Positions 1 through 64,000 are shown, counted from the first letter of the stretch. The stretch is DNA of 64,000 nt from a virus (IMGVR_UViG_3300033073_000410:32001-96000); one strand, 5' to 3'. The notes: generated from the letters alone by a model not told the origin. Numbers and translations are program-made.

Positions 1-16
1 TAAGTTCTCTCTTATC

Positions 17-610
17 TTATTGGAATATTTGGGGGTGTTGTTTGCCATAAATCTTTATGTACTTTCCCGCCATCATGTCAGCCATTGCTTCAATGGGTGA
101 TCCTGGATAACTATCACCAGGCTTAATCATATTCAATTGCCCTTGACGATGATGTGTCAACTCATGGAATATTGTTCGTAAGATATCTACGAGATTGCGA
201 TTGCCAACATACACAGTAATGTTACCGTCATCAGTATGCACACCGGTGCGATGATTTGCTTGAGCCTCGGCTGTATCTGTACTAAAGTCAAACACAGGAT
301 GTGGTTCTTGAATGTTTAGTTTCTGAATAGACCATTGAATAAAATGGTCGATAACTTGTTTCTCGTCTACAGATTCAACACCCTCGTCTAGTTCGTTATT
401 ACGTTGCTTAATCTTCTTAATCCAAGCATCGGGAGTGCGGCCAAACTTGCGAACAAACAAGTCGTGTAGTTTGTCACCCGTAATATCATGCTTAACACTG
501 ATTCTTGACATCAAATCGTCAATGGCATCATAGTCCACACGTTTGAGTGAGGGAAGCATCTTCGCTAGTTCGTCAGCGGCTGATTCTGATAAAAATTCTG
601 TAGCTCTCAT
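17..610 (-). CDS. Putative internal head protein with C-terminal zincin-like (HExxH) metallopeptidase module
   Basis: Start moved to MRATEFLSE (ATG 610, 5 nt after GATAAATA). Has RTIFHELTHHRQ...PIEAMAD and an internal LDE/GVE/VDE linker. Confidence 0.6.
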   Translation of the reverse strand: MRATEFLSESAADELAKMLPSLKRVDYDAIDDLMSRISVKHDITGDKLHDLFVRKFGRTPDAWIKKIKQRNNELDEGVESVDEKQVIDHFIQWSIQKLNIQEPHPVFDFSTDTAEAQANHRTGVHTDDGNITVYVGNRNLVDILRTIFHELTHHRQGQLNMIKPGDSYPGSPIEAMADMMAGKYIKIYGKQHPQIFQ

Positions 611-615
611 ATTAA

Positions 616-623
616 TATTTATC
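616..623 (-). promoter_or_regulatory. T4-type late promoter, representative of ~20 copies
   Basis: GATAAATA. TAAATA core also near 2562, 6907, 14771, 20057, 25676, 30266, 38309, 42751, 44494, 48144, 51368, 57875, 60177, 61985, 62933, 63586 (minus) and 48202, 53310 (plus). Confidence 0.8.
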
Positions 624-631
624 GCAAATAG

Positions 632-726
632 GAAAATGCTCACTTTTGAGATTACGGTAGCGAATCGCTCTCTCAGCCCAGCAGCCGGGCCACTCTATAA
701 CGCAAAGGTCCTAAGGTAGAGTGTTC
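632..726 (-). ncRNA. Candidate structured intergenic RNA (three helices)
   Basis: GC-rich spacer with CACUCUA/UAGAGUG, GCCCGG/CUGGGC, and UGAGA/UCUCA enclosing AGCG/CGCU. Confidence 0.4.
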
Positions 727-2055
727 TTACATGACAAATATCTTACCAACTGAACTTGATAATACATCGTCAAACATATACTGCATATCGTTAGCTAACA
801 TTGATGTAGCATCTTGTCTTTCGGACTCGTCACGATATTCAGGCTTGATATTCAAATACCTGCTAGGGTTGCCCCAGTTTTTACGGCCATAACCCAAGTT
901 AGCTGGTAATGGATTAAATGTTACTTGACCAGTACCTAGATACTGAGCGAAAATTTCATACAAGAATTCATATGGGCGCTTGATTTCACCACTACGACTA
1001 GAACGCTGTGTGCCGATAGCGTTGAACAATGCATTGTATTCTGGTGTCAAGTCACCTCTCATTGAGTTTGGAGTAACACCCATTCTACTTGGGCTTTGTT
1101 TACCATAGTAATCTTCTAGCATCCCGTTAACTGATGTGAAGAAATGCTTTTCAGCTTCGCCCCAAGTACTCCAACCACGATTAGTACGAACACCTGCTTG
1201 AATAGCATGACCAAATCTATGTGCCATGATCCATGGTGTCATCATTACTTTACTATCACCACTGTTACCTACGAATACTACAGTGATAGCATCTTCACTA
1301 CCTTCAATAATTGGTTGTGCTTGTTGGCCAAACATCTGTTGAAGTTGCTCACTGGAGACTGGGCCAGTTTCGCTATACTTCCCTGTGCCGGGGATGTTAC
1401 TAAAGAACAATCTAAAATCGTACGGAGTCTTTTCAAAGAACTTTTGCGTCTTTAATTGATTAGTGGGGTGAGGTACTAGACGTTTATCTACACCCTTAAA
1501 TGGACCTGGCTTATTAAAGTCACCCATTGGAGTGAACTGTTGTAAAGCCATCTCATCAGTAATTTCTTCACTAATCTTGTTCTCTGGTTTGTCATATGCT
1601 CTACGGTCAGTTAAGTGATATTCCATACCATTGTGTTCAGTGTATTTTTGATACAAGTCCCATGTAGGTAATAGACGTTTAATCATCTTAGCATATAATG
1701 CAATGCGACTATTTTCTTTTGCACTGAATGTGATTTCTTCTACTTTATCAAGTCCGTAATCTTGTAAAAATGCTCTAGTGATATCAACAGCAGTTGATAA
1801 TACTTCTGCTGAATTGCCGGTGCCAGTTGTACCAAACAAGTCTAAATCTTCAGGGTCGTCTTGGTTTCGTATTAAACGGAACTGCATCTCCCACTTAGTA
1901 GGATTACCTATACGAACATGTGAATAGGCATGCCATTGATATGTTCTATCACCTACTGTGAAATCAGCAGTTGCTTCTTCACTACCGCGGTGTCGCCACT
2001 TCCAGTTTGTCTTACCTGGAGCGAATACCTCAGTGATGAATTCACTTGCTCTCAT
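727..2055 (-). CDS. Two-module putative internal head protein
   Basis: Starts MRASEFITE; ISEEITDE linker. Module 1 resembles the C-terminal module of 49215..50588; module 2 has WIMAHRFGHA. Confidence 0.6.
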   Translation of the reverse strand: MRASEFITEVFAPGKTNWKWRHRGSEEATADFTVGDRTYQWHAYSHVRIGNPTKWEMQFRLIRNQDDPEDLDLFGTTGTGNSAEVLSTAVDITRAFLQDYGLDKVEEITFSAKENSRIALYAKMIKRLLPTWDLYQKYTEHNGMEYHLTDRRAYDKPENKISEEITDEMALQQFTPMGDFNKPGPFKGVDKRLVPHPTNQLKTQKFFEKTPYDFRLFFSNIPGTGKYSETGPVSSEQLQQMFGQQAQPIIEGSEDAITVVFVGNSGDSKVMMTPWIMAHRFGHAIQAGVRTNRGWSTWGEAEKHFFTSVNGMLEDYYGKQSPSRMGVTPNSMRGDLTPEYNALFNAIGTQRSSRSGEIKRPYEFLYEIFAQYLGTGQVTFNPLPANLGYGRKNWGNPSRYLNIKPEYRDESERQDATSMLANDMQYMFDDVLSSSVGKIFVM

Positions 2056-2495
2056 TACTCACGTTCTTTCTTTAAGATAGAACGAATGAACCACGCTTTC
2101 TTAGCATACAAGTCTTGTAGTTCAGCCAAGAAGTTTGCAATGCCTTGTTGCTTCTCATTAGTTGCTTCATCAAACATAGCAACAACTAACTGCAACATTT
2201 TATCAGTATCTTGTAATGTTTCGACAAACATTAACTCAGCACGAGGAATCTTTACTTGGTCTTCAATGATACTCAATTCAGCATAGCGTTGTAAGCTACC
2301 GGGAGTATAGTGACCTAAGATTCTAATGTATTCAGCAATGCGGTCAATTGTACCGTCTACATCACCGTATAGTGAATCATAGAATGCATGGTATTGCGGG
2401 AAGTTTGAACCCTCAATGTTCCAATGAAAGTTCTGTGATTTGATAGCAAAACTTTGTGTACTTGCTAGTAATACTTTTAGATTGTCTGATAACAT
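2055..2495 (-). CDS. dps: Dps / ferritin-like DNA protection protein
   Basis: KSQNFHWNIEG..F..YH, D.IAE.IR.LG and KKAWF motifs; 146 aa. Confidence 0.9.
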   Translation of the reverse strand: MLSDNLKVLLASTQSFAIKSQNFHWNIEGSNFPQYHAFYDSLYGDVDGTIDRIAEYIRILGHYTPGSLQRYAELSIIEDQVKIPRAELMFVETLQDTDKMLQLVVAMFDEATNEKQQGIANFLAELQDLYAKKAWFIRSILKKERE

Positions 2496-2564
2496 AATTA
2501 TTTCTGAGGTTGTGGGGGAGGACTACCCTTACGATTCCAATAGAATTCAAAGTAGTCCATGTAT

Positions 2565-4043
2565 TTAGTGTCTCAACAATAGTGTTGATAGAACGTTCTG
2601 GTCGTTAGCACTTACATCACCTTCACCAGGTGCAACAATAACATTGTACTTCATGCCACCAACTTTACCTTTACCCATGTACTCATCATATGATAATATA
2701 CTTGATGGGCTGATATTGTATGCATCGGCTAAACGTTGTTTCAATTGTTTCAATGCTTCTGGACTAGCAACTTGCCATTGACCATCTGGTCCTTTAGCCA
2801 AGTTACCCTTGCTATCTTTAGCCAATAAGTCATAGAATAGTTTTTCAGGAACAATGCGACTATTCTTAGTTGTTTCTAGATTAGGATCACTTGCCTTAAC
2901 TTGTTTCTCTTGGCTAGTGTTAGCACCTTCACTCCAGTTGATAATGAAGTTGTCTGGCTTCTTAGCTAATGCGGCACCAGCCATCTTAGTATAAGCATAG
3001 AACTTAGTGTCTGGATGTTGTGCTGCCATCTTCAACGCTAAGTCTAGGTATTCAGGACTAAAGAAGTCACCAGCGTCATGCCAACGAACTGTTACGTCCC
3101 AGCCACCTGGGAATTTCTTATCACCCTTTTTACCAGCAGCTTCTTCGTGTGCAATTTCGCTACTAAGTTGTTTAAAGAATCCATCCGGATCATTCAACAA
3201 GTATGTTAAGATGCGACCGTCACTAACCCAAGCATTCTTGAATTGAACTTTACCACCCTTCATAGCGAAGCAATCAACTTTACATGAACCAGCACCTGGA
3301 CATGTGTTTACTACAATTAGTTTGCCAGTAGATTCATCTACAGCGATACCAGTTAAAGCTGCAAAGCCAACGTTAAAGAATTGTTCAAACTCACCGTTTG
3401 AATGCTTCATCTTTTCGTTTTGCTTTAATAACTTCTTTGGACGTGTTTTCAATGCGTTGATAACATCTTCTTCACGATATCTTTTACCTTGCTCGTCATA
3501 GTAAGTGATTACACTTGAGCGATGCATGTATGGCAATTTAAACTTGTCAGTTTTAGTCTTACCACTAATGTACTTTTCTTCACCCGGTGTAACTTCACCA
3601 GTCTTCTTATTGACTTTATCTTTACTAACTTTGACTTTACCAGTCTTCTTGTCAATGTCAGGCGTACCTTGAATACGAGTCATATAGTCTTGGAACTCTT
3701 GTCCACCGAACTCACGTTGAGGTGCATCTAACTTAGTAGCTTCATCTACTGGCTTAGTAAAGCCTTGATACGCACCTTTAACTGCACCAGTAACACCGCC
3801 TATTACTTTCTTACCAACTTGTGACATGAAAGAAGGACGCTCTTTAGGCTGAGTTAAACTATCAATAGTCTTACGTGCGTTAGCTTGTGCATCACGTTGC
3901 ACATCAGCCATTGAGTATGCTTCATCTACTTCATCTTCATCGCCGGCTTGGCTGACGAATTGATCCATGCTCATTACTTTAACGCCTTGAACAGCTCCGG
4001 GTAGTTTTGGCGTTGCGCCTTCAAATAGTTCTTGAAATTTCAT
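2565..4043 (-). CDS. GP88-like (radical-SAM-related) protein with N-terminal head-targeting modules
   Basis: TCPGAGSCKVDCFAMKG, VRWHDAGDFFS, FYAYTK; starts MKFQELFE; VDE linkers. Confidence 0.6.
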   Translation of the reverse strand: MKFQELFEGATPKLPGAVQGVKVMSMDQFVSQAGDEDEVDEAYSMADVQRDAQANARKTIDSLTQPKERPSFMSQVGKKVIGGVTGAVKGAYQGFTKPVDEATKLDAPQREFGGQEFQDYMTRIQGTPDIDKKTGKVKVSKDKVNKKTGEVTPGEEKYISGKTKTDKFKLPYMHRSSVITYYDEQGKRYREEDVINALKTRPKKLLKQNEKMKHSNGEFEQFFNVGFAALTGIAVDESTGKLIVVNTCPGAGSCKVDCFAMKGGKVQFKNAWVSDGRILTYLLNDPDGFFKQLSSEIAHEEAAGKKGDKKFPGGWDVTVRWHDAGDFFSPEYLDLALKMAAQHPDTKFYAYTKMAGAALAKKPDNFIINWSEGANTSQEKQVKASDPNLETTKNSRIVPEKLFYDLLAKDSKGNLAKGPDGQWQVASPEALKQLKQRLADAYNISPSSILSYDEYMGKGKVGGMKYNVIVAPGEGDVSANDQNVLSTLLLRH

Positions 4044-4045
4044 AA

Positions 4046-6886
4046 TTATTTCTTTGGTACACAGTTAGGCACTGTCTTGCCGTTCTTTTTCTTCATGCCG
4101 TATTGTTCATAACCATCCCAGCAATCTTCTTCGATAGCAGCCTCAGGGCCATGATGCTTGAAATAAGCAACCCATGCTAATCTAAATGCTTTCTGACTGA
4201 ACGGGAATGGTGAACCACCACCGTAGTATAACTTCTGGAACGCATCTTTCATAGTGTCGCCAGGTCTTGCGTGACTTGCTGCCGCCCAGCCCACTTGCCA
4301 ACCCATTACATCTAAGCCAGCTTCGTAGCCACCACTTCGTTCAAACTCACGCATAGCTTCTGGATCTTTCTCAAACACAGACTTCTTTTCGTTTTGTTTG
4401 CGAATCTTAGCAATGTTTTTGGCACGATCCTTTACAATAATATCGTGTGCTTGATGTGTTGGTTCTGTCGCCCAGTCCCATGCTTTCTTAGCACCTTGTT
4501 TGATTGTATCACCAAAGCCTTCTTTAGCAACGATATCTTTATCTTTTGCTTTGTTTGAGATTTCTTTATCTTTAGCTTTTGCACCGATTTCTTTATCAGC
4601 ACCCTTCTTAAAGATTTGTAGGTCTTTGTACAGGTCACTGGCTAATTTATCTTCTGAAACTTCTGCTTCATCTACTTTTTTTGGAAGACTTTTATAGTCT
4701 GCTCCTTTATCAGCACTATGAAACTCTTTGCCAACTTTCTGACTAATGCCAACTTTCTTAGCAAACTCTGGATTGTGTGCTACTGCTGCCATTGTTCTGA
4801 ATTGTGCTTGGCTCTTTGATTTTTCATTGACTTGTTTAGCACGAGGATCTTGCCAGTGATAGATTAAACCATCACGACCTAAGGTTTCGCTCTTGCTCCC
4901 TCTATCTCCGGGAAAACTTGGCTTACGAGGTTCAGGGAACTTGCCTGTTGCTTGGGGTCCTGGCTTTAAGAAACTATTGGCTTCTTCTACTTGTTCGCCA
5001 CCTGCCATATGAGCACCATCGACAATCTTGCCGTTAGTAAACTTAAATGATTGTACACCATCTGGTGTTAACATCTTCTTCAATCCCATTGTAGTGATTG
5101 TTCCTGGGTCGGCTTGTCCTACACGCTTTTCTTCTACTGGCAATGCTGAACCACGAGGTAATACTTTCTTACCGTTTTGTAATTTACGTGATAGTAAATC
5201 TTGCAATACATAATCAGCGTTGTTAATAACAACTTGACGAGCTTCTTCTGGACTTGAAGCAACTACTGAGTACAGTCTTGGACCATAATCAGCATACTTG
5301 CCACGATAGTAGTTATTGAACACACGAACGTCCCATACACGCCAATCTTTAAGAGCGGCGAACGTAGACATTTCTTCACCTTCTTTAACGTCTTTATTCT
5401 TTTCTGCATCAGCAATATGTTGTTGCAACATAGCCCACAATCTATCACTTTCAGACTGTTTAGCTTCTTTATCTTTCCCAGACAACTCAGCTTTTGGCTT
5501 TTTACTCAATTCTTTTCTAGCAGTCTTTGTATTTGCTTTTTTAACTTCAGCTAAAGCATCTTCTGGTTGTCTTCTTGCTTGCGGTAATTGGTCATGTTCT
5601 TGTAAATAATCAAAGAACTCTTGAACTGACATACCATAATCACGTTCCACACCTGCTCTGAATGTAGCTTGTTCTTGAGGAGAAGCATTGTTGTACTTAT
5701 CCATTAGTTCAGTAACTGTCAAATCGGCGTCAATTATATTCTGATTTGCTTGTTGAGTAGCTACTACACCGAGCCATCTAATCTTATCAATAATCATACT
5801 AATCTCAGCAGTGATATTATTTCTAGTATCCATTGATGCTCTGCCAAACTTTTTCACCTGCTGTTGACTTAATGCTCTAGCGACTTCCATAAAGTCACTA
5901 CTGTTGACACCAGCTTTTTGTAATTCTTCTTTAGCGTATGCTAACCATTCTTTACCTTCATCAGTCAATCTCCAACTATTATCAATTTCAACTTGCTGAG
6001 GAGATGGGATTGAGGCAACAGTTGAACTGAAAGTTTGACCGCTTGGACGATTGACAATTTCTAAGATTGCTCTGATAGATGGTGTGATATCATTATTACC
6101 TTGAATCGCTGCACCAGTGTTAGGATTATATGATTGATTGTTTTCTGGGCCAAAATGCTTGACTTGCCACATACTCAATCGTCTTGCCAATGATATACGT
6201 TGTGCAGGATCAGCAGCTTCTAATTGTTTCTGAGCATATGCTAAGAAGCGTTGAAACTTATCACCTTCTTCTTCCCACTCATCAGCTTCTTCTAAACGTT
6301 GGTCGTTTGGTACACCACGTTGAAACAACTCTTGATGAATTGCTTGCCATGCTTCATTGTTCTTTTTACCTTCAGCACGTAATTCTTCTGTGTTTGGAGG
6401 TGCATCTCCGCCAAACAAACTAGCACCTTTATATTTGTTAAAGATGGCTTGAATTTCGTCACTACGTTTTCTAATATCACGTAGCATTTGCTTTAATTTG
6501 TCAGTTGGGATTTCTTTATATGGAGCTAATTTTGCTTGATATGCTGAAACATTAGCTTGTTGTTGTTCTTTTCCTTTAACTAAACCATCTTTGTAACCAC
6601 GTGAATATTCACCTGATTCAGGACCATAGATAGAACTAGCACGAGGATTAGCTTCACCCCTGATACCGTCATTGACGCCATCTTCATAAGCACCTTCTTT
6701 AACTGACACTGAGTTAGGAAATTTGTCACTAGTCTTGATGCCTTGTAACATAGAGCCTTTGCCTCTACGCTTAACTCTTCCTAGTGGTTGACTTACTGAC
6801 GCTACACTAGCACTTGTGCTAGTTCCCGCATCCGATTCTGTTACAACTTCTTGTTGTTTTGGTGCTAAAAGTTTTTCGATTTTCAT
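4046..6886 (-). CDS. Modular polyprotein-like putative internal head protein
   Basis: 946 aa of unrelated segments separated by VTE, VKE, LEE, LAE, VKE, VEE, VNE, VDE, VSE, IEE; ends in CWDGY...VPNCVPKK. Confidence 0.6.
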   Translation of the reverse strand: MKIEKLLAPKQQEVVTESDAGTSTSASVASVSQPLGRVKRRGKGSMLQGIKTSDKFPNSVSVKEGAYEDGVNDGIRGEANPRASSIYGPESGEYSRGYKDGLVKGKEQQQANVSAYQAKLAPYKEIPTDKLKQMLRDIRKRSDEIQAIFNKYKGASLFGGDAPPNTEELRAEGKKNNEAWQAIHQELFQRGVPNDQRLEEADEWEEEGDKFQRFLAYAQKQLEAADPAQRISLARRLSMWQVKHFGPENNQSYNPNTGAAIQGNNDITPSIRAILEIVNRPSGQTFSSTVASIPSPQQVEIDNSWRLTDEGKEWLAYAKEELQKAGVNSSDFMEVARALSQQQVKKFGRASMDTRNNITAEISMIIDKIRWLGVVATQQANQNIIDADLTVTELMDKYNNASPQEQATFRAGVERDYGMSVQEFFDYLQEHDQLPQARRQPEDALAEVKKANTKTARKELSKKPKAELSGKDKEAKQSESDRLWAMLQQHIADAEKNKDVKEGEEMSTFAALKDWRVWDVRVFNNYYRGKYADYGPRLYSVVASSPEEARQVVINNADYVLQDLLSRKLQNGKKVLPRGSALPVEEKRVGQADPGTITTMGLKKMLTPDGVQSFKFTNGKIVDGAHMAGGEQVEEANSFLKPGPQATGKFPEPRKPSFPGDRGSKSETLGRDGLIYHWQDPRAKQVNEKSKSQAQFRTMAAVAHNPEFAKKVGISQKVGKEFHSADKGADYKSLPKKVDEAEVSEDKLASDLYKDLQIFKKGADKEIGAKAKDKEISNKAKDKDIVAKEGFGDTIKQGAKKAWDWATEPTHQAHDIIVKDRAKNIAKIRKQNEKKSVFEKDPEAMREFERSGGYEAGLDVMGWQVGWAAASHARPGDTMKDAFQKLYYGGGSPFPFSQKAFRLAWVAYFKHHGPEAAIEEDCWDGYEQYGMKKKNGKTVPNCVPKK

Positions 6887-6909
6887 AAAAAGATCCGTTA
6901 ATCTAATAT

Positions 6910-9588
6910 TTATCTGCGGCGTCTATTAACTCTAGGATAAATTTGTCCAGAGCTTGGTTGTGGTAAATGTGTATTTCTAGGATATACTTGCCCAGTTGTA
7001 TTAACCTCATTCTTATAATATAGATATAAGTTTACTGAACCCTGCAAATCTGTTAAATCAGCTGGGCCACCGTGTGTTTCAGTAATTTGACCGTGCTTTG
7101 CTAGATTTAAAATATAACGTTTTGCAGTATCTTGATTCATGTATGGATATAACTCTAACGCACATGCCAATACACCAGCTACTTGAGGTGTAGCCATACT
7201 TGTTCCGCTGAACTTACCTAAGCCATAACTATTACTTCTTGGATCAACGACAGCATAATTATACAAGCATGAAATGATATTTGTACCAGGGCTATAAACA
7301 TCCACACCCGGTCCACAGTCACTGTATGATGCTTTATAATCTCCGACGGATACGTCAATTGAGCCTACACAAATAGTATTCAAATCAAAGTCACCTCCAC
7401 CGGCTATTGATTCAACTGCTGTTGGACTTGAACCTCTCATATAATAATATGGATTCTGAACACTTGCTGGATAACGTTGCGCCATTTCGAATGTATTGTC
7501 CCAATCTAAGCCACCGGGTAAATCATGCTTCCATGAACCGTTACCAGCCGCGCCCACAAAAATAATACCTTCTTTTTGTGCATCTTCAACATCAGCATCT
7601 AAGCCAGGCACTCGCATTGGAATACGTTTACCAGCAATAAATCCCCAAGCATTTAATTGCTCAGTGGAAAAACCACCCGATGAATAGCGTAACCCGTTAC
7701 TACTTGTTTGAATATCAAATGTTTCAGGGGTATGTTCATTAAAAGTATATTGAATACGCATATTAGTAACAGTTGATGAGTACGCCGCTGACATACCAAT
7801 GTGTAATGTAAACTGCCTATTAGGTGCAGTTCCTGTTACAGTAGAATATACCTCAGTCAATCTCCTATCGCCGCCACCCCAAAAGATTTTAGGATATGAT
7901 GGGTAAGCATAGCTTAAACCATAGTATGCATCTGAGCCACCGCCGAATGTAAGATATCCGTTAGTACAAACGTAAACGCCACTATACGTTCCGCCCAAAT
8001 ATCTGATATTAAAAGGCAACGCAACATATCCAAATCCATCATCCATGCTTCCTGTAAAGGGGATAGAACCAATAATATTGGTCATACTTGATGTATTGAG
8101 TAAAACGTTTGCTATTTCAGTTGTATCGGCAGAATAACTTCCAGGAGTAACTACGTGTACGTCAAAAATAACGTCATAGCCGGCCCAATCATCTTGTTCC
8201 GTCACCGAATCAAAAGTAATTGTATACGGACCTGTTCCGGTAACTTGATATGATTTTGATATTAGTACTTCACCATCACCATAAAATCCATCAAGTGTTT
8301 GAGTTTCAGTATCTTGAAATAAAACGGTCTCACCTTCACGAATAGTAACCGTAATACCGATATCAAAAATAGTCAATGATCCTACTACTGCTATATCAGC
8401 TAATACCGCAATATCCGCAGGACCAGTGAGTGTAACAGTATATGAACTTGATGCAGGTCTTGTTGAGGCAGTATATGTTGCTTGTCCCGGACCACTAGCA
8501 ACCCATCCAGATGGAATATCAGTGATACTCGGTGGAGTACCACCTAAGTCTCCAAACGTTGTTAACCTATAGCCAGCGTTTTCTTTTTTGTCAAATGTAG
8601 CTAACAATGTAGTAGCCGAACATATACCATATAAACCGCTGTATGCAACTGATGTTACAGGTGTATGTCGTTGTCCTCTATATGTTACTGCCGTGATATC
8701 AGAAAATGACCATTCACTAGGGAAAATACTTTGTCCCCAACTATTAGTTGATAGTGTAGGGTTCTTTCTTCCGGTTTCAGAATTAACTTCTTTGTGTCTA
8801 TGGAATGCACGAATATAATCCATTACATAATCAAACTGTGTCCAAGTATTGAAATCTGGACTAGCATCATAATAGATATTATAGATATTTGCATCACGTG
8901 CCCAACCTTGAGTATTGCCAGCAACAGTACCAGCAACGTGTAATGGATGGTCTTGTGGGTAACCACTAAAATTATATGAATAATTAGTAACTGCTGTTCC
9001 AGTTACTTCCGGATTCCATTGACACCAATTGATTGATTTAACCCTAGTGCCACCTGTACCGTCACTATTAACTTGGTATTCTGGGTGTCCGGGGGAAATG
9101 CCATCAGCGTCAGTAACAACAACGTCAACGTTCTTACCTGTTTGTCCTAAAGTAATAGAACCTGTTTGCATCTGTGTTCCATTGCTACCCCAGTTACTTC
9201 TATTTTCACCCTCAATACAACGTAATAAACCCCAATTCTTCATGGGAGTTGTAGTATTACCACTCTTGTCCCATGCAGTACTTGATTGACTAACTGAATC
9301 AGTCACATCTTCAAACGTACCGGCTGTAATACCCATGTATTTTTTATGTATGGTTACCATTTTAACTAAAGGATTATTACGTAATTCTTCAGCTTCACCG
9401 TGTGTTAAACTATATGTTGTGTTACGACTTGAAGGTCTACGGTCTTTACAGTAAACACTTCTAGTAATCGTTGTATTAGCCGGAGCTTTTAAATGAGATT
9501 CTAACTCATCATATATCGTTTCTAAGTCAGCAAAGTCGTTAACCGTGACGATATAATCAAATCTTCTATTTGATTCTAAGTAGGTCAT
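6910..9588 (-). CDS. Subtilisin-like (S8) serine protease with large insertion
   Basis: VDVVVTD (Asp), HPLHVAGT (His), AAGN (oxyanion Asn), GTSMATPQVAG (Ser). Confidence 0.88.
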   Translation of the reverse strand: MTYLESNRRFDYIVTVNDFADLETIYDELESHLKAPANTTITRSVYCKDRRPSSRNTTYSLTHGEAEELRNNPLVKMVTIHKKYMGITAGTFEDVTDSVSQSSTAWDKSGNTTTPMKNWGLLRCIEGENRSNWGSNGTQMQTGSITLGQTGKNVDVVVTDADGISPGHPEYQVNSDGTGGTRVKSINWCQWNPEVTGTAVTNYSYNFSGYPQDHPLHVAGTVAGNTQGWARDANIYNIYYDASPDFNTWTQFDYVMDYIRAFHRHKEVNSETGRKNPTLSTNSWGQSIFPSEWSFSDITAVTYRGQRHTPVTSVAYSGLYGICSATTLLATFDKKENAGYRLTTFGDLGGTPPSITDIPSGWVASGPGQATYTASTRPASSSYTVTLTGPADIAVLADIAVVGSLTIFDIGITVTIREGETVLFQDTETQTLDGFYGDGEVLISKSYQVTGTGPYTITFDSVTEQDDWAGYDVIFDVHVVTPGSYSADTTEIANVLLNTSSMTNIIGSIPFTGSMDDGFGYVALPFNIRYLGGTYSGVYVCTNGYLTFGGGSDAYYGLSYAYPSYPKIFWGGGDRRLTEVYSTVTGTAPNRQFTLHIGMSAAYSSTVTNMRIQYTFNEHTPETFDIQTSSNGLRYSSGGFSTEQLNAWGFIAGKRIPMRVPGLDADVEDAQKEGIIFVGAAGNGSWKHDLPGGLDWDNTFEMAQRYPASVQNPYYYMRGSSPTAVESIAGGGDFDLNTICVGSIDVSVGDYKASYSDCGPGVDVYSPGTNIISCLYNYAVVDPRSNSYGLGKFSGTSMATPQVAGVLACALELYPYMNQDTAKRYILNLAKHGQITETHGGPADLTDLQGSVNLYLYYKNEVNTTGQVYPRNTHLPQPSSGQIYPRVNRRRR

Positions 9589-9591
9589 ATA

Positions 9592-12500
9592 TTATACCTC
9601 TAATTGTAATACAGTTAATGTTACTGTGATTGCTTGTGTTGAACCACTTAAGTTAGTAATTGTTGCAGGAATCTGATTTGTTACTGAACTTTCGTTATTG
9701 AAGCCGTATACTGCTGGAGCTAATACAACTGTTTCACCTGCAGATGTTACGATTTCAGTAATTAATCCCACACCACTTGCAGGTTCATTACCGATTGCAC
9801 GTGAACTATCACTTGTGCGACTTGCTTGGTCAGTATATAAACGAACTCTTGCGGCTGCATTAGTTTCAATCTTGTACAACAAATAGCCCTTGTATGCAGT
9901 AAATGAACTTGATGCGCTTGCGGCATTAGCAATAGAACTTGTAGTTACTGATACAGTACCGCGAGATGTTAATCCTGCTCCGCCTCCACCACCTTGACCT
10001 AAAACTGTTTGTCCGTTGCTATCAACAATGTCACCACCTGCAGGTAATGTTAGTACATTATTTTCAAATACCCACGGGGTAGCACCTGATTGCACAACAA
10101 TAGCACCAGGTAATACACCACCATCTCCATCACCTGCTTGAATATGAATATTACCACATTGACCATTTTCGTTTGAGCCGCCACTAGACAAGTAAACATT
10201 ACCGCCTTGTGGCTCTGGTTGTCCTACATCATTGTAACCACTAGAACCTGCAAGTAAACGCAAGTCGCCACCGACGCTAGACTGTGCTCCCGCATCTCCA
10301 CCTGCTCCGGCCATGATTGTAACATCCTCACCATAACCAAACATTGATGGGCCAACTTCTAAGCGCATTCCGCCGCCAGTAGTTGTGAACTCCATGCCCC
10401 AAGCACTATATAGATTCAAGTTAGCTTCTGTGTCGCCCTGACCAATTGTAGTACCCTGGATGTAACAATTGTTAATGTACACACGTTCTTGTACTAATGG
10501 GTTATTCGTGTGGTCAATACCACCTCTGATTGTGACAGAACCAATCGATCCTGAACCACCTACACCAACATCTCTGCCGGCAATTAATACATTGCCTCTA
10601 CCTACGATAGCTGCTTCTTCGTTAGGAAGATATAAGTTACCATCTGTATTAAAGATCCAAGATTCGCCAGCACCAGGGGTACCTTGCCAGTTGCCCCACA
10701 CAGTAACCCCGTCGCTAGTGATATCAATCTCACCGGCGCCAGTTCCAATGTCATCACTGCCAAATGTGTACAAATACATGTTACCAGTAACTTGAATATC
10801 GCTAGTGTTTGTAACTAATTTACCTTGATTACTGAAAGCCCATTCAAATGGGCCTGCACTAGGACTCATTGTAGTGACATAAACACCATCACTATCTTTC
10901 AACCATACTTCACTGTATAGTTCACCTGAAGTATAAATGTCAATATCACTAGTATTTTGTGTGTTGTAGATGCTAGTACCATTGAAGATAATCTCACCTG
11001 TTTGTCCAGGTGGAATTTCTCCGGGCGTTGGGAACACACTAGTACCATGCTCGTCAACAATGTCGCCACCGACCGGTAATGTTAATTTACCAGTACTGTC
11101 AAATGTCCATGTCTTTGGACTAGCTTCTAAGTTCCCGGCTGCTACAGTGAATCCAGATGAATTAACAACTGCTTGACCGTTAGCACCGATAATAGCTGCT
11201 GCACCGACGGGGTTACTTAAGTATGCGGCTTGCGTATCACTTACACTCCATTGAGGTAAGTTCATTTGAGCATATCCAGTTCCTAGTTTGATTCTACCTC
11301 TGCTAGTTACTGAACCATTAGAACTAAATCTATATGTTCCTGAATCACCACCGATTTGACATCTATATGCGGCATAGTCTACAATATCACTATTAGTTGT
11401 TAATCCCAAACTACTTGTTGGATTAAATGTAGTGACAGTAGTAGTTGATGGTAATGAGCCAGGGGCTTGGTTTACTAATCCTGTAGGAACATCCCAGCCA
11501 CCGTACATTGGGCCAACTAAAAATTGGTCAAACAAATATGATTCAACATATCCATCTGTTGGTAACTGCCATGTAAATGCGCTCGTAGATGCATTTGTGC
11601 CACCGGTTTGTGGACTAACTGCTGTCTCACCAGTTAAAATTAGTTTTTGGTTGTTGTGAATTGCGGCTAACTTTGTGTTCATGCTGTTCGATGCAGGACC
11701 ATCAGTTGTACCGTATACAGAATTTGAACCTAATGTAATTTCCCAATCAAAGTTCTCACTATTTGAGTTTACCATTGTTCTTGGGTTATACTTAGCCGTA
11801 TAAAAATCCTTGTCGTTAGCAACAAATTCACCTGAGAAGACTGTACCGGCAATGTAAACGTTACCACCAACTGTATCTTCTGTCGGACGTTCTGAAATTA
11901 AACTAGTAATTCTGATAGGTAGTACGGAATTTATACCTACTTCTCTTGTCCACAAACTAGTTAGACTAGAATCAAATGTGCCAACAACAGATACATGCAA
12001 ATCGACTCCGTCGTCTTTGAAAATAGCAACTTCGATATTATGTGTGACTGTGTTAAATTCAACTGCTAGACCTTCTACATCCAATCCAGTAGTACTTAGA
12101 TTAGTAGCCGCCACTAATACACCATCAGTATCATACTTGTGCAAGACTGCAACCATATTTGAGCCACTATTGTTAGTACCGATTACATATAATGCGTTAT
12201 CAGTAGTTGTAGCATATGTAGCACATGTATAATATGTGTTAGTCAATGACAGAATTGTTTTAGCCCAAATAACGTTACCTGTATCTACATCTACTTTTGC
12301 TACTGCAGGAACAATGTTCCCACCAACCTTAGATGAACCAGCTAAGTAAACTGCGGTAGTAGGAGAGTAACTAGCAAACATGTCATTTGCTTTGAAGTTT
12401 TGTAAGATTATTGGTGTATTATCAGCTTGCTCACCTGTATCTTTAACAATCTTACCTAAATATGTTTTACCAATACTATTACTATCAGTAACTTGAGCAA

Positions 12501-13815
12501 ATGCTGACCAATAAACATATGATACGTTAACATTATTAACTACGTCAATAATATGATTTGTTGTGCCAACTATATCATTGTCATTTGGAGCAGTCCAGCT
12601 ATTACGCCATTTGATTTCACCAGTAGGTGAATATTTAACTGCCATTAATTGATTTAAGTTGTTTTTCTCGTAATTACCTAATACATAGATATCACCAGCT
12701 AAGTCAACTGTTGCACTTGAACCCGCAACGTTGGCGTTTTCAGCACCGTCACCAGCCCCAAAGATTGAGAACCAGAATGAATAATCAGTATTAGCATTCA
12801 ACCAAACATCGGCGGTTGATGTTAATGAACCTGCGTACACTGCATCTAGTTTATTATCACTTGTTCCCAAGCTATATGCTGATGATGTTGTTGGTGTAAC
12901 AGTAGAACTTATATTCAAGTTCTTTACTGAACCATCTACTGGCATATGTAATACGCCAGTGTTGTCGAACTCCCAAACTTTAGCTGGGTTACCAATTTCA
13001 TCTACATCGCCTGTACGAACTTTAACGCTTTCAAAAGCACCAGTGATATCAACATTTGCACCTCGCATTTTTAATGCACCTTCAAATACTTGCATACCCT
13101 CTGTGCCTACGCCAGACTGAATAGTAATATTACCAGCGGTGCCTGAAGTAGAGCTACCTGACTGAATTAAGATATTGCCAGCTTGGCCGCTGTAACCATA
13201 TGTACTACCTGATTCGATTCGAATATCTCCACCAAACTGTGCTGCTGGGCCCGCGTAAATCTGAACACCACCACCGCCACTCTCATACACATCATTTGAA
13301 CCTTGACCAGCATAGATTCCAATTTCGCCGCCGTTTGTAGTTGGTCCGCCAAACTCAGAGAAATCTTGTCCACCTTGAATATAAATTGGTCCGCCTGCTG
13401 TATTACTTGTAGGATCAGAACCAATAATACCGATACCTTGGTTGAATGGACCCGGGCCAATTACGCCACCGTCAAATGTTAGTGTACCATTAACGATACC
13501 ATTGCCACCACCACCTTCAACGTTAGCGATTGCATTATCAACATACGCTGTTGTCGCATATGATTGTAAGTTAGGTTTGTTTAAGATTAAACCTGTACCA
13601 GTAGTTGCGTTCCAGTCAGCTAGAACGTTTGTCTCAACAACCTTTGTTACATAGCGTGTAACGTTCTCGACTGTATTAGTGATAACTTCACGGTCTGTGC
13701 TAGTTGTATGAGTTCCGCCACCAGCTATCAAATTATTGATATCTCTATTGCGGATATAATTTAAACTTGGATCGACTGATGTATCGACTATCGTTTGTTG
13801 TGGTGTTACTGGCAT
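9592..13815 (-). CDS. Tail fibre / receptor-binding protein
   Basis: 1407 aa, G/T/S-rich; GGxIxIxAG repeats; recurring WxFxxxGxLxLPxGGDIVD joints; propeller-like central region. Confidence 0.7.
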   Translation of the reverse strand: MPVTPQQTIVDTSVDPSLNYIRNRDINNLIAGGGTHTTSTDREVITNTVENVTRYVTKVVETNVLADWNATTGTGLILNKPNLQSYATTAYVDNAIANVEGGGGNGIVNGTLTFDGGVIGPGPFNQGIGIIGSDPTSNTAGGPIYIQGGQDFSEFGGPTTNGGEIGIYAGQGSNDVYESGGGGVQIYAGPAAQFGGDIRIESGSTYGYSGQAGNILIQSGSSTSGTAGNITIQSGVGTEGMQVFEGALKMRGANVDITGAFESVKVRTGDVDEIGNPAKVWEFDNTGVLHMPVDGSVKNLNISSTVTPTTSSAYSLGTSDNKLDAVYAGSLTSTADVWLNANTDYSFWFSIFGAGDGAENANVAGSSATVDLAGDIYVLGNYEKNNLNQLMAVKYSPTGEIKWRNSWTAPNDNDIVGTTNHIIDVVNNVNVSYVYWSAFAQVTDSNSIGKTYLGKIVKDTGEQADNTPIILQNFKANDMFASYSPTTAVYLAGSSKVGGNIVPAVAKVDVDTGNVIWAKTILSLTNTYYTCATYATTTDNALYVIGTNNSGSNMVAVLHKYDTDGVLVAATNLSTTGLDVEGLAVEFNTVTHNIEVAIFKDDGVDLHVSVVGTFDSSLTSLWTREVGINSVLPIRITSLISERPTEDTVGGNVYIAGTVFSGEFVANDKDFYTAKYNPRTMVNSNSENFDWEITLGSNSVYGTTDGPASNSMNTKLAAIHNNQKLILTGETAVSPQTGGTNASTSAFTWQLPTDGYVESYLFDQFLVGPMYGGWDVPTGLVNQAPGSLPSTTTVTTFNPTSSLGLTTNSDIVDYAAYRCQIGGDSGTYRFSSNGSVTSRGRIKLGTGYAQMNLPQWSVSDTQAAYLSNPVGAAAIIGANGQAVVNSSGFTVAAGNLEASPKTWTFDSTGKLTLPVGGDIVDEHGTSVFPTPGEIPPGQTGEIIFNGTSIYNTQNTSDIDIYTSGELYSEVWLKDSDGVYVTTMSPSAGPFEWAFSNQGKLVTNTSDIQVTGNMYLYTFGSDDIGTGAGEIDITSDGVTVWGNWQGTPGAGESWIFNTDGNLYLPNEEAAIVGRGNVLIAGRDVGVGGSGSIGSVTIRGGIDHTNNPLVQERVYINNCYIQGTTIGQGDTEANLNLYSAWGMEFTTTGGGMRLEVGPSMFGYGEDVTIMAGAGGDAGAQSSVGGDLRLLAGSSGYNDVGQPEPQGGNVYLSSGGSNENGQCGNIHIQAGDGDGGVLPGAIVVQSGATPWVFENNVLTLPAGGDIVDSNGQTVLGQGGGGGAGLTSRGTVSVTTSSIANAASASSSFTAYKGYLLYKIETNAAARVRLYTDQASRTSDSSRAIGNEPASGVGLITEIVTSAGETVVLAPAVYGFNNESSVTNQIPATITNLSGSTQAITVTLTVLQLEV

Positions 13816-13836
13816 TTTACTTCTTCCTTATTATTC

Positions 13837-14766
13837 TTATGGTTGTAAAATCGGCGGTCTGCCGTTACGTTGGATCTTGCTGCCTAACTTTCTAGCATTA
13901 TCCTTGATACTATTTGGGGTTACATCTACGCTTAAACCCATTTTCCAACGAGGATCGTTTCTTTCTTCCTCGCTTGGGATATATCCTGAGCACTCTTGTA
14001 CATACTGTGTCCAACCCTCAAGTAAGTCATCTTCTATTGAAGTATCTTCTACTTCTTCTGGGAGGCTCAAGTGTTTGCTATGCAGTTCATCTAGTTGTTT
14101 GTATAGTCTAGTGATGATACCTGCATTGCGTAATGCTTTGTATGCTAGATTTTCGGGGCCAAATTCCCCAGTTTTATCTAAGCCTGCTTTGCGATATTTC
14201 TTTAATGTTCTTAAAACACCTTGAATTCTCTCGTAATTACCACTCTTTAATGCATACTCAGCTAATTTAATTAGTTTCTGATACTTAATCTTAGTAGCGG
14301 CTTGGTCAAAGTGTGCTCTACGCTTACGAGGTAATCTATTCCACTTGTCATTTAGTACACTATACTCTCCTAAGCTGACTACAGGTAAGTTTGTATCTTG
14401 TACATATAATTCTACTTCATAGCCACCAATAGTAATGTCATGGCTATCGTTATATACGTTCTTTTTAGCATCGAATAGTTCACGGTAAACGTCATCGTCT
14501 TTAAACTTACTCATATCTACCAAGATATGCAAGTCAATGTCTGAGTATGGTGTGTAACTATAAGCTGCACTTGAACCACTGATTGTAATATCTTCAATCT
14601 CTAAGTGGTTGATACCTAAATGGTCAACGAAATCTTCTGCTATCACTAATAATTGACTTCTAACCTCTGGAATCATGGAATCACCCTGAAATATAGCTGG
14701 GTTTAGTTCTTTGTGGAAGCGTACTGTATCGCTGAGGTTTAAATTGTACAGTTCATTAAGGTTCAT
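13837..14766 (-). CDS. Pol-beta-superfamily nucleotidyltransferase
   Basis: ISGSSAAYSYTPYSDIDLH (GS...DxD) plus downstream VELYVQD. Confidence 0.75.
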   Translation of the reverse strand: MNLNELYNLNLSDTVRFHKELNPAIFQGDSMIPEVRSQLLVIAEDFVDHLGINHLEIEDITISGSSAAYSYTPYSDIDLHILVDMSKFKDDDVYRELFDAKKNVYNDSHDITIGGYEVELYVQDTNLPVVSLGEYSVLNDKWNRLPRKRRAHFDQAATKIKYQKLIKLAEYALKSGNYERIQGVLRTLKKYRKAGLDKTGEFGPENLAYKALRNAGIITRLYKQLDELHSKHLSLPEEVEDTSIEDDLLEGWTQYVQECSGYIPSEEERNDPRWKMGLSVDVTPNSIKDNARKLGSKIQRNGRPPILQP

Positions 14767-14778
14767 ATTTTATTTATC

Positions 14779-14816
14779 AAAAAAACGGCTACCTTAGTTT
14801 CCTAGGGTAGCCGTTG
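14779..14816 (-). terminator. Intrinsic terminator
   Basis: AACGGCTACCCTAG-GAAA-CTAAGGTAGCCGTT followed by a T run on the minus strand. Confidence 0.85.
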
Positions 14817-14833
14817 TGTAGAATATTAGTATA

Positions 14834-15709
14834 TTATTCTGTTGGGTTTTGTTCTTGTGATTGTGCAAGAGCTTTCTTTTTCTCTTCTTCCAAGTACATG
14901 GGTCCGATTGTATTCAACAAGTGTTGTTGATTTTCCATACAGAATACATATGCACCACTGTGACGTAACAATACTCGTTTGTCAACCCAGATTCTACCAC
15001 CTAGGTCACGCCAGTTTTCACAGAATGTCCAGTCTTCACTATAGTAACGACCTTGACGCACTGCTGTATCAAAGTATGTTTTCAAGTGAGCATCGTATTT
15101 AGGATCTAAACCGATATCATTCTTGTATGGCTTAACTGCTGGGTGATTGTTCATTTTCTCAAACACTTCACGCTTCATCAACAAGAAACCTGTACCTGCT
15201 TTACTTACTTCTTGTAAGCCGTCTGGTCCTTCTTCTGCACCCTCGAAACCGTTAACAACCCACTTGATGGGCATAGTCTTCATTGGGTACAAGCCACCAA
15301 TAACATCAACGTTTCTGTTTAACAATACTAATAGATGCCATGGTTCCCAACCAATATCAGCGTCAACAAAGAATAAATGTGTTGCACCTTCTTGTAATAG
15401 GAATTTAGCTGTAAGAGTATTTCTAGCACGTGAAATTAATGATTCGTTAACCATTGTTTCCAATGTCCAGTCGATATTCAATTGACGGGCTGTGTTAGCC
15501 CACTTAATAAACGACATGAATGTAGATTCAGTCAACATTCCACCATAGCATGGCATTGCTATGTGGACTTTAGTTGTACGTAAATAGTCTACGTTAACTT
15601 GAACTTGCCCATCTTGGGCTTTCTTCTCTTGTTCCTGGGCAGCTTGTTCAGCGATTTCGTGAACTTTTTCTACGGGAACTGTTTTTTCTTCGTCTTTTGT
15701 CTTTGCCAT
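14834..15709 (-). CDS. GT-A fold glycosyltransferase
   Basis: IAMPCYGG, SLISRARN, FFVDADIGW (DxD), GTGFLL, SEDWTFC. Confidence 0.8.
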   Translation of the reverse strand: MAKTKDEEKTVPVEKVHEIAEQAAQEQEKKAQDGQVQVNVDYLRTTKVHIAMPCYGGMLTESTFMSFIKWANTARQLNIDWTLETMVNESLISRARNTLTAKFLLQEGATHLFFVDADIGWEPWHLLVLLNRNVDVIGGLYPMKTMPIKWVVNGFEGAEEGPDGLQEVSKAGTGFLLMKREVFEKMNNHPAVKPYKNDIGLDPKYDAHLKTYFDTAVRQGRYYSEDWTFCENWRDLGGRIWVDKRVLLRHSGAYVFCMENQQHLLNTIGPMYLEEEKKKALAQSQEQNPTE

Positions 15710-15765
15710 TTGGTCCTCTTTAAAGATGTAAATATTTACACTCTAAAGAGGAGTACGAAATATTT

Positions 15766-17637
15766 TTATTCGTCCACGTAATCTTCTATGATACCACGTT
15801 CATCCTTGACCCCGTAGTGCCCACGACTAGCTTCTGTGTGTGGTTGATAGATGACAAATGCTTTAGGGCGATATCTTAGAAAATGCTCATACGCATACTT
15901 GTGTGCCATTCCTAAGTTATCTGACTGATATAATGGTCCACCGATAAATTCAAACTCATCATTAGGATCACATTGGTATACAACATACTCAGCATAGTGG
16001 TCATCGTCATCACCGTTACCAGGAGCGAATTCGTTTAGACCTTGCTCTTTCTTTGCTTTCTCTATAGCATCCCATTCGGCACCAGTCTTTTGTCCACGTT
16101 TTTTCTTCTGTGCAGGAGCAGTAGATGATGAGCGACCAGTGTGCATGTTTCTGTAATCGCCACTTGGTGTCTTAGTAAAGTCACCTTCTTTAACATCTAG
16201 TGCATCACCAACTTCCATTGGCTCTAGACCGTGTACAGGACAATCTGGATCTGGATCTCCTGGATGGCAAGAGCATTTGTATTTGCTGCCTTCTTCTAAG
16301 TCGTCCGATTCTAATTCATTAATTGTTTTAGGATTATCTGCTGGGTAGAAGTAATAACCCATTACACCCTTCAAACCACTGCGTGTCCAGATATAAACTT
16401 GACGACCTTCTTTAGTAACAATTAGTTTCAAACTAGAAGGAACATCACCGCGAATTGGCATTCTTGACGCCATATTAAGTTGAATGCCATTTAGATACAT
16501 GAAACTGCTATCACCGTCCCATTCAGCATCAGTTTGAATAGGGGCGTTCTTGCCGTGATAGTTTACTTGATTCAAGCGTTCGATATCTTGTGTACCTTTT
16601 TGAATACGTTTAGCGTCTTGTTTTGCTTTTTCGGCTGCATCAGCACGTGCTTGTGCGGCATTTGAATCTGCGGCTGCTTTGTACATAGCTTGTTGATGGC
16701 TTGGTGTAGGGAATGCACCAGCGATACCACTTGCTTTACCGGCTGCGCCAGCTAATCCTGCACCCGCGATACCCTTTAAGATACCTCTACGTGAGATATC
16801 CTCTTCAACACCCTTAGTTCTAGCTTCTTTTTCTAAGTCTAGTTTACGTTGACGAATAGCTTCCTGGTCAACACCCGGCTCACGCTCTAAATCTTGTAGT
16901 GCTTTTCTTTTAGCATCTAAATCAGCCTTATCTTTAAGTGCGGATTCAATTAAACTATATACCTTTTGTTTTCTATCATTAGACATTGTTGGTAATAATG
17001 GTTTAATACGCTCGATAAATTCTTTTAATTTCTTAGTCTTAACTGCGCCCAATAATCTAGCTTCTGCTTTACGCATTAAATCCATGACTTCTTTATCACT
17101 TAATGCTTTAGGCATATCTCTGCGCCACACTTGATACTTCTGTTCTTCTGTAGCATCAGGTTGCAATAGTATTTCACGCATAGGAGTAGCACGTGGGCCC
17201 TCTTCTTGTGCATACTTGTCTTTTGTCTCTTGTCTTGAAATAACCTTGAGTTTTTGTAATCCCATTGATTGATATACGGGTACGCCCTCTTTGTTTGGCT
17301 TTTCTAAGTACTGGAACGCATTCTTCTGGTCAGCACCCACAACAACTACAACACCAACATAACCCTCGTTAGCTAATTGTGTTAATGCTTCGTTTAAGTT
17401 ACCCTCTGCTGTAAAGATAGTAGCATACTGAGGGAATACACGTTGATAGATTTTAATCTTTTCTTCGGGGAATAATGGATCGTCTTTGCCAACTGTTTTG
17501 CTGACAAAGAAGTAAGGATCCGCATGCATCATCTTAGCTTGTGTGATAACTGCACTGGCTAGATACATATGCCCTGTGTGACCCATACCACGACCCCATC
17601 CTACTACTGCGATTTTGCTTTGACCTGTGCGTTTCAT
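15766..17637 (-). CDS. HxGH (cytidylyltransferase-like) nucleotidyltransferase followed by a polyprotein tail
   Basis: WGRGMGHTGH, DPL, VVGAD, ATPMR. ATG at 17637 overlaps the upstream TGA. C-terminal half is short modules split by LIE/VEE/INE/LEE/VKE/LNE/IIE. Confidence 0.7.
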   Translation of the reverse strand: MKRTGQSKIAVVGWGRGMGHTGHMYLASAVITQAKMMHADPYFFVSKTVGKDDPLFPEEKIKIYQRVFPQYATIFTAEGNLNEALTQLANEGYVGVVVVVGADQKNAFQYLEKPNKEGVPVYQSMGLQKLKVISRQETKDKYAQEEGPRATPMREILLQPDATEEQKYQVWRRDMPKALSDKEVMDLMRKAEARLLGAVKTKKLKEFIERIKPLLPTMSNDRKQKVYSLIESALKDKADLDAKRKALQDLEREPGVDQEAIRQRKLDLEKEARTKGVEEDISRRGILKGIAGAGLAGAAGKASGIAGAFPTPSHQQAMYKAAADSNAAQARADAAEKAKQDAKRIQKGTQDIERLNQVNYHGKNAPIQTDAEWDGDSSFMYLNGIQLNMASRMPIRGDVPSSLKLIVTKEGRQVYIWTRSGLKGVMGYYFYPADNPKTINELESDDLEEGSKYKCSCHPGDPDPDCPVHGLEPMEVGDALDVKEGDFTKTPSGDYRNMHTGRSSSTAPAQKKKRGQKTGAEWDAIEKAKKEQGLNEFAPGNGDDDDHYAEYVVYQCDPNDEFEFIGGPLYQSDNLGMAHKYAYEHFLRYRPKAFVIYQPHTEASRGHYGVKDERGIIEDYVDE

Positions 17638-18770
17638 AATTTTCTTGGCTTCCAATTCAATTGGTCGATAAGTTTTAAGAACTGTCCGGGTAAATCATTC
17701 TGAAAGTTAATCTCAGGGTGTGCTTGTACATAGCCCTCTGGATTAGTTTGCATGATTCCACCGTGAAGTCCTAGACTTAACGACTTGATAATCTTCATCT
17801 TCTCGTTTGTTAATGCTTCTACAGCACCCAGTGTAGCTTTCAAGCCCTCTTTGTCACTAAGCATCATTTGTGCTTTAGCTGGGCTTAAGTTTTGTTGTGC
17901 ATATGCTGGGAAATCTTTTAATAGATTCTTAACACGTAAATGTTTATTTAGATATGTATATAATTCACCACCGGGACTAGATAATCCCTTCTTAGGTGCT
18001 AGATAATTGTCAATTAACTGACTATTAGTTGAAATAAACTGTGCTAATTTATCTAGGCCACTAGTATCGACACCGGGCATTTCTTCTACATATGTTGTAC
18101 CCTGAACAATAACTCCGGGAACACTTAATTTCTCTGCGTTAGGATAACGTTGTTCGTCACCACTACCCAATGTAGCATAATAACCTGTAGCGGCTACCAT
18201 TAGTTTAGCACCTTTAATCTGTTTACCTAGATTACTGTCAGCAGGAACGTGAAACGTAGTGATATTAGGCTTAAAATCGTATGTCTTTGTACGTGGGTTT
18301 AATGTAGGAGGTGATTCACATCCAGGGAAGAACAATAATCCACCCTCGATGAAGCCTTTCTTAGGTGAAATCTTCTCAAAGTACGGCCATAGACTAGCTA
18401 ATGTCTGTGCAAACACTTTACGTCCACCAGCATCGCCGGATCCTGTGCCTAATACGAACTTAACAATATCTTCGGGACTGCTAGGAAGAGTGGGTGCGCC
18501 AGTATTAGTCTGCATCTTACCACTCTTTAAATATTGCCATGCATTCTTAGGAATCATTCTAAAGACTCCTTTATCATCACGGCCCCAATAGATAACGGGC
18601 ATACCATCCCATTTTAATTCAATCGAATCATACTTCTCAGTCATATACTTCATGCGTTCTACTGCGTGAAGGCCACCTTGACTACCATTACTGATAACCA
18701 AGTCTTCAATATGCTGATACTTACGACCAACAGTTCCGGCAGCTTCAAATAAAATATCGTTTAATTTCAT
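17634..18770 (-). CDS. RNA-ligase-like protein (KxDG; DUF6267-like)
   Basis: HIEDL, ELKWDGMP (ligase motif I), EGGLLF, PEGYV, LKLID; start MKLNDILFE. Confidence 0.6.
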   Translation of the reverse strand: MKLNDILFEAAGTVGRKYQHIEDLVISNGSQGGLHAVERMKYMTEKYDSIELKWDGMPVIYWGRDDKGVFRMIPKNAWQYLKSGKMQTNTGAPTLPSSPEDIVKFVLGTGSGDAGGRKVFAQTLASLWPYFEKISPKKGFIEGGLLFFPGCESPPTLNPRTKTYDFKPNITTFHVPADSNLGKQIKGAKLMVAATGYYATLGSGDEQRYPNAEKLSVPGVIVQGTTYVEEMPGVDTSGLDKLAQFISTNSQLIDNYLAPKKGLSSPGGELYTYLNKHLRVKNLLKDFPAYAQQNLSPAKAQMMLSDKEGLKATLGAVEALTNEKMKIIKSLSLGLHGGIMQTNPEGYVQAHPEINFQNDLPGQFLKLIDQLNWKPRKL

Positions 18771-19525
18771 TTTAGCATGTCCATTGTACGACGGAACCAT
18801 TCAGTTACGTTTGGAGTAGCAGCCTGCCAGCTTGCGCCAGCACGTGCTTTACTCATAATTTCTTCTTGTCTCTCTGGTGGGACTTTAGCAATGATAGATT
18901 CAACAGAACCCAAGTCTTTACCAGTAGCTCCCTTACCTAATAGATATTGAGCGATTGTATTCCAGTCGCTAGATAATAATTGTGCTTTCTTTCCTGCACT
19001 GTCTCTAGCATATAAACCCTCGTCTGGACTCCATAGCATATTCTGACTACTTGCTAGTGCGTTCATAACTAGTTGCTTGTTCACGCCCTTGTATGGACTA
19101 CCCTGAGGGATTTCATGTCTGTGATATTGTGCTACATTCTTAGCGTTCTTAACTACTTTGATATCTACTTGATAGAAGTTACCAGCTAAAGGGATTCTAG
19201 CATGAACTGTAACGCCCGCTAGTTTAGTCTGAATATTCTTTTCATTTAAATATGCAGCCAATGCTCTACGTGTAGTTGATGAATCGCTAGTGTTGAATTG
19301 TTTCATTAGTATTTCTAAGTCAACCATTGCGTCTAAGTCGTTTGCTCTTACAACTGACCCATCTTTGTTGTATCGTGGCTTCCAGCATGAGCCGATAACT
19401 TCTACGGAAACTCCCAAAGGTTTCACATATTTGAACGTAGCTTCTGCTAATGGCTTTCCAACTTCACTGGGGTCAAAGTTAGTTACTACATCGTCCCAAA
19501 TGTTTCCACCTTCCATTAAGTTCAT
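18767..19525 (-). CDS. Pol-beta-like nucleotidyltransferase
   Basis: VIGS...NDLDAMVD and YQVDI; starts MNLMEGGN. Confidence 0.6.
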   Translation of the reverse strand: MNLMEGGNIWDDVVTNFDPSEVGKPLAEATFKYVKPLGVSVEVIGSCWKPRYNKDGSVVRANDLDAMVDLEILMKQFNTSDSSTTRRALAAYLNEKNIQTKLAGVTVHARIPLAGNFYQVDIKVVKNAKNVAQYHRHEIPQGSPYKGVNKQLVMNALASSQNMLWSPDEGLYARDSAGKKAQLLSSDWNTIAQYLLGKGATGKDLGSVESIIAKVPPERQEEIMSKARAGASWQAATPNVTEWFRRTMDMLK

Positions 19526-19526
19526 T

Positions 19527-19868
19527 TTAATAGCTCACTTTAATATGTTGAATAACACCAGCACTAAAATTGCTGATAACTACACGGATCCAAACAAAGT
19601 TTCCTGTGACGTTTTGATAACTGATTTGAGTTAATCCGTCAGCTTCGAAACTATGAACTTCGAACCAGTCGCCGTCTGTAGGGACTTCTGATAATGTAGC
19701 TTGAAATGAAATATAACCAGATACTGAGGTTAATTTCCATGCAACTGTTTGCAGATTCTTCTTGCTTAGATAGTACCCGGCGGCAGGGAAATGGTCGCTG
19801 ATAACCGTAGTGTTGTTGCCTGCAAAAGCCGTTTGACCAAGCATTAATGTTGTAATTGTTTGGCTCAT
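19527..19868 (-). CDS. Hypothetical beta-rich protein, possibly virion
   Basis: 113 aa, translationally coupled (TAATG); GNFVWIRV. Confidence 0.6.
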   Translation of the reverse strand: MSQTITTLMLGQTAFAGNNTTVISDHFPAAGYYLSKKNLQTVAWKLTSVSGYISFQATLSEVPTDGDWFEVHSFEADGLTQISYQNVTGNFVWIRVVISNFSAGVIQHIKVSY

Positions 19869-20035
19869 TATGCTTTCTCAACTTCCACTAAAACATCTCC
19901 AGCAACTAACTGCTGAACAACTTCTTCAATCGTCTTGGGAAGGTCATCAAACCCGGTAGACTCTACATCTGCCGGGTTATCTCTTACAAGTTGGCTTAAT
20001 TTAACTACAAATACGGTTTCTACAATCTTGGCCAT
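19868..20035 (-). CDS. Small hypothetical protein (55 aa), absent from the ORF track
   Basis: MAKIVETVFVVKLSQLVRD...VLVEVEKA; GGAG RBS and late promoter upstream; TAATG overlap downstream. Confidence 0.75.
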   Translation of the reverse strand: MAKIVETVFVVKLSQLVRDNPADVESTGFDDLPKTIEEVVQQLVAGDVLVEVEKA

Positions 20036-20067
20036 GAAAATACTCCATTAATAGAGTATTTATCATG

Positions 20068-20796
20068 TTATGTAGGTTCTGGACGCTTTTCTAATTTATA
20101 GCGTTTACCCAGCATGTCGCCGTACAATAGTGCTAGATAGCTTAATGTTGATTCTTCATTGTAGTCAATGAAGTAGTGACTGGACATGTAATTGCCCCAC
20201 CAATAATTAATTACAGTTTTTTCTCTAACCCACTTGGACATTGCAGGGCTAGAACTAAGGGTTTTCTTATTTTTATCTAAGAATTTCTTAAGTTCTTCCT
20301 TGAACCCGTCAGGAGCACGTTTGCTCTTTAAGTAAACCCTATAGTTAAACTTGGGCTTGTTTACAAAGTGCTTTATACCAACTAAATTACTTGTGATAAC
20401 TTCGGTCATGTCAGTTACAACATTAACATCGTTAGTATATTGTGACTTAATATCCTGCAAATACTGTAGGTCGTTACTGAAAACAGCAATTGTGTCACCC
20501 TCGCTACGCAACCCAATGTTCTTGTCCTTCTTAGCCGCGGCCCTGAAAGTAATTAACCTTTCAATTGGTACTAAGTTTTCAGTGATTTCTTTCTTTGCAT
20601 CGTCACGTAACTTACTGTACAATTTACTCTTCCCGGCTAAACGTAACTTCAATGTTTCGATATCACTGTACCAGGCATAACGAACACCCGGTATAGATAA
20701 ACGCAACCTATATAGGTACTTACTGTAATATGAACTGTCTCGGTAATCGTGAAAATCGATACCAGGAACATCACTGACTGACTTCAATAATCCCAT
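20068..20796 (-). CDS. Hypothetical protein
   Basis: 242-aa ORF overlapping the end of clpA. Confidence 0.6.
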   Translation of the reverse strand: MGLLKSVSDVPGIDFHDYRDSSYYSKYLYRLRLSIPGVRYAWYSDIETLKLRLAGKSKLYSKLRDDAKKEITENLVPIERLITFRAAAKKDKNIGLRSEGDTIAVFSNDLQYLQDIKSQYTNDVNVVTDMTEVITSNLVGIKHFVNKPKFNYRVYLKSKRAPDGFKEELKKFLDKNKKTLSSSPAMSKWVREKTVINYWWGNYMSSHYFIDYNEESTLSYLALLYGDMLGKRYKLEKRPEPT

Positions 20797-23050
20797 CTTC
20801 TCCTACTTTCGCTACTAGTTTCTGTGATACCTCGAACTCGATGGTATCGTTGTTTAATACCGCGTTGATTGTACTATTTTTAATACGTTCAAACAAGATT
20901 TTCTTAGATAGAGGCACCCGAATCAATTCGTCAATCTTACGTGACAATGGACGAGCACCCATCTTACTATCATAGCCCTTTTCAGCTAGATATTCAACAA
21001 CTGGTTCACTCAAGTTCAACTGAATCTGATATGTGTCATTCAATTGTTTACGCAAGTCCTCTGTAAACTTAAGTACAATCTTCTTGATAGCCAATGTATC
21101 GAGTTTATCAAACTTACAGACCAAGTCGATACGGTTTCTGAATTCTGGCTTAAAGAACTCTTTCAACGCTTTGTCATCTTCACCTGTACGTTCTTGTGAA
21201 CCGAAACCAATCACTGACTTCTCACTATCACTAGAACCCAAGTTACTGGTCATGATAATGATACAGTTCTTAGCATTGACTTCTTTACCGTTCGTGCCGG
21301 TCACTCGACCTTCATCAAGTAATTGCAAGAACACGTTAAAGATATCTGGGTGAGCCTTTTCAACTTCGTCAAACAACAAGATAGCATGAGGGTTCTTGCT
21401 CAAGTCGTTGATTAAGCGTCCGCCACCTAAGTTGCCTTCGCCGAAGCCTACGTATCCGGGAGGTGCGCCGAGCAATGCTGACACGTTGAACTTTTCACTG
21501 TACTCTGACATGTCGTATTTCAACAAGGGCATGTCTAAGTTCTTACTTAACAAACGTGCAAGTTCAGTCTTACCCGTACCAGTTGGGCCTAAGAACAAGA
21601 AACTTGCCATTGGCTTAGTCTCTGGGCTGATGCCAGCAAAACTAACATATAAGCGATCCAATACAGCATCAACAGTCTTTTCTTGACCATACAACTTATG
21701 CTTCACGTTATCGGACAATGTCAACACACGTGCGTTACTGTCATTACTCAACTTGTCAGCAGGGACTTTAGCCATGCGTTCAACTTGTTCGTAAATCAAT
21801 TCTTTTGTAATCTTAGCACCACTGTTGTTCAATACTCTCTGTTTAGCACAAGCCGCATCAATCAAGTCAATTGACTTGTCTGGGTTCTTACGGTCATGCA
21901 TGTAACGGGTAGCACTATCTACTGCCGCAACAATAGCGTCATCTTCGATTTCAACATCATGGAAGTCATTCAAGCGTTTGCTCAAGCCACCAAGAATACG
22001 AATAGTTGATTCACGATTTGGTTCGTCAACTGATACACGATAGAAGCGGCGCATCAACGCACGATCCTTCTCGAAACTCTCATAGTACTCTTCCCAAGTT
22101 GTACTAGCGATAACTTTCAATGTACCCTTAGTGATAGCAGGCTTAATCATATTAGCGAAGTCAACACTGCCGTTACTACTGTTGCCACCAGCACCCTTCA
22201 TAGTGTGTGCTTCGTCAATGAAAAGAATAGCTTTCTTCTTGGCACTCAATGCTTCGAGTACTGACTTAATCTTTTCTTCAAAGTCACCGCGATACTTACT
22301 ACCAGCAAGCAAACTACCGATTTCAAGACTATAAAGAGTATGACCCTTCAAGAAGTCTGGGCAATCGCCGTCAACAATCTTTTGTGCTAGACCCTCTGCG
22401 ATAGCTGTCTTACCTACACCAGGATCACCCACCATTAACACGTTACTTTTGAATCGTTTAGCTAATACGTTAACAATCTCGTTGACCTCAGTTGAACGAC
22501 CAATCATTGGTTCTAGTTTACCAGTTTGTGCTAGTTCACTCAAATTGATAGTGTATTCTTCTAGGATTTCATTAGCTTGTGATTCTGTCAATGCAACGAT
22601 ACTATCATTGTGCTTATAGTTCTTTTGCCAGAAGGGAACAAACTGATTCTTTTCAACGCCATACTTCAATAAAAAGTAATGTGCATGGCTATTTGTTTCG
22701 TTTAAAATACTAAGATACAAGTCAATGCTTGTAACATTTTTACGACCGGTAAACAATACTTGTGTTACTGCTCGGTTCATTACACGCTCTAAACTATGTG
22801 TTTTGCGTGGCTGAACATCTTGTCCTTGACTGATATCTACCTTGATTGATTGTAGGTTATCGATATAACTGGTGATTTCCTTAATCATCATGTCAGTATC
22901 AGCACCAAATTGGTCAAGACATTTCTTAAACGGGGTGAATGTTACTAGTGCTAGTAACAAGTGCTCAATAGTGCAATATTCATGGTTGCGCTCTTTAGCG
23001 AATCCAACTGATGATTCAATGATGGATTCGATTTCTGGTGAATTAGTCAC
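20771..23050 (-). CDS. clpA: ClpA-type AAA+ unfoldase
   Basis: Clp N-domain (EHLLLAL), GDPGVGKT, GSKYRGDFEE, LFIDEAH, GPTGTGKT, LLFDEVEKAH, IGF loop. Confidence 0.93.
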   Translation of the reverse strand: MTNSPEIESIIESSVGFAKERNHEYCTIEHLLLALVTFTPFKKCLDQFGADTDMMIKEITSYIDNLQSIKVDISQGQDVQPRKTHSLERVMNRAVTQVLFTGRKNVTSIDLYLSILNETNSHAHYFLLKYGVEKNQFVPFWQKNYKHNDSIVALTESQANEILEEYTINLSELAQTGKLEPMIGRSTEVNEIVNVLAKRFKSNVLMVGDPGVGKTAIAEGLAQKIVDGDCPDFLKGHTLYSLEIGSLLAGSKYRGDFEEKIKSVLEALSAKKKAILFIDEAHTMKGAGGNSSNGSVDFANMIKPAITKGTLKVIASTTWEEYYESFEKDRALMRRFYRVSVDEPNRESTIRILGGLSKRLNDFHDVEIEDDAIVAAVDSATRYMHDRKNPDKSIDLIDAACAKQRVLNNSGAKITKELIYEQVERMAKVPADKLSNDSNARVLTLSDNVKHKLYGQEKTVDAVLDRLYVSFAGISPETKPMASFLFLGPTGTGKTELARLLSKNLDMPLLKYDMSEYSEKFNVSALLGAPPGYVGFGEGNLGGGRLINDLSKNPHAILLFDEVEKAHPDIFNVFLQLLDEGRVTGTNGKEVNAKNCIIIMTSNLGSSDSEKSVIGFGSQERTGEDDKALKEFFKPEFRNRIDLVCKFDKLDTLAIKKIVLKFTEDLRKQLNDTYQIQLNLSEPVVEYLAEKGYDSKMGARPLSRKIDELIRVPLSKKILFERIKNSTINAVLNNDTIEFEVSQKLVAKVGEDGIIEVSQ

Positions 23051-23061
23051 TAATTGTTCCT

Positions 23062-23868
23062 TTATTTAGATTGAGTTTGACGAATCATGTTTATTACAGA
23101 TGCGTCAATGTTAGCAGGGATAAATGGTTTTAGCAAGAGATATTGGTCACCGGCACCTTGATGATATGGGATTCCCTCGCCCTTAATCTTCATCATTGCA
23201 CCCGGTTGAGTCTTTTCGGGTATGTTGACTTCAAGTTCCTTACCCTTAATAGTAGTGAACTTAACTGTTGTACCCACAATTAGATCCAGAACTGAAATCT
23301 CAAATGTACTAATTAAGTCGGGACCATTACGTTCAAACTTTGGATTAGGTTGAACTCTGAACTCTGCTATAAGTACGCTGTCTGGGATTATGTGTTCGTA
23401 TTTGAGTTGTGTGCCGTTGTCAACACCGACTGGGATATCGATTTTGATTGCTTCAACTTTTCCAGATGGTAACTGTATTGAGAGTAACTGCTCTCCGCCA
23501 GTACAAACCTGTTCCAGGGTGACCCATACAATAGTCCTGAATACGTTCTGTCGCTGAAATCCTTGTCCGAAGAAGTTGTGGTTTCCACCTCCGAACATTT
23601 GGGCGAAAATGTCGTTAACGCTTCCCCCGTGATTGAATTGGAATCCGAAAGGGCTGCCGCCATGTTGACCGAATGGGTTTGGATTGTCATATTGCTGTTT
23701 CTTTTCTGGGTTAGATAAGTTATCGTAGGCTTCTTGAACCTTTTGGAACATGGCAGTGTCACCACCCTTATCTGGGTGATGTACTGCTGCCATTTTTCTG
23801 TATGCTTTTTTGATTTCGTCGGGGGAGGCATTTCTGTCTACCCCGAGAGTTTGATAATAGTCGCTCAT
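23062..23868 (-). CDS. dnaJ: DnaJ/CbpA-class co-chaperone (no Zn finger)
   Basis: DYYQTLGV, HPD motif, G/F-rich linker, DnaJ C-terminal domain. Confidence 0.9.
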   Translation of the reverse strand: MSDYYQTLGVDRNASPDEIKKAYRKMAAVHHPDKGGDTAMFQKVQEAYDNLSNPEKKQQYDNPNPFGQHGGSPFGFQFNHGGSVNDIFAQMFGGGNHNFFGQGFQRQNVFRTIVWVTLEQVCTGGEQLLSIQLPSGKVEAIKIDIPVGVDNGTQLKYEHIIPDSVLIAEFRVQPNPKFERNGPDLISTFEISVLDLIVGTTVKFTTIKGKELEVNIPEKTQPGAMMKIKGEGIPYHQGAGDQYLLLKPFIPANIDASVINMIRQTQSK

Positions 23869-23875
23869 AATATTG

Positions 23876-23904
23876 ATGATAGCACAGTTTGTGTGCTAAG
23901 TCAA
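23876..23904 (-). promoter_or_regulatory. Sigma70-type promoter inside an inverted repeat
   Basis: TTGACT-17 nt-TATCAT, 7 nt before the dnaJ ATG. Confidence 0.7.
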
Positions 23905-23907
23905 TAT

Positions 23908-24504
23908 TTATTTTGCCGCACCCTCAATTTTTTCTTTTGTTCTACCATATGCGGCGATACCTAGAACTGCACCCATTGCGATGTGGTAAAGACCAGCACC
24001 TTGTAATGTCAATGGTTGCCACTGTGACGTTACGTTACCGTGTGTCAATGCTTGTAACAATGACCAAAGAATTGGGAACACAACAAAGTCACATGTACAT
24101 GTTAACATATACACCCAACCCATAACTGGGCGCCATTTCTTGTTGATCCAATCTGTTGCGTCTTTGTCTAATGCTACTGTGGACTCTCCACCTTGGCTCA
24201 TTGCTCCTCCGCCGGATTGTAGGGCGGCTGCTTGGTTGTTGTTTGATTGCATGTTTGCTCCTCCCATTGACGGACTTGAGCCGAAACTGCTAGTTGTTGA
24301 CGATGTTGTAGTTGTAGTGCCAAAGCTACCGGAACCTCCGAAACCACTGGCTGCTGGGCTTGTTGCATTACCAAATCCTCCTCCGAATGAACTTCCCGTT
24401 GGGAAAGCAGATACGTTTGGATCTGCCGCTAGTGCCTCATGATGGTCGTCATCTGTGGCGATTGGAGTCTCTGCTCCCGCTTTTTTTGCTAGTAATGTTG
24501 CCAT
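23908..24504 (-). CDS. Putative holin (3TM / GTA-holin-like) with low-complexity N-terminus
   Basis: WRPVMGWVY, hydrophobic helices, LGIAAYGRTKEK C-terminus. Confidence 0.6.
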   Translation of the reverse strand: MATLLAKKAGAETPIATDDDHHEALAADPNVSAFPTGSSFGGGFGNATSPAASGFGGSGSFGTTTTTSSTTSSFGSSPSMGGANMQSNNNQAAALQSGGGAMSQGGESTVALDKDATDWINKKWRPVMGWVYMLTCTCDFVVFPILWSLLQALTHGNVTSQWQPLTLQGAGLYHIAMGAVLGIAAYGRTKEKIEGAAK

Positions 24505-24505
24505 A

Positions 24506-25045
24506 TTATAATCCCGCCTTTGAAATAAAGTCTTTGAGTAGACTATCTTGTTCTTTGAAAATCTTGTGTGGCTCTAGTCCTGCACGTTCACGCATTTCAT
24601 TCAAGTCTGACTCTTTTTCCATTCTATATTGATGTGGACTTAATGTAATCATACTTTTAATACGTCCGGCGTCTAAAGGATAATTAGTCCCATCAATTTT
24701 CATTTCCCAGTCTTCAACTTTAAGACCAGTTAATGTTTCTAAATCTTCTACAAGCTCAATGATTCTATCTGGAACCATTGTTCTACGGTCTAGTTCAACG
24801 AACACTACATAGCGTCCTGATACTAACTCACCGTCACTAGTCTTAGCGTCTAAGACCCAGTCATATCCTCGCTCAAACCAGTCAACTAAATCTTCACTAG
24901 CCTGATTACCCCTAACAACAAATGACACAGTAACAATTTCATCATCACTTCCCATCTTTGCTTCATATTCATCAATTGAAATTCTAGGGACGATTTGTCC
25001 CTTCAAATCCATATGATCCATACCCTCTAATAGAATTTTGTTCAT
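24506..25045 (-). CDS. Hypothetical protein
   Basis: 179 aa; starts MNKILLE. Confidence 0.6.
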   Translation of the reverse strand: MNKILLEGMDHMDLKGQIVPRISIDEYEAKMGSDDEIVTVSFVVRGNQASEDLVDWFERGYDWVLDAKTSDGELVSGRYVVFVELDRRTMVPDRIIELVEDLETLTGLKVEDWEMKIDGTNYPLDAGRIKSMITLSPHQYRMEKESDLNEMRERAGLEPHKIFKEQDSLLKDFISKAGL

Positions 25046-25668
25046 TACATCATTCCTCCGGGTGCTGGTGGCATTCCTCCGCCCATCCCCATGTCAGGAG
25101 CCATTCCCATACCTTGTGCTTGTTGAGGTTGATTTTCTTCTCCCTCTTCGGAACCTGCTTTATCTAAGTCATCTTCGTAAGCATTATCCAACTCACCCAA
25201 GTCAATAGTTTGGTCTGCTAAGTCAATAGAACCTTCGCGGATATCGTTCATTAGTTCTTTAGGCATATTGATGTAGACTAACCACACTTCACGCTCAACC
25301 ATTTTAGGATACTTAGTTCCGGGCTTGAAATCCTCTGCTGATTCGATTTTAACTGGAACTTCAATAGTAGTCTTTTTGAACTTGATTGTGCAACCAAGTC
25401 TTAGTAATCTTTTGCCACCACGTGGGTCGGGCATTAGTTTCTCAGGGTACATGAATACACAAGAAACACTATACTTCTCAACATCAGGACCACGGACTAA
25501 CTCGCCCAAATCCCAATGTTTATATGCATAGAGGTCAGCTTCATCTAGGACTCGTTCAAAGTCTAGTAAGCTGTTAATCATACCGTCACTAAAGTAGACA
25601 CCCTTAATAGTATTAATGATGCTCGAATAGTTGATATCGTTGAAAAAGTCGTCTGAAGGATTGCTCAT
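25045..25668 (-). CDS. Hypothetical late protein
   Basis: 207 aa; GATAAATA 7 nt before ATG; G/M-rich tail. Confidence 0.6.
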   Translation of the reverse strand: MSNPSDDFFNDINYSSIINTIKGVYFSDGMINSLLDFERVLDEADLYAYKHWDLGELVRGPDVEKYSVSCVFMYPEKLMPDPRGGKRLLRLGCTIKFKKTTIEVPVKIESAEDFKPGTKYPKMVEREVWLVYINMPKELMNDIREGSIDLADQTIDLGELDNAYEDDLDKAGSEEGEENQPQQAQGMGMAPDMGMGGGMPPAPGGMM

Positions 25669-25838
25669 AGTTTAGTATTTATCATTCTTTGAACGATAAC
25701 GAGCAGAAAGAAAAGTTCGGGGGTAGCCTAATATTTATGCTAATTCTGTGTGAAAAAAGTACGCTACTATAGGCTATTCATTTGACCTTAAATAAACTTG
25801 AGTGTTATGAGAACTCACGCTCGACAAAGGAGATAATT

Positions 25839-26618
25839 TTGAGCAAACGAAAGACAGGCGCTTTACGCAATCAGGAACAAGACACACGCTACGCACACAC
25901 AAAAAAACAAGAACAAACATTCTATACGAAAGAATCTAAAACAATCAATTTCGACCAAGCACGAATCAAACTGAATACTAAACCCATTCAATTAGTGCCC
26001 AAGTCCGTCAATCAAGAAAAGTACATTCTCGCACTACTTAATGAACACGTTGATATCGTTGTCGTAGGTGGACCTGCGGGAACAGGTAAAACTTATCTAG
26101 CTATGCAAGCCGCTATCAAGGCATTGAAAGCAGGTGAAGTAGACCGTATTATCTTGACTAGACCTGCAATTGGTGTTGAAGATGAAAAGCATGGGTTCTT
26201 GCCAGGAGATATCAATCAAAAGATGGAACCGTGGACTAGACCTCTGCTAGACGTTTTACGTGAGTATTACACAGCCCGTGAAATCGCCCACATGCTAGAA
26301 GAACAGATAGTGGAAATTGCACCCCTAGCATTCTGTCGAGGTCGGAACTTTAAGCACAGCTACGTTATACTTGATGAAGCTCAAAACGCAACCCCTGGTC
26401 AACTCAAGATGATTATGACTAGAATCGGTATCGGCAGTAAGATTGTAATTACTGGCGACATTGAACAAGCCGATAGAAAAACAGCCGACAATGGGCTACT
26501 AGACTTACAAAATCGATTGGGGAAGGGGGTGATTCCAGGGTTGCAACTATGTAACTTTGAACTAAAAGATGTTCAACGACATAGGATTATCGAGCACGTA
26601 CTTAAATTGTATGGATAA
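25839..26618 (+). CDS. phoH: PhoH family ATPase
   Basis: GPAGTGKT, GFLPGD, RGRNF, ILDEAQN, ITGDIEQAD. TTG start at 25839 after AAGGAG. Confidence 0.92.
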   Translation: MSKRKTGALRNQEQDTRYAHTKKQEQTFYTKESKTINFDQARIKLNTKPIQLVPKSVNQEKYILALLNEHVDIVVVGGPAGTGKTYLAMQAAIKALKAGEVDRIILTRPAIGVEDEKHGFLPGDINQKMEPWTRPLLDVLREYYTAREIAHMLEEQIVEIAPLAFCRGRNFKHSYVILDEAQNATPGQLKMIMTRIGIGSKIVITGDIEQADRKTADNGLLDLQNRLGKGVIPGLQLCNFELKDVQRHRIIEHVLKLYG

Positions 26619-26644
26619 TAAAAAGGGGCTTAACGCCCCTTTTT
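26619..26644. terminator. Bidirectional intrinsic terminator
   Basis: AAAAAGGGGC-TTAAC-GCCCCTTTTT between convergent genes. Confidence 0.85.
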
Positions 26645-26897
26645 ATTCCTCGTTCGCTTCGTTAGTTAATCGTTCTATGATAGCAGGGTAGACCTGAATA
26701 TAGTACGCAAGCATTTTGTCAAAGTCAGTTTGAATAACTTGGCTTTCGACCAAGCATTTTACCAACTTCTTTTCCTTAAAGTCCATGATAACATTCGCCA
26801 TTTGAATGTCATTATCTTTAACTTTCTTCGCAACTTGAACTTGTTCGTCAATCTTACCATCGGCTTTACGAACGTATGTAATAATTAGATATCTCAT
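26643..26897 (-). CDS. Hypothetical protein
   Basis: 84-aa ORF directly after the clamp loader. Confidence 0.6.
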   Translation of the reverse strand: MRYLIITYVRKADGKIDEQVQVAKKVKDNDIQMANVIMDFKEKKLVKCLVESQVIQTDFDKMLAYYIQVYPAIIERLTNEANEE

Positions 26898-26898
26898 A

Positions 26899-27825
26899 TT
26901 AACTTGTTAATTCTATAAGTGTAGCTGCCAAGTTGATTTCAGGGATACCAACTAGGCTTAAGTTTGCTAAACCATTGCGAATCACAATGATACTAGCATC
27001 CTTCTTTTCTTGTGTATTGCCCCACAAGTCTAAGTTGTTGTACATCCAACGATATACATCTTCAATACGACTTGGATACAATGCCAAATATTGTAGTAGT
27101 TGTTGACGACCTTCGTTAATCTTTCCCTTCTTAAACAGTTGGGTTGCTTCAACTAATAGTTCATCTTCACTAGAAGTTTGTGTTGATGGTGGCAACAATT
27201 TGCCTGTGCTACTATTGACTTGCAATTGATTCAAACACTTACGTAAGTCAGGATAACTTACACCAATGTAGCTATCAAGCACATCCAAATCAAATTCAAC
27301 ATTCTCTGTAACTAGAACAGTTGCGGCTCTTGCCGTGAACTCAGTTTTATCTGGTTTAGCGATATGAAACTTGTGACAGCGACTTTCACGCAATGCAGGT
27401 ATAACTCTATGCTCATAGTTACAAGTTAAGATATAACGTGTAGTAGCAGAATATGCTTCCATATCATTACGCAATGCAGCCTGTGCGTCACGTGATAGAT
27501 AGTCAGCTTCGTCAAGCAACACGACTTTGAACTTACCAAAGGGCATTGTTTCTACGAAACCATTAATCTTTGTACGAACGTTCTCTACGGAGTTTTCACG
27601 TGATGCGTTGATTTCCAACACATCGAATTCATCTACTCCCAACTCTTTGATTAAGACTTTTGCTAGTGTTGTTTTACCAGTACCAGGGTCACCCGATAAC
27701 AATAAGTGAGGGATAGTTCCCTCTTTGATCCAACCTTCTACTTGTTGCTTTTGTCGTTCATCAACAAACACATAATCACTAATGTTTGTTGGGCGATACT
27801 TTTCTACCCAGAGACTGTTTTTCAT
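26899..27825 (-). CDS. Sliding-clamp loader AAA+ subunit (T4 gp44/RFC-like)
   Basis: LWVEKYRP, GDPGTGKTT, EINAS, LLDEAD, SRC motif. Confidence 0.92.
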   Translation of the reverse strand: MKNSLWVEKYRPTNISDYVFVDERQKQQVEGWIKEGTIPHLLLSGDPGTGKTTLAKVLIKELGVDEFDVLEINASRENSVENVRTKINGFVETMPFGKFKVVLLDEADYLSRDAQAALRNDMEAYSATTRYILTCNYEHRVIPALRESRCHKFHIAKPDKTEFTARAATVLVTENVEFDLDVLDSYIGVSYPDLRKCLNQLQVNSSTGKLLPPSTQTSSEDELLVEATQLFKKGKINEGRQQLLQYLALYPSRIEDVYRWMYNNLDLWGNTQEKKDASIIVIRNGLANLSLVGIPEINLAATLIELTS

Positions 27826-28172
27826 CGTTTCAATGCTTCCAAAGTCATAATTTTAGCAAGTTCTGTGCCTAAATCCAAGTCACTTGGGATAAGATGTAGT
27901 GCTTGGTCGTTAGTATCCTTCTTCTCATTGTAGTAACTGTATTCTACAATGTGACCGCCCGTTGCTGGGTAGATTCTAAATACTAACGGAGATTGACTTA
28001 AGTTAACCTGACCGTCATCTGCAACTTTAATTCCCTGTCTCGATCCTGCTCGTACTCTAGGAATGTTCATAGCTAAACCAACTCTTGGACCCTCTGCTAC
28101 TTTTTGAGTATTATGTTCCTCTTGCTCAATACTCTTGAGTCCGTTATACAACCATTTAAAAAACCAATTCAT
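27822..28172 (-). CDS. Hypothetical protein
   Basis: Start placed at MNWFF directly after the upstream stop. Confidence 0.55.
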   Translation of the reverse strand: MNWFFKWLYNGLKSIEQEEHNTQKVAEGPRVGLAMNIPRVRAGSRQGIKVADDGQVNLSQSPLVFRIYPATGGHIVEYSYYNEKKDTNDQALHLIPSDLDLGTELAKIMTLEALKR

Positions 28173-28173
28173 A

Positions 28174-28578
28174 TTATACCTTATCACTCATAGTTAAATC
28201 GTCAACGGGTTCGTCACTAACTAATAGAATATCCGCTGGGTCAACTCTACGGATAGTTTTCTTACCCTCTTCATCTTCGATGTCCACACCCCTAGTCCAA
28301 CGACCATGACTGATGCAAATCCATTTGCCCACTTCAAGTTGCGGGTCTTTTTGATTTGGTCCTAGTGCATAGATTTTAGCCCAACGAGGGCGAATACCTG
28401 AACTTTTCATATCATCGTTTGGTAAAATGATACCACCATTTGTGATACGTACATCAAATGCCATATCACATACAATGATGTGTTCACTAATAGCCTTAAA
28501 CTGGTCTTTGTTAAATTTGTGTGGTTCGAATGATGCTTTCATGCTATGATTATAAAGTATTTTTGTTTCTGTTTTCAA
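28174..28578 (-). CDS. groES: GroES-like co-chaperonin (start uncertain: TTG 28578 or ATG 28542)
   Basis: TNGGIILP mobile loop, IYALGP, VGKWI, DILLV. Confidence 0.7.
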   Translation of the reverse strand: MKTETKILYNHSMKASFEPHKFNKDQFKAISEHIIVCDMAFDVRITNGGIILPNDDMKSSGIRPRWAKIYALGPNQKDPQLEVGKWICISHGRWTRGVDIEDEEGKKTIRRVDPADILLVSDEPVDDLTMSDKV

Positions 28579-28587
28579 TTAAATTGG

Positions 28588-28854
28588 TTACTTTTGTACG
28601 TCATCATCTTCGTCAAAGAATTTCTTTTCCTCTGGCGACAACTCATCGGGTTGTAATGCTGGTTGATTGCGTACCGCTTGATTATACGTCTTTCTAACAC
28701 GTTGGTTATTGTCTTGGATAATCTTGTTGTTGCTATCTAAGATATCCCCACGTGCGTTGACACTCATGTTACCGACTGCGCGGACTTTTTCATTGCGGGC
28801 AACTAAAGCAGACATGTCTACTGATTTACCCATTGCTGAACGTGATACACCCAT
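28588..28854 (-). CDS. Hypothetical protein
   Basis: 88 aa with AGGAG RBS; AVGNMSVNARGD. Confidence 0.6.
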   Translation of the reverse strand: MGVSRSAMGKSVDMSALVARNEKVRAVGNMSVNARGDILDSNNKIIQDNNQRVRKTYNQAVRNQPALQPDELSPEEKKFFDEDDDVQK

Positions 28855-28864
28855 AATTTTCTCC

Positions 28865-29371
28865 TTATTTAAGAAACTCGTCTATCGACAAGTCATAGTG
28901 TAAACTATTTATACGGTGTACCCCCATTAGATACAATACATAACTAGACACACTTGATCCTCTGCCCACTCCCCAAACTACGTTATGTTTTCTCATTGTA
29001 TCAACCAAATACTTTAGATAACGCAATAGCATGAACAAATCACGCTCTTGGAACTTGAGCAGTTCATCACCCACTCGTTGTAACTCTGATTCGGTTTCGC
29101 ACAAGTCTAATACGTATTTGGCAATATCAAAGTCAACATATTCTTCTGGGAGGAACCAAACACTCTGATTCTTCAAATCAAAGTTCTCTACTGAACCCGA
29201 TGGCTTTTGATAGACTGAGAAACTTGGTTTGTTGTCTAAGTCCAATACCTCTGGGATTTGTAATATAGATTCAACCAATGCACGTTTGACTGTTCTATCT
29301 GGGTTTTTAAGATAGAACTCGCACAGGTCGTTTTCGGTCAATACTTGTTGACCATAGTTATCATTACGCAT
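28865..29371 (-). CDS. dnaE: Stand-alone fragment of DNA polymerase III alpha (DnaE)
   Basis: RVGDEL...VVWGVGRGSSVSSYVLYLMGVHRINSL; ends before the catalytic PDxD. Confidence 0.75.
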   Translation of the reverse strand: MRNDNYGQQVLTENDLCEFYLKNPDRTVKRALVESILQIPEVLDLDNKPSFSVYQKPSGSVENFDLKNQSVWFLPEEYVDFDIAKYVLDLCETESELQRVGDELLKFQERDLFMLLRYLKYLVDTMRKHNVVWGVGRGSSVSSYVLYLMGVHRINSLHYDLSIDEFLK

Positions 29372-29377
29372 TGATAT

Positions 29378-29406
29378 AGTATAACAGGTTTATACTAGAA
29401 TTTCAA
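29378..29406 (-). promoter_or_regulatory. Sigma70-type promoter inside an inverted repeat
   Basis: TTGAAA-17 nt-TATACT, 6 nt before the ATG. Confidence 0.65.
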
Positions 29407-29409
29407 CTG

Positions 29410-30024
29410 TTATGTTTCCGTTTTGTTATCAAAACTTGCGAACAACACTTCTGAATTGGGCGTTAATGTTTTGGTCTTGTTGTTGTCCCAAGCCAAATAG
29501 ATATCTGACCAATCTGTTTTGGGCTTAACTAACTTAACAACTTTCTTAGAAGAATTCTTAACTTTAACATCATTGATTTTACATGAGCATTCATTCCACC
29601 ATCCGTGTGACATAAAGGGTCCGATGTTATCTTCTACTTCAACCATGCAACTTACACCATCGCTCAATGCAGAACCAATTTGAATATCAGTGAGTAATAG
29701 TCTGCCCTCAGCGATTGCGTTTATCTTTACCATTAGCATGATACCAATCACTTGGTCATACGGATCTTCAGGTAATGAACACACTTTTAGATTTGCACTA
29801 CTATACTTTTCAATCATTTGAGTTTCTGATTGGTTGATAAAGATTGCATCAGTTAACACTTCATGTACTAAGTGTTTGATTCTTTCGAGCGCAATGTTTT
29901 GTTCTTCAATCGATTCAGTACCCACATTCATTGTCAAGTCAATGTCATATGAATTCATAAAGAACGAACCACTGAAGTACGCACCAGCTAAGAAATTTAA
30001 GTTTGTACAAACTCTTGCTGTCAT
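29410..30024 (-). CDS. Hypothetical protein
   Basis: 204 aa; LPEDPYDQ motif. Confidence 0.6.
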   Translation of the reverse strand: MTARVCTNLNFLAGAYFSGSFFMNSYDIDLTMNVGTESIEEQNIALERIKHLVHEVLTDAIFINQSETQMIEKYSSANLKVCSLPEDPYDQVIGIMLMVKINAIAEGRLLLTDIQIGSALSDGVSCMVEVEDNIGPFMSHGWWNECSCKINDVKVKNSSKKVVKLVKPKTDWSDIYLAWDNNKTKTLTPNSEVLFASFDNKTET

Positions 30025-30260
30025 TTTGAACTTTCAACGTTGATTTGATTTTGGGCGTTCTGCTTTTTAAACAACTCGTCCATTTTACTAGCGTATACGG
30101 CTCTGTAGTTTTCTAGTACCATTTGAATTTGATAGACTAGTGCCGCATTGCGGGTGCGTGAGGCAAAATTGAGTTTATCCGTTAAATCAGTAATCTTCTT
30201 ACCAATTTCGTCTAAACTCAACTGTGCTATTTCATTGTTATCGATGAAGGGATGTTGCAT
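30021..30260 (-). CDS. Hypothetical coiled-coil protein
   Basis: 79 aa; CTAAATA 5 nt before ATG. Confidence 0.6.
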   Translation of the reverse strand: MQHPFIDNNEIAQLSLDEIGKKITDLTDKLNFASRTRNAALVYQIQMVLENYRAVYASKMDELFKKQNAQNQINVESSK

Positions 30261-30297
30261 GAAAATATTTAGTAGTCAGCAACCGGCTAAAACTATT

Positions 30298-31110
30298 TTA
30301 GCTAATAACGTATAACGGCATCCTACCCCAAATTGGTGTTTCACCGTCATATGGCCCCACGCATAGGTACATATATTGCCCGTCTGAACAGATAGTTCCG
30401 GGACCGTCACCAGGTAGACCAATCGGATCAGTGATAGAACGTAGATTCAATCCGCCTGCTTTTTGGTTTCTGTTTACTGGGTAAATATCAAGTGTTGTTC
30501 CACAATCAAGTGATGATATATTGTACACCATTAATGACACTCCATTTGGAACTCCAGTTTGATTACTAAATACACCAGGTGCTAGATATTGAGAACCATA
30601 GTTTTCTAATTGCTGTACACTCGGAGTTGGTCCACTTAATAACTCACCTGTATCAGTATCATGGGTAGATGGAGGGAATGTAATAACTGTACCTTCTTCC
30701 ACAATTAAACGAATTTGAATTTCAGTTTGAACCACCTTGCTACCAGTAGTAGATGGCCAGTTATCAAAGTAGATAGTTACTGGTCCGGATACTGTACCAT
30801 ATTGTACGTCACCTTTAGAAACATCAACTACAATAGTTCCCTCTAAAGCACTACCCAAATGGTATGAACTCTTTCTGTATGTTTTAGTTTCTACGTTAGA
30901 GATTTGTCCTCCACCCATATCATTGTTAAGAGCAGTACCATTCAATGCACTTTTAACTAGGACTTTAGATTGCAAGTCTGTTAGTTCATCTTTAGTAATG
31001 TCTAAGTTGTTTTTGATTGAGCCAAAGTTGTCTCTGAATCCCTGCGAAGAATTGTTGATTCCCGGTACAGGGTAATTGATGTTCATTCCGTTTGTGTTAA
31101 TATCACTCAT
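30298..31110 (-). CDS. Putative virion (baseplate/fibre-associated) protein
   Basis: YPVPGINNSSQGFRDNF N-terminus; G.PG.I.SDGQYMYLCV...W C-terminus. Confidence 0.55.
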   Translation of the reverse strand: MSDINTNGMNINYPVPGINNSSQGFRDNFGSIKNNLDITKDELTDLQSKVLVKSALNGTALNNDMGGGQISNVETKTYRKSSYHLGSALEGTIVVDVSKGDVQYGTVSGPVTIYFDNWPSTTGSKVVQTEIQIRLIVEEGTVITFPPSTHDTDTGELLSGPTPSVQQLENYGSQYLAPGVFSNQTGVPNGVSLMVYNISSLDCGTTLDIYPVNRNQKAGGLNLRSITDPIGLPGDGPGTICSDGQYMYLCVGPYDGETPIWGRMPLYVIS

Positions 31111-31130
31111 ATTATTTTTCCGTGAAGTAT

Positions 31131-33284
31131 TTAGTATGTGTTCTTGGGTAGAATCGTTTTCTCTGGGAACACGACTACCAAATCATTTGTGTCTAGTGGA
31201 TACGGTGTGGGTGTTGCGCTTGGCAATTCAGACCACCCTGGCATTGAAGTCATATATGGATTCCAGTTGAACGTACTACTCTTATCGATAATATATCTAT
31301 CGACAGTAAATTCTACTTTGTTTAACGGGAACGTAATATTATTAATGATATTATCTCTAATAGTGCTTGATGCCCCTTCTACTGTGTAGCATATGACCCA
31401 AGCAGGAATATACCCTAGAATAGAACCGTCTACTTGCTGACTAGTCATCCACTTTGGCAATATATTACTATCTAAGTTTTCACCCAACACAGAAGCAACG
31501 TGTGCTCTCATGTTTTTCAATCCAGCCGGATACAATGTTCTAACTGTGCCAGGCGATAAACTAGTATTGTATTTGTTATCAAATGAATTGCTAGTATAGA
31601 TATCTCCAGCGCCAGTATCATAAGGGCCTAAGTTTCTACTAATCGGAACTTCCCAGAAAACACTCTTACTTGATGCATCGGCTTCGTTGATAATATCACA
31701 GTATACAACTTCGTACAAAATGTTTCCATTTGTATCTTTAGCAATCGCAGTCTTTACATCACCTATTAACAAATTGATATCAGAATGATTTCTACCCATC
31801 GCTGACAAATATGTTTCTAAACTAGTTGACTCTACCCCGTAGATGTGTACGAAAGAGACCATAGATGACTTACCAAAGTAAGGATCTTCGGGTCTATATA
31901 ATAACTCTGTAGGGAATATATTTTCATCATTCAACAAGTTATTCAATAGTTTACGCTGCGGGACTCCGGGAGCCGCTTTAATGTATACGTTCTCGATAGG
32001 TTTGTCGTAGTACTGTTCAACAGTCAACGTGAACGTTTTAGTCCCATTCAACATATTGTAATCTGTATTATACGCTTGAACAGCAAATATGAATTCTGTT
32101 TTGTTACCAGTCTTTGTTAATGTCTCATTCGGTTGAAACGATGTTCTTCCCATGATGTGACCTGTATCTGAAATTGACAAGTTAGGTGGAAGTGATCCGT
32201 GAACTAATCTATATTGCAACGGCAAAGCTGATGTTGCTTGAATAGACAAATCACTTATAGTTCCGTTATAGATAATACCCAAGTTACTTGGTGATACCCA
32301 TTCAATGTCTTGTACTACTTCTTTACGTACAGCAAAGAAATATTCAGAGAACTCACTGAAAATTGACGGGTTATCTAATTTTGCTACTCTTACATTGAAC
32401 TTGTACTTACTGATACCCTTTGATGAAAGAACTGGTCTTCCACTAATCCAACCAGTTTTAGTATCACCTACTAATCCTAGAGGTAGTTCATTGTATTCGT
32501 ATACAAATTCACCATTGTCAAAGTCTTTACCGATAATTTTAAATGTGATGAATGCACCACTGTCAACATAGATAGTATCCTCATTGATTAAGTAATAATC
32601 AAAGAAAGGATCACTGCTACTCAATGGCAATGATAGTGGTCTACTATTTAAGATAACAGGTGGCCTAGTGTTAGTAGGATGCGTGAATCTATGATTGCGA
32701 ACAGTGATTGAGTATATACAAGTGTGAGTACCCAATGAACTCTTAAGAGCTACTGTAAAATCGTATGTTTTAATTACTGGAATCTGACCATTAAGAGGCG
32801 GAGTCGCATATCCTCTGATTACCCCAGATGTTGTCAAGTCAAGTCCCGGTGGCAATGCCCCCGATGTAACTACCACTTCAACTTGCTCATTTAATGGGTT
32901 GGAATATTGTAGCTGAAACTCTGTCCACTTACTATCAACAATATTTAAAATCTGACCTTTAGGGGTAGTGAACGTGGGCTTTTGAATGCCTGCAACAGTA
33001 ATTGAGAATGTTCTATCTTTAAAATCCCCAAACTCATCGGTAATTCTAATAGTAAAATCAAACGTAGTATCTACGTTTAACAGTTTAGGCAGACCTGAAA
33101 TCAATCCTTCTGTTGATAATGATAAATCATTTACTTGACCAGTAGGCAATGATCCACTTATAATTGCAAATGTTAAATTAGTTGCAGGTGCAACTGCCGC
33201 AGCCTGCAACTGTATGCCAATGTGACTGTTAGATGGGTATGAGCCCAAGTTACCTGCATCGGTTAACCAAACTGGTTGAGCCAT
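31131..33284 (-). CDS. Virion protein with tandem putative Ig domains (baseplate-wedge-like)
   Basis: About four SGxLPxGLxLxxxGxIxG repeats. Confidence 0.65.
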   Translation of the reverse strand: MAQPVWLTDAGNLGSYPSNSHIGIQLQAAAVAPATNLTFAIISGSLPTGQVNDLSLSTEGLISGLPKLLNVDTTFDFTIRITDEFGDFKDRTFSITVAGIQKPTFTTPKGQILNIVDSKWTEFQLQYSNPLNEQVEVVVTSGALPPGLDLTTSGVIRGYATPPLNGQIPVIKTYDFTVALKSSLGTHTCIYSITVRNHRFTHPTNTRPPVILNSRPLSLPLSSSDPFFDYYLINEDTIYVDSGAFITFKIIGKDFDNGEFVYEYNELPLGLVGDTKTGWISGRPVLSSKGISKYKFNVRVAKLDNPSIFSEFSEYFFAVRKEVVQDIEWVSPSNLGIIYNGTISDLSIQATSALPLQYRLVHGSLPPNLSISDTGHIMGRTSFQPNETLTKTGNKTEFIFAVQAYNTDYNMLNGTKTFTLTVEQYYDKPIENVYIKAAPGVPQRKLLNNLLNDENIFPTELLYRPEDPYFGKSSMVSFVHIYGVESTSLETYLSAMGRNHSDINLLIGDVKTAIAKDTNGNILYEVVYCDIINEADASSKSVFWEVPISRNLGPYDTGAGDIYTSNSFDNKYNTSLSPGTVRTLYPAGLKNMRAHVASVLGENLDSNILPKWMTSQQVDGSILGYIPAWVICYTVEGASSTIRDNIINNITFPLNKVEFTVDRYIIDKSSTFNWNPYMTSMPGWSELPSATPTPYPLDTNDLVVVFPEKTILPKNTY

Positions 33285-33287
33285 GAA

Positions 33288-33917
33288 TTATCCTTGATGT
33301 TGAAGTAGATCCAACACTAAATGATAGTGGTGTTGTCTGTCTTCCAAACCAATTGTACCTCCATTGATACGTTTTGTTAATGTAACAAAATCGTCTTTGT
33401 CGCAATATTGATTCAAATTATTGTTATCCCAGAACCAACCAGCAGAGCTAACAGCACCAGCAGGTGTTTCTAAGTATGCAACAGTTTCTTCGATTGAGAT
33501 ACCCAAATCTTCAGCAAACTTTGTATAGTTAGCACGACCAGTCAATTGAATCAAGCCACGGCCACAGAAACGATATCCGTCGCCACTTGCTTCGTCACCG
33601 TTGTTCATGCGATTGGCATAAACACGATTAGCAATCTTCTCTGGTTGACGCTCATATGCTTTCGCTGTTGCTTCATCAGGGAAGTACTTTTTGAAAGTAC
33701 CCATCAAACCCTTTGCGCCATAGTTCAAATTTTCTTTAACAAAGTTAAAGCCACCTGATTCATGCGCTACTTGTGCTAAGAAACCTGCAATACGATGTGG
33801 GTTATCATACATGTCATAGTATTCTGCTACTTCATGTAGTGGTTCAGCATACAATTCTAATACTGAACGTTTTGTCTTTGGGCATAGTGCCTGTAATAAT
33901 TCTACTGTTACTCTCAT
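33288..33917 (-). CDS. GH19 lysozyme/chitinase-fold endolysin
   Basis: FLAQVAHESG, ENLNY, GRGLIQLTGR, TKRINGGTIGLEDR. Confidence 0.92.
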   Translation of the reverse strand: MRVTVELLQALCPKTKRSVLELYAEPLHEVAEYYDMYDNPHRIAGFLAQVAHESGGFNFVKENLNYGAKGLMGTFKKYFPDEATAKAYERQPEKIANRVYANRMNNGDEASGDGYRFCGRGLIQLTGRANYTKFAEDLGISIEETVAYLETPAGAVSSAGWFWDNNNLNQYCDKDDFVTLTKRINGGTIGLEDRQHHYHLVLDLLQHQG

Positions 33918-33932
33918 AACTTCTCCTTAATA

Positions 33933-36900
33933 TTATGCGTACACGCCTGTCATTGCATACCACTGTGTAGTTGATGCTGATATAAACATTAATCTTGCTC
34001 CAGGAGCTAATGGATATGATGAACCGGCTGCAATATTTTCAATAGCTACTGAACCTGAACTAGGCCATACTCTTAATGTAGCTGATGTTGTGTTTACAAT
34101 AATCACTGTCATACCTGCGCTTGCTGGCAATTTAACTCCGTCATTGACACTAGCTGTTGCACTTGTAACAATGTTAATATCTTTCGTTAACTGTGTTGCA
34201 CCTGCCAGTGTTGTTCCTGCGGCTGCAACACCTCCACCTATACTTCTCAATAGATAACCACCGACGCTTAACTCTGAACCACTGTGTGAAATGTTTCCAC
34301 TTACGTTTAGCGCAGTCAATGTGCCAATACTAGTCAAGTTAGTTGCAGTCACAATGTTAGGCTGTGATGTTGCAGTCACACTTGCTGATGTACCAGTTGT
34401 GTTTTGGTTCAATGTAGGTATGACTGATACGGACAATGTACCTGAAGTAATGTTACTTGCATTCATTGACTGTAATGCTGCACCGTTACCGTAGATATTA
34501 CCCGTAATGTTAGCACCACTGATGTTGCCTACTACACTTAAAATACCACCGATGTTTGCGTTAGCGGTTACGATGTGATTACCACCTACTGCATGGTCTC
34601 CTAATACGTTTACGTTGCCGCCGCCCGTTACTCTACCTAAAGCGCCTGACGCTGTTGTTAATGGACCACCTGTGATAGTCAACACAACTTGCGTAGCGTT
34701 CGCAGAAGCTACTGATTTACCAGTCATGTTCCATGCCGCTGTATTGAAGCCAACTGTGTTCACAGATTGTCCAATGGAGAACGGAGTATAACCTTGGTCA
34801 GCATAAGTTAATGTCGCTGCCGTTGCGTTTGACGATACTGCGGTTACTACAATGTTAGACCCGATGTTTAATAATCCACCGATATTCGTGTTTGTAGTAA
34901 CGTTGTGATTACCTACAACTGCATGGTTTCCACCAACCGATGAGTTACCTGAAATACTTGCGCTACCAGTAGCTACAATATGTTGAATGCCTACGTTACC
35001 GATGTTAGCATTACCAGTGACGTTAAGTACTCCGGCAGTTGAAATGTTTCCACTGCTTATATTACCGGTTGCAACAACATGCAATGTTCCTAGGTTACCA
35101 GTATTTGCATTCGATTGTACTGAAAGTGTTCCACTTACTGCGTGGTTTCCGCCAACAGTATGGTCGCCTGCAACCGATAAATTGCCACCGCCGACTAGCC
35201 TACCCATAACTGTTGCAGTAGCTAGAGGTCCACCTGTGATAGTGTATACTACTTGCGTTGCGTTAGCAGATATTACAGATTTGTTAATACCGTTCCAAGC
35301 ACTTGGGGTGAAGCCACTTACAGTAATCAGTTGACCTACTGTGAAAGGTGTAAAGCCTTGGTCTGCGTAAGTTAGTGTAGCAGCCGTAGCATTTGATGTC
35401 GCTGTCAATACCGTAATGTTTGCACCAATTGCGTGATTACCACCTACTGCTGTATTTGATGTAACAAAGTGATTCGAACCGACAGTGTGATTGCCTGACA
35501 CTAATGCAGAGCCTGTTGCTACAAAGTGAGTAGTACCTACGTTACCGATGTTGGCATTACCGGTAACAGCGATTCTACCACTAATATTTGCATTACCACT
35601 TGCTTCAAAGTGAGTAGTACCTAAGTTACCTGTATTAGCATTACCGGTAATAGTAGCACCACCTGCAATGTTAGCATTACCACTTGCTATAAAGTGAGTA
35701 GTACCTAAGTTACCTATGTTTGCATTGCCGCTGATGTTTGCATTGCCACTTGCTACGAAGTGAGTAGTGCCCAAGTTACCTGTATTTGCGTTACCTGAAA
35801 CAAATATCTTACCTGCAATGTTAGCATTGCCACTTGCTTCAAAGTGAGTAGTGCCCAAGTTACCTGTATTTGCGTTACCTGAAACAAATATCTTACCTGC
35901 AATGTTAGCATTACCACTTGCTTCAAGGTGTGTTGTACCTACGTTACCAACTGTAGCATTACCTGAAATAGTGGCTGCACCACTGATACTAGTATTTCCA
36001 CCGACAGTATGGTCGCCAGCTAATGTCAAGTTGCCGCCGCCGGCTACTCTACCTGCAACTGTTTGAGGACCTGCAGTAGTTCCTGCAAAAGTAACTGACG
36101 TAGCGTTTGCCGCAAGAACAGTTTTTGTACCGTTAAATCCAATTGGAGTTACACCCGATACAACAACAGATGCACCAACTGCAAATGGGGTGAAGCCTTG
36201 GTCGGCAAATGTTACTGTTGAATTCCCACCTGAACTAGATGCACCTGTTGTTACTAAATTAGAACCGACGGAAACAGTTCCGCCAATCGCTGTGTTTGAT
36301 GTGACATTATGATTTCCACCGATGCTCATTGCACCGTTAGATGTTACATTACCTGCGACAATGTTACCACTTGCGTTTAAATGTGTTGTGCCTACGTTAC
36401 CAACTGTAGCATTGCCTGTGATGTTAGCAGAACCACTTGCGTTTAAATGTGTTGTGCCTACGTTACCAACTGTAGCATTGCCTGTGATGTTAGCAGAACC
36501 CGAAGCAACAAAGTGAGTAGTACCTAAGTTACCTGTATTAGCATTACCTGTAACAACAATCTTACCACTAATGTTAGCGTTGCCACTTGCTTCAATGTGA
36601 GTAGTACCTAAGTTACCTGCGTTAGCGTTACCAGTTACCACAATTGCACCGCTAATGTTAGCGTTGCCACTTGCTTCGATATGTGTAGTACCAATGTTAC
36701 CTGCGTTAGCGTTACCAGTAACAGACATAGCGCCACTGATGTTTGCGTTACCGCTAGCTACAACATGTGTTACACCAATGTTACCTGCGTTAGCGTTACC
36801 TGTTACTTTTAAGATACCAGCAACGTTTGCGTTACCGGTAGCTTCAACGTGACGAATACCGATGTTACCAATGTTGGCGTTACCAGTTACTTTCAAAATA

Positions 36901-38288
36901 CCGGATACGTTTGCATTACCAGAGGCTTCTAAGTGACGAGTACCGATGTTACCTGCATTGGCATTGCCGGCTACTGATAATATACCTGGAGTAACCAAGT
37001 TAGCACCTTGTAAGTTACCAGTAGCAATCAAGTTAGCACCTTGCACATCACCTGATGCAAGAATGTTAGTTGTACCTACATTACCTAAGTTAGCGTTACC
37101 ACCTACGTATAAGATACCTGATGTACCAAGATTGCCAACGTTAGCATTACCCGAAACGTTTAGCAAACCAGGGGTTGTAATGTTACCAGCATCAACGTTG
37201 CCAGTAGCAACAACGTTTAATGTACCAATGTTACCGGCATTTGCATTACCAGAAACTTGCAGAACACCAGAAGCAACTAAGTTAGCACTGTGTACGTTAC
37301 CCGAAATAGAAAGAATGTTACTTGCTTTACTGAACGTGAATCCAGGAAGAGCAGCAGCAACGCCGCCGTCATTGAAAAGAATTTCCGTGTCTTGTCCAGG
37401 TGGTGTGATGTTACCACCGACTAAGTTACCGGTAATGTTACCTGCAACGAATTCTTGAAGTACAGTCATTGTTTGTACTTGCAATGAACCTTGAACTTGC
37501 AATGATGTTAACGTACCGACACTAGTAATGTTTGGCTGACTTGAACTTGTAACTTGAGTAGCAGTCAATGCTGGACCCATGAAGTTACCATAGTAATAGT
37601 TAGCATCAACTCTATTACCCAAACGAGCATTACCAGAGTTAACGTTAGCACTAGTAGTAATGTTTCCTGAACCTGTGAAAGCACCAGTTAAAGTTAATGC
37701 GTTACCAGTGAATGTCAGGTTCTGACTAGCTGCCATGTTACCTTGGTTGTTGAACAAGATTTGTGTGTTTGAACCAGGGGCAGAATATGTAACAGCAGAA
37801 ATAGATGGAGTTACAATGTTACCGATGAAATAAGGAGCAGTAATGTTACCGGTACTTGTTAAGCTAGTTAATGTACCTACTGACGTAATGTTTGGTTGTG
37901 AACCTGAGTTAGCAGTTAATCTACCTGATAAGTTAGTAGCTGCAACGCTAGTTAATGTAATAGAATCTTTAAGACCGATAACGAACGGGGTAACGTTCGC
38001 TCTAGTGTCAGTAATCGTTGCTACGCTACCTGATGCAGTTCCTACACCAACTTGCATGTTGTTTGTAGTCTGAATAGTGATAGACGGCATTAACGCACTA
38101 ATAGTTACGTTACCTGTACTGCGGTTAACTGCAATACCAGCGCCTGCTGCCGCGCTTACAACACCCGTTGATAGCGTTACGCCGTATAATTCTGTGAAGT
38201 TGTTTTGAACTTTACCAAACGCTGAACGAATTGAGTCCGCATCAGAGTCATTCGGAAAAGCACCTGTGTTAATATTTTGTTGAGACAT
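33933..38288 (-). CDS. Long repeat-rich tail fibre
   Basis: N-terminal NTG..PND..ADSIR.AF.KV..NF.ELY anchor; more than 20 GNANxGNxGTTH repeats; QPNITSVGTLTSL motifs. Confidence 0.8.
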   Translation of the reverse strand: MSQQNINTGAFPNDSDADSIRSAFGKVQNNFTELYGVTLSTGVVSAAAGAGIAVNRSTGNVTISALMPSITIQTTNNMQVGVGTASGSVATITDTRANVTPFVIGLKDSITLTSVAATNLSGRLTANSGSQPNITSVGTLTSLTSTGNITAPYFIGNIVTPSISAVTYSAPGSNTQILFNNQGNMAASQNLTFTGNALTLTGAFTGSGNITTSANVNSGNARLGNRVDANYYYGNFMGPALTATQVTSSSQPNITSVGTLTSLQVQGSLQVQTMTVLQEFVAGNITGNLVGGNITPPGQDTEILFNDGGVAAALPGFTFSKASNILSISGNVHSANLVASGVLQVSGNANAGNIGTLNVVATGNVDAGNITTPGLLNVSGNANVGNLGTSGILYVGGNANLGNVGTTNILASGDVQGANLIATGNLQGANLVTPGILSVAGNANAGNIGTRHLEASGNANVSGILKVTGNANIGNIGIRHVEATGNANVAGILKVTGNANAGNIGVTHVVASGNANISGAMSVTGNANAGNIGTTHIEASGNANISGAIVVTGNANAGNLGTTHIEASGNANISGKIVVTGNANTGNLGTTHFVASGSANITGNATVGNVGTTHLNASGSANITGNATVGNVGTTHLNASGNIVAGNVTSNGAMSIGGNHNVTSNTAIGGTVSVGSNLVTTGASSSGGNSTVTFADQGFTPFAVGASVVVSGVTPIGFNGTKTVLAANATSVTFAGTTAGPQTVAGRVAGGGNLTLAGDHTVGGNTSISGAATISGNATVGNVGTTHLEASGNANIAGKIFVSGNANTGNLGTTHFEASGNANIAGKIFVSGNANTGNLGTTHFVASGNANISGNANIGNLGTTHFIASGNANIAGGATITGNANTGNLGTTHFEASGNANISGRIAVTGNANIGNVGTTHFVATGSALVSGNHTVGSNHFVTSNTAVGGNHAIGANITVLTATSNATAATLTYADQGFTPFTVGQLITVSGFTPSAWNGINKSVISANATQVVYTITGGPLATATVMGRLVGGGNLSVAGDHTVGGNHAVSGTLSVQSNANTGNLGTLHVVATGNISSGNISTAGVLNVTGNANIGNVGIQHIVATGSASISGNSSVGGNHAVVGNHNVTTNTNIGGLLNIGSNIVVTAVSSNATAATLTYADQGYTPFSIGQSVNTVGFNTAAWNMTGKSVASANATQVVLTITGGPLTTASGALGRVTGGGNVNVLGDHAVGGNHIVTANANIGGILSVVGNISGANITGNIYGNGAALQSMNASNITSGTLSVSVIPTLNQNTTGTSASVTATSQPNIVTATNLTSIGTLTALNVSGNISHSGSELSVGGYLLRSIGGGVAAAGTTLAGATQLTKDINIVTSATASVNDGVKLPASAGMTVIIVNTTSATLRVWPSSGSVAIENIAAGSSYPLAPGARLMFISASTTQWYAMTGVYA
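35758..35925. repeat. Near-exact 84-bp tandem duplication in the fibre gene
   Basis: aagtgagtagtgcccaagttacctgtatttgcg... at 35758 and 35842. Confidence 0.85.
36366..36500. repeat. Exact 66-bp tandem duplication in the fibre gene
   Basis: accacttgcgtttaaatgtg... at 36366 and 36432. Confidence 0.9.
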
Positions 38289-38338
38289 TTCTAATACACC
38301 TTATTATGTATTTATCGTTGTTTAAAATACAGATACCC

Positions 38339-38368
38339 AAAAAAATAGCCCACCGAAGTGAGCTATTT
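38339..38368 (-). terminator. Intrinsic terminator
   Basis: AAATAGCTCAC-TTCG-GTGGGCTATTTTTTT. Confidence 0.88.
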
Positions 38369-38385
38369 CAAGTACGGTTTTGTTA

Positions 38386-40590
38386 TTAGATACCGCTTAA
38401 CTTTTTCCAATCACTGATTTCAGCACGTACTGGGTTGCCTACTGCCTGACTGTGTTTTTCTCTATTCAAATCATTACCCATGCTCAATAGAGCTTTTAAC
38501 TGAGCAATTTCATCGTGCGGTTCATTTGCGAATGATTCTTCGACTGTTTCTTCTTCGCATTCGCATTCAGATTGACCGCAATCACTGCATGATTCATCAT
38601 GGTCTGCGTGTCCACCTTCTTCATCTTTTCCTAAACGACCAGCAACTACGTCACCTTGAGTAACTTTGTCGTATGGCTTAGCATTGTTAGCTAGATTACC
38701 GTCGTTAGCTTCGTCAACTTCTTCCTCATCTTCTTGGGAATCTTGTTCTTCGCCGCCTTCTTCTGCACCTTCTTCGTCAGAAGATGTGTCGCTTGAGTTC
38801 TCATCTTCATAGTCTTGACCGCCTTCTTCGCCACCTTGTGCTGGCTCTAAAGTTTGTGACTGTTCTTCGCCACCTTGTTCTGGTGAACCTTGTTCGCCAC
38901 CTTCGATACCGGCCATACGCTTCATCAATGACAACATATCATCACCGTCACCAACTACGTCAGGTGCGGCTTGAGGTTCTGTGCCTGTACCGTCGAAATC
39001 TTCTTCACCTTGACTAGCAACACCATAACCGATTTGAGGCTTTTCTTCACCACCGAATACGCCGATACCTGCATTACGCAATACGCCTAAAAGTTGTCCT
39101 GCGTCAGCATCAGTTGCACTGATAGTAACTGAATCAGGTGAACCTTGTTGACCTGTGCTTGAAGATACAGTGATACCTTCATTTAATAAACTGTCTAGCT
39201 GTTTTGCCCAGCTTTCTACTTGAATGTCTTTCATATTTGTACCTTCTGAAAATGGATTTGCTTCTGGCTTTGGTTTACGTAGACCAGAAATAAAATTAAT
39301 TGCTCTATCTGTTGTTGCTTGAATAGGATCAACTGACCACGGAGTAGGAGCTTGTTTTGGATCTACTGCAACATATTTGCTTGGTGTTGCGTCCATACCA
39401 TGTTGTGTATGGTCTTCAATTGACCCTTCATCCAATGATGGGACCTTTTGATAATGTGCATATGCACTCGCTACATCACTGATAAAATCCTCATCATAAG
39501 AAACTTTGTAACGAGCAGCCTTAGGTGTTAGACCACATGCAATTAGTTCGTGATAGATGGCTCCGTAGAACTCATCATTGCTACTTAATGCTTCCATGCC
39601 TGGTTTCTCACGTGCTAGGATTTTAGCAATCTTTTCATCTAGATATTCACTAGCTTCATGGTCACGGCTTTCAGCAACTTTCTTCTTAGCTTCTTTGTCT
39701 TTTTCAGCTTTAGTCCAAGATTCTGTCTCATTATCGTCATCATCAACATCAGTGAAATCTGGCTTCTTACCTTCAGCCATTTGTTGTTCATCGTTAGGAT
39801 TCAATGTCATTTCACCCTTACCAATAGATTGTTTAATCTGTGCAGCCAATTGTGGATTGTTAACTGTACCCAATGTCTGATTGCCCTTTTGGATAACTTG
39901 TGTGTTAGTTTGACTTGCTGGTTTAACTTGAATAGGATCCTGATTAGTCATATCTTCTTCAATAGCATTGTATTCAATACCTAACTCAGCTGCCTTTGCT
40001 TTCAAGTCAGCATCAACATCACGCATCACACCTAAGTTAGCTCTTAAACCAGAACCAAAACCCATCTTGTCATGTTGGTGATTCATAATAGTACCCTTCA
40101 TTCTCTGGGCGTACTTTTGTGCAACTGCAAATTGTTCAGGCGTTTGAACTGATTTGATAACTTTTGCTAGTTTAGATAGGTTAGCCGCAACACTTGTATG
40201 GTCTACCCCACCGAACAAACCCTCCATTACAGCTTCAGCTTCTTTTGTATCTGCTACTGATTCCATGTATTCTTTTAGTGAGTGCTTGACTGAACGCTTA
40301 CCTACTTCACCTTTTGGCTTCTTGCCACCACCGAATACGTTACTCAATGCTGATGAATCATATGTTTTTACTTCACCGGAATCATCTGCACCCTTCTTAG
40401 GACGACCACGTCCCTTTTTAGGAGCATCTTTCTTTCCCTCAGCATCTTTATTAACTTTGCCGATTTTATGTCCATATTGGTCACGAACGTCTTCCTTACC
40501 GTGACTAGTACCATAAGTACCTTTGTGTACTCGACTGCCTTCTGACTCAGAAAGTTCAGTCATTGATTGTAATAGGCTTCTGAAATCCAT
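38386..40590 (-). CDS. Acidic modular putative internal head/core polyprotein
   Basis: LSE, LKE, VME, IEE, MAE, VAE, LDE, LNE, VDE, VEE-delimited segments; AT-hook-like KKGRGRPKK. Confidence 0.6.
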   Translation of the reverse strand: MDFRSLLQSMTELSESEGSRVHKGTYGTSHGKEDVRDQYGHKIGKVNKDAEGKKDAPKKGRGRPKKGADDSGEVKTYDSSALSNVFGGGKKPKGEVGKRSVKHSLKEYMESVADTKEAEAVMEGLFGGVDHTSVAANLSKLAKVIKSVQTPEQFAVAQKYAQRMKGTIMNHQHDKMGFGSGLRANLGVMRDVDADLKAKAAELGIEYNAIEEDMTNQDPIQVKPASQTNTQVIQKGNQTLGTVNNPQLAAQIKQSIGKGEMTLNPNDEQQMAEGKKPDFTDVDDDDNETESWTKAEKDKEAKKKVAESRDHEASEYLDEKIAKILAREKPGMEALSSNDEFYGAIYHELIACGLTPKAARYKVSYDEDFISDVASAYAHYQKVPSLDEGSIEDHTQHGMDATPSKYVAVDPKQAPTPWSVDPIQATTDRAINFISGLRKPKPEANPFSEGTNMKDIQVESWAKQLDSLLNEGITVSSSTGQQGSPDSVTISATDADAGQLLGVLRNAGIGVFGGEEKPQIGYGVASQGEEDFDGTGTEPQAAPDVVGDGDDMLSLMKRMAGIEGGEQGSPEQGGEEQSQTLEPAQGGEEGGQDYEDENSSDTSSDEEGAEEGGEEQDSQEDEEEVDEANDGNLANNAKPYDKVTQGDVVAGRLGKDEEGGHADHDESCSDCGQSECECEEETVEESFANEPHDEIAQLKALLSMGNDLNREKHSQAVGNPVRAEISDWKKLSGI

Positions 40591-40808
40591 TATCGTGATC
40601 CTCTTTTATCTAATTTATCTTCAATTCTTCCTAGTTGTTTTGACAATTCAACTAACTTATCATTCATTGCTTCTTGTCTAACACTATTAATAGTTAACTT
40701 GTTGTCAACTTCTTTAATCTTACTATCCATTGTGAGATAGCCGCCGCCACCAATGCCACATGCACTGATAACTATCCAGCTAAGTTGTTTAGCTGTGAAG
40801 TCAATCAT
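40590..40808 (-). CDS. Small membrane-anchored coiled-coil protein
   Basis: N-terminal hydrophobic stretch then heptads; 72 aa. Confidence 0.55.
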   Translation of the reverse strand: MIDFTAKQLSWIVISACGIGGGGYLTMDSKIKEVDNKLTINSVRQEAMNDKLVELSKQLGRIEDKLDKRGSR

Positions 40809-41407
40809 TTGCTGAATCCTTTACCACCAGTTGCTGGTAACTCTGGACGCTTGACAGAACTCATTGGGCTCTTAGTTTGAATGCCTTCTTTGCTCTTGTT
40901 TGGTGCAGTTGGAGTTTCTTTACCTGCGTAAGGGATATCAATACTTGGTTTCTTAGGAACAACTTTGTCTAAGTATTGATTTGCATAATCTTTGCTTGCT
41001 TCTTTGCCATCATCCGGAAGTTCTGGTTGTAGCAACAATGCTTCATCTCTATCATTTGCGTATCTATCGTTGTCAGCATTCAAACTGTCATCGTATTCAG
41101 TAGTAGTTACACGAACCATACTAACTTGTTTACCTAGCATTTGTGCAACTTGCTGAATCATTGGTTCAGTTGCCGGATACTTAAATTCTGCTTTGATGAT
41201 TGTAACTGATTGATTTTCTACATCAGGGAATCCAACTGGATTCTTTTGAATAGGTGTAGTTTTTGGTTCTTCGATTTTGACTGGGTCAAACTTGCTCAAG
41301 TTAGTCTTGAACAACGACATGAACTTACTGTCCACATCACCGGCGATTTTGATAGTGTACTTGTATGTATGCACACTTTCCATGAGATAATGACGAAGGC
41401 TCTTCAT
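40805..41407 (-). CDS. Hypothetical late protein with CTS-like start
   Basis: MKSLRHYLME; late promoter upstream. Confidence 0.6.
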   Translation of the reverse strand: MKSLRHYLMESVHTYKYTIKIAGDVDSKFMSLFKTNLSKFDPVKIEEPKTTPIQKNPVGFPDVENQSVTIIKAEFKYPATEPMIQQVAQMLGKQVSMVRVTTTEYDDSLNADNDRYANDRDEALLLQPELPDDGKEASKDYANQYLDKVVPKKPSIDIPYAGKETPTAPNKSKEGIQTKSPMSSVKRPELPATGGKGFSK

Positions 41408-41435
41408 AATGTTATTCCTATTATATTATTTATTC

Positions 41436-41918
41436 TTAATCTGATTTTTTGTTTGCCAGTATCTGCTTTAGAAGTTCGTTTCTGTCTACTAGACTACCCT
41501 CACCGATTGGAGTATTGTCAATTTCTTCTGTTTTGCTGGCAGCTTTTGCATCTAAACTAGCTTTCTTAAGCTGTAAGTCTAGCATTTTCAGTTTTTTGTT
41601 AATCTTTGCTGTCTTTGATGTGATAGCATGTCCTAAGAATGAACTTGCACTGTTGAATATCTCACTAGCAAAGCGACTATCAACTTGCATACCTAAATCC
41701 ATTAGGTCTTTGTAGCTTGATGTGGCTAATTCAGCTAGTTCATCCATTTCACTATCACTTGCTTCTAAGCCTCTAACTTGTGGTAGTGCAGCCTCAATCT
41801 TGTCAAGTGCATCAGAAGCCTCTTCGGTTACTTCTAGTGCGTGTTCTTGGAATTCTTGTTCGTCAGTGGGAGTATTATCGTCTGGTAACTCAAATAGTTC
41901 ACTAAGTTTCTTGGTCAT
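41436..41918 (-). CDS. Possible terminase small subunit (gp16-like)
   Basis: Helical 160-aa protein, ...KKLKMLDLQLKK...DRNELLK, next to the head-completion gene; architecture only. Confidence 0.4.
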   Translation of the reverse strand: MTKKLSELFELPDDNTPTDEQEFQEHALEVTEEASDALDKIEAALPQVRGLEASDSEMDELAELATSSYKDLMDLGMQVDSRFASEIFNSASSFLGHAITSKTAKINKKLKMLDLQLKKASLDAKAASKTEEIDNTPIGEGSLVDRNELLKQILANKKSD

Positions 41919-41945
41919 TCTACTATCCTATAATAGTAGTATTTA

Positions 41946-42383
41946 TTACTTGCGTCTGCCGTTATGAAAAAGGTCATCTTCTGTGATAACTCTAAACGTA
42001 AACCCGGCATGTTTACAATAGGCCATCGCTGCCTGCCACTTGGCATGATTGACTGCCACTACTGCTCTATCTCTAGCACTAGCAACTTTACTTTCAATGA
42101 GACTTTGCTTCTTAGGTTTGATTTCAACGACTTCTGCTAATTGCTTACCGTGTTTGTTTTGATAGACAACAAAGAAGTCAGGGATATATGAATGCATCTT
42201 ACCATCAAGAGGGCTTCTGTATGGGATTGCTATTGCCTCACTTGCCCATTTCAATACGTTGTTGTTTGTGTCACAGAATTGCATGAAGGTAAGTTCCCAA
42301 CCACTGCGATACTTCGGTTTGTGATTACCTATATACTTTTCAACGTTCTTGGGAACGAATATCCCCTGTGCCCACTTAGCCAT
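41946..42383 (-). CDS. Head completion nuclease (T4 gp4-like, TnsA fold)
   Basis: YRSGWE, WASE, IPY, YIPDF, EIKP, KW.AA, ITE. Confidence 0.88.
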   Translation of the reverse strand: MAKWAQGIFVPKNVEKYIGNHKPKYRSGWELTFMQFCDTNNNVLKWASEAIAIPYRSPLDGKMHSYIPDFFVVYQNKHGKQLAEVVEIKPKKQSLIESKVASARDRAVVAVNHAKWQAAMAYCKHAGFTFRVITEDDLFHNGRRK

Positions 42384-42745
42384 TATATCACTACGTTGCG
42401 TTGAACGTTCTGGTTAGGTTGTGGGTTTGATGCAACACCGTATAAAACTGTTTTTGATTTCAACCCATTTAAGTAATATGCCATCAATGCATTTACTTCA
42501 GTTTTTGAGGAACCTCTAACATAATCTAAAATCTCTAATGAGTACGTGCTAGATAGGGTTGAGATTCTAAACACCATGATAGTAAAGTTTTTTGCTACAT
42601 CAACACTTTTAGTTACATCATAAAAGTATGAATAGATAATGTCATATTCGCTTCCGTTAACAACCATGTCAACATTATAGAATTTGTCAAAAATTCTAAC
42701 ATTGGAATCTAGTTCGGAGTTTGGTGCATCAATAGTATTTGCCAT
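42383..42745 (-). CDS. Hypothetical late protein
   Basis: TATAAATA 5 nt before ATG. Confidence 0.6.
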   Translation of the reverse strand: MANTIDAPNSELDSNVRIFDKFYNVDMVVNGSEYDIIYSYFYDVTKSVDVAKNFTIMVFRISTLSSTYSLEILDYVRGSSKTEVNALMAYYLNGLKSKTVLYGVASNPQPNQNVQRNVVI

Positions 42746-42763
42746 AATACTATTTATAGTTTA

Positions 42764-43837
42764 TTAAATCTTACCTGATGGGAACTGATAATTGTTCCTA
42801 TTGGCTGCATTAGTTGAGTAGTTTCTGGCAGCATTCATTGCTTCTTGTTTACCCATAGCAGCCAAATCTTTGCCCTTAAATGTCTTGTAAGCTGTACCCG
42901 CTTTTTGTGCTGCACCTGCCCAGTTGCCGTTCGCCAAGTCATCTAAGATGCCTTCTCCGGCAGACACTAAACCACCAGGGCCCATAATGCTTGCTTGGCT
43001 ACCCGGTCTAGCAATAGGACTCAGTACAGTGTCATAATGCGTATTATCACCGAACTCTTTAACTATTTGTCCTGGATTCTTGCCACTCAATGCACCTTCA
43101 AAATACTTCACAGTTTCAAATTGCAAAGTCATTTGATTTTCCATTATTGAATTCTCTGAGTACGAGTAAGTGTCATGACCAAAAGTATCAATGATAGGAT
43201 TCATTAATCTATACAATGCAAAGTTATGCTGGTTAAAGCCATAGATATTGATAGCATTGAAGAAGGGAGCTTTAATGTCACCTGTTATTGATTGAGTACC
43301 GGATGTTTCACCTACATAACCCCAATCATCGCTACCTGACATATTGGGATTATATATATTTCTATCTAATAACGCAGGACTGTTACCAGATGGGGGTGCT
43401 GCCGGCCCAGTGATTGGGGTATTAGGATCAGGATGCGATGCATCTCTGTAATAGTATGTATAGTAAGCATACCATAGTTTTCTAATCAAATTAGCATTAT
43501 CATCATGGAAAGTAATGCTAATTGGATCATACTTAATTTTCGACTGAACAATACGTTTACGATTGTATTGATTCAATACATGAGTGTCGAAAGAAAATTT
43601 AGGTAGCTGTATTGATTTTACAGCTAACCCAAAATTACTATCTGTGGGGAAGTTTCCAAATGCACCTAAATGAGCCTTGTTGATATCAAAATACACGTGA
43701 AACAAGAACTTAAACTTAGGAGCATATGCATACCCATTAGTTGTAAATGTTTTACTTGCGTGTTGGTAGTCACGAAGGTAGTCACTGCTGAAAAAAGATT
43801 CAGCAGCGCCCTTAAGTTGGTCTTGAAAAAATCCCAT
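42764..43837 (-). CDS. Tail-tube-fold protein (tube initiator / gp54-like)
   Basis: VKSIQLPK, YNRKR, YDPISITFHDD; follows the tube gene. Confidence 0.65.
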   Translation of the reverse strand: MGFFQDQLKGAAESFFSSDYLRDYQHASKTFTTNGYAYAPKFKFLFHVYFDINKAHLGAFGNFPTDSNFGLAVKSIQLPKFSFDTHVLNQYNRKRIVQSKIKYDPISITFHDDNANLIRKLWYAYYTYYYRDASHPDPNTPITGPAAPPSGNSPALLDRNIYNPNMSGSDDWGYVGETSGTQSITGDIKAPFFNAINIYGFNQHNFALYRLMNPIIDTFGHDTYSYSENSIMENQMTLQFETVKYFEGALSGKNPGQIVKEFGDNTHYDTVLSPIARPGSQASIMGPGGLVSAGEGILDDLANGNWAGAAQKAGTAYKTFKGKDLAAMGKQEAMNAARNYSTNAANRNNYQFPSGKI

Positions 43838-43844
43838 CGTTTAA

Positions 43845-44474
43845 TTAGCGTCCGATACCAGAAGCTGCTGTGCCGCCGAATGCACGACCAACACTTGTGC
43901 CTAAACCAGATGCCAATGGTGATTGAACTGCGTTATCAAAACGAATTGTCAATGAAATTGTTGCCGCTTCGTTTGTACCATAGTTCATAGTATTGTAGTT
44001 AGCCGCTTGAACGAAGCAACCATACAATTCCCATGTTTCTAATACGTTTGGTGTCAATGTACCGTTACCGCCATCAAGTACTTCGTAGTTGATTTGGAAC
44101 TTGTAATCTTGACCAGTCGCAGCAGATGCTTGTTCAACGAAGTCCATTTGTTTCTGTAGTTGTTCACCAACTAACTTAGAAACGTTACCGGCGGCATCGT
44201 CACGTAAGTTAATAGTTGTTGTTTGCCACTCGTGCTTACCAGCTAGATAAATCTTGCTGTTATAAATGTCGATTGGAATTTCAGTGAAAGAAACGTTTGG
44301 ACGTGCAATGTCAACGACTTGCTTTGTCAACTCTTGTGTAGCACCGCCAACGCCGAAGTTCAAGAACAATGCTCTGAAACGGAATTGTAACTTAGGCATC
44401 AATAGACCTTGAGAACTAGGTGTATTGTCTGATCCTACAGTCATATTAAACAGTGATTGTGAGGCTATTGCCAT
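43845..44474 (-). CDS. Tail tube protein (gp19-like)
   Basis: RPNVSF, YLAGKHEWQ, INLRDD, WELYGCF; directly after the sheath with a strong RBS. Confidence 0.85.
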   Translation of the reverse strand: MAIASQSLFNMTVGSDNTPSSQGLLMPKLQFRFRALFLNFGVGGATQELTKQVVDIARPNVSFTEIPIDIYNSKIYLAGKHEWQTTTINLRDDAAGNVSKLVGEQLQKQMDFVEQASAATGQDYKFQINYEVLDGGNGTLTPNVLETWELYGCFVQAANYNTMNYGTNEAATISLTIRFDNAVQSPLASGLGTSVGRAFGGTAASGIGR

Positions 44475-44503
44475 TTTTGTATCTCCTTAATAATATTTAT
44501 CTT

Positions 44504-44532
44504 AAATAATCCCCCGTCTCCGGGGGACTATT
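44504..44532 (-). terminator. Terminator-like hairpin between sheath and tube
   Basis: AATAGTCCCCCG-GAGA-CGGGGGATTATTT, followed by GATAAATA. Confidence 0.7.
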
Positions 44533-44534
44533 CA

Positions 44535-47500
44535 TTAAGCTGACAATGCCCCTGTGTTCATCAAGCGAACTGGGATGTAGATAAATTCAGCTGCCTTCAC
44601 AGGCTCGATAGCGATATCAATCCATAACTCGTTTCTATCGATACGAGCAGGAGTGTTATTGCTTGTGTCACATACAACTAGATAGTCATACAAACCACGC
44701 TTAGAGACCAAGTCAATAAACAATGATTGAACAACACCTGTCAATTGAGCACGTGTTAAGTTGTCGTTTGGTTCGAATACGAACGGACGAGCCGCTACTT
44801 GTAGACGTTCACGGATGTAGCACACTAAACGAGCAACGTTTACACGATCCAATGAAGATTGTGAATCATAGCTTGTCTTGTTACCGTAGTTCAACAAACC
44901 AACGCCTGTGAAGAACGCTAGTGGGTTGATTTGGTGTGAGTACAATACGTCACGAATTGACATACGGTTCTTGATAGTTTGGAATTCACCAGTTGTGCTA
45001 TCAATGTAACCAATGTTTGTAGCATTGTCGATGTTACCTCTACGTGTACCAGCAGCCGCTAACCAAGGGTAAGCGATTTGGTCATTACGCAAGAATGTAC
45101 GCAACATCATATGTGATGCTGGAACAACAACTTCTGTACCTGTCAAGTCTGTTGTAATACCGCTTGGGTAGAATACGCCCAAGTATGTATCACGTGTAAC
45201 CCAACCATCTTCACCTGTTGCTGTAGCACCCTTTGTGTTATTAGCCCAGTCAGTCAACGCAGTTGCTTGGTCTGGTAAACGTAATGGTGTATCACCAACG
45301 ATGAACGCAGTATTGTTTCTGTCGTTATTCAATGTAACCATGTCTGGTTGTAGTTCTGGATATCCAGGAGCTGCAATCAAGTTAAAGAAGTTATCTTCTT
45401 CACGAATTGTCATATTAGTTGCTACTGCTTCTTTCAATGCTTTTACAACTAGAGCACGTTGTGCCTTACGACCCATATAAGCTGAACCGTCTGACTTCAA
45501 ACCACTTTCAGAAACCCATGTATATGGAACTGATGGTAGTGATTGACCTGGGAAGTCGATACCATTGAAGTAGTTAGCCTTGAATTGCTTAACGTTGTAA
45601 CCTGAACGGCGTGTGTTGAACAACAACATACCTTGTGGATAAGCAGCAGCAGAAGGAGCATCTAAATCTAAGTAGCTGTTAACTAACAAGCTAGTGATTG
45701 ATGGAACTTCATCAGATACTGGGTTAACTGTACTACCTGTACCCCAACGTGCATCAGCAAATAAGATACCGCTTGAACTTGTTTGGTCTGTGTTGTCAAT
45801 CAATACCCATTGATCCACAGCGTCAACTTGTTCCCAACGTGAAATCTTAGGATAGTTTTCTAAGTCGCTTGTGTCAACCCACAAATCACCGTAAGCTAAT
45901 GAAGAACCATCAACTTGTGTTGTAGGTGTGCTTGCGCTGATGATTGGACCTGTTGGGTCAGTAGATGGAACACCTGCGCTTGCTGGGTGACCATTTGAGT
46001 CGAATGCAACTGTACGATAACCTTTCCATACACCACCTTTGTTAACCATAATGTCAACTTGGTCGATAACAGAATAGAACCAACGTGTGTCAGCTACTGG
46101 GTTTGTTGCTGGTGCGCTTGAGTTAGCAACATAATCAATCTGTTCCCAGTTACTTAATTGAACTGTATAGATTGATGTTTCGCTTACGATGCCAGATACT
46201 AAAGCAACTCTTGATACAGGACCTGTACCTGAACCGCTGATAGCTTGAACAGAAACTTTAACATCGTTTGTTGGGCTTGTGCCACCAAATTTCTCACCAG
46301 CAATAGTGATGATATCACCTAATGCATAGTTTGCGCCACCTGAACCAGAGTTAACAATGTACTCATTACCAGAGACTGAAATGCTAAATGATGCACCAGT
46401 TGCTGTTGATGGAGAACCATCTGCATGTTCAACTGCATCCTGTGATAGGCCACTAGCAGTGAATACTGAATTGATGCCTTTTTTAACACCTAGTGTTGTA
46501 CCAGTGATAAAACCAAGAGACTGAACTAAGCCAGTGCTTGTGTTTGTACCATCGCGGTCATTCAAGAAGATTTCGCCACCTAATGTGTGAGTCAATTGAA
46601 TTGCACCAGCATCAGTAACAACAGCAGTTGTGTAGGGGATACCAGTAGCTGACCAGTCAGTTACGAAACTAGCGGCTGTAGTACCTTGTGTCACAAACGT
46701 ATATGATTGTGTTGTAGTTGAACCAGGAACAGTGATACTTACTGTTAAAGATACACCTGAATCATATGAAGGATCAGTGATTGAACCAGTAACAACTGTA
46801 GGACCTGTAGCGATTCTTTGATTTAGAACCAATGCTGCTTCAGGGTTAACACCACGTGAGTTTACTGTACCATAGATAGTACCTGCTGGAATTGCTTTAC
46901 CACCAGATGAATCTAGATATGTAGAAGCAGCCACGTCACTGTAGTAAACGTTAACTGTCTTATTAACCCAAGAACCTGAAGTTGATGAGAATTTAGCTAG
47001 AGCAATATCAAAGCCTGAACCTGCAACGCTAGTCTTAACCCATACAGAACCTGTTGGGTGAGGTTTAGCTTGACTTGCTGTCCATAATGGCATTTGAGCA
47101 CTAGTACCGAATGTAGCTTCTGGAGCATAGAATGTAGCTTCTGCGATACCCAATTGGCTCAATACATCATCGCTTGATGCGAATGTTAGATACTTGTTAG
47201 CACCATATTGCTTGTAATATACAGTGAATACACCACCGATATTTTCAGCACGTAAGTCACCAATCTTCAAGTCATCATTGATGATAGATACTAGTCCGTC
47301 AACTGTGTTGTTTGGGCTAGCTGGGATTGTGATTTCACGTGTAAATTGACCAGAAACGTTGATAGTGAACTTGTCACCAGCATTCAATGATGTTGGAGAT
47401 TGTGTTGCTACAACTGTAGGAATGATATCTTTCCACTCTGTTGAACCTAATGCAACCCAACGGTTGAATTTGTTCTTGTAGAAGAATGATGACTTTTCTA

Positions 47501-48089
47501 GTGAAGTCTCTGCTACTTGTGTTGGAACAACAGCATAGTCACCCTTGTTACCAATACTGTCAGATGGCATCAAACCATCAATATCAGTGTCTTTAGTGAT
47601 AACTAACGGAGTCTTACCAGTGAACTTACCAGTAGTAGCGTTGAATTCATAAAGACCCCAAGAACTATTTCCTGTGTCTAACCAATAAGTGCCGTCTGCT
47701 GGCTCACCAACTGGGCGACTTACTTTACCTACTAAACTTGCTAAGTCAACGTCTGCACGTAGAACAAAGCAACTATTTGTTGTACCCAACAATGAATAAG
47801 CAGCCATTAAGCCGTATTCATTCAATTCATATCCATGAATTGGAGTACCGTTCGTTGTCTTGTAGAAGAACGGGTTACCGAATAATGTTACCAAATCACG
47901 TTGGCTTGTTACTTGATAAAGTTTGTTTGCATTTACTGCGGTAGTAGCTGTTGCTACACCTGTTCCTGCAGGATTAGCTTTGTTTTGTGCTGTTGCTAAT
48001 ACGACAAGTGGAACTGAATTTGAGGCTGAAGGTAGATACTGACTTTGGTCAATGATGTTAACTTCAATACCTGGTGATACTAATGCCAT
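44535..48089 (-). CDS. Contractile tail sheath protein (gp18-like) with large insertions
   Basis: MALVSPGIEV, LFGNP, PWLAAAG.RRG, RVNVARL, FEPND, IEPVKAAEFIYIP. Confidence 0.95.
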   Translation of the reverse strand: MALVSPGIEVNIIDQSQYLPSASNSVPLVVLATAQNKANPAGTGVATATTAVNANKLYQVTSQRDLVTLFGNPFFYKTTNGTPIHGYELNEYGLMAAYSLLGTTNSCFVLRADVDLASLVGKVSRPVGEPADGTYWLDTGNSSWGLYEFNATTGKFTGKTPLVITKDTDIDGLMPSDSIGNKGDYAVVPTQVAETSLEKSSFFYKNKFNRWVALGSTEWKDIIPTVVATQSPTSLNAGDKFTINVSGQFTREITIPASPNNTVDGLVSIINDDLKIGDLRAENIGGVFTVYYKQYGANKYLTFASSDDVLSQLGIAEATFYAPEATFGTSAQMPLWTASQAKPHPTGSVWVKTSVAGSGFDIALAKFSSTSGSWVNKTVNVYYSDVAASTYLDSSGGKAIPAGTIYGTVNSRGVNPEAALVLNQRIATGPTVVTGSITDPSYDSGVSLTVSITVPGSTTTQSYTFVTQGTTAASFVTDWSATGIPYTTAVVTDAGAIQLTHTLGGEIFLNDRDGTNTSTGLVQSLGFITGTTLGVKKGINSVFTASGLSQDAVEHADGSPSTATGASFSISVSGNEYIVNSGSGGANYALGDIITIAGEKFGGTSPTNDVKVSVQAISGSGTGPVSRVALVSGIVSETSIYTVQLSNWEQIDYVANSSAPATNPVADTRWFYSVIDQVDIMVNKGGVWKGYRTVAFDSNGHPASAGVPSTDPTGPIISASTPTTQVDGSSLAYGDLWVDTSDLENYPKISRWEQVDAVDQWVLIDNTDQTSSSGILFADARWGTGSTVNPVSDEVPSITSLLVNSYLDLDAPSAAAYPQGMLLFNTRRSGYNVKQFKANYFNGIDFPGQSLPSVPYTWVSESGLKSDGSAYMGRKAQRALVVKALKEAVATNMTIREEDNFFNLIAAPGYPELQPDMVTLNNDRNNTAFIVGDTPLRLPDQATALTDWANNTKGATATGEDGWVTRDTYLGVFYPSGITTDLTGTEVVVPASHMMLRTFLRNDQIAYPWLAAAGTRRGNIDNATNIGYIDSTTGEFQTIKNRMSIRDVLYSHQINPLAFFTGVGLLNYGNKTSYDSQSSLDRVNVARLVCYIRERLQVAARPFVFEPNDNLTRAQLTGVVQSLFIDLVSKRGLYDYLVVCDTSNNTPARIDRNELWIDIAIEPVKAAEFIYIPVRLMNTGALSA

Positions 48090-48212
48090 GTTAAATTTCC
48101 TTTATGTTATGATTGTGAGGGTTAACGCCCTAGTTCGTAATTATATTTAGCGAAAATTTTAAAAAAGCACCAATAACCGTACCTTCGAAGGCTATTCTTG
48201 AGTAAATAGAGT

Positions 48213-48554
48213 ATGAGACCAATATGTAAACACTGCAACAAGAACCCATGTGCAGTGAACTATGTCAAGCATGGAGTGACGCATTATCGCAGTATGTGTG
48301 ATGTATGTGGTCGCAAAAAACACAAAGAGAAACCAAGAAAGCCTACTTGGCATAAGTCGGGCTACAAGAAAAAAGCCACATGTGACTTGTGTGGCTTTAA
48401 GAGTCAGTTCCCCAGTCAAATGACTGTGTTTCACATAGACGGGGATTTAGAAAATACTCAATTAACTAATCTACGTTCTATCTGTCTCAACTGTGTTGAG
48501 GTGGTTAAGAAGAAAGAAGTTAACTGGCGTCGGGGTGATTTAGAAGTTGATTGA
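48213..48554 (+). CDS. Zn-finger / degenerate HNH-like protein
   Basis: CxxC motifs, VFHIDGDLENTQLTNLRSICLNC; GTAAATA 4 nt before ATG. Confidence 0.65.
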   Translation: MRPICKHCNKNPCAVNYVKHGVTHYRSMCDVCGRKKHKEKPRKPTWHKSGYKKKATCDLCGFKSQFPSQMTVFHIDGDLENTQLTNLRSICLNCVEVVKKKEVNWRRGDLEVD

Positions 48555-49167
48555 TTTGCTCATGTAGGTCAATGATTGTCCCATCATTTCTGATAATGTG
48601 GTCATATTTTAATCCCACCGAACTATATTCACTTGCATGAACATTGTTAGTATCTAGTACCCGTTTTCCCAAAGACCATCCGGCATTTCCGTTAGGTCCA
48701 CGATTGTAATCAACTGCTGCTTGATACCAAACAGGATTGTCACCTCTCATGACCCTGCAGGTCGTGCCACCTGCGTTTTTGATAGCATTTACTTCATTGG
48801 CAAAGCGACAGTCAGTAATTACAATATCGTCTTTGGCATTGCGTAATTTGTTTTCAACTGAGGCAACCCAGATATCAGTATGAAAGTGGTTTCTGAATAC
48901 GTCTGTTCCCCAGAACTGTAATACCCAGCGGGGAGTTAGATTGGGCATTGCTAGTCGTTCTGCCCACCAAGTATCTACTTCTTCACGCCATTGTCTGCTG
49001 GCTTTAGTAGTGCCCTCTAGCATTTCTCTGTCCCAGCCGAAGACTGCTGAAACTGCATCTTTGAGACTGGCTGCGAATGAAACTCGCTTGAAGCCATGCT
49101 CAGTAACCAAATAATCTGCGATAGTGTCTTTGCCGGAGCCTATCAGTCCTGTAACGCCTAGAATCAT
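48520..49167 (-). CDS. Deoxynucleoside monophosphate kinase (T4 gp1-like)
   Basis: GLIGSGKDT, SFAASLKD, PRWVLQFWGT, ITDCRFANE, HASE. Confidence 0.9.
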   Translation of the reverse strand: MILGVTGLIGSGKDTIADYLVTEHGFKRVSFAASLKDAVSAVFGWDREMLEGTTKASRQWREEVDTWWAERLAMPNLTPRWVLQFWGTDVFRNHFHTDIWVASVENKLRNAKDDIVITDCRFANEVNAIKNAGGTTCRVMRGDNPVWYQAAVDYNRGPNGNAGWSLGKRVLDTNNVHASEYSSVGLKYDHIIRNDGTIIDLHEQINQLLNHPDAS

Positions 49168-49214
49168 ATAGCTACTTATTATACTAGACTTTAGTACGAA
49201 TAAAAGTATTTAGG

Positions 49215-50588
49215 TTACTTTTTTCTGGTTAATTCGTAAACAACTTGGTCACCTTGGTCTTCATAATACTCGTCATAACCCCAAGCATTAGCGTAACGCT
49301 GTACCATTCTGTTATATAGTTTTGCTCTGCTAGGATTATATTCTCCGGGCTCAACTTCTTGCTTTGCTGAGAATATGATTCTCCATGGATGTTCTTTCTG
49401 AATGAACTGTTGAATCGCAGTCAATACAGTAGCGAATATTCTTTGTGCGTCACCTTCGCCGGTTACTTCTTGGCTATGATTCCTATGGAACTCAACTTGC
49501 CATTCTTCGTCACCTTCGTCATTGAACATAATATTCAAATAAGTACCGTCACCTAATGTTGCAAGTGCGTCCCAATCCCCAAAGTCACTTTTTTCCCACT
49601 TGATACGATAAGGGTCATCAAATGCTTCTTTGATTTCTTCTACTGGAACATATGCAGGTATCTGTTTAAGTCCTTGTCGCTGTGCTTGATAAGCTCTATG
49701 GAACCCATCAATGATAACGCCATTACTATCTACAATGATAGGATCTTTGAAGTTGATCGGATGGTCAGTATCAATGTCAATCACTCTGCCGTACGGATCA
49801 TCAAAACTATCTGTATCTAATTCCATTGGATTAACCGTAGTTAATTTCCATTTATGGCTTTTGACATATTGTTCTGTATCAGGGTTTAAGTTTCTACCCT
49901 GTGTCAAGCCTTCCCAAACAGTTTCTTCTTCACCGCGATGTTTGTTCCAGAATCCAGCACCAGCATCTGTTTGGTCGTAGCTTCTATTGACTTTATACCC
50001 ACGATAAGTTGCGAAATCATACATAAGTTGAGCAATTCCCTGCCCCCTATATCTTTCATCTACTTCTACATATTTCGCTTCTAGGTCGTCATAGAATCTA
50101 CTGAATGTAACGTGACCCAATACTTTATTACCCTGACTATCCAATGCTTTTATCTCAACTTCATCATCAAGTTCGGATATTTTCATCGGCACACCTTGAA
50201 ATTTTTCAATGCGGCTTTCGTCATCTTCCCAAACAGTTTCTTCACCGCGATTCTTTTGCCAGTGATGTTCACCTGATTGTTTACCTTGGTCTTTGATTTT
50301 TGTTAAGTCAGGGCTTCTATGAATTTCATATCCATGACTTGTTACAAAGTCATACATTTTTCTAGCAACACCTTGACCTCTAGCTTCAGGTTCAACCCAC
50401 AAACTTTGCGCTTCGATGAAGTCACCATCCATATCATTAAAGTGAGCACGACCTATCACATTGCCCCAGTCATCAAGTGCTTTGACCACAATGGCGCCAA
50501 GTTTAGAAATTTCTAATTTCATGTCAACACCCTCGAAATCTTCGACGGTGCCCATTTTGTACTCAATGATAAACTCTTTTGCTCTCAT
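49215..50588 (-). CDS. Four-module protein: GNAT, GNAT, ParB-like, unknown module
   Basis: Start MRAKEFIIE. VEPEARGQGVA and VDERYRGQGIA acetyl-CoA motifs; PIIVD...IIDGFHR; TVWE and IKE joints. Confidence 0.75.
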   Translation of the reverse strand: MRAKEFIIEYKMGTVEDFEGVDMKLEISKLGAIVVKALDDWGNVIGRAHFNDMDGDFIEAQSLWVEPEARGQGVARKMYDFVTSHGYEIHRSPDLTKIKDQGKQSGEHHWQKNRGEETVWEDDESRIEKFQGVPMKISELDDEVEIKALDSQGNKVLGHVTFSRFYDDLEAKYVEVDERYRGQGIAQLMYDFATYRGYKVNRSYDQTDAGAGFWNKHRGEEETVWEGLTQGRNLNPDTEQYVKSHKWKLTTVNPMELDTDSFDDPYGRVIDIDTDHPINFKDPIIVDSNGVIIDGFHRAYQAQRQGLKQIPAYVPVEEIKEAFDDPYRIKWEKSDFGDWDALATLGDGTYLNIMFNDEGDEEWQVEFHRNHSQEVTGEGDAQRIFATVLTAIQQFIQKEHPWRIIFSAKQEVEPGEYNPSRAKLYNRMVQRYANAWGYDEYYEDQGDQVVYELTRKK

Positions 50589-51349
50589 TAGCCTTGTACC
50601 CAAGTCAATGGTTGTGAGTAGTCAACATAACGCTTCAATTCATCAAGTAACTGTTCTTGCATTGCCTTACCCTCAGACTTCATGTTAGCACCGTTCAAGC
50701 TAGTTCCGCCCCCAGGTCCTGCGATAGTAGAGAATTTCTCACGTGCTTCACCGATTGTCATTTTCAATGAAGCTAGAATCCAGTCAGTTATCCATACACC
50801 TGATCCTGGATTCAATAATAAATCTAGTTCAGACTTTTGCAAGTCTCCCCAGATTAGAATCTGTTCACCTGAACCCTTGATATCTCTAACTAGTTTTAGT
50901 TCTTTTGATACAGGGTTGAATGTATAAATGATGTAGCCACCAAACATACGTGCTACTAATTCGATATAACCAGCATACATGTCATATGTTGCTAAACCAC
51001 CGGCGTAGTTATAGTTTAACAAGTATGTGTTTAAGATAGCGCTGGAGAATGGGTCGAATGAACTCGATGCTGGACCGGTTTCCATACCCACTGTTCTACG
51101 AAATACTTGTCTTACATTGACAAATTGACTAGGTAAAACGTAGGTATTGTGATGAGCATCTAATGTCATCAATGTATATGATTCCTCGGTAGCATTTTGT
51201 GCTCGTTGGCGATATACTTTAAGAGCATATTTGTATGCTGATTCAAAGTGCTCAGGATCTAATTCCAAGTCAACAATCCCATCGCCCAAGCGATAACGAA
51301 TACCTTGAAATAATTCTTCTTTAACTTCTTCTAATGATTGGCCTGCCAT
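50588..51349 (-). CDS. Neck protein (gp13-like)
   Basis: RLGDGIVDLEL, REKF...GPGGGTSLNG. Confidence 0.8.
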   Translation of the reverse strand: MAGQSLEEVKEELFQGIRYRLGDGIVDLELDPEHFESAYKYALKVYRQRAQNATEESYTLMTLDAHHNTYVLPSQFVNVRQVFRRTVGMETGPASSSFDPFSSAILNTYLLNYNYAGGLATYDMYAGYIELVARMFGGYIIYTFNPVSKELKLVRDIKGSGEQILIWGDLQKSELDLLLNPGSGVWITDWILASLKMTIGEAREKFSTIAGPGGGTSLNGANMKSEGKAMQEQLLDELKRYVDYSQPLTWVQG

Positions 51350-51366
51350 TGTGTTCTCCAGATATA

Positions 51367-51570
51367 TTATTTATCTGGGTGTGGGCTTTTGCCTTTCATA
51401 AATCTGAGGAGGGAAAGATTCTCACGGTCAATTTCTTTGTGCTTAACCCAGTGGTCAACTTCCCCTTTGTCTCCGTCGCAAATAGGACAAGAGCGAAACC
51501 ATTCATCGTCACCACGTATGTGTTTCATTTCAACGTGGCATTCTACACAAATGAACGGAAAATATGCCAA
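51367..51570 (-). CDS. Small Zn-ribbon protein
   Basis: CVEC...CPIC; coupled to the mazG stop. Confidence 0.55.
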   Translation of the reverse strand: MAYFPFICVECHVEMKHIRGDDEWFRSCPICDGDKGEVDHWVKHKEIDRENLSLLRFMKGKSPHPDK

Positions 51571-52005
51571 TTACAGGTCGCCCTCTTTGCGATTCTCGCT
51601 ATAGAACGCATCAAATGAACCACCGGGATAACGTGATTCTAGTTTCTTGACGTTCTCATTGATAACTTCGTTGGGGTCAAGACGTAATGCACGACAAGCA
51701 TTGATCCAGTACCACATAACGTCACCTAACTCACGCTTCATGTGAAATACTGCGGCGTCATCTAGAGGCTTGCCTTGAAAAATGACTTTCTTGGGCACTT
51801 CAATGAATTCACCTGCTTCTGCGGCTAGACCCATACATGCAGTAATTAACAATGGAACGTTAACATCAGGGTCGTGACCCTCGTTCTCTACATAATTGCC
51901 GTCTAGATAATCTAAACGGTTCATAAATGATGTTAAGTCATTACTGGGCTGGCTAGTCACAGCCTCTACGAATTGTTTGTATTTGTTTAAGTCAATATTG
52001 CTCAT
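51571..52005 (-). CDS. mazG: MazG-like NTP pyrophosphohydrolase
   Basis: GLAAEAGEF, ELGDVMWY, NVKKLESRY; start placed at MSNIDL. Confidence 0.88.
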   Translation of the reverse strand: MSNIDLNKYKQFVEAVTSQPSNDLTSFMNRLDYLDGNYVENEGHDPDVNVPLLITACMGLAAEAGEFIEVPKKVIFQGKPLDDAAVFHMKRELGDVMWYWINACRALRLDPNEVINENVKKLESRYPGGSFDAFYSENRKEGDL

Positions 52006-52054
52006 AAAAAAGTCCTTATGCATGTATTGTACATAAGGACTAAAGTAATTACAA
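52006..52054 (-). promoter_or_regulatory. Overlapping terminator hairpin and sigma70-type promoter
   Basis: TTGTAA-17 nt-TACAAT; AGTCCTTATG/CATAAGGACT stem followed by TTTTT. Confidence 0.6.
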
Positions 52055-52066
52055 TGTATTAGGTAA

Positions 52067-53230
52067 TCAGAATGCTTTTAAGATTACCATATTCTCATTA
52101 AATCGGCCATTAGGAGTTGTTCCAACCGCTTTAATCTCTGCAAAGTACTTACGTGCGGCTGGCTTCGAACCCATAACCTCTTTGATTTGCTCACCAGGCT
52201 TTCGTAGTGTTTTGATTTCGGACTTATTAGTATCAAAACCGAGAATAGTGTTACCTTTAACTGTGAAACTCTTACTATATTCGTCTGCGACATAGTGATG
52301 AAGTTTACGCTTTGCCGTGTCATATACCCAAGCCTCACTTGCACCATGGAGTTTAGTAGGGTGGATTGATATGAGGTCAAGTTTGTTGACTGCATCTTTG
52401 AATTCTTTCAAATACTTGAGATTTTTAACAATCTTCTCAACTGGTACAGGCTTACGCTTACGAGGAGCTTTACTGGCTTTCTTAATTGAGATATAACTAT
52501 TCAAGTCACCTAGAACACCCTCAATGAACTTGAGAATGTTACGCAATTGAACTTTACCCAAGTTACCGTAGGCTTCTTTCAATTCTTTGTCGTCAGTCTC
52601 GGACAATGTTTCAAATTCAGTTTGCTTTTTCTTCCACACATCGACAATAATTGGGATATGCTGGGGCATGACGTTGAACTTGGCAACAATGTCAACTGTT
52701 TTGTCTGATGCTTTGCCGTTTAGATAGAATTCATCGAATGAACCCTCAAGTTCGCCAGCCGCATCACGTGCTTTTTCACGCATTAGTTCCTGAATGTTGG
52801 GGCGATTAGACACTTTTTCTTCTTCGACCTTTTCAACAACTTCAGGTTTTGCCGAGCAATGAATCAAACGTGAAATTTCATTCTCAAGTGTAAGTTCCTC
52901 ATGCTCATTCAATTCAAGACCGCGCATTGTCATACGTGCGAGCCAGCAAAGTGTCATCAAAAACTCAGATTCGTGAACTTTTCGAATCTGTTTAGCTTCG
53001 TCTGTGCGCTTATGATGCTCCAAATACTGACACAAGAGGTCTTTTGCGTCTTTTTTACCGTAGAACCGATTGTACCAAGTAAAGCCATATGTTAGTGCAG
53101 TCGTGCGACCATCGGATTCGGGTTGTAATGGGAAGAAGGGTTCTTCACCCATATACTTTGTATCAGCATCACGTGGATTAAGTGCTTTAACAAAATGGTC
53201 AGCTGTGATTTTGGGCTTTCGTGTCGCCAT
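52067..53230 (-). CDS. Hypothetical early protein
   Basis: Start placed at MATRKPK (CAGGAG RBS); KTLRKP and NGRFNE motifs. Confidence 0.65.
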   Translation of the reverse strand: MATRKPKITADHFVKALNPRDADTKYMGEEPFFPLQPESDGRTTALTYGFTWYNRFYGKKDAKDLLCQYLEHHKRTDEAKQIRKVHESEFLMTLCWLARMTMRGLELNEHEELTLENEISRLIHCSAKPEVVEKVEEEKVSNRPNIQELMREKARDAAGELEGSFDEFYLNGKASDKTVDIVAKFNVMPQHIPIIVDVWKKKQTEFETLSETDDKELKEAYGNLGKVQLRNILKFIEGVLGDLNSYISIKKASKAPRKRKPVPVEKIVKNLKYLKEFKDAVNKLDLISIHPTKLHGASEAWVYDTAKRKLHHYVADEYSKSFTVKGNTILGFDTNKSEIKTLRKPGEQIKEVMGSKPAARKYFAEIKAVGTTPNGRFNENMVILKAF

Positions 53231-53255
53231 AGTTGCTCCTGTTAACAATACTATG

Positions 53256-53284
53256 ATTATATATGACTTCCCATTAAAAGTCAA
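53256..53284 (-). promoter_or_regulatory. Near-consensus sigma70 promoter
   Basis: TTGACT-17 nt-TATAAT. Confidence 0.8.
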
Positions 53285-53337
53285 GTCCTAGAAAGGTAAT
53301 ACTTTAGTCATAAATACACTATAATTGGATAAACGCA

Positions 53338-54966
53338 ATGCCAAGACTTTCACTATATCGCTCAGAAAAGACCAATGACTACAAATACCTAGATAAGAAT
53401 ATCAAGGAGATGTTTACTATTGGCGCTACAGATTTGTACGTACACAAGTATTTGGGTACAGTACCACCAAGCTCAGATTCTGGTACACCAGATCCAATGG
53501 CTATTCAAGATTTACTGTTCATGGAGAATCGTGACCGCAAATATGATGCTGATATATATCGCATCAGAGGTCACTATAACGTACAGAACTTAGACTTTGA
53601 CTTGTCACAGTTTGGTTTGTTCTTAAACAATGATATTATCTTTATCACTGTTCATTACAATGACATGATTGAACTGATTGGTCGTAAACTAATGGTAGGT
53701 GATGTATTCGAACTACCTCACTTAACTGACTATCACCCATTGAATGAGACTATCCCAGTGGGGTTACGTAGATACTATCAAATCACTGATGCAAACTTTG
53801 CTAGTGAAGGTTTCTCATCAACATGGTATCCTCACTTGTGGCGTATCAAGTGTGAGCCTCTAGTTGATAGTCAAGAATATAGCCAAATTCTTGACACTCC
53901 TTTGAGCCAAGATAACTACTTAGGAGAGTGGAGCAGAACTGCTACATATGTACCTGGTTATGTTATCACATTCGGTGGCAAGAACTATACAGCTACACAA
54001 AACGTACCAGCTGGCATTATGCCTCCTGATCCAGACTATTGGGAACTAGACTTGGCTGATAACATTCGTGACGTATTAAGTCGCTATAACAAGAACATTG
54101 AAATCAATGATGCTAACCTCGAGGAAGCTAGAAAGAATCTTCCAAAGAGCGGTTACGACCGTTCATCATTATATGTTACTCCTATACAAGACAATGGACA
54201 GCCGGCTGCTCCAGTTGATTTAGTAACATCACCGATAGCACCTAGACCTACAAGAGGTACTTTACAACTTGTTAGGACTAATGGTTTCAGTCAAGCAAGT
54301 CCAGTAGTACGAGTTCCAGCTTCTGCTAAGGATAGGTTAAAGCAATTAGCTATTCAAGCATTACAGGCACAACAAGGTGCAAACTTACAAGTATCAGAAC
54401 TTGCTGTACCAAAGACTGATTCAAACTCAGGAAGAGTATCAGGTGACTTAGTTCTTTCGGTAACTCCAATGGGCACTATGCCGCAACCATATGGTTCTGC
54501 TGATACTATTGCCGCAAGAACAGACCAGGACCCAACACAACCCAACTTTGATGGAATTATTATTCCTGACATTATGGATTATCGTGCTGACACTGACCCT
54601 CGATTCCGTTACATTGTAAGAACTACTCCTAAGGGTTACGGTTATAGTGAAGGTTATCTTGCAGGTGATGGCACTGCTCCGAACGGAGAACCATTTGGTA
54701 CTGGCATCACATTCCCTAGCAACCCAATGACGGGTGACTACTTCTTACGCATTGACTATCTACCACAGCAAATGTTCCGCTGGGACGGTAAGTTATGGGT
54801 CAAGATTAGCGAGAATTCACGTACTGGTGTTGGTATGGAAGACGGTGCAGGTAACCAACGTGCTTCGTTCATCAACAATAGTAATGTAACAGTATTGAGT
54901 GATGGTGTAACTACAATACCAGAACGTCAATCACTATCAAGTATTTTACGCATTCAACCAGATTAA
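53338..54966 (+). CDS. Neck / head-closure protein (gp14-like), extended
   Basis: DLSQFGLFL, GDVFELPHL, WRIKCEP; precedes the gp15-like gene. Confidence 0.6.
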   Translation: MPRLSLYRSEKTNDYKYLDKNIKEMFTIGATDLYVHKYLGTVPPSSDSGTPDPMAIQDLLFMENRDRKYDADIYRIRGHYNVQNLDFDLSQFGLFLNNDIIFITVHYNDMIELIGRKLMVGDVFELPHLTDYHPLNETIPVGLRRYYQITDANFASEGFSSTWYPHLWRIKCEPLVDSQEYSQILDTPLSQDNYLGEWSRTATYVPGYVITFGGKNYTATQNVPAGIMPPDPDYWELDLADNIRDVLSRYNKNIEINDANLEEARKNLPKSGYDRSSLYVTPIQDNGQPAAPVDLVTSPIAPRPTRGTLQLVRTNGFSQASPVVRVPASAKDRLKQLAIQALQAQQGANLQVSELAVPKTDSNSGRVSGDLVLSVTPMGTMPQPYGSADTIAARTDQDPTQPNFDGIIIPDIMDYRADTDPRFRYIVRTTPKGYGYSEGYLAGDGTAPNGEPFGTGITFPSNPMTGDYFLRIDYLPQQMFRWDGKLWVKISENSRTGVGMEDGAGNQRASFINNSNVTVLSDGVTTIPERQSLSSILRIQPD

Positions 54967-54974
54967 GGTAAACA

Positions 54975-56342
54975 ATGGCACAATTTTTTTATGATACACA
55001 GATACGCAGATTCTTAGTACAATTTGCTAGAATCTTTAGTGACTGGCAAGTTACTAAGGGCAAAGACCCTGCAGGTAACGATATTCTAGTTCGTGTACCT
55101 ATTCAGTATGGTGATTCAAGTAGACAAGCAAGTACTATTGTTTCTAACAATAGCGCAAGCAGTATGCCAAGTGCACCTATGATTACATACTATATCAGTG
55201 GATTAGAGTATGACCAAAAGAGAACACAAGATCCAACATTCATTGACAAGTTAAGTGTTCGTCAAAAGACATACAATCAAGATACACAGAGTTTTGAGAG
55301 TACACAAGGGCAAGCATTTACAGTTGAGCGTATGATGCCAGTGCCATACACATTGAGGGTGACAGTAGACTTCTGGACTACAAACTATAATCAAAAACTT
55401 GAGTTGATTGAACAGTTAGGAACATTATTCAATCCTGCTTTAGAAATTCAAAGCACAGATAACTTTATCGACTGGACAAGTTTGAGTGTAGTTTATCAAG
55501 ATGGTTTAACATTCTCAAGTCGTTCAATTCCAGTAGGTAACAGTAATCCAATTGATGTTATGTCATGGAAGTTCTACATGCCTATATGGATTTCAGGTCC
55601 TGCTAAGGTTAGAAAATTAGGTGTCATTCACAAGATTATTGCAAGTATCTTCCAGGGCAATGCTCTTACAGATATGCAAGATGATGACTTGTTGCTAGGT
55701 ACTCGTCAGAAGATTACACCATATGGATACAAAATATTATTCATTGGTAATACATTACAAGTGTTGCCACATAGCCAACCAATGAATAACACAATATCTA
55801 CTGACTTGCCCGAGAGTCCTAATACAAATATCTACTGGCAAGCCTTCTTAGGACCTTATGGTTCAGTAAAAGCAGGCGTGAGTCAAATTTGGTTACAGAA
55901 CCCTTATATGGATACAGAGATTGTGGGTACTATTGCGTTCAACCCGAATGATGACCGTATGTTATCGTTCAACGTAGACCCAGATACATTACCACAAGAT
56001 ACACTTGAACCAGTTGATAGTATTATCAATCCATATCGCAAACATCCTGGATTGGGATTGCCGGATGCGGCAAATGGTCAACGCTATTTGATTGTTGAAG
56101 ACTTGGGAAGTGAAGGTTCCATGTCTAATGCATGGGGAAGTATTGTCGCCAATGCAAATGATATCATTCAGTATAACTCAACTGAAAACAAATGGTACGT
56201 TGTATTCAATAGTGCCGAGCATACTGATGTAGAATTTGTTTCTAACTTAACATCAGGTGTGCAGTATCGTTATGTTGATAGAATGTGGGTCAAGAGTTAT
56301 GAAGGCTTCTATGACCAGGGAGATTTTAGTATCGTCATCTAA
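54975..56342 (+). CDS. Tail terminator / sheath stabiliser (gp15-like)
   Basis: FFYD.QIRR, VPIQYG, PVPY, LIEQL..LFNP. Confidence 0.78.
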   Translation: MAQFFYDTQIRRFLVQFARIFSDWQVTKGKDPAGNDILVRVPIQYGDSSRQASTIVSNNSASSMPSAPMITYYISGLEYDQKRTQDPTFIDKLSVRQKTYNQDTQSFESTQGQAFTVERMMPVPYTLRVTVDFWTTNYNQKLELIEQLGTLFNPALEIQSTDNFIDWTSLSVVYQDGLTFSSRSIPVGNSNPIDVMSWKFYMPIWISGPAKVRKLGVIHKIIASIFQGNALTDMQDDDLLLGTRQKITPYGYKILFIGNTLQVLPHSQPMNNTISTDLPESPNTNIYWQAFLGPYGSVKAGVSQIWLQNPYMDTEIVGTIAFNPNDDRMLSFNVDPDTLPQDTLEPVDSIINPYRKHPGLGLPDAANGQRYLIVEDLGSEGSMSNAWGSIVANANDIIQYNSTENKWYVVFNSAEHTDVEFVSNLTSGVQYRYVDRMWVKSYEGFYDQGDFSIVI

Positions 56343-56360
56343 CTAATGATAAATTAGTGT

Positions 56361-56780
56361 ATGAAAGAAAATACATCTGCTGGTGTCTTTTTCTACGCAA
56401 AGAAAACAAATAGGTTTTTATTTCTGCTAAGAGCAGACGATAAGAATTCAGGTAACTGGGGTATACCTGGTGGTAAAGTAGAAGATGGTGAGTCACTGTT
56501 TGAAGGTATAGAACGTGAATGCATGGAAGAAGTTAATTACTTCCCAATAGATGCAAAACTCGTACCAATACAGAAGTTCATCAACAATCTGTTTACCTAT
56601 CATACATTCTTTTGTGTAGTAGATGAAGAATTCACACCGATACTAAATGAAGAACATTGTGGTTACTGTTGGGTCGATCCAGAACATTATCCTAAACCAT
56701 TACATCCCGGATTGTTTAACACTATCAACTTTGACGTAGTACAAGACAAACTAAAGAAACTAATAAAAAAAGCCGCATAA
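56361..56780 (+). CDS. NUDIX hydrolase
   Basis: WGIPGGKVEDGESLFEGIERECMEEV Nudix box. Confidence 0.9.
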   Translation: MKENTSAGVFFYAKKTNRFLFLLRADDKNSGNWGIPGGKVEDGESLFEGIERECMEEVNYFPIDAKLVPIQKFINNLFTYHTFFCVVDEEFTPILNEEHCGYCWVDPEHYPKPLHPGLFNTINFDVVQDKLKKLIKKAA

Positions 56781-56792
56781 AGCGGCTTTTTT
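56765..56792. terminator. Bidirectional intrinsic terminator
   Basis: AAAAAAAGCCGC-ATAAA-GCGGCTTTTTT. Confidence 0.88.
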
Positions 56793-56808
56793 GTTGTGCT
56801 TAAAAATA

Positions 56809-57789
56809 TTAAGCGTTAGAGATTTTAACAGATTCGTTAACTACTGCGGCTGTCATGTTCCAAGGAACTGATTGACCTGTAGCAAACTGTGTACCTGTAC
56901 CACGAGTTAGTGTAGCTCTACGTGCGGCAATCTTTGTGATAAAGTATGTGCCGCCTGCACTGTCAACAGCACCGATAGAACCCTCACCAGCAGCATTTGC
57001 CAATGAATCTTGCAATGTTACAACACCTGTACGTGTACCGTCAGTTACTTTGAAACGCTTTGCGCCAACTTGCTTGATGATATCAACTTCTAATGCTGAA
57101 CCACCTGTCAAGAATGCTGTCATACGAATAGCGTTTTCTTGATTATTAGCATTCATGTTGCTACCATCGTTGCCTGAGTTACCATAAGAACCACTATCAG
57201 TAGTCAATACGATTGTACCAGCTGGAGCAGTACCAGTACCACCAGTATACAATGTTACCGTGAAAGTTTCGGCTCCTGTATAACCAGAACCCTTTTCAGT
57301 AATTGCAAGAGACTTAACTCTGAAATTGATATCAACTAAGAATGTTGATGCACCTGAACCAGTTACTTTAGTGATGTTTACACCCGTAGTGTCACCTGGC
57401 ATTGCATTTAAATCAAACTCACCGCGGCTTGTTACAGTGAATGTAGCGTTTGAGCCATCGTTACCAGATGTAGCAACTGTGAAAACAGGTGAACCTAAAC
57501 CAGCGTATGTATAAGTGTCACCTACAACTAGACCAACTGAGCCTGCGCCTGTTGTTACTGTTGCAACTTCGAACAATGGTGCCCATTCAGCTTGAACGCC
57601 ACCAGGGATTGTTGGGGCAGGAAGAGCGAAACCTACTAGTGGGTTGTGAGCACCATTATTACCACGGAATGAGCCTACTTGGCTTACGCTGATAGAAGCA
57701 ATACCTTCGCCACCGATAGCATTATCGCTTGTACCAGTAGTACCGATGTTACGGTTACCGAAATATTTTTTATTTAGAGGACGTGCCAT
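56809..57789 (-). CDS. Putative virion structural protein
   Basis: Start MARPLNKKYFG after AAGGAG; own late promoter and terminator; G/T/S-rich. Confidence 0.65.
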   Translation of the reverse strand: MARPLNKKYFGNRNIGTTGTSDNAIGGEGIASISVSQVGSFRGNNGAHNPLVGFALPAPTIPGGVQAEWAPLFEVATVTTGAGSVGLVVGDTYTYAGLGSPVFTVATSGNDGSNATFTVTSRGEFDLNAMPGDTTGVNITKVTGSGASTFLVDINFRVKSLAITEKGSGYTGAETFTVTLYTGGTGTAPAGTIVLTTDSGSYGNSGNDGSNMNANNQENAIRMTAFLTGGSALEVDIIKQVGAKRFKVTDGTRTGVVTLQDSLANAAGEGSIGAVDSAGGTYFITKIAARRATLTRGTGTQFATGQSVPWNMTAAVVNESVKISNA

Positions 57790-57803
57790 TTTATTTCTCC
57801 TTG

Positions 57804-57870
57804 AAAAATGTGGGTTCAAGCCCACTACGCGGTTGACTTCCGCATAAAACTTACCCTATGTAAGTCGTAC
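57804..57870 (-). promoter_or_regulatory. Structured 5' leader with three hairpins
   Basis: ACUUAC/GUAAGU, UAUGCGG/CCGCGUA and GUGGG/CCCAC between GATAAATA (57875-57882) and the RBS. Confidence 0.55.
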
Positions 57871-57884
57871 TATATATTTATCAA

Positions 57885-60152
57885 TTAAAGTACAGGAGTT
57901 AGGTTCACTAAGAACGTTGTACCTAGGGTGTTGTTAGTAATAAAGATACCATCTACATTTGCAAACATACTGAATGTACCTGAATCGTCTGCTAGATTTA
58001 ACTCAAGTGATTTAGTCTTAACTGTAGTTGATACGGTCTTATTCCACGGAGTACCATCAGAACCTAAATCATATGTGTCACCAGTCGCTGGATTCAATCC
58101 TGTTTCATCAACTTTAACAGTTTCGATAGCAGAACCAGTACCATCATCAATCAATACAGAAACTGTATTAGTTGTGTCCATGATATAGATACCAGAACCT
58201 GATTGGTTAGATTTTGAAAGCAAACTTACACCAGCAGCATCAGTAGAAACAAATAGTTTATTAGTGTTACTGACAATTGACATTACATCAATTTGTGTAC
58301 CTAATGTATTATCACCGATGTTTACAGAATTACCGTGTAGCTTGTTTGTGGATACAGCACCATCACTATCTTGAAGTAACGTAGTTCCTAAGTGAATCGT
58401 TGTACCAGCAAGATACAATTCTTTCCAGCGCTTGCTTGCTGTACCTAAACTTTGAATGCCGGATGCATCAGGAATCAAGTTACCAAGAATAGATGCAGTT
58501 TGAATCTTATTAGTAGTAATTGTATTAACAACACTTGCGTTACCTGCATTCACTGTACCGGTTACACTCAACGAACTTAATGTACCAATACCAGTAATGT
58601 TGGGTTGATTACCCACTGTTACTGTACCAGCGTATGTTGCAGTTGTTGCGTTGGCAACTATACCAGTAACGTTAGCACCGTTCAATTGTGATAAGTTAGC
58701 ACCGTTACCGACAAAGCGGGTGTTAGCTGTAATAACAGTACCAGTAATCGAACCGTTACTATTAACTTGTGCAGTAGTAACACTACCAATTGCACGTAAT
58801 GTACCAGCAAGTTGTAGTGCATTTGTCGTTAATGTACTTGTTGATTTATCGTATACTAAACCAGAGTCTGCTCCGAAGTCATTGTCATCGTTGTATTGAA
58901 TCTGTGTATTAGAACCAGATGGCTTGCGTAATAGTTCAGTGTTTGGTACCCAACGTAAGTTAGCTAATCCATCAGTACCTAATAGGAATCCATTGCCGCC
59001 GCCGCCAATCTTGATATTAGCAACTGCTGATCCTAAGTTAGTCACACCAGCAACAGTTAATGAAGTTAACGTACCGACGCTTGTAATATTAGGTTGTGCT
59101 TGAGTAGTTAACGTACCAGTCAATGTCTCTGCTGACACACTTGTATCAAATGTAGCATTGGAAGCAGTTACACCACCGTCAACAATTAAACTATAATCAT
59201 CAGTAGATAGAACACGGCTACCCAGTGTGATGTTACCGTTCTTGATATATAAGTTGCCCCAGCTTTGCCAGAAAGAACCTAAATCTTTTGTACCATCTTC
59301 ATCTGGTAACAATGATGTTACTACGTTTCCAGTAACATTCAATGTTCCTACATTAGCTTCGCCAGCTGTTACTAAATTCTCTGCTGTAACATTTCCAGAA
59401 GCAGTTAGTTCTCCAGTTGTAATTAAATTAGCGGCAGTTAAGTCCCCGCCGATGTTAGTTGTTGAGACTGTTGTTAATGTAGTGAACTCACCGGATGAGC
59501 GAACTGTTGCATTACCCACAGGACCAAAATGAGTTCCAACTACGTTACCTTCAATGTTACCAGTGGCAATTAAAGGTCCATCGATAGTTAATGCATGAGT
59601 TACTTTGTTATATGTTAGGTATGCGCTACCACCAAAGTCGCCACCATCATTGAATTGAAGCTGGGTATTAGCACCACCTGGTGTTCCCTCGATTGTTACT
59701 GCACCTACAGAATCTGTCCAAGTTAGATTACCTTCACCGTCTGTTTGTAAGAACTGTCCATTAACGCCACCGATAATCGATACTGTTTCAGCTTTACCTA
59801 GTTTAAGTTTAACTTCATCAGGTCCAATTAGTTCGCCGTCCCAGTTAGTCCAAGCATTACCGACGCTGATGTTACCAGTAGCAACTAATAGTTGTCCGGT
59901 TTGCACATCGTTTAGTGTCAATGATGTGTTAGCAACTCCTCCGATTTTACTGAAACTTAGTGTACTATGTTCAGTTAAAACTTCTGTCTGAGTAGTTGAA
60001 CTCTCAGATACAGGAGGGTGGGCGATGGAGTCATCGCCGATGTATAGTTTTTGTTGATCCGTTGCATAACCAAATTCACCTGCATCTAATTGAGGCAGGT
60101 CTACGTTTGCACCGGTTCTGTGAATGATTTTTGAGATTTGTACGATAGCCAT
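57885..60152 (-). CDS. Tail fibre protein
   Basis: LPQLDAGEFGYATD N-terminus; GxNTQxQxND, QPNITSVGTLTSL and DLGS...W motifs. Confidence 0.75.
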   Translation of the reverse strand: MAIVQISKIIHRTGANVDLPQLDAGEFGYATDQQKLYIGDDSIAHPPVSESSTTQTEVLTEHSTLSFSKIGGVANTSLTLNDVQTGQLLVATGNISVGNAWTNWDGELIGPDEVKLKLGKAETVSIIGGVNGQFLQTDGEGNLTWTDSVGAVTIEGTPGGANTQLQFNDGGDFGGSAYLTYNKVTHALTIDGPLIATGNIEGNVVGTHFGPVGNATVRSSGEFTTLTTVSTTNIGGDLTAANLITTGELTASGNVTAENLVTAGEANVGTLNVTGNVVTSLLPDEDGTKDLGSFWQSWGNLYIKNGNITLGSRVLSTDDYSLIVDGGVTASNATFDTSVSAETLTGTLTTQAQPNITSVGTLTSLTVAGVTNLGSAVANIKIGGGGNGFLLGTDGLANLRWVPNTELLRKPSGSNTQIQYNDDNDFGADSGLVYDKSTSTLTTNALQLAGTLRAIGSVTTAQVNSNGSITGTVITANTRFVGNGANLSQLNGANVTGIVANATTATYAGTVTVGNQPNITGIGTLSSLSVTGTVNAGNASVVNTITTNKIQTASILGNLIPDASGIQSLGTASKRWKELYLAGTTIHLGTTLLQDSDGAVSTNKLHGNSVNIGDNTLGTQIDVMSIVSNTNKLFVSTDAAGVSLLSKSNQSGSGIYIMDTTNTVSVLIDDGTGSAIETVKVDETGLNPATGDTYDLGSDGTPWNKTVSTTVKTKSLELNLADDSGTFSMFANVDGIFITNNTLGTTFLVNLTPVL

Positions 60153-60189
60153 AGTATAATCTTTATGTGATTATACTATTTATCATCTA

Positions 60190-60876
60190 TTATACGAACT
60201 GGGTATAGAACAATTCTAAGCGTTTGTACCACTCTTGTTGATACTTGTCGAATTCAGTACCCTCAATTATGAACTCTTGGTACACACTGTTCGGATCACA
60301 CATAAAAATGACACCTTTGCGGATTTTTGTTCCGTGTAACTCGTTATGTGCTGTTGCATACGCCGCAAGTTGGATAAAGTAGTCATCAATCCATTCTCTT
60401 TTCTTGGGTTTATTAGTCTGCTTATGATCCATGATAGATTCACTGCCATCATGCACACCGACCAAATCAGTCGTTCCAGCATAGACACCAGGAAAGTATA
60501 ACGGAACCTCCGTACCCCAGAACTCAGAGCAATTACATAGACCTTGCCTGATAATTGAGTCAGCCATTGAATGGCTCTGTATACTATATGGATTTGATCC
60601 TGGGACACCTATCGCTCCTGTCTTTACATAATCTTCAAGCCACTTGTGCATACGAGTTCCTCGTCCAGCGGCTTCTGTTGTAATCTCTTGTGCTTTCTTA
60701 GCCCCTACTCTATTACGCCAGTTTTGAAGTGCTTCTTGCTTTTCTTTAGGAGTAGTAGCTGAAAGTATAGTAGTGACTGATGGTAGTTTTTGTCCATCAG
60801 GAGTAGCATAGCGTCTGCCCTCGGGCGTATCTACTCGTTTAATCGGTTCGTATAAAAATTTATCGGGAATGTACAT
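60190..60876 (-). CDS. PD-(D/E)xK exonuclease (Cas4/RecB-like fold)
   Basis: LPSVTTIL, RGTRMH, YAGTTD, MDHKQ, QLAAYA. Confidence 0.85.
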   Translation of the reverse strand: MYIPDKFLYEPIKRVDTPEGRRYATPDGQKLPSVTTILSATTPKEKQEALQNWRNRVGAKKAQEITTEAAGRGTRMHKWLEDYVKTGAIGVPGSNPYSIQSHSMADSIIRQGLCNCSEFWGTEVPLYFPGVYAGTTDLVGVHDGSESIMDHKQTNKPKKREWIDDYFIQLAAYATAHNELHGTKIRKGVIFMCDPNSVYQEFIIEGTEFDKYQQEWYKRLELFYTQFV

Positions 60877-60882
60877 ATGGAA

Positions 60883-60912
60883 ATTGTACTACGAATTTCT
60901 TCATAGTACAAT
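60883..60912 (-). promoter_or_regulatory. Sigma70-type promoter whose -35 and -10 form the arms of a 13-bp hairpin
   Basis: TTGTAC-17 nt-TACAAT; AUUGUACUAUGAA-GAAA-UUCGUAGUACAAU. Confidence 0.65.
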
Positions 60913-60920
60913 CTAATTGG

Positions 60921-61219
60921 TTAACCGACTTGTTTGCTTGCCATTTGCTGTCGAATCTTTGCGTTTTCGTCAGCATCGCCTTCTGGCGGTTCGTCTGGTT
61001 CTTGTGTTTTAAATGTTACTTCATGTGCGTTAACGTTAGCGATAATGTTTTTCAATGGGTCTTTATGCACAATGTCAAACAAATCTTCTTTACCTAAGTT
61101 GACGCCATTTTGACGTAATAGTTTTAAGAATTCTTCTGTTGGAAGTTTCTCAGTAGAGCCTTGGACAAGTTGGTTAAGTTGAGCGGCTACACTGCGTCCG
61201 CAAACTCAAAGAGTCTCAT
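60921..61219 (-). pseudogene. Frameshifted gene (~99 aa if repaired)
   Basis: MRLFEFADAV* stops at TAG 61187-61189; the -1 frame continues SVAAQLNQLV...QMASKQVG* to 60921. Confidence 0.7.
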
Positions 61220-61220
61220 A

Positions 61221-61958
61221 TTAACGAGTAGCTCTACCTACTGATCCCGGGATTTCTTCTGGTTCTTCTAAGTCAGCTTCTGGTTCAGTAGCTAAGTCAG
61301 GACTCATCTCAGCGCCGGCTGCTGGGTCTGCACCTAAGTCGCCGCCCATGTCATCACCCATCTCACCGCCCATATCTGCACCCATGTCAGCACCTGCTGC
61401 CGCGCCAGTAGCATCAAAGCCACCTGCTTGACCAGTGATAACACCTAATGCACCGCTTAGACCTGTCTTAGAACCTGTCAAGGCTGCTTGCAATGAAGTC
61501 AATGCTTGAGTAACTTGGTCGTTGAATTGTTGACCTTCGTTTGTACCAACTTCACTGTTGACACCGTCGACAACTGCTGGTAATTCTTTAACTAGCATGT
61601 CAGATACTTGCTCAACCATCTTCTGGATTGAGTCAACCATCTCTTGTGCTGCCAAGATAACTTGTGACTTCTCAACTTGCTCGTTTTCTACAACGATACG
61701 TTGATTGTACATTGGCATTGCTTTCAAATCACCATAGTGATGTGTCAATGCTTGTTCCATGAATACTAGTTTCAAGTATGCTGGATTGTGTTGTGATTCG
61801 ACACTCTTGCTTTCGCGGATTAGACCCTTAACTTTATTAAGCATTTTCTTTGTTTCGAAAAGGCCCAATTGGTCTACATTGAACTTCGTATTGAAGTGTT
61901 CTTCCAACGCTCTCTTAGCGACTGAAGTTGGATTGTTGTTAAATTCTGATAGTTTCAT
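61221..61958 (-). CDS. Hypothetical late protein, possibly prohead core-like
   Basis: MKLSEF start; helical, with an acidic G/M/D-rich tail. Confidence 0.6.
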   Translation of the reverse strand: MKLSEFNNNPTSVAKRALEEHFNTKFNVDQLGLFETKKMLNKVKGLIRESKSVESQHNPAYLKLVFMEQALTHHYGDLKAMPMYNQRIVVENEQVEKSQVILAAQEMVDSIQKMVEQVSDMLVKELPAVVDGVNSEVGTNEGQQFNDQVTQALTSLQAALTGSKTGLSGALGVITGQAGGFDATGAAAGADMGADMGGEMGDDMGGDLGADPAAGAEMSPDLATEPEADLEEPEEIPGSVGRATR

Positions 61959-62001
61959 AGTTTTTCCCTAAAGAACTGATATAGTATTTATCAGTTTCAA
62001 A

Positions 62002-62490
62002 TTATTTAGTAGCCTGACGGAACACGTTGTTCTGCCAGTTTTTAGCGAACCTAACATACTCGTTTATCTCACGGGATGCTAGTTCTTGCTTTACCAAATC
62101 TTCCCCGATTTTAGTCTTAAACAAGACGTATGTATCGATATCTTTTGCTTTTTGAAGCAATTTAGAATGCTGTTTATACTGGATTTTCGAGTCCTCTAAC
62201 TGCTTGTCTAGTTGACAAATTCTGTTAGCGTCCCAGATTCTGTTCAATTTGTCAAATGTAGACCATGCGACTGCATATCTCAAATCAGAGAATTCAGCAT
62301 TCCCATCCACATTAGTTTTAGTTACACTGTATACTGAATCAATCTTGTCAATGGTATACTGCCCAAATAACTTATACTGATTCCCCTCTTTATAGATAAT
62401 CTTACTCTCAATCTGATTGAAAGTAGTATCCTTAATAATATCATGTAGAACGTGATAGAATCGTTTCTCTTTTGCTTTAGATAATTTCAA
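62002..62490 (-). CDS. Hypothetical protein
   Basis: 162-aa ORF. Confidence 0.55.
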   Translation of the reverse strand: MKLSKAKEKRFYHVLHDIIKDTTFNQIESKIIYKEGNQYKLFGQYTIDKIDSVYSVTKTNVDGNAEFSDLRYAVAWSTFDKLNRIWDANRICQLDKQLEDSKIQYKQHSKLLQKAKDIDTYVLFKTKIGEDLVKQELASREINEYVRFAKNWQNNVFRQATK

Positions 62491-62926
62491 AATGAATATT
62501 CCTTAATTCTGAACTCGAATCTAAAAAGTTGGGCAATTTGTCCCATTCCCCGAGATTCTTAATCATAGGCACACCGTCACAGTCAGAGTATAATGCGCCC
62601 AAGTCGTTGATTCCGTCACTATATACGTTGTCATAATTGACGGTAAAATCGAACGTCCAGGCCATTTGTGCTTCCTCTTGGTCGAACAAAAAGCCAAACA
62701 TATCTATATCATCAAACACGATAATCTCTTGTGTGGGAATAGTTATATCTTCGGGCTGTGTCCTCAATGAGATAACTTGAATTATAGTGTCAAAGTTACT
62801 TTGACTGTTTCTGTTCTTCTCCCACTCAGATACTTTTTCTAAGGGTATACCAGCCGGAGTTCTGCGGTTAGGTACCCCGGTTTTGTTAATGTTAAACAAT
62901 GTGGTACATCTAATCTTGGTTGTCAT
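62477..62926 (-). CDS. Hypothetical late protein
   Basis: TATAAATA 5 nt before ATG; NFDTIIQVISLRTQP. Confidence 0.6.
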   Translation of the reverse strand: MTTKIRCTTLFNINKTGVPNRRTPAGIPLEKVSEWEKNRNSQSNFDTIIQVISLRTQPEDITIPTQEIIVFDDIDMFGFLFDQEEAQMAWTFDFTVNYDNVYSDGINDLGALYSDCDGVPMIKNLGEWDKLPNFLDSSSELRNIHFEII

Positions 62927-62944
62927 ACTGATATTTATAGCGGT

Positions 62945-62975
62945 AAAAAAGCCCCTAGATTTTAGGGGCTGTTTT
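62945..62975 (-). terminator. Intrinsic terminator
   Basis: AGCCCCTA-AAATC-TAGGGGCTTTTTT. Confidence 0.85.
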
Positions 62976-62993
62976 AATTAACTTACGTTAATA

Positions 62994-63272
62994 TTAGAAT
63001 GTTACGTCAGCAACAGTGAAAGTTGCGCCACCAGCAGACAAGCTACCGTTTTCAACGCCTTGACCTTCAACCAACATACGAACTACGTCAGAAACGCCAG
63101 CTTCGAATGCGCCAATCATCATAATTGTGTTCAATTGAGCAACTGAAGTTACCAAAGCATCTAATTCTGCTTGAGTAATGTTTGTCTTAGAGAAAGACTT
63201 CAATGAGTATTCTTGACGACCAACTGCTGAGAATGGACCTGTTTGTCCGTGTACACGATTTGTATAAGCCAT
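62994..63272 (-). CDS. Small putative virion protein
   Basis: Own late promoter, 5' hairpin, AAAGGA RBS and terminator. Confidence 0.6.
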   Translation of the reverse strand: MAYTNRVHGQTGPFSAVGRQEYSLKSFSKTNITQAELDALVTSVAQLNTIMMIGAFEAGVSDVVRMLVEGQGVENGSLSAGGATFTVADVTF

Positions 63273-63317
63273 GATATTTTCCTTTAAAAGTTGAATCCTA
63301 TAGATTCATACACTTAT

Positions 63318-63566
63318 TTATGCCTCTTCGTCATTTTTCTTGAGGCTCTTGGCGAACCTAGACTGGTCCCTAGCTTTGATTGCGCTCAGTAATTTACGCT
63401 CTAAAATCTGTGCTTTTTCAGGATCATAGTGCTTGTTAATCATTTCGATTAAGTTGATGGCACTAGTGATAATGTTGTGGGCACGGCTTTCGATGATGTG
63501 CTTGGTATCTCGGTTTTTACCAAGGTCTTCTAATTCTTCGAGCAGGCTACGGGTTTTGCGTTGCAT
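63318..63566 (-). CDS. Hypothetical late protein
   Basis: MQRKTRSLLEEL; GATAAATA upstream. Confidence 0.6.
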   Translation of the reverse strand: MQRKTRSLLEELEDLGKNRDTKHIIESRAHNIITSAINLIEMINKHYDPEKAQILERKLLSAIKARDQSRFAKSLKKNDEEA

Positions 63567-63590
63567 AATTAAGTCCCTATTTTATATTTA

Positions 63591-64000
63591 TCACTTTTTC
63601 AGATTGTTTAGCATTGCTCTGAGTTTTGAACCCTGAACGTCTACTACAACTTTCTTTTCTAGGGGCTGTAAAACTTCCCCTGTAGTCTGGTCAATAATCG
63701 GTTCACTAGAAGTCAATGTTGCTTGAGGTTTCAACTGACTCATAATGTCGTTGGGGCTAGGACTTGGTCTATACTTGGCTTGCTGTTCAGCATATCCGTC
63801 AGGATCTGAGTCTGAAATACGCATAGTTTCCATATCATAGTCCAAGTCAATCTTCATACCTACACCAGTAGAACTACGTGACTTCATACATTGAATCTGA
63901 TACTTACCACGTTCACGCATACTACGTGAAGTGAAGATACCGAACACGTTATCCGCTGTGTTAATCTTTGAGATACCACCTGCAATGTGACTGTGGTCGA
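63591..64000 (-). CDS. Replicative DnaB/gp41-like helicase, C-terminal part (5' end outside window)
   Basis: Frame open to the window edge: DHSHIAGGISKINTADNVFGI...MKSRSS. Confidence 0.8.
   Translation of the reverse strand, partial: DHSHIAGGISKINTADNVFGIFTSRSMRERGKYQIQCMKSRSSTGVGMKIDLDYDMETMRISDSDPDGYAEQQAKYRPSPSPNDIMSQLKPQATLTSSEPIIDQTTGEVLQPLEKKVVVDVQGSKLRAMLNNLKK

Follow-up and report, generated by a model that had tools for sequence, protein, structure and literature searches.

Unrelated proteins of an uncultured, distantly T4-related jumbo phage begin with a common nine-residue leader or with looser relatives of it that end in a hydrophobic residue, any residue and Glu. With a probability of roughly two in three, these leaders are capsid-targeting propeptides of the T4 type. 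Given how closely the leader resembles the tag by which T4 loads proteins into its head, some eight unrelated, presumably late proteins, among them several enzymes, are likely to be packaged together with the DNA and injected. The predicted cargo comprises a tandem GNAT acetyltransferase, a single GNAT-like protein, a GH19 muramidase, a ligase-like DUF6267 protein, a GP88-family protein and others with no assigned function; judged by sequence or fold, the first, the muramidase and the ligase-like protein would bear out an earlier statement that the tagged set includes enzymes.

In the mechanism proposed here, the leader would bind, late in infection, to the scaffold core of the nascent prohead, and the attached protein would be enclosed. 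A gp21-type prohead protease would then cleave behind the final Glu of the leader, and the mature cargo would stay beside the DNA inside the head and pass into the next host on injection. For the tagged proteins we infer scaffold binding, cleavage, presence in the virion and injection.

Definition of the leader and its variants

The DNA analysed (the window) comprises 64,000 nucleotides of the viral contig IMGVR_UViG_3300033073_000410 (32001-96000). The core leader, M-R-[A/I]-x-E-[F/I]-[I/L]-x-E, opens three proteins of the window (starts 610, 2055 and 50588) and three genes just upstream of it (Table 1); five of these six strict or near-strict leaders lie within one consecutive gene run. Homologue N-termini identify the leaders at 18770 and 4043 as variants of the core. 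Those at 25045, 41407 and 40590 are family-specific with a hydrophobic-x-Glu end, and the genes starting at 14766, 61958 and 61219 carry the M-[K/R]-x-x-E-F half only. The (L/I)-x-E end is present, and kept in homologues, at 610, 2055, 50588, 4043, 18770, 25045, 41407 and 40590, and is absent at 14766, 61958, 61219 and 6886. All 13 N-terminal strings listed in the initial annotation were found at their starts on the minus strand. Its count of about 13 carriers of one tag was overstated: the window holds three strict and two variant members, and the list includes three proteins without the terminal Glu, one broken gene and one or two unsupported entries.

At starts 610, 18770 and 50588 the chosen ATG lies inside the longest ORF. 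The choice is supported in all three cases by homologues that begin at the same peptide, and additionally by the upstream ATAAATA at 610 and by a stop/start overlap with the preceding gene at 18770 and 50588.

The pattern ^M[RKN]..E[FL] was found at nine of the 152 gene starts of the contig (0.37 expected from internal Met sites) and at 13 of 421 in the complete relative G005 (0.77 expected), an enrichment of about 20-fold in both; T4 has one such start (0.21 expected). The strict pattern MRA.EF[ILVFM].E occurred at four gene starts and at no internal site. In an all-against-all BLAST comparison the carriers showed no similarity past residue 9 save two shared internal modules, which connect 49215-50588 with 727-2055 and with the upstream GNAT-like gene. 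The earlier description of the carriers as unrelated is thus largely correct beyond residue 9, apart from those that share modules.

Table 1. Leaders and associated features in and just upstream of the window. Slashes mark the end of a leader or the corresponding junction.
Coordinates	Strand	Leader or feature	Remarks
17..610	-	MRATEFLSE/S, strict leader	197 aa; G005 orthologue starts MRAHELEES; IMG/VR homologue in L038 starts MRAKEFIFE
616..622	-	ATAAATA, T4-late-promoter-like	5 nt before ATG at 610; one of 18 gene-upstream sites in contig
727..2055	-	MRASEFITE/V, strict leader	442 aa; DUF6934/phrog_16075-like module immediately after leader
2565..4043	-	MKFQELFE/GATPKLPGA, 8-residue variant leader	GP88-family protein, 492 aa
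4046..6886	-	MKIEKLL, unsupported as leader	Late promoter 20 nt upstream
13837..14766	-	MNLNEL, M-x-x-x-E-[FL] half, no terminal Glu	Nucleotidyltransferase-like; directly behind ATAAATA
15766..17637	-	Internal GVEE/DISRRGILKGIAGAGLAGAAG	Twin-arginine-like segment after hydrophobic-x-Glu, at residue 282
17634..18770	-	MKLNDILFE/AAG, variant leader	DUF6267 protein (Pfam), 378 aa
18767..19525	-	MNLME/GGNIW, ambiguous	L[LM]E/GGNIW conserved; longer open upstream stretch in most homologues
24506..25045	-	MNKILLE/G, family-specific 7-residue leader	phrog_13138; PHROGs label virion structural protein
38386..40590	-	MDFRSLLQSMTELSE/, 15-residue leader	Followed by variable linker; 734 aa
40805..41407	-	MKSLRHYLME/S, 10-residue leader	T4-tag geometry: aromatic 7, L 8, x 9, E 10
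49215..50588	-	MRAKEFIIE/Y, strict leader	457 aa; two GNAT acetyltransferase domains and DUF6934-like C-terminal module
60921..61219	-	MRLFEFAD	Frameshifted after about codon 9; 10-codon ORF from start 61219
61221..61958	-	MKLSEFN, targeting-like half, no cleavage motif	Highly conserved; acidic tail
L002 18073-18489	-	MRANEFINE, strict/near-strict	Upstream of window
L002 18486-19205	-	MRAREFSEA, strict/near-strict	Upstream of window
L002 19202-19882	-	MRINEIITE, strict/near-strict	Upstream of window

Among the variants, the GP88-family protein has an orthologue in G005 (MNIIELME/GATPKLPGA) in which ELxE/G is kept and the rest of the leader has diverged. Leaders of DUF6267 homologues include every intermediate from MKIRTLLE/AAG to MRANEFLTE/AAA, with E9 invariant and A10 nearly invariant, and all 63 sequences compared share K53, D55 and G56 of a KxDG motif. 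AF2 modelling of one family member gave residues 1-17 a pLDDT below 50 and the remainder one of about 90; as modelled, the leader is an appendage outside the folded domain. The best fold matches of the protein at 17634-18770 are all RNA or DNA ligases, at weak scores (Foldseek E >= 0.02, VIA-align Z about 5), and point to a weak resemblance to the ligase fold; no PDB sequence match was found.

The family-specific leaders are likewise maintained. Homologues of 24506-25045 start M-x-K-I-L-x-E/G with only the x positions varying. In 80 homologues of 40805-41407, Y7, L8, E10 and S11 are kept and position 9 is variable; gp282, its homologue in PA5oct, has no LxE, but its annotation records detection in virions by ESI-MS/MS, which lends packaging some indirect support. 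In 80 homologues of 38386-40590, MDF[RK]SLLxS..x[LI][SN]E is kept and followed by indel-rich divergence. MKIEKLL found no support as a leader: it has no initial hydrophobic-x-Glu and its gene no orthologue in G005.

Regarding the half leaders, the G005 orthologue of 13837-14766 starts MNLLEF. The gene at 61221-61958 has 490 IMG/VR relatives, with a MKL[TNS]EF/L start in 79 of 79 inspected, and in about 75 loci the MKLTEFN gene is followed by one that begins with MR[LI][FY]EF. The MRLFEFAD gene is intact in most relatives, including G005 (117 aa). In the T4 capsid-targeting sequence (CTS), Asp at position 10 prevents processing and leaves targeting; by analogy, and speculatively, MKLSEFN, MNLNEL and MRLFEFAD, which have no terminal Glu, may confer targeting without cutting.

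Parallels with T4 and genomic context

The CTS of T4 internal proteins was reportedly described by Mullaney and Black in 1996. The tag MKTYQEFIAE quoted in the initial annotation was re-derived from NC_000866, where the control N-termini are MKTYQEFIAE (ipII/ipIII), MKTFKEF...ITE (ipI), MELITELFDE (alt) and MAKINELLRE (gp24). The leader's F6, I/L7 and E9 fall opposite F7, I8 and E10 of the T4 tag, whose Tyr4 has no counterpart. Residues 4 and 7 (F7) of the T4 CTS function in targeting, I8 and E10 in processing (PMC9026906); the CTS of IPII/IPIII and of IPI is reviewed in PMC9026906 and PMC3012670. The loose regular expression that picks out the leaders here matched T4 proteins five times, and four of the matches are known processed head proteins. 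T4 gene 61.1 starts MKTFKEFIKE and is not known to encode a head protein; hence the motif by itself is no proof of packaging.

Like the T4 CTS, the leader is a short N-terminal peptide common to unrelated proteins, has an E-F-I-x-E core ending in the gp21 cleavage motif, and belongs to probably late genes in variable loci; complete relatives encode protease and Gp23, G005 also a scaffold-like protein, and the predicted cargo in relatives is mostly basic. Unlike the T4 CTS, it consists of nine rather than 10 residues and starts MRA instead of MKTYQ, its phage represents a distant jumbo lineage, and the predicted cargo proteins are larger and built of modules, with GNAT, GH19, ligase-like and nucleotidyltransferase-like enzymes among them. 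In T4, gp21 also removes the propeptides of the vertex protein gp24 and of Alt, an injected enzyme. Their leaders are family-specific and end in L-x-E, as do MKLNDILFE, MNKILLE and MKSLRHYLME. As an enzyme delivered with the DNA, Alt is a precedent for the tagged GNAT proteins, although it is an ADP-ribosyltransferase and these are acetyltransferase-like; no homology of the tagged proteins to Alt or gp24 was found.

A gp21-type prohead protease (Peptidase_S77) and a Gp23-type capsid protein are encoded by all five complete leader-bearing relatives (345-524 kb). The scaffold-like gene of G005 has 5.5 [LI]xE motifs per 100 aa, compared with 5.9 for T4 gp22. At only about 33% completeness, the window's own contig yielded no prohead protease gene. 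The T4 capsid-targeting analogy of the initial annotation draws partial support from the residue match, the head module of complete relatives, peptide-level selection (see below), the disorder of the leader in one model and late-promoter-like units, with the protease gene missing from the contig itself.

Of the 26 occurrences of ATAAATA genome-wide, 18 precede a gene start by no more than 40 nt, with spacings of 4-7 or 17-26 nt; judged by this placement, the element behaves like the T4 late -10 element. In G005, ATAAATA-headed units contain 13 of 16 tagged and 195 of 405 untagged genes (p=0.008); in the contig itself the enrichment was not significant (p=0.10). The median pI of tagged proteins was 8.8 (versus 6.1) in G005 and 8.2 in IMG/VR; in the contig itself they were no more basic than the remainder. 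The internal proteins of T4 are basic.

Long propeptides are found on ejection and inner-body proteins of giant phiKZ-like phages, SPN3US among them (PMC5694885, PMC10052503). There, too, many proteins are packaged along with the DNA of a giant phage, and a T4-related prohead protease cuts after Glu; however, the propeptides measure 80-130 residues and are not a common short tag, and these phages belong to another lineage with no sequence similarity. Iyer et al. (2017) reportedly described the polyvalent proteins of phages and conjugative elements as shuffled effectors of several domains that probably travel with the DNA. The tagged proteins resemble them in the recombination of their modules (see below), but are mostly smaller, contain one to three modules and are defined by their N-terminal leader, not by their domains.

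Alternative explanations

The leader might be an address to a place other than the prohead interior, either as the n-region of a Tat or signal-anchor export signal or for another part of the virion, and not be cut by the prohead protease. We regard this as improbable, even though the GH19 proteins suggest it. In 39 of the best 120 GH19 homologues the leader stands two residues before SRRGFLG, followed by a Gly/Ala-rich stretch and AxA; other GH19 homologues have a hydrophobic W..W.AG.G segment. The contig's own GH19 protein, encoded upstream of the window, has the N-terminus MRINEIITEDMSRRGFLGALGAGAMAASGAAQA/K, in which an S/T-R-R-x-F-L motif, an h-region and AQA/K after the leader would be compatible with export; left uncut, a leader joined to so good a twin-arginine signal could act as an ordinary export signal. 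A second GH19-like gene, untagged and under the Pfam cut-off, lies in the tail module (33288-33917). However, a hydrophobic segment is entirely absent from most leader proteins (GNAT, DUF6267, DUF6934, GP88 and small basic families), and the leader is acidic, whereas an n-region typically carries positive charge. The junction that stands behind the leader of the upstream GH19 protein recurs inside 15766-17637; in the latter the twin-arginine segment is located mid-protein after VEE and would have no N-terminal signal role unless a cut exposed it.

Very improbable is the view that the peptide has no function and that the leader is an expression module, spread by recombination, which supplies a favourable 5' coding sequence to nearly leaderless late mRNAs. 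Several tagged genes do lack a Shine-Dalgarno sequence and have ATAAATA only 4-7 nt upstream of the ATG, tagged loci are variable and insertion-prone, and codon 2 is always AGA (34% genome-wide), a hint of nucleotide-level constraint at this codon. Yet the Ala, Glu, Phe and Ile codons of the leader vary synonymously whereas the amino acids Ala3, Glu5, Phe6, Ile7 and Glu9 are fixed, which argues for selection at the peptide level. Moreover, the DNA upstream of tagged genes is not conserved, a Shine-Dalgarno-like motif is present in about half of the IMG/VR leader genes, and the leader is missing from most late genes, even those for sheath and tube, which are very highly expressed. Improbable, too, is the reading that MNLME, MKIEKLL and perhaps MNLNEL, MKLSEF and MRLFEF resemble the leader by chance or are N-terminal structural elements specific to their families and unrelated to it. 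By chance, about 10% of proteins would have [LI]xE in the first 12 residues, and the observed enrichment is only about 2-fold, so that MNLME and MKIEKLL alone are indistinguishable from chance; the former is preceded in most homologues by a longer open frame, and the latter has the shortcomings given above. Neither MKLTEFN nor MRLFEF varies in its own family, and there the N-terminus may simply belong to the fold. As a class, however, M[RKN]xxE[FL], including MNLNEL and MKLSEF, is not attributable to chance in view of its enrichment in two genomes.

Distribution in other viral DNA

The tail sheath of the phage is about 47% identical to that of its nearest cultured relatives, PA5oct-like phages, Phosso and Atu_ph07. 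A tblastn search with 727-2055 against 50,697 phage records found no cultured carrier of the leader, PA5oct had no match to the leader pattern, and no mention of the leader sequence was found in the literature searched. The exact pattern matches more than 120 IMG/VR contigs. Essentially all of the 130 leader sites are at ORF starts, and with the leader trimmed their carriers fall into at least 18 unrelated clusters. Most of the matches come from just two families of small proteins, with 73 and 25 members, so that much of this count reflects inheritance, not independent acquisition. The five complete genomes contain 20 leader matches and none to a reversed-pattern control.

Tagged genes occupy variable, insertion-prone loci. 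The gene at 49215-50588 is inserted between a dNMP-kinase-like gene and a head-tail adaptor gene, a position at which PA5oct has no gene and G005 a different tagged one. Homologues of 727-2055 start with the leader in G005 (MRATEFIAE) and in IMG/VR L011, L049, L102 and L116. Nearly all of the best 120 GH19 homologues are leader-first, whichever module comes next, and the leader is followed by recombining modules of the GH19, GNAT, DUF6934 and nucleotidyltransferase-like kinds.

Carriers of the leader

All 13 N-terminal peptides listed by the initial annotation were found in place as starts of open reading frames (ORFs) on the minus strand. Three of them (610, 18770 and 50588; window proteins are named by start or coordinates) were placed at an ATG internal to the longest ORF. 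Homologues of all three begin at the same peptide, the ATG chosen for 610 is supported by an ATAAATA motif 5 nt upstream, and starts 18770 and 50588 overlap with the stop codon of the preceding gene. The proposed tag on about 13 proteins proved to be a real, strongly non-random leader (M-R-[A/I]-x-E-[F/I]-[I/L]-x-E), but with fewer carriers, alongside a wider class of hydrophobic-x-Glu starts. Of the 152 genes of the contig, four begin with the strict form MRA.EF[ILVFM].E, which is absent from all 824 internal Met sites, and M[RKN]..E[FL] was observed at nine gene starts with 0.37 expected (13 vs 0.77 in the complete IMG/VR relative G005; 1 vs 0.21 in phage T4). As [LI]xE anywhere among the initial 12 residues shows just about 2-fold enrichment, MNLME and MKIEKLL cannot stand alone; chance or an N-terminus peculiar to the family is a possible explanation, though solely for the weak items.

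Homologues were compared for single starts (a slash marks the putative cut after Glu). The 120 DUF6267 homologues of 18770 (MKLNDILFE) include all intermediates from MKIRTLLE/AAG via MKFSDILTE/AAA to MRANEFLTE/AAA, with Glu9 invariant and Ala10 nearly so; judged from this sequence series, the 18770 leader is a true variant of the shared one. The G005 orthologue of 4043 (MKFQELFE) begins with MNIIELME and continues with the identical GATPKLPGA. In 80 homologues of 41407 M-K-S-L-R-H-Y-L-x-E-S is kept, x alone being free, with a geometry identical to that of the T4 capsid-targeting 10-mer. Homologues of 25045 share M-x-K-I-L-x-E/G, those of 40590 a 15-residue MDF[RK]SLL...[LI][SN]E with a linker of variable sequence behind it, and those of 19525 L[LM]E/GGNIW, in most cases behind a longer open stretch. 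The N-termini of 61958 (MKLTEFN) and 61219 (MR[LI][FY]EF) are invariant in 79 loci and lack the terminal Glu, as does the orthologue of 14766 (MNLLEF); a related-locus search with 13837-14766 found no relatives. No comparison supported 6886 (MKIEKLL) as a leader. At start 61219 only ten codons are open: G005 has an intact orthologue of 117 aa, with which 60921-61219 (minus strand) shares the first eight residues (MRLFEFAD) before the sequence in the window goes on in another frame; it is thus frameshifted. This interruption may stem from misassembly, mark a pseudogene or be a programmed frameshift.

That the carriers are otherwise unrelated was borne out by all-against-all BLAST past residue 9, which ruled out that the tagged proteins are paralogues. 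It found two common modules only: a DUF6934-like one, present in 727-2055 and C-terminally in 49215-50588, and another, GNAT-like, that also occurs in a gene upstream of the window. A regular-expression search over the gene calls of the whole contig identified three further consecutive genes opening with the leader, outside the window and, in coding-strand order, directly after 17-610 (see table). With 17-610 and 727-2055 they form a run of five tagged genes similar to T4 internal-protein loci; in the first 7.2 kb there was no terminator or sigma-70 excess that would split it.

Coordinates and assignments of candidate cargo genes and of untagged genes
Record	Coordinates	Strand	Start	Assignment	Source
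Contig outside window (L002)	19202-19882	minus	MRINEIITE	GH19	leader regex
Contig outside window (L002)	18486-19205	minus	MRAREFSEA		leader regex
Contig outside window (L002)	18073-18489	minus	MRANEFINE	GNAT-like	leader regex
Window	2565-4043	minus		GP88 family
Window	13837-14766	minus		weak Pfam nucleotidyltransferase-domain match, below cut-off
Window	17634-18770	minus		DUF6267, invariant KxDG; ligase fold matches weak but uniform
Window	49215-50588	minus		two GNAT domains + DUF6934-like module
Window	20771-23050	minus	untagged	ClpB-like
Window	23062-23868	minus	untagged	DnaJ-like
Window	26899-27825		untagged	clamp-loader-like

The source contig (IMG/VR; 115,484 bp, linear, about 33% complete according to CheckV; window at 32001-96000), whose genes in the window lie almost throughout on the minus strand, is from an uncultured jumbo myovirus that branches distantly within the T4 superfamily. 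Its tail sheath (1184 aa) has a best identity of about 47% to cultured phages (PA5oct-like Pseudomonas phages, Sinorhizobium Phosso and Agrobacterium Atu_ph07). Neither megablast against cultured phages with 12.7 kb of the window nor tblastn against 50,697 phage records with the 727-2055 protein gave a match. The nearest complete genome found was G005 (367 kb; sheath identity 61%), and the contig is syntenic with its 200-336 kb region. The pattern MRxxEF.x.E does not occur in the whole PA5oct genome, and the virion proteins in a 42-kb stretch of that phage have starts only loosely similar to the leader.

As a DNA pattern, MRAxEFIxE was present on more than 120 IMG/VR contigs among the matches listed. 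Nearly all of 130 sites among these matches are ORF starts, with a median of about seven open codons upstream and rarely an in-frame upstream ATG. With the leader removed, the 125 leader proteins among the matches listed sort into 18 clusters unrelated to each other. Two small-protein families account for 73 and 25 of the proteins, and much of the leader count is therefore inheritance. Five complete genomes (345-524 kb) have two to six strict copies each, the reversed control pattern giving none.

Late-promoter-like context and a possible insertion slot

ATAAATA lies at most 40 nt upstream of a gene start in 18 of its 26 occurrences and, by position, behaves like a T4 late -10 box. As to a link of the leader with late-promoter genes, in G005 13 of 16 tagged genes vs 195 of 405 others belong to ATAAATA-headed units (p=0.008), but in the contig itself the enrichment (6/10 vs 49/142) was not significant (p=0.10). 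In the window, replication-type and chaperone genes are all untagged (examples in the table). Gene 20771-23050 encodes a ClpB/ClpA-type double AAA+ chaperone with a Clp_N domain in the late structural region, where the N-terminus of the next protein, 23062-23868, resembles a DnaJ J-domain by eye. The leader is also absent from the small-gene array beyond 68 kb. In this run (window-equivalent 68000-74500, past the window end; L003) each small gene is preceded by a near-identical ribosome-site-like motif, TTGAGGTGG, which overlaps the end of the previous gene.

Gene 49215-50588 sits between a dNMP-kinase-like gene and a head-tail adaptor gene. The same slot is empty in PA5oct (18476-19874) and holds a different tagged gene in G005 (303595-305891). 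Because its contents differ among phages, tagged genes behave like elements inserted into a late module that is itself conserved, and the slot has the look of an insertion hot spot for cargo genes.

Comparison with the T4 capsid-targeting sequence

The leader is best explained as a T4-type capsid-targeting propeptide, to which we assign a probability of roughly 0.65. Leader residues F6, I/L7 and E9 align with F7, I8 and E10 of the T4 tag, in which residues 4 and 7 are the main targeting positions, residues 8 and 10 serve processing, and Asp at position 10 blocks processing while targeting is kept; CTS-like sequences on other basic proteins have been described in T4-related phages (PMC9026906). 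T4 starts were taken from NC_000866: ipII and ipIII begin with MKTYQEFIAE, ipI with MKTFKEFTSTTTPVSTITE, alt with MELITELFDE and gp24 with MAKINELLRE. The loose expression that finds leaders here gave five T4 matches (ipII, ipIII, gp24, alt and gene 61.1). Gene 61.1 (18966-19130, minus strand), annotated only as hypothetical, located in an early region and not known as a head protein, starts with MKTFKEFIKE, close to the capsid-targeting sequence of ipI/ipII. Each of the five complete genomes with the leader has genes for a Peptidase_S77 (gp21-type) protease and for a capsid protein of the Gp23 type. The head genes of G005 are ordered portal-like, a 75-aa gene directly behind ATAAATA (start MKLFEMFDQ), an acidic 303-aa gene, protease (62183-62818), a scaffold-like 366-aa gene with 20 [LI]xE sites (62830-63930), and capsid. 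The 366-aa product has 5.5 [LI]xE per 100 aa vs about 1.5 in its neighbours; T4 scaffold gp22 has 5.9. The absence of a prohead protease gene from the window's own contig fits the incompleteness of the latter.

In favour of an expression module instead, the Arg2 codon is AGA in 20 of 20 matches, though the pattern admitted CGN and AGA makes up 34% of Arg codons genome-wide. The codons of Ala3, Glu5, Phe6, Ile7 and Glu9 vary synonymously, roughly as in genome usage, and the DNA upstream is not conserved, so that selection acts on the peptide and this alternative is very improbable; conservation at the RNA level was ruled out by the synonymous variation. An export signal or another kind of address is unlikely. 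The main complication for capsid targeting is the GH19 family, where an uncut N-terminus with its RR segment would resemble an ordinary Tat signal. Nearly all of the best 120 homologues of the tagged GH19 protein start with MR[A/I]xE[F/I/V][I/V]xE, whatever comes next. A twin-arginine-like signal follows in 39 of them; other post-leader parts are (i) a Lys/Arg-rich and Gly/Tyr-rich linker, (ii) GNAT or DUF6934, and (iii) a hydrophobic W..W.AG segment. The family is the clearest sign that the leader is a portable address before shuffled modules.

The capsid-targeting propeptide proposed here has the design and inferred mechanism of the T4 tag; its lineage and consensus differ and have not been described before, and a full-text literature search with six leader strings found no paper containing them. 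Loading of foreign cargo by such a tag, also suggested initially, is already established for T4 and hence not new. Should the leader function as it does in T4, sequence alone would suffice to list the proteins delivered with the DNA by a large clade of jumbo phages that is uncultured and of freshwater type. The T4 head-loading code would then also have survived a very deep split of the T4 superfamily with hardly a residue changed at its functional positions.

Candidate cargo proteins and a twin-arginine-like segment

The set delivered here would comprise acetyltransferases, a muramidase and a ligase-like enzyme, candidates for anti-defence or first-minute host takeover. An AF2 model of 17634-18770 has a mean pLDDT of 87, with residues 1-17 disordered; PDB sequence searches with three candidate cargo proteins gave nothing useful. 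The pI of tagged proteins is higher in the relatives, not in the contig itself.

At its N-terminus, protein 15766-17637 (minus strand) matches a PHROG with the annotation cytidylyltransferase; at residues 270-310 it contains a twin-arginine-like stretch (...GVEE/DISRRGILKGIAGAGLAGAAG), and in the upstream GH19 protein this junction recurs behind the leader. The segment D-I-S-R-R-G-I-L-K-G is internal, directly after G-V-E-E, and would have to be exposed by a cut to work as a signal. The leader might form the opening part of an address read in two steps, an unlikely proposal in which capsid targeting precedes protease-unmasked export by the host Tat system. The prohead protease would remove the capsid-targeting peptide from the packaged GH19 muramidase, leaving the signal D-M/I-S-R-R-G-F/I-L-G... 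at its new N-terminus, and in 15766-17637 the same cleavage, behind VEE, would uncover this signal for the C-terminal half; after injection, the Tat system of the new host would export both proteins to the periplasm.

Two further proteins were noted in the window. The 892-aa late protein 6910-9588 (minus strand) has a C-terminal subtilase (Peptidase_S8) domain and adjoins proteins of 946 and 1407 aa, both without G005 orthologues. In the tail/baseplate module, 33288-33917 (minus strand) is a second, weakly GH19-like protein (22 bits vs a cut-off of 25.5) with neither leader nor hydrophobic segment, and could serve as the actual endolysin or as a lysin of the tail.
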